From Bugula neritina (taxonomy: Eukaryota > Animalia > Bryozoa): a stretch of 64,000 bases of DNA. The stretch covers positions 8,487,150 through 8,551,149 of the forward strand of contig OZ037772.1 of NCBI GenBank assembly GCA_964035545.1, read 5' to 3'. Below the pieces are notes generated by a model that was not told the DNA's origin, made no database searches, and worked only from the letters and a program-made list of their open reading frames with translations. The position numbers were made by a program, and so were the translations under genes. This document shows positions 1 to 64,000 of the stretch, piece after piece; positions within the stretch are counted from its first letter, which is position 1; every line of letters begins with the position of its first letter.

Positions 1-2437
1 ACAAACTAATTGTAAATACTAAAGCAATTATATAGTGCTATGTGTTGATCTAGCCTAGTCAATACACCACAAATATGTATTATGACATACCACATTTTAA
101 GTACTGGGTTACCATTTATTCTAATGGGTATTTGTTTAAACTGTTATATACAGCTTTTTGCACTACTAATATACAAGCCAGTTGTTATTCTGTCACTTTT
201 TATCTACATCTCTTTTTAATGCCAGTTACTTGTTAGCTTCAGTACAAACAGCTAAACATTCTACTCTACAGCCAATCTTACTGTTAACTCTTGTTTAACA
301 ATATTACAAGAATCTAAAAATTTGAGTGCGTTTTAAGTATAATATTCTATCATTATAACTTTTAAATGAAACAATAATATGATAAATGCATTATAACTTT
401 CTGAAAAGTTTTTTTGCAAAGTATATGTTTTTGGAAAATAGTTTTACAACATTTGCTAGGAGCGTTATATTTATTTCTATCTAAAATAATTTTGTTTGAA
501 CTGCTATGTTTGTAATCATGTAATCAGAAGTAAAGCATCAGTAAAATGAGTATAAGTAGAAGCTTGACAGCTACATTAGGCATTGCTACATAGTACATAA
601 ATATATGGCCGTATTAAATACTTAGCTGCATTCACAGATAAATGCATGGCTTGGAATTACAATACCATGAATACATTATTTATTTAGCTGGGTAACTATA
701 CAATTATGCCAAAGTGAAAAGCTTTTGGTTATTAATGCCTGAAATGTCTAACAATCTACTTGGGAGACCACCTTGTTGTTACAGAGTGAATGAGTTATTT
801 GTTTGGCATTTGGATGATGGCACAAAGAAAGGCTATTTGGTTTGTTACTTGAGACTAGTAGCAAACTGCTACAGTCATAGCATCTTAGAAGATTTTGCAT
901 CACTTGCTAGAATTGTACATTATTTTAATGTAGCTATTGAAATTAATATCGCACTGAAAACACAGTATTGCAAAATCTTAAGCTGTACATAATTATATTA
1001 TGCATCAAAAAGTACTTCTGCTATTCGACTATCCCAGGTTTATTTTAAACTAGCACTGCCAAAGTGCCTTGACTCTATTACAGTGTTTACTAGCTAATTT
1101 TGTTCTTCTCAATAGTGAAATAGATCTATTGCAAGAAATTGATAACTAGATATAACAATAATGATTTTTAGGCAAGACTTTCGCATCTATATTGCTCATC
1201 TGCTAGCTTGAAATACCCCTCTCCTTGGACTAATCTCAGGCTTTTCATTGTTGTTTAAACAGTTTTTAAACTCCTATTTCAATAAATCATTACCAACACT
1301 GCATGCCTGCATGTATTAATATTCATTAGTGCCATCAATGCACTGTGGGGACAGCACCTGATGTTCTGTATATTACATTATAGTACAGAGATACTAAATC
1401 CAAAACATCTAAAATAATTGATGCTTCTACCAGATTTTTAGCACACCTATAATATGTATTCCTGTAGTAAATATTAATAAGATGTTTTAACTGATAGTTT
1501 TTATGCCATTATAATAGTTTGATACTATAACTACAACTTGAAACTCTTTAACCAGCACATTGGTTAGTAATATTGCTTCTTGATATTTAATTGCTGGTTC
1601 ACAAACTATCAATAATAGGGATGCATATCAAAACTTGACTGCATTCATAATATGATTTTAATGCTAGGTAATGACTAAGCATGTCTGGCTGATATGAGGT
1701 GACTATTTTGTACACTGTTTAACAACATCAGCTTTTTGGGTTCATTTAAAGCATCTGCAAATCTGTATTATACATAATTACTGTTAGGGCCAATTAATTA
1801 AATTGTTAACCCTGAAATGCTTTTTACACTGTAATACTAAGTAGTAAAAGATATGTATATATATATAAACTGATTGTAATTTATACATAACATTGTACAT
1901 TTAAAAAAAATCACAAAATACATAATTTATTAGCTAAATTTCAAGGCGTTTTGTAGGTAGTGGGTTAATGTCAATAAAGTAGAATCCGGGAAGTTGAGTA
2001 GCTTTATTCAAGAGGAAGGCTCTCCAACAGTTCTACCAAAGCCTAAATAACATGTATAAAATAAAGGTTATATGCACAATTTTTTTTCCAAAACAGCCTG
2101 CAACTGTTTTGCTATTGCATATGCCCTATGCCATTCATCAGGTGGAACAATTTTAACCAGGATATCTAGAAAAGTTGACACAAGGGCTTTATAAACTATG
2201 TAACAGTAAAACTGTGAGTAGAAATTAATTGACACTAATGAATAATGCTTTAGGTGCTGGCAACAACCATAAAAGAAAAGTTATATAACAAACAAATAGA
2301 AAAAGCACTAAACAAATCAACAGCATTATATACAATTGGGGCACATACATGAAAACAGCAGCTAGTGTCATTTTCTTAAGACAGCACTATTTTAGGTATA
2401 AATTTAAGAAGTATTAGAAAATGCAGAAATTTACTGC

Positions 2438-2841
2438 AATTGGTTCATTTTATTTAAGTTAGTACATACTGAAGATCTCAAGTTTTTGCTAATGAACATG
2501 AGTTTTGGCCCGAAACTAAATAAATATCAATAAATACACCTAAATAATCAAGGCTCTTTTTAATTTTCTTTGATTTCCTATGCTTTTTTCTAATTACAGC
2601 AACTTCTGACTGGGGATCGCCACGGTTAGTTTGTAACAGTAGGCAATCCAAATGAAATGAATAAATAGGAAAAAACATGAGAAATCATGCAAAATTAAGA
2701 AGAACCTTGATTATTTAGGTGTATTTCTTGATGTCTCACTAATTTTAAGCAAAAAGCATTGTTCATTAGCAGCTAAAATGTAAAAATGGCTAAAAACTGC
2801 AGATTTCCAGTGTGTACTAAATTAAATAAAAGGACTCAATC
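2438..2841. mobile_element. Non-autonomous fold-back element (MITE-like) with long imperfect inverted arms
   Basis: The left arm (ttttatttaagttagtacatactg...aaatacacctaaataatcaagg...tgatttcctatgcttttttc) is the imperfect reverse complement of the right arm (gaaaaaacatgagaaatca...ccttgattatttaggtgtattt...cagtgtgtactaaattaaataaaa). The spacer is ~75 bp and there is no ORF. Exact ends and TSD are not resolved. Confidence 0.7.
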
Positions 2842-4453
2842 ACCTTTGCAACATAATTCAATAATTGCATGGTCAAGCAGAATAAACTACAATTAACAGC
2901 AACAACAGTGTAATAGTTGCGTAGAAAAGTTGTACTGCGAAAAACTAAAAGAATGCAAAATCTATAAATGTGTGCTACCAAGTAAATGCTGAACAGACAT
3001 CATGAAATAGTGTACGAAATACAAACTATTAAACTTACCTGTTGATCTAATGCAGCCAAAACCTTAAGCTTAGAGTAGTGGAATGGTGCTGTTCGATGTT
3101 GATATGCTACAAGTAGCTAAGATGACTCAAATTCTTGCCTTTAGGAGTAAGAGGCCTCAGCTCAGTTTCAACAAAACTTCCAATAATCTCAACGGATGCG
3201 CTCAATTAGGAGCCACAACAAAGCACACCCATGTCATTTTAGTAAACTCTAAAAAATGAACGGAAATAAAACTGTTAGAGAGTAAACAGAGAAACATATA
3301 GTGATGGGGGAAAAACCTGTCAGCAAAGGTTATATACACTCATAGCCATAACACGAAGAAAAAGATAATGAATAACAACCTATTCAAGATGACACAAGAA
3401 ACCAAACAAATTTCTTTGACTAAAAAATATAATTAAATACTATATTACTTAGCAAAAAATATTTGTTTTGAACAACGTATTATTGGGAAGAATTGCCAGT
3501 GTCTTAAATTTTGAGATTAAAATTTCTGCCTTATAGCGGAAATAGAGAGGCAATCAATAGTGTACAAAACATGTTTTCAGTCATTGGCTGTTGACTAAAT
3601 TGACAAAGTTAAAGAAAGCTTCCATATCATTATTTATTTTGTTCTCAAGTGTGTGGTTACAGTTTCATGAGTCAGAAATATAATTATTTGAGATATGAAA
3701 TCAAATGTAGTCAAAAGAGTGTCATACAATTTAAAATGTAGTAATAGAGCTTTGACAATAATTTCTTCTGCTAAGTAAAACAGGTACCATTATGTGCTAC
3801 TTATCTTTTAGAGATGAACATCAAGGATGTTGAAAACAAAATAGTTGTAAATTACAGCAAATACCTTTCTACTTACCTAACCAGAGAAAATAAGTTTTCA
3901 ACCTTGCATGCACTCAGCTGGTTTTCAATGTTTGGATCAGTGACATCTTTATAACTGATAGCAGCATTATGTGATAGCTTTAGGAATTGTTACCTTAAAT
4001 CTAAATTATATAGAACAAGAAGTGCAAAAATATGGCATTAGTACTCATTGCACAATACACACTTGCTAGAGTAGCTAATCTAGCATCACATTAATTTAAG
4101 AAAGACAAAATTTTATTACTGTTCACAAATGATGAATATTAAAATTTGAATAATTAGACAAATTAACAATGATATTGATGTTAGTTCAAACATTACTAAT
4201 GGTAAACACCAAAATACTAATAGGAATAGTCATGTTAACATCAATTAGAAAAGTAAAGATAATTTGAAAATGAGACAGTTTATAGGTCTAACTCTTATAG
4301 TTGACAAGCAATTACAGGGCAGTCATATTGTGGTAAAATTGTGTATAGTAACTAATACTTGTATCCCCCTTACTATTATTATCTTCATTCCCATGGAATG
4401 CGTGTTTTCTTAGATATACATCATTACATAGCCATAGTATTGTAACAGCTAAG

Positions 4454-5023
4454 TGTTATGTTGGCAATGATAGGATTAGCTATTATTCCCAGCTACTTAT
4501 TACTACCGACGTGACTGGATTAGCTATTGTTTCTGACGGCTCACAGGAACACTTATATAATCAAGATAACCGGGATTTCCCTGCGAAGTTCGCTCGATTC
4601 GAGCGATTCTTTTATTCTAGCCTTGCGAATCCCCTGCGATTCGAGCGAATTCCCTCGAATTCGCTCGGAACATTCTGGTGGGAATGTTTCCCAATGTATA
4701 AAAGGGAGCCCTCAACACAGTAGAGTCAGTCTTCAGCCAGCAGCACAACAGGACACATCTCGGAGCTACCAAGCCAGGACAATAACACACTTAGTTAATT
4801 ATCTTATACTTTGTTTACCAGTTTACTAGTGAGTTTTCCATACATGTAAGGAGTTGTCCTCCCTAACTGCTATTTTTGGATTTATATATATTATCGAGTA
4901 AATAAAGGGGATTGTGAGTATTACATTTCTTATTTATTGTGCATAAATACCCTCCTACAAAGAGTCACTGTGTTCAATCAGCTAACAACCCACACCAATA
5001 ATTGCATGCAGCGAATCATAACA
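4454..5023 (+). mobile_element. Probable solo LTR (570 bp)
   Basis: 7-bp inverted termini TGTTATG...CATAACA; CpG-rich U3-like part with palindromic repeats; TATAAAAGGG at 4697-4706 followed by an initiator-like tcagtc; AATAAA at 4901-4906. No matching TSD (ctaag vs ttcta), so the boundaries are tentative. Confidence 0.55.
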
Positions 5024-5623
5024 TTCTACGCATAAAATTATTACAATATTGATGTAGGCTACCCTCAAAATGTAGCACTTTAAAAATATTAAAAAGACAG
5101 CACATATAAGAACATAATCTTAAAAATAGGCATATGTGACACCTATATTTTGATTAACAAAGAAATCTTCTTTACTTTATTAATCTAGCTCATATAATGG
5201 TATTCTGTCTTAGTATGTTATTTTAATACTTGAAATCTAATCAGCTACAGAAAAGTACTTCAATTCAAAGGCCTTCATAATTATTCTTTAGTTTGCTATT
5301 TAAATAGACAGCAAGGTTGATGAATAAAATAAAAGTTAGTAAAGTAAAAACTAAATAAATTGAGAATAATATCTCCACTCTAAGGTTATAATCCTTATAA
5401 ATTAACATTTTAATACTCCTGTTATCCTTAGGTATAGTTGTTAACAATTTAACTATGAGCTCAAAGCCAAATGTCAGTATCAGCATCCCCATTACATTGA
5501 CTAAGACTGACTTTATAACCCTCAAGCTGTGGCACTCAATTTCTATAAGTAGTAACTAATAACAAATATAAAATTATTTATTTGCTACTGATAGTGATAA
5601 TAATAATAATTAAAAATAATAAT

Positions 5624-8584
5624 ATGATCCATTAAAATAGAACTAATAAAGCCAACGACGTTAATGGTATGTCTAACTAAACATGGCATGTCTCGTCTGG
5701 CAGTGGGTATGTGGAGGGCCAGGCAACCTACGGCCGTCAACCCGTTAATGGCACAACTAAAAGAAGATACTCAAGAGAAGACAACAAAGTTGTCATGAAA
5801 TGCTGCTTCAAAAGTACACCCAAATTGAGAGGTTATAGAAAAACAATGTATGAGCTCTGTAGACCCGGATCAAAGAATTATTTAAAAAGAATGTGCAAAC
5901 GCTGGAAAACAGAGGAGCGTTTAACATCAGCGAATAGAGACTAGCGGATTAAGCAAGAACTATGAAGAAACACAAGCATTTTATGGAAGAAGAACTCCAT
6001 AAGATTGAAGAAGGAACCTTGCAAGAACTAGGCACATCAATTGGTGAAGAAGATAATGAAGAGCTAAATTTGCAAATAGAGGATGTTATAGCACAACATG
6101 AGATAGCATATAAATCAGCCATGAGAATTTTAAGAGTACCTAGTTCAGAGGTAGAAAAAGTGTTAGTAGAAAAATTATAAATGAGCATAACAAACTATCT
6201 AATGATCGACTAACACTAAGAGCCCTTAGGCACATTGAGAGGGTCAAATTACTACAGGCAGTAAAACAGATTAATGATGTGCTAAACTGTGTTGAGATTA
6301 TTAATACCATTGAGCTTAATAACACCACCATGGCTTGTGCAAAAATAGTAACAGAACAAGTGTGTAACAAAAAGGAAAAAGAAAAACTGACAATGTACAA
6401 GTATGGAAAATACGACTGCAGAAGAAATAAAAAGAAATTAGATCAGACTTAAGTAAAATAGCAGAGTGAAAAAGTAGAGCTTACAATGATTCATTGAGAA
6501 GAATGGTTGAAGAAAAATATAGGATAAAGAACAAAGAGTGTGGTGTAGTGATTGAAAAACTGAAGCAAAACCTGAGAGCTGTAAGCCAGAAGATAAACAG
6601 ATATACAGAATGAGTTGATCAATATAATCAGAACACAATGTTTACAATGATAAGCGCTTTTATCAAGAATTACGAGGAAATGAATACGTACATCTAAAGA
6701 GGCACCTGACAAGGAAATCAAAAGCATTCTGATAAAATATATGGGGTCAGCCAACTAAAAATAATACCAATGCAGAATGACTAAATAAAGTTAGCAACAA
6801 ATTGGAGCATATGTAAAGACAAGGAAATTAGATCTTAGAAACGATGCAAACAACTGGAATAGCAATTAATGTCATAAGGTTGATAAGAAAAAGCATGAAA
6901 CCTGGAAAACACAACTGAATTACCTGGAAGAAAAGATAGGAGAAATAAAGATCAAACTAAGAATTTTCCAAGGAGACTCTTTATCTCTATCCCTTTTCTC
7001 CAACTACCGATTCGCATGACAGAAGCGGCTCAATGATGCAAATTTCGACGAGACAGAAAACAAACTATCTCCTATATGTGGATGACCTGAAGGTAAATAG
7101 GAAATCAAAGTGGGAACTGGAAGCTTTGGTAAACACTGCCGGGATCTTCACAAGGAATATAGAAATGAAATTTGGATTGAAAAATGTGCCACACTGGTTA
7201 TGAGAAAGGGAAAGAAAATTAAGGACACAGGAATCAGTTTGCCTGATGAACAGGTAATCAAAGATCTGGGTGAGAAGCCGTATAAATATCTAGGAGTTCT
7301 TGAGATTGATGGAATACAAATATATGAAATGAAAAATAAGATCAAGGAGTACTACAAACAAATAAGAAAAGTTCTGGATTCAAAACTGAATGGCGAGAAC
7401 ACAATCAAAGCAATAAACACATGGGCAGTAACAGCAGTGCATTACACAGCTAGAATACTTGACTGAACTGTTTCATGAGCTAAAAAATATAGACTGAAAG
7501 ACAAGGAAGCTAATGACAACAAACCGTGCACCCTATCCGAGAGCAGATGTAGGCAGGCTGTATTTTAGCAGAAGGGAAGGCGGTAGAAGAATGTTGTCAA
7601 CTGAAAAATGCATAAAGATTGAAAACTGCAGCATGTCAGACTACATAAATATAACATAGACTGATAGAAACACCACACTGAATACCTTCCTAAAAGACAA
7701 AACAGCGGTAGAACTAAATAATGATAAAGTGATAGAAAGAACTGATGAGTGTAAAGAAAAGCTTCACGTGGTCAATACATCAAAATGGTGGAAGACATGA
7801 AAGCATTTTCCTGGAACTGGTTGAAGTATGGTTGGCTGAAAAAGGAAACAGAAGGACTGCTGACGGCTGCGCAAAATCAACTATTCACTATACTAGAAAT
7901 TATAAAGTGGCTATGATGAGAGAACAGGGTAGCAAGAAGTGTGGAATGTGTAACGCAAGAGACCAAACTTCGATGCACGTATTGAGTGAGTTTGAGAAGG
8001 TAGCAGAAGGAGAATATAAGAAAAAACACAACCTTTTGGCATTGATAATTTCAATAGTAGTTGTGTGAACTTCGTGGGTTTCAGAAAAGTAAGAATTGGT
8101 ACGGCCATCAAGCAGAATAAGTACTGGAAAATGATAATGTGAAAACCTTGTAAGATTTTAACATACACACTGACGTAGTCATCAAAGTTAGGAGACCCGA
8201 TATATTAGTAGTTGACAAGCATAATGCTGAAACAACGATAATTGATATCACAGTCCCTGTTAACTACAGAGTAAAAGAAAAAAATTCGAAAAGTTAAGAA
8301 AATATCAGAATTTAGCACTAGAATAAACCCGCCTTTGGAAAACATCAAAAAAGTCATCCCGTTGTAACTGGAGCCTTTAGAGCTTTATACAAGATTGTAG
8401 ACTGGCTGACACTACTTGGAGTAGCTGAAAACAAATGCTCATTAATTCAGCAGACACCCTTACTAGGATCAGGATAAGCTCACATCCTGAGGAAAGTTCT
8501 AGCCATTTCAGCCTAGTATAACTAGGCTAATGGTAAAAGGTTACACCAGCTAAAAAACTACGGTCAATCAACAATAATAATAAT
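5624..8584 (+). mobile_element. Decayed non-LTR retrotransposon with RT and C-terminal restriction-like endonuclease (R4/Dong-like clade); multiple stops and frameshifts
   Basis: N-terminal RRYSREDNKVVMKC..GYRKTM motif; RT motifs IFQGDSLS (6963-6986) and LYVDDLK (YVDD 7075-7086); YKYLG and SKLNGENTIKAINTWAV; PRADVGRLY..RREGGR; WLKKETEGLLTAAQNQ; CGMC..H knuckle; RLE motif RRPDILVVDK..IIDITVP (~8190-8260); ends ILRKVL, then a short UTR and an (AAT)n tail. The 5' flank is also (AAT)n. Confidence 0.9.
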
Positions 8585-9355
8585 ATACAACTATATTAGT
8601 GCAGTTGGTTCTATTATTAGATTAGCATATCGATTATGACTTTTCGATTGCCACCCTGATACTATGAGTAAAATGTACAAGCATACGTGAAAATATAGAT
8701 ATGATCATAAGTATAAAAATAGGTATAAGTATAAATATAAATATAGGTACAAGTATAAAACGAATGATTATATTATTAATAATATTAGTCAGTGATACCT
8801 ATAACCGTAATGGTTTTTAGACTTACAGTTATCATTAACATTAGCTGAGTAATATGATTAGTTAAAATAATGGTATTCATTATTACATCATAGTTATAAG
8901 TTATAACTCTAGTCTCTAAAGAGCAACAGCAAGTGTAATTGGGATATTCATATTAAATTTCATATTCACATAGTGAAATGTTTATGTTATGAACTAATTT
9001 ATTCCTTCAACATTTAACTATAAATATGATTAACACTAACTTTGACCAGCAGTATTACTAAAAGAAGCGTATTACAAATATAAGATAATAAAATTCTAGT
9101 AGTAGGACTAATAGTATTACTAGGTCCAGTATTATTCTTGTTATCTTATTCATCATTCATGAGTTATCAAATTTAAAATTACTACTTATTAGCATCAGCA
9201 TATAAAAAGTAAGATCATTAGGAATAATTATCATGAGGTATGATCTATGATTTGCATTATCCATATATAGTTTAATATCAATATGATATATTATTATTGC
9301 TGATAGTCTATGTTATAGTTAAATTTATACTTATCTTTACAGTTACCTATAGTAG

Positions 9356-9829
9356 TGTTATATCTGGATTTACAAGTATTATAAATATGTGTAGTTGTCA
9401 TCTCTTGTTGTTGCATGTGTGTGGGGTGCACAACTCTAAGTTTGACATTAATATTACTTATAGCGTGGGTGTGGCTTGTGTGAGTGTTATAGCTATATAA
9501 TCTAGTGCAAATGGGAGAATGGGGAGACTTGAGACTGACTGAAGAACGATTGAGGATATTTATATAGAATGTATGCGATCCAACTAGTATGTGTTAGAGT
9601 AAGTTTGTGAGTGCTAGCCCAGGACCATAGACTGAGGAGCACCACCAGCCAACTACTCTAACCCGGAGTCTCAACTTCACCCCTACCAGACGGACAGGAG
9701 CTGGAGTTACCTCGCAGCCAAGCTATTAACCCGCAACTGCGCACCGACCCCGAGCTCACCCCAAGGCCACATTATATATATTATTCGGTGAGTTTACAAT
9801 ACTCAAAATCAGTAAATCCCACCATAACA
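9356..9829 (+). repeat. 5' LTR (474 bp)
   Basis: Direct repeat of 14634-15107; starts TGTTAT and ends ATAACA. Confidence 0.96.
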
Positions 9830-9831
9830 TT

Positions 9832-9844
9832 TGGTGGAGGTGCC
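9832..9844 (+). promoter_or_regulatory. Primer-binding site complementary to the tRNA-Ala 3' end
   Basis: TGGTGGAGGTGCC begins after a 2-nt spacer behind the LTR. Its reverse complement GGCACCTCCA-CCA matches the 3' end I recall for animal cytosolic tRNA-Ala. Confidence 0.8.
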
Positions 9845-10138
9845 ATTCGCTCTCGTGCACCGCTCCAGTTTCTCAGTCTATCTGTGTGTTCTATTAGTTG
9901 AGACTGCCATAGAAGTCCCGTACAGTTAGTTTTTTCCAATTTGTTTTTTTCATGTGGCTTGTTTTTATCTTACTGTTAATTTGTGCACTAATTGGCACGA
10001 GGACGTGTCTGTTTTAAATATGGGGTGGAAATATTATATCATTTAGCCTATTGTGCAAGCAAAAATGATTAACCATACATAGGCTTACATAAACAAATTT
10101 CATATATAAATAGCCTATATAGCATTTTCTATCACACA

Positions 10139-11446
10139 ATGGCCACATGTAGTGACTGGTGCCACTTATTTAGATGCCCCAAAAGTTGGGCTTTTGTTCA
10201 TCAATTTGGTGATATTTCTGACAATTGGTATCGAACCAAAGCTGATTTTAGCTATCGAGCAAAAGCTCTCAACCTCACAGATGAGCAAAGTGTTAAATTC
10301 CTAGGCCTTTGTCTCTATGGTAATGCAAAACAAAGTTATCAGAACATTGTAAGGTCTACAAATTTCCAAATCTCATTTGACACCCTGATTAATGTTCTTG
10401 ACAAAAAGTTTAATAAGAACCACTCTACAAAGATGAAAAAGTTCCTAGACCTCCATATTAGGGCTCATGAGTCTACAGAAGACTTTTTATGTAGAGTTAT
10501 CGATGAGGGCAATAATCTATATATGCTAGATAGTGGCTCAAAACTTACAATTATAGGTGAGACTTTTGCTACTGGTGTAGGTAACCGTGAGCTAAGCTAC
10601 ATTTTGCTGCCACAACTGGCTGGTAGGTTTAAAAATCCACCAACCATAGAAGAGTTGTTCACACTTTGCTATAAGCATAGTGTGGACAGTCCGAGTAGGA
10701 AACCTACCAAATGCCATATCTGCGCCAGTATTATTACTAAAGTAGGTTCAGAGTGCAGACCGGCAGATGAAGAATCTAACATCCAGACCCCTGAGTCCAG
10801 ATTCTCCATCCCACAACCTGCCGGAAGCACCCAGCACTGCGACCCAGCAACGGAGATACCTGCAACCTCAGACGGTACCACTGAGGCAGAAGGTATCAAC
10901 CCCAGCTGTCCATCGGCACCGCCATGTTCAGCTACTGGAGAGCAAGTCCGACCTACTAGCAAAGTCTCACCAGAAGAGAAGATAGCTGCAAGCCTTCATC
11001 AGGATGTGATGACTGCCACACCCAACCTTCACTCAAGCTCAAAAGCCTCTGATAAGGTATTTAATGTGTGCAATCACCCTGTGACAGCAGCCATATATCT
11101 TCTCATATACATGCTTTTCTCTACTCTACAACACCTGGTGTACACCATCACAAGCATTTATTTTGGCGTCACTTTTATCTTCAAACTGGGTAAAGACATC
11201 TACTCAAGTGGCAGGGTTAAATGTCAAACCCAGGGGCATAACGGTGTGCTATTACTTGGAAACTATAAAATAATTTTTCCTAAGTTGAGTAAGCCAAAAT
11301 TGGGCTCACACACCAAATACATTTATAGGTTGACTAACAAGCTTTTGAGATACTTCTCAAAAGCTATTGTCAGACTTGACCCTCTCCCCCCTGGCAGTCT
11401 GCACAATACCAACATCCTAGCCCAAATACAAGCCCTCAGTACCTAG
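10139..11446 (+). CDS. gag: Gag-like protein (435 aa): retrotransposon capsid-like N-half, degenerate knuckle, Pro/Ser/Thr-rich linker, hydrophobic then basic C-terminus
   Basis: Intact ATG ORF ~300 nt after the PBS. Capsid-type pattern W..F...A.ALNLTDEQ.VKFLGLCLYG.AK..Y ... L.KKF ... ESTEDF..R. A CHIC with no downstream H/C of a CCHC knuckle. Confidence 0.8.
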   Translation: MATCSDWCHLFRCPKSWAFVHQFGDISDNWYRTKADFSYRAKALNLTDEQSVKFLGLCLYGNAKQSYQNIVRSTNFQISFDTLINVLDKKFNKNHSTKMKKFLDLHIRAHESTEDFLCRVIDEGNNLYMLDSGSKLTIIGETFATGVGNRELSYILLPQLAGRFKNPPTIEELFTLCYKHSVDSPSRKPTKCHICASIITKVGSECRPADEESNIQTPESRFSIPQPAGSTQHCDPATEIPATSDGTTEAEGINPSCPSAPPCSATGEQVRPTSKVSPEEKIAASLHQDVMTATPNLHSSSKASDKVFNVCNHPVTAAIYLLIYMLFSTLQHLVYTITSIYFGVTFIFKLGKDIYSSGRVKCQTQGHNGVLLLGNYKIIFPKLSKPKLGSHTKYIYRLTNKLLRYFSKAIVRLDPLPPGSLHNTNILAQIQALST

Positions 11447-14400
11447 ATCTAGATAATTATTTATATAATTTAATTACTAGCCATTATGTAGCCAGCCTAA
11501 GAGTTCTATAAATCTCCATATTAGTTTCTCACAGTCCCAGCCCATCCGGCTGTTGGACATGTACAGGCCATTAATGCCCAACTCAATATACTATTACTCC
11601 CCTAGTCCCAGCCTGTCGAGCTGTTGGACATTTACAGGTCATCACCAGTCAATGTATGAACACATACTACAAATTTTACAATTTAAAGGGCTCGTCCAGA
11701 ATGACGTTAAACTTCAATCGAAAAACTAGGGCTACACAGTATACTGTCATAATATATATGCTACTTCAACAAATAGGCTACATACGATATTTATATAAAG
11801 CGCTTTCAAACACAAACTGTCCCGAACAACGAATCGAAAAACAATTGTATAATTTATATCGCCATGACGACACGTCAGTAGGGCAACACGTACGTAGAAT
11901 CACTACAGAAAATGGGACACCGACACAGATCGAATATAAAATTTCATAATGGTATACCGACAGCATGCATAAATCCGTACGGAAACACAACAAATTTACA
12001 GGCCTTGCAAAAAACAAAAATTACTACTGGACGTCCATAGAGCTCTATACTTTGACATTGACTAGACTAAATTTCATAGACGTATGAAATAGACTGAGTG
12101 CACATTACTCTGGTACATTTTGCTATCCTGCATGCTAGCTAATTAATACTAACCACTTTCTATATGTTGGTGATGGGTATATGTATATAATTTTATGTTG
12201 TGAATTTTCTATTAATGAAGCGCTGCTGCTGCCTGGCCACGACACACATTTAAGCACAACTTGTGCTGGCGCCTCACGTATGACAGTATATGACTTCATT
12301 TAGTATGATACGACAGTAATCCAGTATGAGCGTACTTATTTGAAAACATAAATAAAACTAGCTATAAAAATATTATACTGTAGTTATGTGTACCAAACTC
12401 ACATAAGAGTTACCAGGGATCAATGTTGTTTGCAATTACTTCTTCAAAAGGAAAATAAAATATAAGCTCTATTATTAGTAGGATACATGTGGAGACAAGT
12501 ACGGTGGGGGCTGGCATTGCTACATGTGACTGCAGCGCATGGGGCGTGTTAGCTGCTACCCGTACAGCCTCATTCACTCCCATGTATTGTCTCGATTATG
12601 GCCCCAGTTAGCTCTAATTAAACTCCTCTATACCTAAGTGCAATACTATTTAGTCAAATTACTAATCGAATTAATATATAATACGTCTTATCGCCATATA
12701 AGATTTTCTCTTGAAGTAATCATCTATTAAGCTCATTACCAACCATGCGGGCCTATATACCTTGACAAACTCAAGCTGGTAGTTAGTCATCGTCTGTGAC
12801 TACTGCACCATACCATTATTACTCTCTAACTGATGTGTATTATCAATGAACTGGAAAAGTTCAATATGTATGACAACCATAGTCTTGTGAATCTACAGGT
12901 TCATAGTGTTTATTAATTGATATCATCTTGCTGCTGGAGCAGTAATCAGAGGTTAATTTTCATTCTCTAGGAAAATGTTGACATAGTTGAGTTCTGAAGG
13001 TTGGAAGCAATTAGTGATAATCTAAGGGGAAGTAGTTTTGTTAATTAACCTGATAGCTGGCTCTAAGTGAATCAAACTAGACAGTTTAGGAAATAGTAGA
13101 CCAAACATAAACTTTAATGAGCTGTAAGCCTTACCCAGCAAGACAGCTTGAAATTATTGCTTGAGATATTATATTACACAACTCTGTATGATGAAGGTGT
13201 TTCCATTCTTTTTTGGGTCCTGGATTTTACTTTGTAGACATTTCTATTATTGTGATAAAGATACTCGGGCCTATTGCCTATATCAATTGTCATTCTCCCC
13301 ATATTTATATACATCTTAGTTTGCAGCAGGCTCATGCAGCCATCATATTATATTAATTATGTTAGCCTTATCCTTATAAAGAAATATACTAGCCCCAGTA
13401 AATACACTTATCTACGTAGACCTCTAATCCTTAATCACATATTACATTGGTATAGACTGGTACCACCATACCCCAATCTCCGTTATAGCCTTTTCCCACG
13501 CCATATAATGTGCTTGATATGTATATAGTTGCAATTAGCATTGAATACAAGCTTATAAATGTAAGTCACCACAGCCAATATTAAAAATCAGGAGTAATTA
13601 ATTATAATTCCTTAGTTCAAGTCCCACATACAATTAAATTAGAGTAAACGCTGATATGAGTTTAGTACTACATAAACAGAATATAATACAAGGCCATTGC
13701 TATTACTGTGGGTATAGCATTGCAGACTACAGTTTTTTCCACTATAGTTACAAAGATGGTATATAGAATAAATTATACTAATTATGCTAATCCTTGCCGA
13801 TTTTATACTAATAAGAGGGGCTACTTAGAATTAGATAAGTCATTAATCAAAATAATTGGTCCGGCAACATCTGTCAGATTAAAAGGTTATTATATTTAAT
13901 GTGGAAGTAAGCTTATAAATGAATTGCGTATGTCTCATAATATCTCATTAATCTAGAACAATAGTAATTGATACTTTCCTTGAAGATAGGGCACAACCAC
14001 AACCCATTTACAAATGGCTATATATCATTATACCCTGCATGATTTTTAATTTTAAGATTTAATTTATAATGCTTAGTTAACTATAAAATTCAGACTTAAG
14101 TCGTGCTAACTCATTTAGTTTAAAAAATGGAAATTGATGCAATCACTGCAAAGAAAAAAATAAATAAACGCTGACTGATGAAGCTACTTTCTACCTAGGT
14201 CTTGGCTTGTTCAAGTTTCATCGTTAAGATCTTGCATGCTACATGCACTAACATATTATGGTTATATTTACTGAATAAACGTTTTTAATTTTTTCAAGTG
14301 TAGGTATAGTAACAGTGTAGGTATAGTACAGACTAATATTTAATATACTAATTTCTTCCAATAGAACATAAAGTGATCCACAAAGTGATTAAAGAAAAAA

Positions 14401-14633
14401 ATATATATATATAATATACATACATACATATACATACATACATATTATATGGCATACATGCATCTATAGCATTTTATCTGATAGGCTCTATTTTATAAAA
14501 AGTAACAAGAGGAAATTTGCAACTTTCAATAGACAGGAGTTGAACTTGTTCTTGCTGTGCTCTTCTCTTGTATGTTCTCTTGTTATGTTAAGTATTTACA
14601 GGTGGAACTGTAAATTTTTATTGTGACGGAGAA

Positions 14634-15107
14634 TGTTATATCTGGATTTACAAGTATTATAAATATGTGTAGTTGTCATCTCTTGTTGTTGCATGTGTGT
14701 GGGGTGCACAACTCTAAGTTTGACATTAATATTACTTATAGCGTGGGTGTGGCTTGTGTGAGTGTTATAGCTATATAATCTAGTGCAAATGGGAGAATGG
14801 GGAGACTTGAGACTGACTGAAGAACGATTGAGGATATTTATATAGAATGTATGCGATCCAACTAGTATGTGTTAGAGTAAGTTTGTGAGTGCTAGCCCAG
14901 GACCATAGACTGAGGAGCACCACCAGCCAACTACTCTAACCCGGAGTCTCAACTTCACCCCTACCAGACGGACAGGAGCTGGAGTTACCTCGCAGCCAAG
15001 CTATTAACCCGCAACTGCGCACCGACCCCGAGCTCACCCCAAGGCCACATTATATATATTATTCGGTGAGTTTACAATACTCAAAATCAGTAAATCCCAC
15101 CATAACA
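14634..15107 (+). repeat. 3' LTR (474 bp)
   Basis: Direct repeat of 9356-9829; preceded only by a short purine-rich run (gacggagaa) as the candidate PPT. Confidence 0.96.
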
Positions 15108-15400
15108 GTAGCACTTATTAGTTATTTGTGGTAGCCAAACTAGTGTTTAATATTAATAAATTAAACTGAGTATCATAAAAGTGTTACTAAGAATTTTAAT
15201 TATAATCGTAATGGTGATCATATTACTTTATTATAATTATTATATTTTATCATTAATGCTAAACTGAGTTAATGTATATACTTTGAGTTTTACTATTACT
15301 CATTATATTTACACTTATAGTAAAACTAAATATGTAAAAGTTATACTTATACTATTATTATTCGTATTTCATTAGACTTACATCTAAGATCGCGGTCCTA

Positions 15401-15546
15401 TTACTACTACCACTGATACTAGTACTACAACTAGTACTAGTACTGCTACTAGTACTAGTACTACTACTACTACTACTACTAATAGTACTGTTACTACTAC
15501 TACTACTAGTACTACTACTAGGTCTACTACTGTACTAGTACAACTA
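15401..15546. repeat. Imperfect (CTA/TAG)n microsatellite
   Basis: Runs of ctactactact interspersed with agtact; this explains the poly-Val ORF 15384-15614. Confidence 0.9.
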
Positions 15547-18500
15547 CAAACTTTGAAAATAACTGCAAGAAAGGTATGACTTACTCTTTTTCTTAGTCTT
15601 ACTGTGACTCTCAATCGTAATGTAAAATAAAATTGTGAACTGGAAAGTTAAACCCAAGGCTGAAATTTATTTAATTAAATTTAGACAATCTGAATCATTG
15701 GCTCAATCCTTGAGTTTGACTATTACTATTATTATTAGTGTTACGATTGTGATTATCATTGGCATTATGCCATTATCATTATGATTATGATTGTAATTGT
15801 GGTAATTCTAACATTAATTATAATCATAAATTAAAAGGTAATGATTAATGATAATTATTTTCATTTTGTAATCATAATGATAATCATAATGATGTAAATT
15901 TTGATGTAAAACCAAAATACTAAAACTAAAAGTAAAAGTAAAAGTTATAAAATTAAATGATAAAATATTATAATGATAATTATTATATTTATTATATTAT
16001 TACTGAATATATCATTTCATTAGAAAATAGGTTGCAGCTTAGCATGATTAAAATTCAGTAAAAATTAGTTTACCAACAGCAAACATGCATGCGTCTTGTC
16101 AACATTCAATTCGTAGTGCCATAGCGAAGCCAGATTACTGGTAGTACGACTACTAGAACTACTACTACTAGTGATGGATTACAGATCCTTGGCGATTTTA
16201 GCTGTGAGTGACCTTCACCTCACATTCTCGTCATGTGCGCGGCATTAGACTAAGTAGAGGGTATAAAGCACTGAGCTGGAAAAGAAATAATATATTTTAA
16301 TTATAGGTAATACTAATACTAATAGTAATATAATTTATGGTAATATATAGGTAATATTATTGAGTTCATTGGTATGGAGTATAGACCTATCACTGATAGT
16401 ATCAGTATCAACTACCACTTACGTACTACTTCAACTTATAACTTACCTTCAACTCAAACTGCTTGGAATCATTTGTCTTTGATCATATTGATATTGGCAT
16501 TGTCATTGTGATTGTAGTAACTATTAATATTTTTAGTTCAACATCAATGCCGAACATATTGTAATAACTAATAAGATAATCATAAGGTTGATATATTTTG
16601 CTAATACTAATACTAATACTAATAGTAATAGTTATAGTAATTCAGTGTCACTCTCACTCTGGTGGAGTGAGACTCAGACTTAGAGTTAGAGACAGAGTGA
16701 GTCCGATTAAGTCTGAGTGTTGGTAATAGTAATAGTCATATAAATTCAAATTATATTTACTTATTTCTAGCAATCACAATGGCAATAGTTATAGTAACTT
16801 TCACTTACTCTTAAATCATTGAACCTGAACTAAAAGTAAAATTAAGCATTATGATATGATTATCATTATGATTATACCTATGATTTTATTATGTTTAAAT
16901 TAAAAATCAATATCATGATAATATCATAGTGATAGACATATTATTGATAAATGATAATATAAAAGTAATTTGATAAATTATACATTGATTTTGAATTAAG
17001 GTGATACTGATACTAGACCGGTACTGAAAGTGATAGTAATACTACTAGTAATAGTAATAGTAATAGTCATATAAATTTAAGTTATATTTACTCATTACCG
17101 GCAATCACAATGGCAATAGTAACTTAAACTGTAACAGTAATGGTATGGGTATGTTTGAAATTGTCACTATCAATATTGCTATGAATCAAAATATAATGCT
17201 ATCATACCAATAATTTAAAATAGTATTACAAAGCTTCAGTAGCAACTTTTACTTGTACCAGTTTGGAATTTTGAATTATACATATTCTTAGTTAAAGTCT
17301 TCAAGTTTATTGTCAAAATGAACTTGAAATTAAAGACTTAGTAGTAAAAATTAAACTAAGACTGACTGCAAGTGACTAAGATTAAAAATAAGTAATTTTA
17401 AATATCGATTTAGTATTTTTCTTACTCTTTGTCTTAAAATTGACTTTTATTTTGCACCTACTCCTGGTCAATGATTCTTTTTTCTATTTATATTACTATT
17501 GCTATTAGTATAATTGACTTAAATTTAATAATAGATATGATTATATCTTTATAAATGTGATATTTGATTTTATGAATAGTAATTCGAAAACTCTTTGGTA
17601 TTATTTATTTTTGATCATTGTAGTTATTATCATTATATTTGTATAATAATTATGATTATCAAATTCAATATCGATATTTGTATTATGGTATGGATATCTG
17701 CCTCCATCCCATGTTCTGTTTTGCAGTGCCTTTTTACATTCACGTCTAGGTTCACATTGCGATGGTCATACTGATAGCACTTGGGGACAGTGATGAGCAT
17801 AATGATTGTCACTAATATTAAGATTATCGTTATTAGGATTTAGAATAATTTAATAAACAAGCAACTTAAAACAAATGTTTTTACTAATATACATATTAAT
17901 TACTAATATAAATATACTACTATGAATATCATAATTATTATACTTTACAATTCAAAGTAAGATAATCATAATACGAACTGGTAAAACTAAATATAAAGTA
18001 AATGTAATAATACTAATAGTAGTTATCCATTCCCCTTTGGTTTCACATACTAATAATTGGAAACCTCTGTCCTAATATTATTTCTATTAATATTGCTCAA
18101 AGTTTGATCCCTATTTAATTTTATAGTTCACTCACCAGCTACATAATTTTATTAAAATACATGTGGTATTGGTTATAGTACTAGTGAAACTTGAAGTTGA
18201 ATAGCATGCTTATTACTCACTGCTCTTTGCTTACATTATTAGGGTTACTCTTTAGTCTTAGAGATACCTTAACATAAACTTGAAAGCTGGAGGTAGTACT
18301 AGTCTAGTGCTGTGTTAATCCTACACTGTTGACTTATCAACACTGTGACTATAATTATGACTCCTAAGTCAAAGTCATTTTCATATAGTAGTAATCACTA
18401 TGACAGACTGAAAGTCAGGAAGACTAAATATAATGGTAAAGTGTGTAAGAATAAATCATACTTAATCAATTACTTTTAGTTTTGTTACCAGTGTTGGGTC

Positions 18501-20102
18501 AGCTTTCAGAATAAAGAATAAATATAATTATAAAGATAAATGGATAAAAATTCCAATCATGGTTTAATGTGCCTATTTTAAGCTGTTAATTTAATTACTA
18601 TAATATAAGTGCTCAAAATACAACTTTTGCTTTTCATAATTATGTTTTAATTTAATACAGATACCATAGTATCATATACAGTAGAATCAGTTGTATCTTA
18701 TTTAATAATGAAGTAACTTATTGGAGCTTTCACAGTTATTAATTATTCACTTGTTAGTCTTTGAACTAGGACAATGTTTGAAACTTGAAGTAGAATGAAG
18801 TTTGATTTCAGTTACCGCAATGGTATCTGCAGTCACAATAGGAATACGCATATAACTATGTTTATATTTGTGAAAAATATATAGTCAAAACTAGATAAGG
18901 TAATAGTAATTATAATTGGTTTCACTTTTAATATATTCCTTTAAACTGGAAAATAGACAGAAGCATTTAATCATGAAAGTAAACCTAGTGGAAGTAAATC
19001 AATTCACTAAGTATAGTAAAATATTTACTATTCAGTAAGTTTATTTACTTTAGTTAATTGTACTTGATTATTTCTGTCGGTTTTTCAGTTGATTTTTCTA
19101 CCTTTTGCTATAGCATATCAAACTACCACAAAGTCATGCTTCCGTATTACAATTATAAACATAGTGTTACTGTGTAATGTTATAGTAATGTAAAAGTAAT
19201 ATTTGGATCATTGTAAGTATTTCTGTTGTTGTACTGATTGATAAATATTTTTTAGCTTGCATGGATATTTGCAACGATCAAGATGTCATTTGAACCTGGA
19301 CTGGAATAAAGATGGCAAATCGAGAAGCTAGCTACAATTATTCTGCAGAAAGAAACTTGGTAAGCAAAAATAAGCTGCAGCATTAAGCAGTAAGCAATAT
19401 GACGATGAACTTTGCTTGATTTTGATTGACCTTAAAATATCTGGTCACCTTTCACCAACGTGGTCCTGCGCGGGTGGCGGGTGACCTTAAAAATGTCTGA
19501 TGCACGTAAAATAAATTTTGTGACAGTCAAAAGTATGCTGATCTTTTTCGTATTTCAGTGCTTCGGTGTCTTAGCTTAAGAGCTGAACCCAACAATTATG
19601 ATCTAAAGCTGTTTTTTACTAGAAAGTGATTTTACTGTCTTTCTGATTATTCTTGGTTTTTCAGCTTGATGAATTGAATAAATGGATTTGATTTCAGGTA
19701 TTATGTAATGGATGAAAGAAATTTTTCTTAAATTTGTACTGAGCAATTTTTGCTATTGCTATGATGTTTAGTGATAAAATTGCACCCTTAATAACCCTGA
19801 AAACTTTCATTACTAGCATTTGTTTATGTTCATTTTTAGGAAATTAAAATGAAGACACAACTCACCGATGCTATCTCACTGTGCCTGCATGCAGTTTATC
19901 TAAAAAGGTACTCCTATTAGCTGGCTCTTGCCCAATACCTGGTTGTCTCTGTAACTATTTTTTGCTCGCAGATAAGTTTTTTGAACTTGACATTTTATTG
20001 ATTTTGAAAGTTATAGTGAGATTTGAACTTGCTAGCATCGTTTTTAAAGACTTGCTGCAGTTTTTATCAACATTTTTTAAGTCAATGGTGTTCGTTTGGA
20101 AG

Positions 20103-20395
20103 CTCTCTCACTCCTCTCTCTGTCTCTTTTTCCCACACCTTCCACTCAACCTCTCTCTCTTTCTCTCCCTCTCTCCCACCCTCCCTCTCTCCCACCCTCT
20201 GTCTCTCCCACATTCTCCCTCTCTCTCCCACTCTCCGTCTCTCCCACCTTCTCTCTCTCCTAACCTTTCTCTCTTCCCTTTTCCACTATCTCTCTGACTC
20301 TCTCCCTTTCTCTCTTCTACCCCATCTCTCTTCCATCCTCTCTCCTAACCTTTCTCTCCCACCCCCCCCCCTCTCCCACTCTCTTTCTCTCTCTA
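20103..20395. repeat. CT-rich polypyrimidine low-complexity tract
   Basis: ~290 bp almost entirely C/T on the + strand; this explains the Leu/Ser/Pro ORFs at 19881-20496. Confidence 0.92.
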
Positions 20396-23300
20396 GTTTG
20401 CATGGCTTTACCCAATTTTGGTTTATTTTTTTATTTTGTTTCAGAGTATCCAAAAGGAAAGCTAAAATTTATTTAATATATATTATACCAACTTGAGCTT
20501 TACATATAATATCAAATAAATGCTGTGTTTTGTTAAAACAATGTTTGCAACTTTGTAGTATATTCAAATTCATAATTTATTTGTAGAGTCACACAACAAG
20601 ACACTACTCTGACACACTCACAAGTTGCCACTGATCCAGCAGTATAGATGATTGTTTTCTCCACTGGCTATGCTGTCACGCTTTACTGTTGTGGTGTTTG
20701 AAACAAACCAATTGTTTGCCTACGCAGATTAGGGTGAGAAAAAAAGTGAGAAATGAAAGCTGTTTTTAATACCAACTACACTTAGTTTTTATTGAATGAA
20801 AAACAAAGTGAAATCATTAGTTATCAGTTAAATGACTAAATCACTGTTTATAAAGATGAAACACAAATAATCTTATAATATGCTAATGAAGTTTGGCTTT
20901 CAAATAGCTTTTTTCTGTATATATTTGTTGAGGAAGTTTATCTTCAACAAAACTTAGTAGCTGTTGAATATGCGGAGAGTATTTTATGTTGCATAAATTT
21001 ATAGAGTAAAAGGTTCTTATCGTTTACGTTTACAACTTAGCTCATCTACGGTTTAAAAGTGTGAGTCACCCTTATAAAGTTTTAATGAATGTGCAGTATT
21101 TCATAAAATATTGTGTGTCTAGTAAATTTAGCTATTTATACCTTTTCAGTGAGATTGGAGTAAACACACCTCAAAATTCACATCTGGTATCACATTGATT
21201 TATCGCAAGTCAAAGTACACCTACTAACTCGTCCTTCCTTAATACCTGCTTGCTTTTGCACTTCTACTCATTTCATATACCTAACATTTCTCTTGCAGAT
21301 GAATTACATCTTTTAAGTTGTAAAAGCCTTAAATAGCATGAAATTAATGAGGTTTAAACCGTGGCCACACTAACTATTGATGCGTTTATTGATGGGTTAA
21401 ATTACACGAAAATATTGTCTCTTTCTTTTTAGTTTCACCTAAAGTATTACATACTATTGATGGAGGCTTTGCTGAAGTTTTTGGGTGATGATTTGTCAAT
21501 AATTTTCCAGAGAAGATGATACCACGGTGGCTGAAGTCATTATGCAGTTTCCAAATTTCTTTCGGCTTTGCTCTAGTGAAAATATTGGAAAACAATCAAC
21601 AAAAAGGTTTGTACCATAAACGAAGTTATTGTGTGCATGTTGCCAAAGCATAAAGTGTGCTGGACATTTTTAAGTTTCTGTCGAGTTGCTTTTATGCTTT
21701 TCCTGCATGAAAAAAGTTCCAGTTTCAGTTAATATCACTAGCGGAGTGCCCGCACCTATATTTTAAATCATATTGATGCATAAGTTCTTTTTGTAATATC
21801 AAAAGTATAACTTGCTTAATTGCTATTCAATGCCCTTTGAAGTTTCCAACTGTAATTAATTAGTTGATTTGGCAGCATAATATTGATGATTGATGAAGGC
21901 AGCCGATATAATTATAAGCATAAATATCTATATCTACATGAAGATGTCATTCCCAATGATTGTTATTCTGAAATCAGCTGATTAAGTTATCACAAACTAG
22001 ACATTTTGACCAGCGGCTTTTACAATGCAACTCGGTAAAATTTCAGACCTAGATAAATTGAATTTCTTACTGAAAATCGTGAAGGTATTAAAGTTTAAAG
22101 TGAAAGTTTAAAGGTTCATCTCTCTGCGAATTCTAATAGCATGGTGCCAATTAGACTTGAAAAAATTTCAAGGCACTATAAAGCACTAAGCCCATTCTTA
22201 CAAGTAGTTTCAAAGTGCACTGGAATTTCAGTTTACTTGTCATTGTATAGAATCCTGATTTACACTATATAGCATTCATTATTGCCTGCTTCTTCTAAGC
22301 ATCTATAATGTATTAACTACAGTTTGCTTTCAGAAGTGAATTTCTACTTGGTATTTTTTCCTTATCGTTCTGTTGTTTGCCAGTAGTCTTAATTTAATGG
22401 ATTTTCCCTTTTCAAAAGTGGTTGTGACAATCAAACACATCATGCAGCCTGCAACTACACAATCAGTCAGTAATTTCTTCCATTAAAGTAGCTCTTCTGG
22501 TTACTCTTGCTCACCTAAAAGCCTGAGCCTCATTCAAATTGCAAGTTTTTAGAGTTGTTAATTTTTCATGCAGGGTTTCATTTTTTTTGTTAGGCACAAA
22601 ATTAGTATTCACTAGACCTAATCTTTCATCTGCATGTATGCCCATTGTTTGTTCATTAAAGAAAAACCTCTGCTGCATATTGAACTAATAATGAAAATGA
22701 ATTCCTTAAACTAAAAGTAGCAGTGTGATTTTGGTATTACAATTAGTTGTTAGCATAGAGTCAAGTTATTGACAGGAATTTTCAAATTGAAATGAATGAA
22801 TTTCATTGTAAGTCAGCAAGATTTAGTCTAAGTAAACATAGCATTACATCATGTTTTATTTAGCATTTGTAGAAGGCAACATAATATATTTTAAGGATTA
22901 TTGTTAACTTAAATGTAATTTTAAGTACTTTCCATGTTTGTTATTGTAGATGGTCTTGTTCTTTGGAATGGATCTGACAACTCCTTGTGTCAAACTTAAC
23001 TGATTGACTAATGAATCCCAATCATATGTTTTGCCAAAAATGTGAAAATGGAGTGCATGTCTACTTTATTTGAGAAAATATTAAAAATACTTTTGAAACT
23101 TCATCTAGCCACACAATACAACAGTTTCATTTTATTAAAAAATATCATTTGCCCAAAATGTATTATGTAATCAAACAATTTCTAGAAAAAAAAGTGCTTT
23201 CCTCCAGTTTTGCGAATGAATTACATATTTCATTACATGCTTGTCTTTATAATTTTATTAATTGTTTTTTCTGGTGAGTCAATTAAAGTCAATTCAACCT

Positions 23301-24310
23301 AGAAAAGTATGAATTTCAGACTTAATTTCAAGCTAGAATATTCACATTTTTAGGTCTGCGTTTGCAAAAATTGTTGTGTTACTTTACTTTTTATATGTTT
23401 TGAAATAAATATCTTTTTAGCTTGTGCCTATTCATGATTAGAATAGTATAATAATATTTAACTTTTCTTCAATTTTAATAGATAAAAATGTTGATCAGTT
23501 GGAGTATTCAGTTTAGCTGAATTTTACTTGCTTTTGTGAGAACAATCTTTTGGAGTTGTCTGCCCTTTCTTTAGGTCATTTTTTGACCTATGGTCAACGC
23601 AATAATTATAACTTTTTAAAGATGCTTGTGAACCTAACAATATAACATAACTATCAAACCACATTATTTATTCAATATCTGCATAAAGTTTAGCCGATAA
23701 TCTCCCACCCAATGAGCTTGAAAAGATATTAGAATTCTAGCTTAGTGCTGCCATCAATGTAGATATTTATAATGATATAAAGCCAAAACTCATTATTGCA
23801 TGAAATTATCTAACCATTCCTGACAAAGAATTGAGATAATAACTCCAAAGTTGGTCAGTTGAAACTACAGCAATAATACTCTAATCCTTATAATTGTCAG
23901 GTTTAATTTTATACCAAGCCCCAATAAGTACATATCACTATGACAACACAGCCTAAGCACCTCCAATGCAAGAAATTTAGTATTGTGGTGCTACAAATCC
24001 GCCAGTTACAAATGAGTAGAGCTTTTATGATTATTGGTCTACCATAATGTTTATTTAGTTTTGAGGACTAGCATAAATGCTATTATATGTGGGAGGTATT
24101 TGAAAAGCTTCCAACTCCATCTTCAACTACGGGCTATTATAATTATGCCGATAAACGAGATACTACACTCAGACTGCCCGGTTATAGTACTATGATTGGC
24201 TACTGCAAAATTTTTGCCGATAGACAACATTTATTTATGATGTAATGTATCTCGTATTGGTACATAAGTGTTATGTCTGAGGACGAGATACTGTGAAATT
24301 ATGCCCTGAT

Positions 24311-25381
24311 TTAATCATACTCACCAGTTGAGATGACTTCTGTTGTAGTATTCAGTCCTAAAACGGTGAACGCCTCAGAGATAACTGCAGAAAGCGGAAC
24401 ATCTGGTTGTTCTGATAAATGGTTTGCATGTACTGCATTTTGTTTCCTGAGAAGTTCTAATTGTTGGTGGTAACTAAAAGTATCTGAAAATCCATTTTCA
24501 ACACCTTTTTCTATATAAGTGTGAGATACTGTTGTTGGCAGGTCAAGGAAGGTTTGATGATCTGTATTGACATTAGAACGTTGAGAGTCTAAATTCACCG
24601 AATATATCTCAGAGCTATTATTGCATGTTACTAAAGGATCCCACTCAGCACTATACCTATCTCTACAATATGGATCCTGTCTGTAAGGATCAAGATCTTC
24701 AGATGAATAATTTCCACTTAAACTGCTAAAAGCACCAGAAGTAACTTCAGATTCTTTTGGTAGACAGTTGTTATATGGTGAAGTATCCATGTTCATAAAA
24801 CAGTCAGTGTTTGTATCAACTGTAGAAGTTATAGCAACTGAGCTTGCAGAGAAGCTATGACTTTGAACAAGGTTTTCACAGAGAGCAGGACTCTTCCACC
24901 AGACATCATTTTTAAAGATCTGATATGGCTTTTGCATCTGGTTGCTGATTGGTGTTTGAGGTATTTTATGTGGTTCTATAACTGCAAAATAAACGAAGTC
25001 TTTACAAGTTTAAATTTTAATATCTACTCAATGTCACTCAGTCCCTTCATCAATCAGTCATCCACTCCATCACTCAGTGACTCACTCAGTGACTCACTCA
25101 GTGACTCACTAAGTCACTCACTCACTCACCCACTCATTCACTCACTCACTCACTCATTCATTCACTCACCAACACCAACACCAACACCAACACCAACACC
25201 AACATATACACACAACTAAAAGTAAAATATCCAAGATTTCATTTGCCACATAACATTTGAACACTTGAATGATAGAGATTATTTTAATCAATCAATAAAT
25301 AAAGTCATCATAAAATAATAGCAAACTAACACTTTATTACTTCAACATAATGTGGGACTTACATGACGAACTCACAGGCAT
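24311..25381 (-). CDS. Copy A: finger-less paralogue (exon 1 + exon 2 only); truncated gene or effector-only protein
   Basis: Exon 1 25363-25381 (MPVSSS, GTAAGT donor); exon 2 24325-24981 open and in phase. Homology stops ~12 nt into intron 2, and read-through gives GEYD-stop at 24311. No exon 3 or finger exon is seen downstream. Confidence 0.6.
25064..25204. repeat. (CACT)n and (CACCAA)n microsatellites in intron 1 of copy A
   Basis: Directly visible tandem repeats; related tracts lie in intron 1 of most copies. Confidence 0.9.
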
Positions 25382-26555
25382 GGTAGATGAACCGAACATA
25401 ACTAAGAGACAAACGAAGGAAAAGTAACTTGCTATGTATCTAAACAATTTAAGATTTCTACTGTACTGTACCAGAAATATAAAACAATGATTTTTACTGT
25501 ATCATGAAATTATCATGGTAGTCTAGCAGCATAATGTTTTAGCTTTTTTATAGTTAACCATTGCAGTAAGCTATATTGCATATTAAAAGCTGATGGAACA
25601 ATGGGTCCTGCCTGTAAGGATCAGGTTCTTTTGTTCATCAAGCAACATTGTAATGCAAGTTTAGCACTGTATTAAACAATAGACTCTTTTTCAATACCTC
25701 TGGTACCCACTTTACAAAGGATGTTTTTGCTACCTCAGGTACTTAGTTCAACCATAATATAGAAAGCAACCTCACTATAGAAACTTATTCTAACTGCTAT
25801 ACATAAAATCTCAACTATGCTATCGAATAGTTTTTTATGAACTAAATATTTTGGTATAAGCACACATCTTAAGGTTGCTTTAAAAACATTTTGAAAAATA
25901 TTTGTTCTTGAAAATTTTATGAAGAAGGCTTCAAAGCACTTTAGTAGTTTTAATTATTGATCATTGCTGAATTAGAGACAGCTGTGATAACTATAACTAG
26001 TTATAGCAAAAGTATCCCAACTTGAGAGCGATTATGTATGGTTTTTCTGACAATGTAACAATTTGGTTATGTACATTTAACAGACCATATAATTTTACTA
26101 AAATGAGAAGGAACTGATACTAAACTGTGTAAACATATTGGCTGTTAAATAGAAGCTTTCATTAAACAATGATGTGAATTAAACAAGATAAAGAAAATTT
26201 TGTTTTATATCTCATGTTTTCACCAAGAATACTATTACTCATAAGTTACATAAAATTATTAAAATAAGACTTAAGTACTATATGCAGCATAAAATTTGAA
26301 TAAACTAAAAAACACTGAGTAAATATTATGTTGATATTTTCTAGAAAATGTTTTATATTAAATCTCTTAAAAAAATAATAAAAAATAAAGACAAATTCTC
26401 AACTCTGGATACAAAAAGTATTACTTTTGCACATGTCTAGTTTTTTGTTATCATAGAAAATACAAAAAATACATGAAAATGCAAAAAAATTCCTTCCCAT
26501 TTTATCTGGCATATAAAGGATAGAAGAATAGTCACTTGATTTATGGTAGAACAAA

Positions 26556-29110
26556 TTAATGTTTAGTATGTATTTTAGTGTGTGAATGAAGGTTAGATTT
26601 TTGATTGAACGATTTATTACAAACATTACATAGAAATGGCTTCTCTCCACTATGTGTTCTCATATGTCTAGTTAGGTCACCTTTATAAGCAAATGCTTTT
26701 TTGCACACATTGCACTGATATGGCTTCTCTCTAGTGTGTGTCCTCATATGTGAAATGAGGTTGCTTTTTTGAATGAATGATTTTTTACATGCATTGCATG
26801 AAAATGGTTTCTCTCCAGTATGTGTCCTCATATGTTGCTTTAGGCTGTTTTTGAGACTGAATGCATTCTTACAAATATGACATGGAAATGGCTTCTCTCC
26901 AGTATGTTTTCTCATGTGATTGTTGAGATTACCCATGTGTATTGCCTTGTAGCTACATATTGAACATTGAAAACACTTTCTTTTGCTCTGCTCTTCTTTA
27001 TTCTTCTCAAGACCAGCTCCTTGTGTTGACCTGTAGGCAGAAATATCATGTCCAGTTGCTTTCTCTTTGAACATTTTTCTTGTCGCCCCAACAACATCCA
27101 TAGATATGTTGGTAATGTTATGCACTTTTTCATCAGTGTAAGTCTCTATATCTCTTTTTATATCTTTAGAATAATCTCTGCACCTATTTTCATTATAAGT
27201 TTCTTTGTATAGTACATCTGGTAGATTTTTAAAAGTATAATCTCCTGTATTCAAACATGTTTGTATTTCACCTGTAAGACAATATCATAAATGGTATGCA
27301 TGATGGCATTTAAAGCTTATTCATAGTTATTAATACATCCTATAATGTCTATATGTATACTTCTTTTTTGAAAAAACAAACATATGCACGGATTTCAATC
27401 GGTTACCCATGGTTCACTAATAATGAAACCATAAAATAGTTAGTAAACTATGGAAATTTAAAAGCAGCTATAGTGAACTCTGGATAAGATCAGTGCAAAT
27501 TAGTTAAAAAAAAGGTCAAGGATTCGACCATTGGTAACAGATGTTAGAAGAGCATCTAGCCATCATTGCTCCTGTGTCTCAACCAAAGACAAGTGTTTAG
27601 CTTGTTCGAAGAATTTACTATCAGAACTTCTCATGGAGATGAAACTTTTAAAGCATTCAAAAGTTTATAAGGATCATTGATCCTGCATGCTATAAAATGT
27701 GCTTTAAGGTTGTTAATTTTTTTTGACATGTGGTAAACAAGTACTAACTTGATAAATTGTTATCTGCAAAAAGATTCAGTCCTGGAACTTTAAAAGCTCC
27801 AAATATAACTTCAGACAAAGGAACATCAGACTCTTCATGTGGATTGCCGTCATATGTTGTAGCATCTATGGGAATAGCGTTTCGGTTGTTTGGATGAATT
27901 TCATGATCTACTGTAAATAAATAATTTTATAAATAATTACTTGATAGTATTATTGTTTCATTTTTTTAATATCGTGTATTTTGATAAAATTTGCACTTTT
28001 AATGAGAGAGAAGATTTGATGGTTTAAGTTTGATCTATCTAATCATACTCACCAGTTGAGATGAATTCCATTGTAGTAGTCAATCCTAAAACTTGAAAAG
28101 CCTCAGAGATAACTTTAGACAGAAGAGCTTCAGGTTCCTTTGATGGTAGATAGTTTTCTTGTACTGCATTTTGTTTTCTGAGAAGTTCTAACTGTTGGTG
28201 GTATCTAAAGTTGTCTGCAAATCCATTTTCTACACCTTCTTCTACATATTTGTTAGACACTGTTGTTAGCATATTAAGGAAAGTTTGATTGTCTGTATTG
28301 ACATTAGAACTTTGAGAGTCTAAAACCACTGAATGTCTCTCAGAGCTGTTATTGGTTACTAAAGGATCCCACTCAGCACTATACTCATCTCTACAATATG
28401 GTTCCTGTCTATAAAGATCACAATCTTCAGATGAATCCATTCCACTTAAACTGCTAAAAGCACCAGAAGTAACTTCAGACAGAGGAACATCAAATTCTTT
28501 TGGTAGACAATTGTTATGTAGTGAAGTATCCATGTTCAAAAAACAGTGAGTGTTTGTATCAATTGTAGAAGTCATAGCAACTGAGCTTGCAGAGAAGCTG
28601 TGACTTTGAACAAAGTTTTCACAGAGAGCAGGACTATTCCACCAGACATCATTTTCAAAGATCTGATATGGCTCTTGCATCTGTTTGCTTAGTGTTTGAA
28701 GAGCTGTCTGTGGTTCCATTACTGCAAAATAAAGGCAGCCTTAACAAACTTACATTTAAACATCTACTCAAAACTTAGGAATTCCTATACATGGTGTGTG
28801 TGTTTTTTTAAATTGTGCACAATTTAAAGAAAAGACACACACACACTCACTCATTCACTCACTCATGAACTCACTCACCCCAGCATACACACATTTACAC
28901 AGTAATTAAGACCAAAAACCTAATAACAGTGAAATATGCACAAATTCATTTACCACCTAGCATGTTTACACCTAAGTTATACAAATTATTTTAATCAATC
29001 ATCTTGTTAATAAATAGTAAATAAAGAAGGCTATCATGAAATAGTAGCTTAAACTAACCAATTAATTATTTCCACATTGTTTCATACTTACATGGTTTCA
29101 TCACAGGCAT
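26556..29110 (-). CDS. Copy B: intact C2H2 zinc-finger gene, 5 fingers, ~521 aa
   Basis: Exons 29092-29110, 28053-28721, 27749-27910 and 26556-27271; GT-AG, phase 1 throughout, total 1566 nt, open; HTGEKP linkers. Confidence 0.88.
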
Positions 29111-29793
29111 GGCAGATGATCTGAACACTTCCAGAGAACACTGGAAAGAGAACTAGCAAGTTCTGAATATAAAAACTGTGAGACATTCACTGTAAACTAT
29201 GAGATTGAAGTTAAACAATGATTTGTACTGTATCACACAGTCATCTAACAGCATAATGTTTTGGCTATATTTGTTTATAATTAATCATTACAGCTAGCTA
29301 TTACACATTGGAAAGCTGATGGAACAATGTGTTAGACCTGTACCTTTGTTCATCAAGAACTAGTGGTATACATTTTGTGCATGGTTAACAAAATATTCAA
29401 AAATGATGGCCAAGTATTTTTGATAAAAAACATCATAACACCGATCTGCTGTTTCAAATTAAATTGAATAAATAGTTGAGATAAAACTGATAGGTTGGTA
29501 AATAAAGATAATTAATTTGACCAAAATTCTATTTATTTCAATTTTAAAAATATAGCACAATAACTTACATTTTGCACTATCCCAAAATGAGCATTAGAAG
29601 CATTATTAACTCATTGAAAAGTAGAGGTGCAATAGCACTTGCAATTGCGATTGATTGTAGGGTTATTTTTGATGTCTTCAAAACGCTGTTATTAATTTGG
29701 TGATGGGAATAGATGACTTATATAATAATGGCACAGATAAAGATTGGAAAAGTGGCAGTTTGAATATTGGAGTTTGGGGTTAGGGGTTTTAAG

Positions 29794-30715
29794 TTAGGGC
29801 TTTGTGTTTTGGGCTATAGAGGGTTTTGATTTTGAGCTATAATAGGGGGTTTGGGCTTTGAGGTATTGGGGGTTTAAAACTCCTAAAGCCTCAGAAACAA
29901 CTTCAGAAAGAAGAACATCAGTTTTTTTTAGTAGACAGCTGCCAAACACTGAAGCGTTTGTGTTAACATAGTCTTGAGGATTTGTATCAACTGTGGAAGT
30001 CAGAGTAACTGTGTTTACAAAAAAGCTAGGACTTTGAGTGAAAGTCTCACAGAAAGCATTAGTTGTCCACTGAACATCATTTTTAGATATCTGATTAGAC
30101 TCTTGCATCTGGTTGCTGATTGGTGCTTGATCTGTTTCATATGGTTCTATAACTGCAAAATAACAAAAGCCTTTACAAGTTTAAGTAAAAATATCAAATT
30201 AACTTTCACTCACTCAATCCATCACTCAGTCACACAGTCACTCACTCACTCGCTCGCCTGCCCGTTCGCTTGTCCACTTGCCTGGCTGCCAAAAACCGCC
30301 CGCCCGCTAGCTCACTCGCTCACTCACTTACTTACTCACTCACTTAATCACTCACCCAATCTCTCACTCAAACCAACATACTCACACTTTTGTACAATAA
30401 TTTACCCATGCAAAAGCTCAATGGAAGTGAAATATCCGAGACTTCATAGCACAATAATTTACACCTAAATTATACAGTTTATTTCAATCAATCAGCTATT
30501 TAATTAGTAATGTAGTGATGAGTTTACCCAGTGGCTCATGTGGTGTAATTGGCTAGCGCCTGCTTGCAAGCTGTAATTCTGTGGTTCGATTTCTGACAGG
30601 AGAAATTATTTTACAAATACTAAATACCAAAGGTCAACATAAAATATTAATAACACATTAACCAATCCATTAGTTCTACAGAGCAAGTATACTTACATGA
30701 ATGAATCACAGACAT
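29794..30715 (-). pseudogene. Copy C: truncated paralogue (exon 1 + 5' part of exon 2)
   Basis: Exon 1 30697-30715 (MSVIHS); exon 2 starts at 30152. Homology ends after SEALGVL (~29872) and runs into the upstream spacer of copy B. Confidence 0.8.
30531..30615 (+). mobile_element. tRNA-derived SINE head or tRNA pseudogene inserted in intron 1 of copy C
   Basis: Pol III A-box-like TGGTGTAATTGG (30541-30552) and B-box-like GGTTCGATTTC (30583-30593) at tRNA spacing. No clean cloverleaf. Absent from the homologous intron of the other copies. Confidence 0.6.
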
Positions 30716-31618
30716 AGTAGAAGAACTGACCATAACTAAGAGTCACTATGGATAGAAGGGTAACTTGTTCTGAATAAATACAGTATAACATAATCACTGA
30801 CAGGGGGGGGGGTTAATATAACAGCAGAATTATCATGGCTATTTGCTTACAGAGCTGGCTGTTGTATATTAGAGGAGTAACTTGTTATAGTGTAAAATGT
30901 CTACAATCAGTAAGGTTAATCCAGCTAGCAGCAATATACGGTCTTTATAACAATTTACTTATAATTAATCTTTACAGAGCTGGTTATTGTATACTAAAAA
31001 GCTGGTGGAAAGTTGAGTTAGATCTGCATTTTTGTCCATCAAGCATTAGTGTCACATGCACTGTTGGCATGTTTGAATAAAGAATCATAAGGGAAATTTT
31101 ATTCGGTTTGACGGAAGAATTAATCAGTTGTTTCAAAGTATATTAAGTAAACTTGTTTAGATAAAGCTGATAGGCTGATTGAAAGAATTATTTCATCCGG
31201 CCACAAACTTGTAGGTCCTAGTTCTAAAGGTACATTGTAGTAAACTAACTTTTACAAGACACTAAACATTAGAACATTTATCTAAGCATAAAAATTTTGC
31301 AGTAAAGAAAAGTTGGAAGAGTATTTTAACTTGAGAGTATAATTATATGGTTTATTATATAATTCACAAAACCTTATAATGTTGCAGAAAAAAAGAGCTT
31401 ATAGATTCAACTGTGTGAACACATTGGCTGTGAAGTAGAAGCATAACTATAAAACTAAGGGTTGAATTGAACAAGATAAAAAAGTTTTATTTAATAACTT
31501 AAAGAGACTAGAACTTTACTAATATATAATTATTAAAACTATCTATATGCGGTACTATATGACATGAAACTTTACTAGTCTAAAGAATACTGAAATATTA
31601 TGTCTTTGATTACCCATT

Positions 31619-34013
31619 TTATCGGTTTTTAGTGTGTTTTTTAATGTGTGAATGAAAGCTAGTTTTTTTAGTGAACGATTTGTTACACACATTGCATGTA
31701 TATGGCTTCTCTCCTGTGTGTGTCCTCATATGTGAAATAAGGTGGTTCTTTTGAGGAAATGATGTATTGCACACATTGCATGTATATGGCTTCTCTCCCG
31801 TGTGTGTTCTCATATGTCTAGTTAGGGTGCCGCTTCGAGAAAATGACTTTTTACAAACATTACATTGATATGGTTTCTCTCCCGTGTGTGTTCTCATATG
31901 TCTGGTTAGGGTGCCGCTTAGAGAAAATGACTTTTTACAAACATCACATTGATATGGTTTCTCTCCAGTGTGTGTCCTCATGTGTTGCTTTAGGATATCA
32001 CTGGTAGAGAATTTCTTTATACAAATGTGACATGAAAATGGTTTTTCTCCCGTGTGTGTTCTAAAGTGCCGAGTAAGATGTTTCATAATTTTTGTCTTAT
32101 AGTTACACTGAGGACATTTCTTTATACCCTTCTTTATTCTTCTCAAGACCAGCCTCTTGTGTTGACTCATACTTACAAACATCATGTCCAGTTGTCTTCT
32201 CTTTGATCACTTCTTCTTTCTGATTGAGGACATCTGTAGGCTGGTTGGCCATCTTATACACTATTTGATCAGTTTGAGTCACTATACTCCTGTTTATTTC
32301 TTTAGAATAGTCATTGCACTTATATTCATAAGTTTCTTTGTACAGTGTATTTGGTAAAATTTCAGAATATAAATGATCTTAGATTTCCCCTGTAAAACAG
32401 TATTACAAATGATATAATAGCATTGAGTTTTCATTCATAGTTTTTTTAATGTTATTAATACATCCTAATGTATAAATTATGTATTCTTCTTTTTTTGAGA
32501 AAACATGGATCCAATTCAATCAGTTACTAATATGCCACCAATGATGGAAGCACAACTAGCTATATAATATATCAATTTAAAGAGTTATTAAATCAACTAC
32601 TATTGAAAGCAGTTATTGCACTACTGGAAAAGATGATGCTAGCTTAATTAGAACTATAAAATCATGACATACATTATTGGTTAAGGCCATATTGGTGTTA
32701 GGAGAAGCATTCAGCCATAATTTTTCCTTTGCCACAATAGAAAATATGTTTTCAGCTTTCTGAAAACTTTACCATTCAGGCTTTTACAGTTAAACCAGTC
32801 ACCAGTTAAACTGGTTTTTAAATTGCTTTTCAGCATTTTGAACAGATTTTAACATGTGTTACACACATACTAACCCGATGATATGTAGTCCGCTAAGGCA
32901 TTCAACCCTAAAACTTTTAAACTGTCAGAGATAGCTTCAGAGAGAGGGGCACCAGGTTCTTCTGGTAGGTACTTGTCATACACTGTGGCTTCTATGAAGA
33001 AAGAGGTTGTATGCATCAACCAGAGGTTAACTAAATCGTAAATGAGTATATAGTTGTAAAATGATACTTGGCTAATTTATTTTATTGTTTAATCCTTAAT
33101 ATCATGTGATATCATTTCAATTAGTGATTGCAATGAATGAAATATTTGATGGTTTTTGCTTTATTAATCTAATCAGTATACTCACCAGTTGAAATGACTT
33201 CCGGTACAGTATTCTGTCCAAAAACTTTATAAGTCTGATCAGACATAACTTCAGATGTAGTAAAATCAGGTTTTTCTTGCAGATAGTTTTCACGTACTGC
33301 ACTTTGTTTCCTGGGATGTTCCAAATGTGGGCGGTTGCTCAAAAAATCTGAGAATTCATTTTCTACACCTTCTTGGACATAAGTGTCAGATACTGTTGTT
33401 GGCATTTCACGGAAAGTTTGATTGTCTGTATTGACATTAAAACTTTGAGAGTCTAAATTCACCGAATGTCTCTCAGAGCTGTTATTGGTTACTAAAGGAT
33501 CCCACTCAGCACTATACTCATCTCTACAATATGAATCCTGTCTGTAAGGATTAGGATTTTCGGGTAAATAATTTCCACTTGAACTGCTAAAAGCTTCTGG
33601 CAACATAGGAATATCAGATTCTTGTGATAGACGGTTGTCATATGCTGCAGTTTCTGTGTTAACATTGTCTTGAGTGTTTGTATCAACTGTAGAAATTAAA
33701 GGAGCTGAGTTTACAGAAAACCTATGAGGAGCTTGAGTAAAATTCTCAGAGAGAGCTCTTGTATAAGTTCACTCAGCGCACACACTCGCACACACTCGCA
33801 CACACTCGCACACACTCGCACACACTCGCACACACTCGCACACACTCGCACACACTCGCACACACTCGCACACACTCGCACACACTCGCACACACTCGCA
33901 ATCATCGTTAATGAATTATAAATATAAAAAAGGCTATCATGGAATAGTAGCCTAGACTAACTAATTAGTTATTTTCACAGCCTTTTATACTTACACGGTT
34001 TAATCACAGACAT
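31619..34013 (-). pseudogene. Copy D: disrupted ZNF gene, 6 intact fingers
   Basis: Exons 33995-34013, 33186-33721 (536 nt, 1-nt deletion vs copy E), 32875-33030 and 31619-32389. CAA>TAA at 32379-32381, and a frameshifting deletion at ~32118-32130 just before finger 1. Confidence 0.8.
33777..33899. repeat. 10-bp tandem repeat (CACACTCGCA)n, ~12 copies
   Basis: Perfect array, directly visible. Confidence 0.97.
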
Positions 34014-35611
34014 GGCAGATGATTTGAAAACCACTGGATGACTCTGGAAATAGAACTAACTAGTTCTAAATATAAAAACTGTGAGACATTTACTGTAAAC
34101 TATATCAGACTAAGATTACACAATGATCTGTACTGTATCATATGGTCATCTATAGCAGCATAATGTTTTGGCTATATTTGTTTATATAATTAATCATTAC
34201 AGCTGGCTATTGGGCATTGGAAAGCTGATGGAACTATGTGTTAGACCTGTACCTTTGTCCTTCAAGAAATACTGGCATACATTTTTAGCATTTTTACCAA
34301 AAAATTCAAAAAGGATGGCCAATTATTTCTGATAAAAAACAACATAATAGCCTCAGTCAGCTGTCTCAAATTGTATTAAATAAATTGTTGAGATAAAAAT
34401 GATAAGTTGGCATATAGAGTTATGCCATCTGACCAAATTTTTTTTTTTAATTTTGAAGATATAGCACAACAAGATAAGTTTTGCACTCTCCCAAAATAAG
34501 CATTAGAATTATTATTTAAATAACTCTTTCGGAAGTAGAGGTGCAGTAGCATTTTAACCTGAGATGAATTGTATATATTGTTTGATGTTATTAAAAAGCT
34601 ATGTAGATAAAAGTGAACTTACAACTTGGCGTTAGGTATAAATGCCTTAGTAGATAATGCAGCAGGTACTGATTGGAAAAGTGGCAGTGTGAATACTGCA
34701 GGGTTTGAGGTTTTGGAAAGTTTAACATTAATGTGCCATACTTGACTTTGGCTTATTTTCTATATCAAAATAAGCATTAGAGCAATGAATAAACCGCTAT
34801 TGATGTCAGGAATGTGTAGTTACAGCAGTATCCCAACTTGACAGTATTACACGAGGTGTTTCTGACAATTATGTATATTTATATTATGCTACAATAATAT
34901 AGTTTGACAGTAAGAGAAAGTGAGAAAGAACCGATACTAAACTGTGTGGACATATTGGCTGTAAAATGGAAACTTTTATTAAACAATGATGTGAATTCAA
35001 CAAGATGAAGAAAATTTTGTTTTATGTATCATGATTTCACTAAGAATACTATTAGTCATAAGTTACATGAAACTGTTAAAATAAGACGTAAGTACTACAT
35101 ATATAATATGTGACATAAAACTTTAATGAACTAATAGTTGCTGAGATATTATATGTTCTAGACTATGTGTATAAAAGTGCTTATAATAAAACTTTAAATA
35201 TAATTAAATATAAAGAACAATTTTTAACTTTACATTCTAAAAATAGAATAACATATTATATTGCTTCTGTTCCTATGTCTACATTTATCCAGCTTTCATG
35301 TACTTTTACAGCTTATAAAGTTTATATTGTATTCATGTTAGATCCGAATAGACAGATGTGTTAAAATCTTCACCTTTCATCAGCTAGATGCATTGTCTAT
35401 ATATGCACACATGTATGCAGTATTATTGCTTTGCATTACCAGAGACAATTATGGGAATAACAATGGCTTCTTCTTGTTTTAACAGCAGTCAAATACAACT
35501 AAGAATAAATTTCAAGCATCTCCCCTATGGTGAGCTACTTGTTTATCCGAGTGTTTTTCATAAGAGTTACAATTTGAATTTCAATACAGCAGCTTTGCAG
35601 CTATACTTAGA

Positions 35612-38291
35612 CTATGGTAGACCAGACTGATTTTTAGTATGTATTTTAGTGTGAGACAGAAGGCTAGCTTTACTAGTGAATGACTTCTTACAAATATGAC
35701 ATAGAAATGGCTTCTCTCCATTATGTGCTCTCATGTGTCTGGTTAAGGAACTTTGTTGAGTAAATGATTTATTACACACACTGCATGAAAATGGTTTTTC
35801 TCCAGTATGTGTCCTCATATGTTGCTGTAGAGTAATTCTGTGTCTGAATGCATTTTTACAAATATGACATGAAAATGGTTTCTCTCCAGTGTGTGCTCTC
35901 ATGTGTCTGGCTAGGGAACCTTTTTGAGCGAATGATTTGTTACACACATGACATAGAAATGGCTTCTCTCCAGTGTGTGTCCTGACATGTTTCTGCAGGG
36001 TACCTCTTTGGCTGAATGCAGTTTTACAAATATGACATAGAAATGGCTTCTCTCCTGTGTGTATTCGCATGTGACAGATAAGAGCATTTTTCCAGGCAAA
36101 AGCAGACCCACATATTTCACATACAAATGGCTTCTCTCCAGTATGTATTCTCATGTGTCTGTCCAGACTACCCATATCCCTTGCCTTGAAGCTACATAGT
36201 GAACACTGAAAACACTTCCTTTTGTTCTGCTCTTCTGTATTCTCATCAAAACCAGCTTCTTGTGTCGACTCATACTCAGAAACATCATGTAAAGTTGTCT
36301 TTTCTGTGATTCCTTCTTCTTTCTGATCAAGGATATCTGTTGCCTGGTTGGCCATCTTATACACCATTTGATCAGTTTGAGTCACTATACTTCTGTTTAT
36401 TTCTTTAGAATAGTCATTGCAATTATATTCATAAGTTTCTTTGTACAGTGTATCTGGTAGAATTTCAGAATATAAATGATCTTGGATTTCCCCTGTAAAA
36501 CAGTATTACAAATGATATAATAGCATTGAGTTTTCATTCATAGTTTTTTTAAAGTTATTAATACATCCTAATGTATAAATTATGTATTCTTCTTTTTTTT
36601 GAGAAAACATGGATCCAATTCAATCAGTTACTAATATGCCACCAATGATGAAAGCACAACCAGCTATAATATATCAATTTAAAGAGTTATCAAATCAACT
36701 ACTATTGAAGCAGTTATTGCACTACTGGAGGATATGATGCTAGCTTAATTAGAACTATAAAATCATGACATACATCATTGGTAAAGCCATATTGGTGTTA
36801 GGAGAAGCATTCAGCCATAATTTTTCCTTTGCCACAATAGAAAATATGTTCTCAGCTTTCTGAAAACTTTACCATTCACGCTTTTACAGTTAAACCAGTC
36901 ACCAGTTAAACTGGTTTTTAAATTATTTTTCAGCATTTTGAACAGATTTTAACATGTGTTAAACACATACTAACCCGATGATATGTAGTCCGCTATGGCA
37001 TTCAACCCTAAAACTTTTAAACTGTCAGAGATAGCTTCAGACAGAGGGGCACCAGGTTCTTCTGGTAGGTCCTTGTCGTACACTGTGACTTCTATGAAGA
37101 AAGAGGTATATGGTTCTATGCATCAACCATGGGAACTGAATCGTAAATGAGTATAGTTGTAAACTGATACTTGGCTAATTTATTTTATTGTTTAATCCTT
37201 AATATTATGTGATATCATTTCAATTAGTAATTGCAATGAATGAAACATTTGATGGTTTTTGCTTTATTTATCTAATCAGTATACTCACCAGTTGAAATGA
37301 CTTCCGATGCAGTATTCTGTCCTAAAACTTTAAAAGTCTGATCAGACATAACTTCAGATGTAGTAAAATCAGGTTTTTCTTGTAGATAGTTTTTATGTAC
37401 TGCACTTTGTTTCCTGGGATGTTCCAAATGTGGGCGGTTGCTCAAAAGATCTGAGAATTCATTTTCTACACCATCTTCGACATGAGTGTCAGACACTGTT
37501 GTTTGCATTTCAAGGAAAGTTTGATTGTCTGTATTGACATTAAAACTTTGAGAGTCTAAATTCACCGAATGTCTCTCAGAGCTGTTATTGGTTACTAAAG
37601 GATCCCACTCAGCACTATACTCATCTCTACAATATGAATCCTGTCTGTAAGGATTAGGATTTTCGGGTAAATAATTTCCACTTGAACTGCTAAAAGCTTC
37701 TGGCAACATAGGAATATCAGATTCTTGTGATAGACAGTTGTCATATGTCGCAGTTTCTGTGTCAACATTGTCTTGAGTGTTTGTATCAACTGTAGAAATT
37801 AAAGGAGCTGAGTTTATAAAAAAACCTATGAGAAGTTTGAGTAAAGTTTTCAGAGAAAGCTCTTGTATATGTTCACTCAGCACACACTAGAACACACCCG
37901 CACACACCCGCACACACCCGCACACACCCGCAAACACCCGCACACACCCGCACACACCCGCACACACCCGCACACACCCGCACACACCCGCACACACCCG
38001 CACACACCCGCACACACCCGCACACACTCGCACACACTCGCACACACTCGCACACACTCGCACACACTCGCACAGGCACACAATGGTAATGAAAGTTCCA
38101 ATGACACAGTAAGATCCACATGAGAGTGCAATTGCTAAAAAATTTTGTACACTTACACAGTATAAGTTTACTTTTTTTTTCAATCATTCTTTAGAAACAG
38201 ATAGATATGAAAACCATTGAATAGTACCAATTAGCCAACAATTTTTTAATGTTTACAAAAATTTATACTTACATGGCTGGCCCCCAGACAT
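35612..38291 (-). CDS. Copy E: C2H2 ZNF gene, 7 fingers, ~478 aa if exon 3 is skipped
   Basis: Exon 1 38273-38291 (MSGGQP); exon 2 37289-37825 via a derived acceptor (cttctcatag); exon 3 36975-37135 has an in-frame TAG and +2 nt; finger exon 35612-36492 is open. Confidence 0.72.
37893..38073. repeat. 10-bp tandem repeat (CACACCCGCA / CACACTCGCA)n, ~18 copies
   Basis: Directly visible; the two variants sit in separate blocks. Confidence 0.97.
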
Positions 38292-40091
38292 GGTGTAACA
38301 ACTAGACACAACTCAAAGACACTTGAAAGAAAAGAAGTCGGTTCCTAATAAAACTTCACTATAAAATATCCACTATCAGAATAGTTAGACTATGATCCAC
38401 ACTGAATCAGATAATCATCTAGTAGCATAGCCTTCTGGCTATTTGTTTGTAAATAATCAGTACAGTTAGCTATTGTATATTAAAAAGCTGTTGGAACAAT
38501 GGGTTAAGTCTATACCTTTGTCCAATCTTCGTAGGTCAAATGAAAAAATCACTAAGAGAGGTCAGCAGTATTCAATATAGCAAACATCACAGCCACCATC
38601 AGTAATGTTAAATTATATCAAATAAATTTTTTGGGATAAAACAGAATTGGCTGACAATTGTTAATGCGTTTCCTTTGAATGCAGTTTTGCTTAGTTTATT
38701 TCTGAATGTACATTGCACAAGGTTATTTTGTTTAACAAATTATGATTATTAAAAGGGAAATTTATGCACAAATCTGTTGCTAGAAAGTAGAGTTGCAACA
38801 GTATTTTGACTTAACATCAATTATATAAGCTTTTTCTAAAAATATGAAATACCATCTCACAAAAAAAATTACTGAATTGCAGTAAAAAAATGAGAAAGAA
38901 CTGACACTAAACTTTCTGAACACCAAAATAATGCTTGTTTTAAATTTGAAGATATAGCACAACAAGATAAGTTTTGCACTTTCCTAAAATAAGCATTATA
39001 GAAACATTATTTAACTAACTTATCCGGAAATAGAGGTGCAATAGCATTTCAATTTGAGAATAATTTTTTAAAGTTATGTTTGATGTTATCAAAGAGCTGT
39101 AGATAAAACGGAATCTATAAATTAGTGTTATAGGTATAAATGGCTTTAGCTTATAGATGATAATGGCACAGATCACGATTAAGGAAAAGTTTTTGGGGTT
39201 TTGGAAAATTTAATATTAATGTGACATACTTAACATTGGCTCATCTTCTATATATCAAAATGAGCATTAGAGCAATGACTAAACCTCTAATGCTGTCAGG
39301 AACGTGTAGTTATACAACAGTGTCCCAACTTGACCGTATTACATAAGGTTTTTCTGACAATATAAAAACAGTCAATATGTATAATTATCTATTATATGTC
39401 AAAAGGATATAATTTTACAGTAAAAGAAAATGAGAAGAAACTGATACTAAACTGTGTAAACATATTGAATGTGAAATAAAAGCTGTTATTAGAAAAAGAA
39501 GTGAATTCAACAAGATGAAGAAAATTTTGTTTTATGTATCATGTTTTCACTAAGAATACTATTACCCATAAGTTACATGAAACTATTAAAATAAGACATA
39601 AGTACTATATATATGTGACATAAAACTTTATTAAACCTAAAATGGCTGAGATATCATAAGTTCTAGATTATGTGCATAAAAATGCTTAAAATAAATTTTT
39701 TTATTGTAATTAAATATAAAGAAAAAATGCTAACTTTAGATTCTAAAAATAGAATAATAGCTATCATGCGCTTCTGTTCCTATAATGTCTACATTTATCT
39801 AGATTTCTTGTACTAGTATACAGCCTATAAAGTTTATATTGTATTCATGTTAGATCCAAATAGACAGATGTGTTAAAGTCTTTATCATTTATTAACTCAA
39901 TGCATTGTCTATATACACATATGTATGCAGCAAAATTGCTTTGCATTACCAGAGATGTTTTTGAAAATAACAATGGCTCCTTAAATTGTTTTATCTGCAG
40001 TCAAATACAACTAAGAATAAATTTCAAACATCATCTTATAGTGAGCTACTTGTTCATCCGAGTGTTTTTCATAAGAGAAACAACTTAAAAT

Positions 40092-42757
40092 TTAACACAG
40101 CAGCTTTGCAGCTATACTTAGAATAGATTGATTCTTAGCGTGTATTTTAGTGTGAGACAGAAGGCTAGCTTTACGAGCAAATGATTTGTTACACACAGGA
40201 CATAGAAATAGTTTCTCTCCACTATGTGCTCTCATGTGTCTGGTTAGGGAACTTTTTTGAGCAAATGATTTTTTGCACAGATGACAGGAATATGGCTTCT
40301 CTCCAGTGTGTATCCTCATATGAGGCATAAGGGTACTCTTGTGGGAGAATAATTTATTACACACACTGCATGAAAATGGTTTTTCTCCAGTATGTGTCCT
40401 CATATGTTGCTGCAGAGTAATTCTGTGTCTGAATGCATTTTTACAAATATGACATGCAAATGGCTTCTCTCCAGTGTGAGTTCTCATATGTTGCTGCAGG
40501 GTAGATCTTTGACTGAATGCACTTTTACAAATATGACATGAAAATGGTTTCTCACCAGTGTGTGTCGACTCATATGGTTGATGAGCACATCTTTCCAGGT
40601 AAAAGCAGACCCGCATATTTCACATATAAATGACTTTTTTCCAGTATGTATTCTCATGTGCCTGTTGAGATGACTTATCTGCCTTGCTTTGTAGCTACAT
40701 ATTGAACATTGTAAACAGCTCCTTGAACTATGCTGTTCTGTATTTTTCTCAACACCAGCTCCTTGTGTCAACTCATACTCAGACACATCATGTAAAGTTG
40801 TCTTCTCTTTGATCACTTCTTTTGTCTGCTCAACAACATCTATAGATATGTTTGTATTGTTATGCACTTTGTGATCGGTCTCCATATCATTGTTTATATT
40901 TCTATACTGATCTCTCAGTTTATATTCATGAGCTTCTTTGTATAGAACATCTGGTAGATTTTCAGAAGTATCTCCTGTATGAAAACACGAATGTATTTTA
41001 CCTGTAAAACAATGTTAGAAACAGTAAATTACAAATGGTATGATTGCATTCAGTTTTCATTCATAGTTTATTTAACGTTACTAATACATTCAAATACATA
41101 TATTTGTACTTTTTTTTAAGAAAACATGAATTCAATTGAATCAGCTACCAATATGCCACCAATGATGAAAGCACAATTAGCTAGATCAATTAAACGAGTT
41201 ATTTAACCAACTACTTTCAAAAGCAGCTAATGCAGTACTTGCAGAAGGTGATGCTAGCTTAATGAGAACTATAAAGTCATGGTGTTAATTATTGGTAAAG
41301 GTCATTTTTGGTGTTAGGGGGAGCATTCAGCCACACGTTTTCCATGGTCACAATAGAAAATATGGTGTTAGCCTGCTGAGAAACTTCACCGTTCAGGCTT
41401 TCATAGTTAAATCAGTCACCAGTTAAATTCAATTTAAATTGATCTTTCAGGTTGTTGAACAAATTTTAACATGTGGTAAACATATACTAACTTGATAAAT
41501 TGTAGTCCCCTGTGGCATTCAACCCTAGAACTTTAAAAGTGTCAGAGATAATTTCAGACAGAGGAACATCAGGTTTTTCTGATAGGTACTTGTCATATAG
41601 TGTGGCTTTATTGGGAAAAGAGGTATTGTTGAGTGTATCAACCATGGGAACTGCAATGTAAATGAGTAAAGTTGCAAACTGGTCTTTAGCAAATTTCTTT
41701 TGTTGTTTCTTCAATAACATGTGATGTTAATTAAAATCATCAATTGCAGTGAAAGAGACATTTGACGGTTTTCATTTTGTCTATCTAAACACACTTACCT
41801 GTTGAGATGACTTCTGTTGTAGTATTCAGTCCTAAAACTTGAAAAGCCTCAGAGATAACTTTAGACAGAGGAACATCAGTTTCTTCTGGTAGATAAAATC
41901 TTTGTATGGCATTTTGTTTTCTGAGAAGTTCTAATTGTTGGTTGTAATTAAAAGTATCTGAATAATCATTCTCAACATCATCTTCTACACCTTCTACATA
42001 AGTGTGAGATACTGTTGTTGGCATGTTAAGGTGGGTTGGATTGTAATCTGCATTGTCATTAAAAATGTTAGAGTCTAAATTCCTTGATTGTCTTGAAAAG
42101 CTGTGATTGGTTACTAAAGGATCCCACTCAGCACTATACTCATCTCTACAATATGGATCCTGTCTGTAGGGATCAGGATTTTTGGATGAACAATCTTCAG
42201 ATAAAACTCCAAGAGCTTTAGAAAAAACTTCAGGCGGATGAACATTAGATTCTTGTAGTAGACAGCTGTTGTACACTGAAGCTTTTGTGTTAACATAGTC
42301 CTGGGGGTTTGGATCAACTGTGGAAGTCAAAGGCACTGCGTTTACAAAACAGCTAGGCCATTGAATAAAATTCTCACAGAGATCAGGAATCGTCCACTCA
42401 TTATTATTTTGAGAGATGTGATGAAGTTCTTGCATCTGTTTAATTGATGTTCGAAGAATTGTATGTGGTTCTATAACTGTAAAGTAAAGAAAGCCTTTAA
42501 GAGCTTGCATCAAAATATCTACTCAAAGTTCACTCACTCAAAATAATACCCAAAAGACTCAATGGAAGTAACACGTATCCATGAGTTCACTTGCCACACA
42601 ACATGTTTACTCCAAAGTTATACAAATGATTTTAATCAACCATGCATCTTGTTAATGAATTATAAATATAAAAAAAGCTATCATGAAATAATAGCCTAAA
42701 TTAACTAATTAGTTATTTCCACGGCCTTTTATACTTACACGGTTTAATCACAGACAC
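40092..42757 (-). pseudogene. Copy F: disrupted ZNF gene, 7 fingers
   Basis: The exon-1 ATG is lost by a ~16-nt deletion (cagaca^cacttcc at ~42756). Exons 41799-42476 and 41492-41650 are open. The finger exon 40092-41001 has a +2 insertion at ~40566-40567 at the end of finger 2. Confidence 0.82.
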
Positions 42758-44344
42758 ACTTCCAGAGAACACTGGAAAGAGAACTAGCAAGTTCTGAATA
42801 TAAAAACTGTAAGACATTCACTGTATAAACTAAGAGGCAAAGGTTAAACAATGATCTGTACTGTATCACACAGTCATCTAACAGCATAATGTTTAGCTAT
42901 ATTTGTTTATAATTAATCATTACAGCTGGCTATTGCACATTGGAAAGCTGATGGAACTATGTGTTAGACCTGTACCTTTGTCCTTCAAGAAATACTGGCA
43001 TACATTTTTAGCATGTTTACCAAAAAATTCAAAAAGGATGGCCAATTATTTCTGATAAAAAACAACATGATAGCCCCAGTCAGCTGTCTCAAATTGTATT
43101 AAATAAATTGTTGAGATAAAAATGATAAATTGGCATATAGAGTTGTGCCATTTTTTTTTTTTTTTTTTTTTTAATTTTGAAGATATAGCACAACAAGATA
43201 AGTTTTGCACTGTCCCAAAATAAGCATTATAGAAACATTATTTAACTTACCCATCTGGAAATAGAGGTGCAATAGCATTTCAACTTGAGATGAAATGTAT
43301 ATATTATTTGATGCTATTAAAAAGCTGTATAGATAAAAGTGAACTTACAACTTGGTGTTAGGTATAAAGTGCTTAGGTGATAATGCCCCAGGTAATGATT
43401 GGAAAGGTGGCAGTGTGGATATTGCAGGGTTTGAGGTTTTGGAAAATTTAACATTAATGTGCCATACTTAACATTGGCTCATTTTCTATATCAAAATAAG
43501 CATTAGAGCAATGACTAAACCGCTATTGATGTCAGGAATGTGTAGTTACAACAGTATCCTAACTTGACAGTATTACATAAGGTTTTTCTGACAATATAAA
43601 AACATCCGTTATGTATAATGATCTATTATATGTCACAAGGATATAATTTTACAGTAAAAGAAAATGAGAAGAAACTGATACTAAACTGTGTAAACATATT
43701 GAATGTGAAATAGAAGCTGTTATTAGAAAAAGAAGTGAATTCAACAAGATAAAGAAAGTTTTGTTTTATATCTCATGTTTTCACCAAGAATACTATTACT
43801 CATAAGTTACATGAAACTATTAAAATAAGACATAAGTACTATATGACATAAAACTTTAATGAACTAAAAGTTGCTGAGATATTATATGTTCTAGACTATG
43901 TGTATAAAGGTTGCTTAAAAAACAAATTTTAAATATAAATAAATATAAAGAACAATTTTCAACTTTACATTCTAAAAATAGAACAAAATATTATATTGCT
44001 TCTGTTCCTATGTCTACATTTATCCAGCTTTCATGTACTTTTACAGCTTATAAAGTTTATATTGTATTCATGTTAGATCCGAATAGACAGATGTGTTAAA
44101 ATCTTTACCTTTCATCAGCTAGATGCATTGTCTATATACAAACATTTATGCAGTATTATTGCTTTGCATTACCAGAGACAATTTTGAAAATGACAATGGC
44201 TTCTTCTTGTTTTATCTGCAGTCAAATACAACTAAGAATAAATTTCAAGCATCACCCCTATGGTGAGCTACTTGTTTATCTGAGTCTTTTTCATAAGAGA
44301 AACAATTTGAATTTTAATACAGCAGCTTTGCAGCTATACTTAGA

Positions 44345-46749
44345 CTATGGTAGAATAGACTGATTCTTAGTATGTATTTTAGTGTGAGACAAAAGGCTAG
44401 CTTTACGAGTGAATGACTTCTTACAGACAGGGCATAGAAATGGCTTCTCTCTAGTATGTGTTCTCATATGTCTGGTTAGGGCACTTTGTTGAGTAAATGA
44501 TGTTTTGCACACATGGCATGAATATGGCTTCTCTCCGGTGTGTGTCCTCATATGTGAAGCAAGGTTACCCTTTTGAGTAAATGATTTCTCACACAAATTG
44601 CATAGAAATGGTTTCTCTCCAGTGTGTGTCCTCATATGTCGTTGCAGGGTAATTCTTTGACTGAATGCACTTTTACAAAAATGACATGAAAATGGTTTCT
44701 CTCCAGTGTGTTTTCTCATGTGTTGGTTGAGATGACCCATTTGTCTGGTTTTGTAGCTACATATTGAACACTGAAAATGTTTCGTTTCACTATGCTGCTC
44801 TGTATTCTTTTCAAGACCAGCTTCTTGTGTCAACTCATACTCACAAACATCATGTATAGTTGTCTTCTCTTTGATAACTTCTTCTTTCTGATCGAGGACA
44901 TCTGTAGGCTTGTTGGCCATCTTATACACTATTTGATCAGTTTGAGTCACTATACTTCTGTTTATTTCTTTAGAATAGTCATTGCACTTATATTCATAAT
45001 TTCTGTTGCACAGTAGATCTAATAGATTTCCGGAAGTGTCTCCTGTAGTTAAACGTGTGTTTGGTTCACCTATAAAGCAACAGTACAAACATTGAAGTGG
45101 CATTCAAGTTTACTCATTTTATATAATATCACTAATATAATAAGCTAATTTTGCCTTATATGTATATAATTCTTATAGAGAAACGAAAATATGCATGCAG
45201 CTCAATCAATTACCATCAATAATGTTCCAATGATTAGGGCATATTATTTAAATTGATAAGCTAAAAAGTTCATTAAATTAATTAAATTAGAAAGCAGGTA
45301 GTGGTATTGGGGTGAGACTACTAGAAATTAGTCAGAACAAGGTTTAATATATTTTGATATGTGGTAAGCATATACTGACAATTAGAAATAATTTCAGACA
45401 AGAAAACATCACGCTCTTTAGGTAAAAGGCTGTCACATGCTGTGGCTTCCAATAGAAAAGGGTCCTGGTTGCTTGCATCAACTTCAGTAGCTAAAATGAA
45501 TATAAGTAAAGTTTCAAGCTAATACCAAACTGTAACTGTATTTAAGTAACTGTAACTGTAAAGGTGAATGTAACTGTAACTGTAACTGTAACTGTAACTG
45601 GAACTGGAACTGTAACTGTAACTGGAACTGGAACTGGAACTGGAACTGGAACTGGAACTGGAACGAGATGATAAATCTAATGATCTTTGAGTTATCTATC
45701 TGAACACACTTACCTGTTGAGATGACTTTCGTTGTAGTAGGAAATCCTGAATCTTGATTAGCCTGAGAGATAACTTCAGACAGAGAGACATCACATTCTT
45801 CTGGTAAAAAACAGTCTAACACTATATCCTGCTTTTTGAGATCTTTTGACTTTCGATGGTAGTTGAAAAGATCTGAATGTAGACTCTTTACAAGTTCTTT
45901 TATATAAGAGTCAGATACTGTTTGATTGTATGTATTGACATTAAAACTTTGAGAGTCTGAAATAACAGAATATCTCAGAGAATTGTTATTGGTTACTAAA
46001 GGAACCCACTCAGCACTATGCCTTTCTTCACAGTGTGGCTCCTGTCTGTAATCATTGTGTTCTTCAGATGGATAATCTCTACCTAAAACTTCAAAAGCTG
46101 AAGTAAAGACTTCGGATAGAGAATAATCAGGTTCTTCTGGTGGACAGTGGTTATGCACTGTAGCTTCTGTGTTAATATAGTCCTGGGGGTTTGTATCAAC
46201 TGTGGAAGTTAAAGGAACTAATTCTGAAGAAAAGCTAGAAGGTGGAGCAAAGTTATCACAGACAGCAGAAATCTCCCACTCAACATCACTTTCAGAGATC
46301 TGGTGAGATTCTTGTATTCTTTTGCTTGAACTTTGCGGACTCACTTCTATTTCTATGACTAAAAGATAATTAAAATTTGTGCCAATTTGCATTACAACAT
46401 ATTCTATTAAAGGAAATTCTTCGTCTGTATTGACACTGTACTGCTCACTCGCTCACCTCAAACGCTGGCTCAGCTTACTCGTTCACTCATGAACACTCTA
46501 GCACACTGCCATGTACACACTCAGACACTCACACTAGTATGCACACACTCACGCAGGTGTTGAATAATACTAAAACATTTAATGGTACCTTAACAATCAT
46601 GAACGTGTAATATTGACACAAATCTGTACACTCAAACTAAAAAGTTAAATTTTAATTATTCATATTTTGAAACTGATGAACAAGACAACCGCAAAATATG
46701 AGATCAATTTTTGCAGAATGTTATACTTACATGGCTGACCCTCAGACAT
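44345..46749 (-). CDS. Copy G: intact C2H2 ZNF gene, 5 fingers, ~499 aa
   Basis: Exons 46731-46749 (MSEGQP), 45714-46358, 45380-45490 (shortened, 111 nt, in frame) and 44345-45069; total 1500 nt. Confidence 0.86.
45528..45663. repeat. (TAACTG/GAACTG)n hexamer microsatellite in intron 2 of copy G
   Basis: Directly visible; the FQ/LQ tail of ORF 45514-46392 is intron read-through. Confidence 0.95.
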
Positions 46750-47960
46750 GGTGTAACAACTATAGACACAACTCAAAGACACTTGAAAGAAAAGAAGTCG
46801 GTTCCTAATAACACTTCGCTATAAAATATCCACTATCAGAATAGTTGACTATGATCTACACTGAATTAGATAATTATCTAGTAGCATAGCCTTCTGGCTA
46901 TTTGTTTGTAAATAATCAGTACAGTTAGCTATTGTATATTAAAAAGCTGTTGGAACAATGGGTTAAGTCTATACCTTTGTCCAATCTTTGTAGGCCAAAT
47001 GAAAAATTCACCAAGAGAGATCAACAAACATCACAGCCACCATCAGTAATGTTAAATTATATCAAATAAATTTGTTGGGATAACAAAGAGTTGGCTGATT
47101 TATTAATGTGTTTTTCTTGGCATACCGTTTTGCTGAATTTAATTCTGAATGCACTTTGCACAAGGTTATTTTGCCTAACAAATTATGATTATTAAAATGT
47201 CGTTGATGCACAAATTAGTTGCTCCAAAGCAGAGTTGCAATAGTATTTTGACTTGACACCAACTATATAAGGTTTTTCTAAAAGTAGGAAATATCATTTC
47301 ACTGAATTGCAGTATGAAAATAAGAAATATATTATAATAAAACTGTCTGAACACTATATTATATTAATTATATCAGCTGTGAAATAGAAGCTTTCAGAAA
47401 ACTAAGATTTAAATTCAACGCAATAAAAAATTTTGTTTCGTAACTGGAAACTACCATATTAAAACTATTCCTAGGTACTATATGTGAAACAAAACTTTAA
47501 TTATAGCTGAAATAATACTGAGGTATAATGTTTTATATAGCATCCTATACATTAGTAAAAAAGAGATAAAAACTAATTGCCAAATGTAGATACAAGTACA
47601 ATTATAGATATTACTCCTGCTAATGCTGAGACTTTTGCAATTTTCTAGTATTAGCAATACATAAAATAAATATCATATTCATATTAGATCTAAGTAGACA
47701 GATATCAAAACACCCTTACCAATAATCAGATGTATTAATTATATGTGTGTTTAATAAAACTCCTTGGTATAACTAGACATATACATAGGATAAAGAACGT
47801 TCTTTCCTATGTTATCTGTCACGCTTTGCTATTTAAAGATAATTTTCAAGCATTGCCACTAGTGGCATTATTATTTTTCTGTATGCTTTGATATATAGAA
47901 GAAGCAACTTGGAGTTTAATACAGCTACGTGTGTAGTCAATTGGCAGTTGGTGAATCAGA

Positions 47961-50624
47961 CTAATTCTTAGAATGTATTTTAGCATGTGACTGAAGAGCC
48001 TGCTTACGAGTAAATGATATTTTGCACACATGACATGCAAATGGCTTCTCTCCAGTGTGTGTCTTCAAGTGTTGCTGTAGGTTGTATTTGAGACTGAATG
48101 TACGTTTACAAATATGGCATGAAAATGGCTTCTCTCCACTGTGTGTCCTTTTATGTCGTTTCAGGGTAGTTTTGTGACTAAATGCTGTTTTACAGATATG
48201 GCATAAAAATGGTTTCTCTCCAGTATGTGTCCTGAGATGCTGTTGCAGGGTAAATTTTTGACTGAATGCAGTTTTACAAAAATGACATGCAAATGGCTTT
48301 TCTCCAGTGTGTGTTCTTATATGACGGATGAGAACATGTTTCCAGGTAAAAGCAGACCCGCATATTTCACATATAAATGACTTTTTTCCAGTATGTATTC
48401 TCATGTGCCTGTTGAGATGACTCATCTGCGTTGTCTTGTAGCTACATATTGAACATTGAAAACAGCTCCTTGCACTATGCTGCTCTGTATTCTTCTTAAG
48501 ACCAGCTTCTTGTGTCAACCTATACTCACAAACATCATGTATAGTTGTCTTCTCTTCGATCACTCCTTTTGTCTGCTCAACAACATCTATAGATATATTT
48601 GTATTGCTATGCATTTCTTGATCAATCTTCATATCTGGGTTTATATTTCTAGAATGGTCTCTCAGTTTATATTCATGAGTTTCTTTGTATAGAACATCTG
48701 GTAGATTTTCAGAAGTATCTCCTGTATAAAAACACGATTGTATTTTACCTGTAAAACAATGTTATAAACAGTAAATTACAAATGATATGATTGCATTCAA
48801 TTTTCTTCATAGTTTATTTAACGTTACTAATACATTCAAATATATATATTTGTACTTATTTTTTAAAAAAACATGAATCCAGTTCAATTAGCCACCAATA
48901 TGCCACCAATGATGAAAGCACCATTAGTTAGATCAATTAAACGAGTTGTTTAATCAACTACTTTTAAAAGCAGCTAGTGCACTACTTGCAGAAGATGATG
49001 CTAGCTTAATGAGAACTATAAAATCATGGTGTTTATTATTGGTACAGGTCATTTTTTAGGGTTAGGGGGAGCATTCAGCCACAATGTTTTGCTTGGCACA
49101 ATAGAAAATATGTTGTCAGCCTGCTGAAAAACTTTACCATTCAAGCTTTCATAGTTAAATCAGTCACCAGTTAAATTTAATATGAATATATCTTTCAAGT
49201 TGCTGGACAGACTTTAACATGTGCAGTTAGACATATACTAACCTGATGGTTTGTAGTTCGCTGCGGCATTCAACCCTAGAACTTTAAAAGTGTCAGAGAT
49301 AGCTTCAGACAGAGGAACATCAGGTTTTTCTGGTAGGTACTTGTCATATAATGTGGCTTCCACAGGAAAAGAGGTATGGTTGAGTGTATCAACTGTGGGA
49401 ACTGAAATGTAAATGAGTAAAGTTGCAAACTGGTCTTTAGCAAATTTCTTTTGTTGTTTCTTCAATAACATGTGATGTTAATTAAAATCATCAATTGCAG
49501 TGAAAGAGACATTTGACGGTTTTCATTTTGTTTATCTAAACACACTTATACCTGTTGAGATGACCTCTGTTGTAGTATTCAGTCCTAAAACTTGAAAAGC
49601 CTCAGAGATAACTTCAGACAGAGAAACATCAGTTTCTTCTGGTAGATAGTTTTCTTGTACTGCATTTTGTTTCCTGAGAAGTTCTAATTGTTGGTTGCAA
49701 TTAAAAGTATCCAAAAATTCATTCTCAACACCATCTTCTACATCTTCTACATAAGTGCCAGGTACTGTTGTTGGCATGTCAAGATAGATTGGATTGTAAT
49801 CTGCATCGTCATTAAAAATGTTAGAGTCTAAAATCACTGAATGTCTCTCAGAGCTGTTATTGGTTACTAAAGGATCCCACTCAGCACTATACTCATCTCT
49901 ACAATATGAATCCTGTCTGTAGGGATCATGATTTTTGGATGAATAATCTTCAGATAAAACTCCAAGAGCTTTAGAAAAAACTTCAAACGGATGAACATTA
50001 GATTCTTGTGGTAGACAGCTGTTGTACACTGAAGCTTTTGTGTTAACATAGTCCTGAGGGTTTGTATCAACTGTGGAAGTCAAAGGAACTGCGTTTACAA
50101 AAAAACTAGGACTTTGAATAAAAGTTTCACAGAGAGCAGGAATCATCCACTCATATTCATTTTTGGTTATCCGATGAGGCTCCTGCATCTGGTTTAGATT
50201 GCATTGGATTGGTTTGGATTGCATTGTTGTTTTAGATATTTTATGTGGTTCTAATATATCATAACTGCAAAATAAAGAAAGCCTTTACAAGTTTACATTA
50301 AAATATCTACTCAAGGTTTACACACTCACTGACTCACTCACTCATTCACTCACTCACTGACTCACTCACTCACTCACTCACTCACTCACTCACTCACTCA
50401 CTCACTCACTCACTCACCAATTAATACCAACATACACACACTTTCAGCCAAAAAGCTGAATAGAAGTAAAATATCTAGGAATTCATTAGCCACACAATCT
50501 TTTTACACTTGAATCATAAAGATTATTTTAATCAATGAATAAATAAAGCTATCATAAAACGATAGGAAACTAACCAATTTATTATCATCAGAAGGCTATA
50601 CTTACATGACTCACTCACAGACAT
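47961..50624 (-). CDS. Copy H: C2H2 ZNF gene, 6 fingers; exon1-exon2 junction out of frame, but open from the ATG at 50224
   Basis: Exons 50606-50624, 49552-50264 (713 nt; an 8-nt insertion near the acceptor gives MSVSESFMIY-stop), 49243-49401 and 47961-48748. The downstream exons are open and in phase. Confidence 0.6.
50324..50416. repeat. (CACT)n microsatellite in intron 1 of copy H
   Basis: Directly visible, ~23 units. Confidence 0.95.
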
Positions 50625-52202
50625 GGTAGATGAACTGAACATAACTGAGAGACAATGAAAGCAAAAGAAGCTTGTTCTGAATCTAAACAATGTAAGTTTT
50701 CTACTGTACTGTATACCAGGAAGGTTGAACAATGAATTTTTGCTGTATCATAATATTATCATGGTAGTCTAGCAGCAAAATGTTTTAGCTTTTTTATATT
50801 TAATCATTGTAGTTAGCTATTGCATAATAAAAGCTGATGGAGCAATAACTCCTATTTTTAGGAATAAAGTTCTTTTGTCTATCAAGCAACAGTGTAATGC
50901 ATTTTTTTATTTTTGATGAACAATAGACTCTTTTCCAATACTTCTGGTATGTATTTTACAGAAGTTCTTTTCTCCTACCAGAAACTTGGTTAAACCAAAA
51001 TATAGAAAGCAAACTCACTAGAAAATGAAAGTCTGACTGTTGAATAAAACCCTAACTATGCTACAGAATAGTTCTGTTGTAGGAGACAAATGTATAGAGT
51101 TGTTTTGTCTGACAACAGCTTTGCTTGTTTTAATTTTAAAGAGGTAGCAAAACAAGATGAAATTTGTGTTTTGCCAAAATAAACACTACAAATAATCTTT
51201 CAGTACTAACAAGCTCTTCAGAAAGTTTAGTTGAAATAGTATTTCAACTTGAAAGTGTTGCTTCGTTATTTCAGATGATGTCGATATGCTGTAGATGTAC
51301 ATCAATCAAAAACATAATTTTGCAGCCTCAATCTTTCAATTTTGAAGTCGTAGCACAACATCTATATTTTGCTATACAAAAATTATCATTATTAGAAAAA
51401 CTACTAAGCAATTTAATGCTGCCAGGAAAGGTTAGTTACAGGAGTATCCCAGCTTGAGAGCAATTACGTATTATTTTCCTTCGGTCAACATAAATACAAG
51501 AATAGATGTGTTACAAATAATAAAATTTTACGTAAGAAAATGGGAAGGAACTGATACTAAACTGCCTGAACTTTATATTGGCTGTAAAATAGCTTTCATT
51601 AGACCTAAAAAAGTGAACAAGATAAAGAGAGTTTCACCAAAAATACTACAATTTCAGCAACATAAAAGTATTAAAACTAGACCTATAAGTACTATATAAT
51701 ATGACATAAAACTTTAACATACTAAAGAATACCGAGATTTTATGTCTTAGACTATATATGTGTAAAAATTGCTTAAAGAATAATAATAGTAATTAAAGAG
51801 AGGTTAACTATATTACTTCTGTGCATATATAACGTATAGGTTTATCCATAAATTTCTTGTACTAGCTAATATACATGGCGTCTAAAGTTAATATTATATT
51901 CATGTCAGATATAAATGACTATATGTAGGAACTGATATATGTAATAATGTTTACCATTCATCAACTATTTATGTATTGTCTATATACACATATATGTATG
52001 CGGTGATATTGCTTTGTATTACCAGATATATTTATGGAAATGACAATTATGGTTCCTTCTTATTTTATCTGTCAAACACAATTTATAGAATAATTTTCAA
52101 ACATGGTCTTATAATGAGCTGCTTGTTCATCTGAGTGTTTTTCATAATAAGCTAGAGAAACAATCTGAATTTTATTACAGCAGCTTTGCAGCTATACTGA
52201 GA

Positions 52203-54608
52203 CTATGGTAGAATAGATTGATTCTTAGCGTGTATTTTAGTGTGAGACAGAAGACTAGCTTTACGAGTGAATGATTTTTTGCACACATTGCATTGATATG
52301 GTTTCTCTCCAGTGTGTGTCCTCATATGTGACATAAGGTGACCCTTTTGAGTGAAAGACTTTTCACACACATTGCATAAAAATGGTTTCTCTCCAGTGTG
52401 TGTCCTGACATGTTGCTGCAGGGTAACTCTTCGGCTGAACGCACTCTTACAAATATGACATGCAAATGGCTTCTCTCCAGTGTGCGTCCTCATATGACGG
52501 ATGAGAACCACTTTCCAGCTAAAAGCAGACCCACATATTTCACATATAAATGACTTTTCTCCAGTATGTATTCTCATATGCCTGTGGAGATAACCCATGT
52601 GCCTTGTCTTGTAGCTACATATTGAACATTGTAAACACTTCCTTTTGCTCTGCTCTTCTGTATTCTTTTCCAGACCAGCTTTTTGTGTTGACGCACAAAT
52701 GTTATGTACAAATGGTTTTTCTTTGATCAATTCTTTTGTCGGCCCAACAACATCCATAGATATGTTGGTAATGTTATACGCTTTTTGATCAGTGTGAGTC
52801 CCTATATCTCTGTTTATATCTCTAGAATGGTCTCTCCACTTGTATCCATAAGTTTCTTTGTCCGGTGGATCTGGTGGAATTTCAGAAACATCTCCTGTAT
52901 TCAAACACAACTGCATTTCACCTGTAAAACAGTATTAAAAATTTTAGGATGGTATCCAAGGTTAATTCCCAATTTATTTAACATATATTATAAATATATT
53001 GTTTTGAAAAAAAACATGGATCCGATTCAATCAGTTACCAATATGCCACCAATGATGGATGCACAGTTATAGCTAGATCAATTAAAAGAAGTATTAAATT
53101 AACTACTTTTGAAAGCAGATACAGTGCACTACGGAAGAAGATAATACTAGGCTGATTAAAACTATAAATTTGATTATTGGTAAAGGGCGCTGGTGGTGTT
53201 AGGAAAATACATTCTCAGCCTGCTGTAAAGATTTACCATTCAGGCTCTCACAGTTGAACCAGTCACCAGTTAAACTTGTTTTAAAATGATCTTTCAGGTT
53301 GTTGAACAGATTTTAACATGCATTGAACATATTATACTTACCTGATGATTTGTAGCCCGCTGTGGCATTCAACCCTAGAACCTTAAGAGTGTCAGAGATA
53401 ATTTCATACAGAGGAACATCAGGTATTTCTGGTAAATACTTGTCATATACTGTGGGTTCCACGGGAAAAGAGGTATGGTTGATTGTATCAACTGTGGGAA
53501 CTGAAATGTAAATGAGTAAAGTTGCACACTGATTTTTAGCAAATTTCTTATGTTGTTTTTTCAATAACATGTGATGTTAATTTAAATCATCAATTGCAGT
53601 GAAAGAAACATTTGATGGTTTTCATTTTGTCTATCCAAACACACTTACCTGTTGAGATGACTTCTGTTGTAGTATCCAGTTCTAAAACTTGAAAAGCCTC
53701 AGAGATAACTTCAGACAGAGGAACATCAATTTCTTCTGGTAGATAGTTTTCCTGTACTGAATTTTGTTTTCTGAGAAGTTCTAATTGTTGGTTGTGACCA
53801 AAAGTATCTGAATATTCATTCTCAACACCATCTTTTACATCTTCTACATAAGTGTGAGATGCTGTTGTTGGCATGCTAAGGTAGGTTGGATTGTAATCTG
53901 TATTGTCATTAAAAATGTTAGAGTCTAAATTCACTGAATGCATTGAAGAGCTGTTATTGGTTACTAATGAATCCCACTCAGCACTATACTGATCTCTACA
54001 ATATGGATCCTGTCTGTAGGGATCAGGATCTTTGGATGAATAATCTTCAGATAAAACTCCAAAAGCTCTAGAAAAAACTTCAGACGAATGAACATCAGAT
54101 TCTTGTGGTAGACAGCTGTTGTACACTGAAGCTTCTGTGTTAACATAGTCCTGAGGGTTTGTATTAACTGTGGAAGTCAAAGGAACTGCGTTTACAAAAA
54201 AGCTAGGACACTGAATAAAAGTCTCACAGAGATCAGGAATCGTCCACTCAAAATCATTTTTAGAGATGTGATGAAGTCCTTGCATTGATTGACTTGATGT
54301 TTGAAGAATTGTATGCGGTTCTATAACTGTAAAGTAAAGAAAGCCTTTAAGAGCTTGCATCAAAATATCTACTCAAAGTTCACTCACTCAAAACAATACC
54401 CAAAAGACTCAATGGAAGTAACGTGCATCCATGAGTTCACTTGCCACACAACATGTTTACTCCAAAGTTATACAACTGATTTTAATCAACCATCTTTAAT
54501 TGTTAATGAATAATAAATATAAAAAAGGCTATCATGAAATAGTAGCCTAAACTAATCAATTAGTTATTTCCACAGTGTTTCATACTTACATGGTTTAATC
54601 ACAGACAT
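52203..54608 (-). CDS. Copy I: intact C2H2 ZNF gene, 5 fingers, ~524 aa
   Basis: Exons 54590-54608 (MSVIKP), 53649-54326, 53342-53500 and 52203-52921; all donors GTAAGT; total 1575 nt. Confidence 0.9.
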
Positions 54609-56309
54609 GGCAGATGAACTGAACACTTCCAGAAAACTCTGGAAATAGAACTAACTAGTTCTAAATTTAAAAACTGTGAGACATTCACAGTAAACTATAT
54701 CAGACTAAGATTACACAATGATCTGTACTGTATCATGTGGTCATCTAGCAGCATAATGTTTTAGCTATATTTGTTTATATAATTAATCATTACAGCTGGC
54801 TATTGCGCATTGGAAAGCTGATGAAATTATGTGTTAGACCTGTACCTTTGTCCTTCAAAAAATATTGGCATACATTTTTTGGATGTTCACCAAAAAATTC
54901 AAAAAGGATGGCCATTTGTTTCTGATAAAAAACAACATGATAGCCTCAGTCAGCTGTCTCAAATTGTATTAAATAAATTGTTGAGATAAAACTGATAGGT
55001 TGGCATATAGAGTCGTTTTGTCTGACCACAGTTTTGCTTGTTTTGATTTTAAAGAGATAGCAAAACAAAATGATTTTTGTGCTATCCCAAAATAAGCATT
55101 ATAGAAACATTATTTAATTAACCCATCCGGAAATAGAGGTGCAATAGCCTTTCAACTTGAGATGAATTGTATATATTGTTTGATGTTATTAATTAGAAAG
55201 ATTATTTAACTAACTCATCAAGAAGTAGAGGTGCAATAGCATTTCAACTTGAAATGAAATGTGTATATTGTTTGATCTTATTAAAAAGCTGTATAGATAA
55301 AAGTGAACTTACAACATGGTGTTAGGTATAAAGTGCTTAGGTGATAATGCCCCAGGTAATGATTGGAAAAGTGGCAGTGTGGATATTGCAGGGTTTGAGG
55401 CTTTGGAAAATTTAACAATAATGTGCCATACTTAACATTGGCTCATTTTCTATATCAAAATAAGCATTAGAGCAATGAAAAACCGCTATTGATGTCAGGA
55501 AAGTGTAGTTACAACATTATCCCATCCTGACAGTATTACATATAAGGGTTTTTCTGACAATATAAAAACAGTCGTTATGAATAATTATCTATTATATGTC
55601 ACAAGGATATAATTTTACAGTAAAAGAAAATGAGAAGAAACTGATACTAAACTGTGTAAACATATTGAATGTGAAATAGAAGCTGTTATTAGAAAAAGAA
55701 GTGAATTCAACAAGATAAAGAAAATTTTGTTTTATGTATCATGATTTCACTAAAAAAACTATTACTCATAAGTTACATAAAACTATTAAAATAAGACATA
55801 AGTACTATATGATGTAAAACTTTAATGAAATAAAAATTGCTGAGATATTATATGTTTTAGGTCATGTGTATAAAGTTGCTTAAAAAACAATTTTTAAATA
55901 TAATTAAATATAAAGAAAAATTTTCAACTTTACATTCTAAAAATAGAATAACATATTATATTGCTTCTGTTCCTATGTCTACATTTATCCAGCTTTCATG
56001 TACTTTTACAGCTTATAAAGTTTATATTGTATTCATGTTAGATCCGAATAGACAGATGTGTTAAAATATTTACCTTTCATCAGCTAGATGCATTGTCTAT
56101 ATACAAACATTTATGCAGTATTATTGCTTTGCATTACCAGAGACAATTTTGAAAATGACAATGGCTTCTTCTTGTTTTATCTGCAGTCAAATACAACTAA
56201 GAATAAATTTCAAGCATCACCCCTATGGTGAGCTACTTGTTTATCTGAGTGTTTTTTATAAGAGAAACGATTTGAATTTTAATACAGCAGCCTTGCAGCT
56301 ATACTTAGA

Positions 56310-58772
56310 CTATGGTAGACCAGACTGATTCTTAGCATGTATTTTAGTGTGAGACAGAAGGCTAGCTTTACTAGTGAATGACTTCTTACAGACAGGGCAT
56401 AGAAATGGCTTCTCTCCAGTATGTGTTCTCATATGTCTGGTTAGGGCACTTTGTTGAGTAAATGATTTTTTGCACACATGGCATGAATATGGCTTCTCTC
56501 CGGTGTGTGTCCTCATATGTAACATAAGGTTACACTTTCGAGAGAATGATTTCTCACACAAATTGCATAGAAATGGTTTCTCTCCAGTGTGTGTCCTCAT
56601 ATGTCGTTGCAGGGTAATTCTTTGACTGAATGCACTTTTACAAAAATGACATGAAAATGGTTTCTCTCCAGTGTGTTTTCTCATGTGTTGGTTGAGATGA
56701 CCCATTTGTCTGGTTTTGTAGCTACATATTGAACACTGAAAATGTTTCCTTTCACTATGCTGCTCTGTATTCTTTTCAAGACCAGCTTCTTGTGTGAACT
56801 CATACTCACAAACATCATGTAAAGTTGTCTTCTCTTTGATAACTTCTTCTTTCTGATCGAGGACATCTGCAGGCTTGTGGGCCATTTTATACACTATTTG
56901 ATCAGTTTGAGTCACTATACTTCTGTTTATTTCTTTAGAATAGTCATTGCACTTATATTCATAATTTCTGTTGCACAGTAGATCTAATAGATTTCCGAAA
57001 GTGCCTCCTGTAGTTAAACATGCATTTGGTTCACCTATAAAGCAACGGTACAAACATTGAAGTGGCATTCAAGTTTACTCATTTTATAATATCACTAATA
57101 TAATAAGCTAATTTTGCAGTATATATGTATATAATTCAATTCTTATAGAAAAACAAAGATATGCATGCAGCTCAATCAATTACCAATAATGTACCAATGA
57201 TTAGAGCATATTATTTAAGTTGATAAGTTAAAAAGTTCATTAAAATAATTAAATTAGAAAGCAGGTAGTGGTATTGGGGATGAGACTACTAGAAATTAGT
57301 CAGAACAAGGTTTAATATATTTTGATATGTGGTAAGCTTATACTGACAATTAGAAATAACTTCAGACAAGAAAACATCAGGCTCTTTAGGTAAAAGGCTG
57401 TCACATGCTGTGGCTTCCAATAGAAAAGGGTTCTGGTTGCTTGCATCAACTTCAGTAACTAAAATGAATATAAGTGAAGTCTTAAACTAAGACGGAACTG
57501 TAACTGTAACTGTAACTGTAACTGTAACTGTAACTGTAACTGTAACTGTAACTGTAACTGTAACTGCATGTAACTGTAACTGTAACTGTAACTGTATTTG
57601 TAACTGTAACTGTAACTGTAACTGTAACTGTAACTGTATAACTGTAACTGTAACTTTAACTGTAACTGGAACTGGAATGAGATATAATAGATCTGATTGT
57701 TTTTGAGTTATCTATCTGAACACACTCATGCACCTGTTGAGATGACTTTCGTTGTAGTAGGAAATCCTAAATCTTGATTAACCTGAGAGATAACTTCAGA
57801 CAGAGAGACATCACATTCTTCTGGTAGAAAACAGTCAAACACTAAATCCTGCTTTTTGAGATCTTTTGACTTTCGGTGGTAATTGAAAAGATCTAAATGT
57901 AGACTCTTTACAAATTCTTCTATATAAGAGTCAGATACTGTTTGATTGTATGTATTGACATTAAAACTTTGAGAGTCTGAAATAACAGAATATCTCAGAG
58001 AACTGTTATTGGTTACTAAAGGAACCCACTCAGCACCATGCCTTTCTTTACAGTGTGGCTCCTGTCTGTAATCATTGTGTTCTTCAGATGGATAATCTTT
58101 ACCTAAAACTTCAAAAGCTGAAGTAAAGACTTCGGATAGAGAATAATCAGGTTCTTCTGGTGGACAGTGGTTATGCACTGTAGCTTCTGCGTTAATATAG
58201 TTCTGGGGGTTTGTATCAACTGTGGAAGTTAAAGGAACTAATTCTGAAGAAAAGCTAGCAGGTTGAGCAAAGTTATCACAGACAGCAGAAGTCTCCCACT
58301 CAACATCACTTTCAAAGATCTGGTAAGATTTTTGTATTCTTTTGCTTGAACTTTGCGGACTCATTTCTGTTTTTGTGACTAAAAAATAATTAAAATGTGT
58401 ACTACAAATCGGCATTACAACATATTTTATTAAAGGAAATTCTTCGTCTGTATTGACACTGTACTGCTTCCTCGCTCACCTCAATCGCTGGCTCAGCTTA
58501 CTCGTTCACTCACGGACACTCTAGCACACTGCCATGTACACACTCAGACACTCACACTAGTATGCACACACTCACACAGGTGCTGAATAATACTAAAATG
58601 TCTAATGGTACCTTAACAATCATGAACGTGTAATATTGACACAAATTTGTACACTCAAACTAAAAAGTTAATATTTAATTATTCGTATTTCGAAACTGAT
58701 GAACAAGACAACCGCAAAATATGAGATCAATTTTTGCAGAATGTTATACTTACATGGTTGACCCCCAAACAT
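56310..58772 (-). CDS. Copy J: probably intact C2H2 ZNF gene, 5 fingers, ~499 aa; closest paralogue of copy G
   Basis: Exons 58754-58772 (MFGGQP), 57734-58378, 57348-57458 and 56310-57034. The exon-2 donor is weakened to GTGCAT by a 4-nt insertion. Confidence 0.8.
57493..57677. repeat. (TAACTG)n hexamer microsatellite in intron 2 of copy J
   Basis: Directly visible; same position as the tract in copy G. Confidence 0.95.
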
Positions 58773-59823
58773 GGTGTAACAACTAGACACAACTCAAAGA
58801 CACTTGAAAGAAAAGAAGTCGGTTCCTAATAAAACTCCACTATAAAATATCCACTATCAGAATAGTTGACTATGATCCACACTGAATCAGATAATCATCT
58901 AGTAGCATACCGTAGTGGCTATTTGTCTGCAAATAATCAGTACAGTTAGCTATTGTATATTAAAAAGCTGTTGGAACAATGGGTTAAGTCTATACCTTTG
59001 TCCAGTATTTGTATATTATAGGTAAAATGAAAAATTCACCAAGAGAGGTCAGCAGTATTCGATAGCAAACATCACAGCCACCATCAGTTATGTTGAACTA
59101 TATCAAATAAATTTGTTGGGATAAAACAGAATTGGCTGACAATTGTTAATGCGTTTCCTTTGAATGCAGTTTTGCTTAGTTTATTTCTGAATGTACATTG
59201 CACAAGGTTATTTTGTTTAACAAATTATGATTATTAAAAAGGGAAATTTATGCACAAATCTGTTGCTAGAAAGTAGAGTTGCAAGAGTCTTTGACTTAAC
59301 ATCAATTATATAAGCTTTTTCTAAAAATATGAAATACCATTTTACAAAAAAAATACTGAATAGAACTGAGAATAGAACTGATACTAAATTGTCCGAACAA
59401 TACATTATAATAATTATACTGGCTGTTATAAACGCAAGCTTTCAGAAAACTAAGATTTAAATTCAACAAGGTAAAAAGGTTTTGTTTCATAACTGAAAAA
59501 CACCATGTTAAAAATATCTCCAAGTACTCTATGTGAAATAAACCTTTAAATATAACGAAATTATACAGAGATAAAATGTCTTATATAGCATTTTTTTTAA
59601 TATAGCAGGAAAAAATATAAGAATATATTGCCAATTATGTAGATCCAAGTACAATTATACATGTATGTATAGATATTACTCCTGCTAATGCTGAGACTTT
59701 TCGAATTTTGTAGTATTGGCATTACATAAAATAAATATTATATTCATATTAGATCTAAGTAGACAGGTATCAAAACACCCTTACCATTAACTCGTTACTT
59801 CTATACTATTTTATACTTGTAAC

Positions 59824-59842
59824 ATGGTTTCATCACAGACAT
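59824..59842 (-). pseudogene. Orphan exon 1 (MSVMKP) with its upstream region; gene body deleted
   Basis: ATGTCTGTGATGAAACCAT followed by an altered donor GTTACAAGT. At ~59785 the sequence switches to the 3' flank seen below copy H (cf. ~47720). Confidence 0.75.
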
Positions 59843-61428
59843 GACAGATGATCTGAACACTTCCAGAGAACGCTGGAAAGAGAACTAACTAGTTCTGAAT
59901 ATAAAAACTGTGAGATATTCACTGTAAACTATGAGACTGAGGTTACACAATGATTTGTACTGTATCATACAATCATCTAACAGCATAATGTTTTGGCTAT
60001 ATTTGTTTATGAATAATCATTGCAGCTGGCTATTACACATTGGAAAGCTGATGACACAATGTGTTAGACCTGTACCTTTGTCCTTCAAAAAATACTGGCA
60101 TATTTTCTTTGCATGTTAAACAAAATATTCAAAAAGAGATTGTCATTTATTTCTGATAAAAAACATCACAACCCCAATCAGCTGTTTCAAATTGTATTAA
60201 ATAGATAATTGAAATAAAACTGATAGGTTGGCATATATAGGATTATGTCATCTGACCAAAATAATGCTTGTTTTAAATTTAAAGATCTAGCACAATAAGA
60301 TAAGTTTTGCACTTTCCTAAATATCCCAAAATAAGCATTAGAAACATTATTTAACTAACTCATCTAGAAATGGAGCTGCAATAGCATTTCAACTTGAGAG
60401 TAATTGTACATAGTTATGTTTGGTGTTATCAAAAAGTTGTAAATAAAAACAAATCTATAAATTAGTGTTAGGTATAAATGGCTTAGGTGATAATGACACA
60501 GATCACGATTAAGGAAAAGTTTTTGGGATTTTGGAAAATTTAATATTAATGTGACATACTTAACATTGGCTCATCTTCTATATATCAAAATGAGCATTAG
60601 AGCAATGACTAAACCTCTAATGCTGTCAGGAATATGTAGTTGCAATAGTGTCCCAACTTGACAGTATTACATAAGGTTTTTCTGACAATATAAAAACAGT
60701 CGTTATGTATAATTATCTATTATATGTCAAAAGGATATAATTTTACAGTAAAAGAAAATGAGAAGAAACTGATATACTAAACTGTGTAAACATATTGAAT
60801 GTGAAATAGAAACTGTTATTAGAAAAAGAAGTGAATTCAACAAGATAAAGAAAGTTTTGTTTTATGTATCATGATTTCACTAAAAATACTATGACTCATA
60901 AGTTACGTAAAATTATTAAAATAAGACATAAGTACTATATGACATAAAACTTTAATGAACTAAAAATTGCTGAGATATTATATGTGTTAGGTCATGTGTA
61001 TAAAGTTGCTTAAAAACAAATTTTAAATATAATTAGATATAAAGAAAAAATGCTAACCTTAGATTCTAAAGATAGAGTAATAGATATTACTTCTGTTCCT
61101 ATAATGTCTACATTTATCTAGATTTCTTGTACTAGTATACAGCCTATAAAGTTTATATTGTATTCATGTTAGATCCGCAATTAGTCATTACCATTTAATA
61201 ACTTGATGCATTGTCTATATACACACATGTATGCAGCAGTACTACTTTGTATTACCAGAGATATTTTTGAGAAAAACAATGGCTCCTTCTTGTTTTATCT
61301 ATCGAATACAACTAAGAATAATTTTCAAACCTCACCACTATGGTGAACTACTTGTTCATCTGAGTGTTTTTCATAAGCTAGAGAAACAATTTAAGTTTTA
61401 ACACAGCAGCTTTGCAGCTATACTGAGA

Positions 61429-64000
61429 CTATGGTAGCATAGATTGATTTTTAGTGTGTATTTTAGTGTGAGATAGAAGGCTAGCTTTACGAGTGAATGA
61501 TTTTTTGCACACATTGCATTGATATGGCTTCTCTCCATTATGTGCTCTCTTGTGATTGGTTAGGCTCCCTTTTTGGGTGAAGGAATCTTTGCACACATGG
61601 CATTGATATGGTTTCTCTCCAGTGTGCGTCCTCATATGTTGCTGTAGGGTAGAGCTTTGACTAAATGCACTTTTACAAATATGGCATGCAAATGGCTTCT
61701 CTCCAGTGTGTGTTCTTATATGACGGATGAGAACATGTTTCCATGCAAAAGCAGAGCCACATATTTCACATATAAATGACTTTTTTCCAGTATGTATTCT
61801 CATGTGCTGGTTGAGATGACTCATCTGCGTTGTCTTGTAGCTACATATTGAACATTGTAAACAGCTCCTATTCTGTTCTGTATTCTTCTTCAAATCAGCT
61901 CCTTGTGTCAACTCATACTCACAAACATCTTGTATAGTTGTCTTCTCTTTGATCACTTCTTTTGTCTGCTCAACAACATCCATAGATATGTTTGTATTGT
62001 TATGCACTTTGTGATCAGTCTCCATATCATTGTTTATATTTCTAGAATGATCTCTCAGTTTATATTCATAAGTTTCTTTGTCCAGTGAATTAGCTATTAG
62101 AACTTCAGAAGTGTCTCCTGTAATTAAAAATGCTATAGTAGGTATTTCACATGTAAAACAAAATTGCAAATGGTATAATGGCATTCCAGTTGGATTGACA
62201 TAGTTTATTTAATGCCATTAATATATTTTAAAGTATATATATATATGCATGTATATACTTCTTCTTTTACAAGAAAAATTCATCCCTTTCAATCAGTTAC
62301 CAATACACCATCATATCTAGATCAAGTAAAAGAGTTATTAAATCAACACCAACTGGAAGCAGCTACTGTAATATTAAAGGGTACAAAGTTAGCTTAATTG
62401 GAACTATAAAGTTTTATATTGGTAAAGACCATTGGTTATGTCAGGAAGATCATTCAGCCATAATTTCTTTCTTTGTCACAATGGAAAGTAGGTCTTCAGC
62501 TTGCTGAAAACCTTACTGTTCAGACTTTCATAGTTAAACCAGTCACTGCAATTAAATTCATTTGAAAAAATCTTTCAGTTTTTTGAACAGATTTTAGCAT
62601 GTGTTAGACACATACTAACCTGATGATGTGTAGTTCCCTGCGGCATTCAACCCTAGAACTCTAAGAGTGTCAGAGATAACTTCAGACAGAGGAACATCAG
62701 GTTTTTCTGGTAAGTACTTGTCATATACTGTGACTTCAACAGGAAAAGAGGTATTGTTGAGTGTATCAACCGTGGGAAGTGAAATGTAAATGAGTAAAAT
62801 TGCAAACTGATTTTTAGTAAATTTCTCTTGTTGTTTTTTTAAAATCATGTGATGTCAATTTAAATCGTCAACTGCAATGAGAGAAGCGTTTGATTGTTTT
62901 TGTTTTATCTGTCTAAACACACTCACCTGTTGATATGACTTCTGTTGTAGTATTCAGTCCTAGAACTTGAAAAGCCTCAGAGATAACTTCAGACAGAGGA
63001 ACATCAGGTTCTTCTGGTAGATAGTTTTGTTGTACTGCATTTTGTTTCCTGAGAAGTTCTAGTTGTTGGTTGTAACTAAAAGTATCTGAAAGTTCATTCC
63101 CAACACCATCTTCTACATCTGCTATATAAGTGCCAGATACTGTTGTTGGCATATTAAGGTAGGTTGGATTGTAATCTGTATTGTCATTAAAAATGTTAGA
63201 GTCTAAATTCACTGAATGTCTCTCAGAGTTGCTATTGGTTACTAAAAGATTCCACTGAGCACTATACTTATCTCTACAAAATGGTTCCGGTCTGTAAGGA
63301 TCACAATCTTCAAATGAATAGTTTCCACCTAAATTTCTGAAAACTCCAGAAACAACTTCAGACAAAGGATTTTCAGATTCTTTTGGTAGACAATTGTTAT
63401 ATGGTGAAGTATCCATGTTCACAAAACAGTGAGTGTTTGTATCAACTGTAGAAGCCAAAGGAACTGCACTTGCAGAAAGGCTATGACTTTGAAGAAAGTT
63501 TTCACAGAGAGCAGTGCTCTTCCATCCAACATCATTTTTAGAGATCTGATATGGCACTTGCATCTGTTTGCTTAGGGTTTGGAAAGCTGCCTGCATTTCT
63601 ATTACTGCAAAATAAAGACGGCTTTTACAAGCTTACATTAACATATCTACTCAAGACTCAAAGATTCCACAACTTCAAACGACTTCCAACACAGACACAT
63701 GCTGTTGGTCTCTCACATGCCCACTCACTCACTCACTCACTCAGCCACCACTCACTCACTTCCTTATTCATTCTCTCACTCACACCAACATACACACATT
63801 TACATATTTACACCAAAAACCCAATGAAAGTGAAATATGGACAAATTCATTTACCACCCTGCATGTTTACACCTAAATTGTACAAATTATTTTAATCAGT
63901 CATCATTTCAATGAATATCAAATAAAGAAGGCTATCACAAAATAGTAGCTTAAACTAACCAAATAATTACTTGCACAGTATTTTATACTTAGGCCTACAT
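61429..64000 (-). CDS. Copy K: C2H2 ZNF gene, 5 fingers; exon 1 runs off the window; two canonical acceptors mutated
   Basis: Exon 2 62927-63604 is open. The exon-3 (62620-62778) acceptor is CAG>CAC and the finger-exon acceptor is CAG>CAT (~62151), but an in-phase ttttaattacag lets the exon start at 62117. The finger ORF is open to 61429. Confidence 0.65.

Follow-up and report, generated by a model that had tools for sequence, protein, structure and literature searches.

KRAB, ZAD and FiNZ zinc-finger proteins are the main examples of animals quickly evolving new families of gene regulators. KRAB and FiNZ genes reach their highest expression when the early embryonic genome is activated. The KRAB box of tetrapods forms a compact, TRIM28-binding module, and the ZAD of insects is a folded, zinc-binding, four-cysteine dimerisation domain. 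FiNZ proteins of cyprinid fish carry a short, 28-aa glutamate-rich N-terminal sequence unlike known domains, have fast-evolving fingers, and have been linked experimentally to transposon repression (Wells et al. 2023, PMC10547256). Dozens of lineage-private zinc-finger (ZNF) families are still uncharacterised (Wells et al. 2023, PMC10547256).

Here we describe a C2H2 family in the bryozoan Bugula neritina, analysed in a 64,000-nucleotide stretch of contig OZ037772.1 (hereafter, the window). With KRAB-ZNFs it shares one or more effector exons followed by a single finger exon, tandem clustering, pseudogene turnover, and fast-changing DNA-contact residues; with ZAD-ZNFs it has in common a lineage-specific, clustered C2H2 expansion with a private N-terminus. 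The resemblance to FiNZ is that both are large, clustered, lineage-private C2H2 families with a short private N-terminal sequence and fast fingers, although the two belong to different phyla, and the Bugula family was compared with FiNZ by published description only.

The window contains 11 gene units, all on the minus strand, laid out to one plan in which a start microexon of 19 nt precedes exon 2 (678 nt), exon 3 (159 nt) and, last, the finger exon. Direct reading of gene I, the reference copy, gave GT-AG exon borders and phase 1 at every junction.

52203-54608, minus strand: gene I, 524 codons (1572 coding nt), five C2H2 fingers
54608-54590, minus strand: gene I exon 1, ATG at 54608, 19 coding nt followed by GTAAGT
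54326-53649, minus strand: gene I exon 2, 678 nt
53500-53342, minus strand: gene I exon 3, 159 nt
52921-52203, minus strand: gene I exon 4, five C2H2 fingers, stop TAG

A sequence-only reading of this DNA had proposed a four-exon, phase-1 gene of ~500 aa; the 524 codons and AG/GT borders of gene I bear this out, and the three N-terminal peptide strings quoted for this copy were found verbatim. Used as blastn queries, the exons of gene I recovered 11 copies of exon 2 and nine finger exons, all of them minus-strand matches lying within 24327-63602. These units are part of a larger cluster of ~28 units across ~145 kb, with one finger exon per unit. Four ORFs at window positions 1-24000 had no Pfam match. 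A public contig (L001) is spliced-looking, has a frameshift, and contains no fingers; it was dropped as a transcript, being ~90% identical to the present genome, fingerless, and from a library whose type is not established, and it lends weak support to the exon 1-2-3 junctions only.

The earlier count of about 11 repeats holds for the number of units but not for their condition, as only six (B, E, G, H, I, and J) look intact, with two uncertain and three broken. Besides gene I, the units are as follows.

24327-25381, minus strand: unit A, exon 1 (ATG 25381) and exon 2 (24981-24327), the only exons in the window
26556-29110, minus strand: unit B, ATG 29110, exon 2 28719-28055, exon 4 27271-26556 (five fingers)
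29875-30715, minus strand: unit C, a fragment, exon 1 (ATG 30715) and exon 2 30152-29875
31626-34013, minus strand: unit D, ATG 34013, exon 2 33754-33188, exon 3 33007-32877, exon 4 32389-31626 (six fingers)
35612-38291, minus strand: unit E, ATG 38291, exon 4 36492-35612 (seven fingers)
40119-42757, minus strand: unit F, a pseudogene, exon 2 42476-41799, exon 3 41650-41493, exon 4 41001-40119
44345-46749, minus strand: unit G, ATG 46749, exon 2 46335-45714, exon 4 45069-44345 (five fingers)
47961-50624, minus strand: unit H, ATG 50624, exon 2 50188-49552, exon 3 49401-49243, exon 4 48748-47961 (six fingers)
56310-58772, minus strand: unit J, ATG 58772, exon 2 58355-57734, exon 4 57034-56310 (five fingers)
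61429-64000, minus strand: unit K, exon 2 63602-62927, exon 3 62778-62620, exon 4 62150-61429 (five fingers)

In unit J, exon 3 is truncated (~57451-57346), and because both the second half of the motif described below and a usable in-phase donor are missing, we infer that it is probably skipped, which preserves the reading frame; unit G, a close relative, also has a truncated exon 3 (45483-45378). Exon 2 of unit E is short, ending at ~37289 (blastn match 37823-37291), and its exon 3 lies within 37135-36977 with a downstream acceptor, an in-frame TAG occupying the canonical exon 3 start; contig L001 shows the same short-exon-2 and downstream-acceptor forms. Exon 3 of unit B was read as ~27910-27750. 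In unit H, the first ~41 nt of exon 2 are too diverged for blastn, and the peptide alignment extends to ~50254. The integrity of unit K is uncertain: its exon 1 sits at the window end (~63999-64035) with the start beyond it, and the exon 3 and exon 4 acceptors read AC and AT instead of AG, with in-phase alternative AG sites close by. For unit A, exon 3 and the finger exon are found ~27 kb downstream, at window coordinates of about -2766 to -4011. Unit C is truncated in exon 2 after the first motif copy and has neither exon 3 nor exon 4, while unit F has lost its ATG to a 16-bp deletion (exon 1 remnant ~42757-42740) and carries a frameshift after finger 2 that leads to a premature stop. Unit D is probably a pseudogene as judged from its sequence, with TAA as the third full codon of exon 4 and degenerate first and second motif copies.

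The N-terminal part of these genes holds a motif of ~25 residues, in which an extended proline/acidic stretch (YLPEEPDVP) is followed by a predicted 11-residue amphipathic helix (LSEVISEAFxV) and then L-G. Gene I has three copies of it, R1 to R3.

54040-54144, minus strand: R1, inside exon 2 (VNTEASVYNSCLPQESDVHSSEVFSRAFGVLSEDY), degenerate, motif HMM 58 bits
53671-53775, minus strand: R2, at the 3' end of exon 2, motif HMM 72 bits
53364-53468, minus strand: R3, most of cassette exon 3, motif HMM 47 bits

That the N-terminus has three homologous segments, with exon 3 duplicating part of exon 2, had been read from the sequence and was confirmed at both levels: BLASTP aligned the exon 3 peptide with exon 2 residues 187-219 (R2) at an E of 1e-8 and with residues 64-92 (R1) at an E of 2e-4, and in DNA exon 2 positions 212-275 are 78% identical to positions 581-644, as are exon 3 positions 49-126 to exon 2 positions 568-645. 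The motif HMM detected 30 copies within the window. Unit B has three copies scoring 58-62 bits each (R3 at 27875-27771); which copy scores best varies by subfamily, and every intact unit has at least one at 44 bits or more. Copies thus seem partly redundant, decaying differently between subfamilies. Cassette exon 3 can come or go without loss of frame.

The same motif recurs across the Bugula genome, with at least 66 copies in six clusters; clusters that share it lie on three further chromosome-scale contigs as well as at other places on the window's own contig. Sister clusters near C8:4.6 Mb and C8:10.7 Mb share a homologous N-terminal exon that ends in the motif, 90-96% identical over 72 nt, and their genes have one motif each with 4-7 fingers downstream. 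R2 of gene I occupies the position of this single motif. Unlike the sister genes, those of the window carry three motifs, and they also have an exon 2 extended at its N-terminal end as well as the added exon 3. On sequence grounds, this suggests that the triplication arose locally from a single-motif ancestor common to the sister clusters.

Searches of exons 2 and 3 against Pfam-A (hmmscan) returned no match, the only hits being C2H2 families confined to the finger exon. KRAB (PF01352) was absent from exon 2, exon 3, and 73 motif copies at E values up to 1 in the same database. No Pfam match to ZAD (PF07776) was obtained, the exon 2 alignment lacks the conserved cysteine quartet that distinguishes ZAD-ZNFs (C109 alone is a nearly invariant cysteine among the paralogues), and AlphaFold predicts disorder there. 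SCAN and BTB likewise had no match in Pfam, nor in a search of the exon 2 profile against PDB sequences. More broadly, no known family was found for the motif or the N-terminus in Pfam, PDB sequences, the ESM Atlas (which gave no usable match), or 1.8 billion protein representatives, in agreement with the initial impression that no KRAB, SCAN, BTB, or ZAD pattern or other described domain is present. The homologue search with exon 2 returned P0001 alone, the search of the protein representatives also yielded Bugula-like fragments, and that with the pre-finger part of exon 4 came back empty. Two further candidates, the bacterial SprB-repeat protein P0005 and P0008, were spurious, with the match confined to a low-complexity stretch, and LTI65_PGEED, seen in 31 motif copies at 15-16 bits, fell under the cut-off of 27.3.

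Structure predictions, like the protein searches, were made on single exons rather than on the joined spliced protein. For exon 2 with 24 paralogues, AlphaFold gave a pLDDT of 41.8 and a pTM of 0.11, and the exon has a net charge of -29 and a pI of 4.1. For the motif alone, with 73 copies aligned, it placed a helix at residues 23-33 (block pLDDT 87). The N-terminus is therefore modelled as a disordered acidic tail holding a short motif and not as a folded domain, so that the effector "domain" initially proposed was not borne out. In this the family differs from KRAB-ZNFs, having no KRAB box and a disordered tail with a short predicted helix in place of a compact module; it differs from FiNZ in that the motif stands at the end of an acidic exon of ~230 residues and that genes have between one and three copies, one of these forming its own cassette exon. 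The composition of the tail and its predicted helix are compatible with acidic activation regions, which are disordered and net-negative with a short hydrophobic helix, and by composition the tail would resemble such a region at least as much as a repressor.

We next consider rates of change. Across the fingers, dN/dS was 0.02 for zinc and core residues, 0.21 for linkers, and 1.06 for DNA-contact residues. The fingers thus look functional from their sequence, and this contrast between contact and core residues is what KRAB-, ZAD-, or FiNZ-type families would be expected to show, consistent with the clustered, fast-turnover C2H2 family initially described. Within the cluster, NG86 dN/dS was 1.46 for R1 and 1.03 for R2, i.e., the individual repeats show the ratios near 1 that the sequence-only reading had listed as evidence against itself, and whole exon 2 (omega 0.84) appears weakly constrained. 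Constraint on the motif is visible only in comparison with the sister clusters. Between clusters, dN was 0.08-0.12 in the motif core vs 0.47-0.71 in the remaining exon, and dS was 0.15-0.22 vs 0.74-0.81, so that synonymous sites are conserved too; nucleotide identity was 0.82-0.96 across 60 nt and dropped to background in the intron. Across clusters, the motif is conserved better than any other part of the tail, with 14 consecutive columns identical in the six-cluster consensus (DVPLSEVISEAF-VLG). A 28-nt stretch of it is shared without any difference by 25 copies from three chromosomes (the R2 core of gene I has exact counterparts on C1, on C4, and at other sites of C8), and 66 copies are found at ≤3 mismatches, whereas the reversed control gives none. 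Because of the low core dS and this identical stretch, conservation of the motif may partly act on RNA or DNA and not on the peptide.

Considering together the gene structure, repeats, disorder, predicted helix, absence of known homologues, finger selection pattern, and cross-cluster conservation, we lean, with modest confidence, towards a Bugula-private superfamily of sequence-specific DNA-binding ZNF proteins whose acidic disordered tail bears a cofactor-docking motif in up to three copies. In such proteins, the C-terminal array of 5-8 C2H2 fingers would read DNA, while the tail motif would fold onto a shared cofactor, and this docking would link the recognition of DNA to an output on transcription or chromatin, either activating or repressing. 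The ancestral R2 would have been duplicated twice, giving rise to R1 inside exon 2 and to R3 as a separate phase-1/phase-1 cassette exon, and thereby to up to three docking sites per protein. Such multiplication may be advantageous, and the genes are presumably expressed.

The docking reading leaves the sign of the output free, and an alternative would fix it: the genes could encode KRAB-like repressors aimed at transposons, the motif recruiting a silencing factor such as HP1, whose chromoshadow dimer binds conserved P-x-V-x-L ligands, through a PxVxL-like PDVPL. We regard this as unlikely, although tandem clustering, pseudogene turnover, and quickly evolving contact residues are all KRAB- or FiNZ-like traits, and Wells et al. 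2023 (PMC10547256) argue that families of this kind follow retroelements throughout the animals. P-D-V-P-L is present in the superfamily consensus, and the genome has a chromoshadow gene, seen at one locus, in which an intron within a Trp codon interrupts the domain. In the window cluster, however, the P at -2 varies (I, T, C, S, N), as does the L at +2 (P, S, Q, T), neither the D at -1 nor the P at +1 is typical of the published HP1-ligand pattern, and the pairing of a hydrophobic helix with a net charge of -29 fits activation regions at least as well. Self-association is a third possible role, since ZAD, SCAN, and BTB domains pair or cluster other zinc-finger proteins, and the motif offers several copies per chain of an amphipathic helix with hydrophobic residues predicted to be spaced for one face. 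We consider it very improbable, given that R1 and R2 pack against nothing in the AlphaFold monomer of exon 2 and that an 11-residue helix is short for a stable coiled coil.

The depressed dS of the motif, together with the recurrence of the 28-nt stretch and an omega near 1 inside the cluster, raises the question of whether the peptide matters at all. The tail could be mostly dispensable, with the motif kept by gene conversion or for a nucleotide reason such as a splicing enhancer or small-RNA target. Under this reading an exonic splicing enhancer would sit near the donor of a long exon, and conversion tracts would be short. It seems quite unlikely to us: R2 is closer to copies on other chromosomes than to R1 and R3 of the same gene only a few hundred bases off, and free gene conversion is disfavoured because the conservation of R2 is tied to its position. 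Moreover, conservation ends before the end of the exon and stays out of the intron, core dN is still just half of an already low dS, and no antisense copy of the 28-mer was found outside the clusters at ≤3 mismatches. A further idea is that the motif is doubly coded, both as a peptide and as a 28-60 nt RNA or DNA element functional in at least 66 copies across six clusters, to which we assign a low probability. The candidate element might serve in splicing or regulation or as a common target of small RNAs, and transcripts of this cluster would carry as many as three copies of it. A parallel would be the mammalian zinc-finger genes whose repeated coding motifs are targeted by microRNAs. If this were true, the whole zinc-finger superfamily could be controlled together.

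On its own, the Bugula family does not alter existing knowledge; gene regulators built in this way are already known, and the family adds a new, lineage-specific example. It does provide a clear-cut case from the bryozoans in which the candidate effector is very small (~25 residues), and the natural one-motif and three-motif versions, along with a frame-neutral cassette exon, make this motif easy to test.

We examined the sequence of gene I, the reference copy among the 11 minus-strand C2H2 zinc-finger units (A–K) of the window, base by base. The splice of a start microexon, exon 2, exon 3 and a finger exon proposed by the sequence-only reading was borne out at the sequence level: all introns are GT-AG and all junctions fall in phase 1 on direct reading, for a coding total of 1572 bases, i.e., 524 codons. 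Because exons 2 and 3 are phase 1 on both sides, the frame tolerates skipping, duplication or shortening of exon 3.

Exons of gene I
From 54608, minus strand: exon 1, ATG plus five further codons and one base, then GTAAGT
54326-53649, minus strand: exon 2, 678 nt
53500-53342, minus strand: exon 3, 159 nt
52921-52203, minus strand: exon 4, encoding five C2H2 fingers and ending in the stop TAG

In blastn searches of the window, the exons of gene I recovered 11 exon-2 copies and nine finger exons, and a pattern search of the window located the 19-nt start microexon upstream of units A, B, C, D, E, G, H, I and J. The previously proposed number of about 11 copies holds for exon 2, but only six units appear intact, the others being partial, broken or equipped with altered acceptors.

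Condition of the units in the window
Units B, E, G, H, I, J: intact in appearance, from sequence
Unit K: acceptor positions of exons 3 and 4 occupied by AC and AT, respectively, with in-phase AG sites close by; exon 1 begins at the window edge
Unit A: exons 1-2 only within the window; matching exon 3 and eight-finger exon ~27 kb downstream
Unit C: exon 1 and a truncated exon 2
Unit D: third full codon of exon 4 is TAA
Unit F: ATG lost by a 16-bp deletion; frameshift past finger 2

In units G and J, exon 3 is truncated and has no usable donor, and is thus probably skipped, as judged from the sequence. Units D and E combine a shorter exon 2 with a downstream exon 3 acceptor, and unit E carries an in-frame TAG at the canonical exon 3 start. 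An orphan start microexon (59842-59824, ATG TCT GTG ATG AAA CCA T, with the weak donor GTTACA) lies ~1.1 kb upstream of unit J's exon 1 (58772), and may be all that is left of a lost unit, or else an alternative first exon.

Including both flanks, the whole cluster spans approximately C8:8.442-8.588 Mb, with about 28 units in all. Its 27 finger arrays have 2-8 fingers apiece and differ in their predicted contact residues. The cluster contains near-identical segmental copies, e.g., unit A and its twin: the twins of units A, B and C (window 24327-30152) are found ~42 kb to the right (C8:8553444-8559209) and those of D and E near C8 8.580-8.587 Mb, both sets being recent segmental duplications inside the cluster. 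Window positions 1-24000 belong to a ~27-kb stretch without family genes, bounded by exon 2 of unit A and its matching exon 3, which lies, like the eight-finger exon, immediately to the left of the window; this stretch probably consists of transposon insertions into unit A's intron 2. It includes a 435-aa ORF (10139-11446) and further ORFs at 7110-8068, which to us look like the tail end of a LINE reverse transcriptase, although a Pfam search with four ORFs from window 1-24000 gave no match. Microsatellite-like runs occupy introns of several units (37863-38187, 45514-45700, 24857-25219, 29974-30468 and 63551-63895), with GTGTGCGA-type repeats upstream of unit E's exon 2, a hexamer run directly past the exon 2 donor of unit G and, within intron 1 of units A, C and K, runs of the TGAGTGAG type; these intronic runs give rise to long spurious ORFs on both strands.

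The threefold N-terminal repeat was confirmed by BLASTP, in which the exon 3 peptide matched the end of exon 2 (E 1e-8, 48% over 33 residues) and its middle (E 2e-4), with the copies showing 78% identity at the DNA level. The repeat unit is, however, longer than the 22 residues originally assigned to it, and extends upstream over roughly VNTEATVYDNY. A motif HMM built from the instances identified 30 copies in the window, with three in each complete unit: R1 and R2 in exon 2, and R3 as exon 3. The best-preserved copy is R2 in units F, H, I and K, R3 in D and E, both R1 and R2 in G and J, and all three in B, while each intact unit retains at least one copy of at least 44 bits. This combination of a best copy differing between subfamilies and one copy always being kept suggests redundancy following duplication.

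We next consider what this N-terminus is. Exons 2 and 3 had no match in Pfam (LTI65_PGEED, a below-threshold match for the motif copies, was rejected), a PDB sequence search returned zero matches, and the ESM Atlas no usable one. A profile of 24 exon-2 paralogues (A1) searched against 1.84 billion representatives recovered nine short Bugula-like fragments; two repeat proteins also matched were considered spurious. The N-terminus thus matched no described domain family in these searches, and the absence of KRAB, SCAN, BTB and ZAD noted from sequence alone was upheld, membership in all four being excluded by test. AlphaFold predicted disorder for exon 2 with the A1 alignment (mean pLDDT 41.8, pTM 0.11), and its composition is acidic (37 acidic and 8 basic residues, pI 4.1, 40% S/T/N/P/Q). 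When the motif was folded on its own with an alignment of 73 copies (A3), a helix over LSEVISEAFQV was predicted (block pLDDT 87), preceded by an extended YLPEEPDVP stretch. Taken together, the lack of a known family, the predicted disorder, the acidic composition and the motif helix indicate a short motif within an acidic disordered tail, instead of the effector domain initially envisaged.

Exon 2 also matches further clusters at C1:26.74-26.78 Mb, C4:16.55-16.64 Mb and C3:9.66 Mb, and elsewhere on C8 at 4.61-4.65 and 10.72-10.78 Mb. Each of 22 sister loci retrieved for comparison has a single motif, at the 3' end of the homologous N-terminal exon, and 7 of the 9 checked have 4-7 fingers downstream on the same strand. 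R2 sits at this ancestral position. Additions peculiar to this cluster are R1, which comes with an extended N-terminal part of exon 2, and R3, a new exon copying the end of the old one including its donor. Across six aligned clusters, the motif consensus is identical in every cluster over 14 consecutive columns, the remainder agreeing in patches.

This conservation extends to nucleotides. Over a 60-nt part of the motif, identity between clusters reaches maxima of 0.88, 0.96 and 0.82, and falls ahead of the exon end, with the intron at background; gene K's 72-nt core shares 90-96% identity with copies on C1, on C4 and in remote parts of C8. Twenty-five copies, spread over five clusters and three chromosome-scale contigs, share an identical 28-mer encoding PLSEVISEAF (window 53690-53720), although dS in the remainder of the exon is about 0.75. 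Allowing up to 3 mismatches, the 28-mer occurs 66 times in the assembly (reversed control, 0), always within family clusters and apparently sense to the genes (orientation verified for fetched loci). The match is perfect in R2 of I, H and K, but R1 and R3 of these same genes are at least 3 bases off, making free gene conversion among copies unlikely. The synonymous conservation may reflect a splicing enhancer, a common RNA target, or strong selection at both levels.

Pooled NG86 estimates from 777 reciprocal-best finger pairs gave dN/dS of 0.02 for zinc and core residues, 0.21 for linkers, 0.42 for other positions, and 1.06 for contact positions -1, 2, 3 and 6; the fingers evolve as in working genes. 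Exon 2 is under weak constraint (omega 0.84, GY codon model), with a regional NG86 value of 0.82 in its central block. A dN/dS near 1 across the repeats, which the sequence-only reading had counted against its own proposal, is what we observe within this cluster (NG86: R1 1.46, R2 1.03). Between clusters, the motif core shows dN of 0.08-0.12 and dS of 0.15-0.22, and the remainder of the exon dN of 0.47-0.71 and dS of 0.74-0.81.

One public contig (L001, 1-1310; Logan, run SRR4020085) lacks introns and runs from exon 1 through a short form of exon 2 and exon 3 to a partial exon 2 and a second exon 3. Five copies of the motif are present in it, of which the last is frameshifted, and it has no fingers, its 3' end resembling a 3' untranslated region. 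Identity to this genome is at most 92%, and about 90% to units D, E and B. The contig may derive from a sibling B. neritina lineage, as a transcript or a processed copy, or may be an assembly chimera. It lends weak support to the exon 1-2-3 junctions and to a varying motif number, and none to the junction with the finger exon.

As for function, the motif would serve as a cofactor-docking site, which we modestly favor as its most likely predicted role. One idea is that the partner is HP1, docking through PDVPL: this is the consensus across clusters, although positions -2 and +2 of this pattern are variable in this cluster. A single chromoshadow-domain locus of HP1 type turned up in the genome, at C4:20646319-20646560 (L051 1501-1742, minus strand); a phase-2 intron splits its domain within a Trp codon. 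The composition of the tail is no less suited to an acidic activation region than to a repressor.

Our literature search found no paper on bryozoan zinc-finger families. By published description, the family closest in style to that of Bugula is FiNZ, marked by a 28-residue acidic motif (PMC10547256). Overall, architecture and evolutionary behavior are those of a known class, the clustered zinc-finger families private to single lineages; peculiar to this window are the triplication of the motif with a cassette exon and the conserved synonymous sites of the motif.
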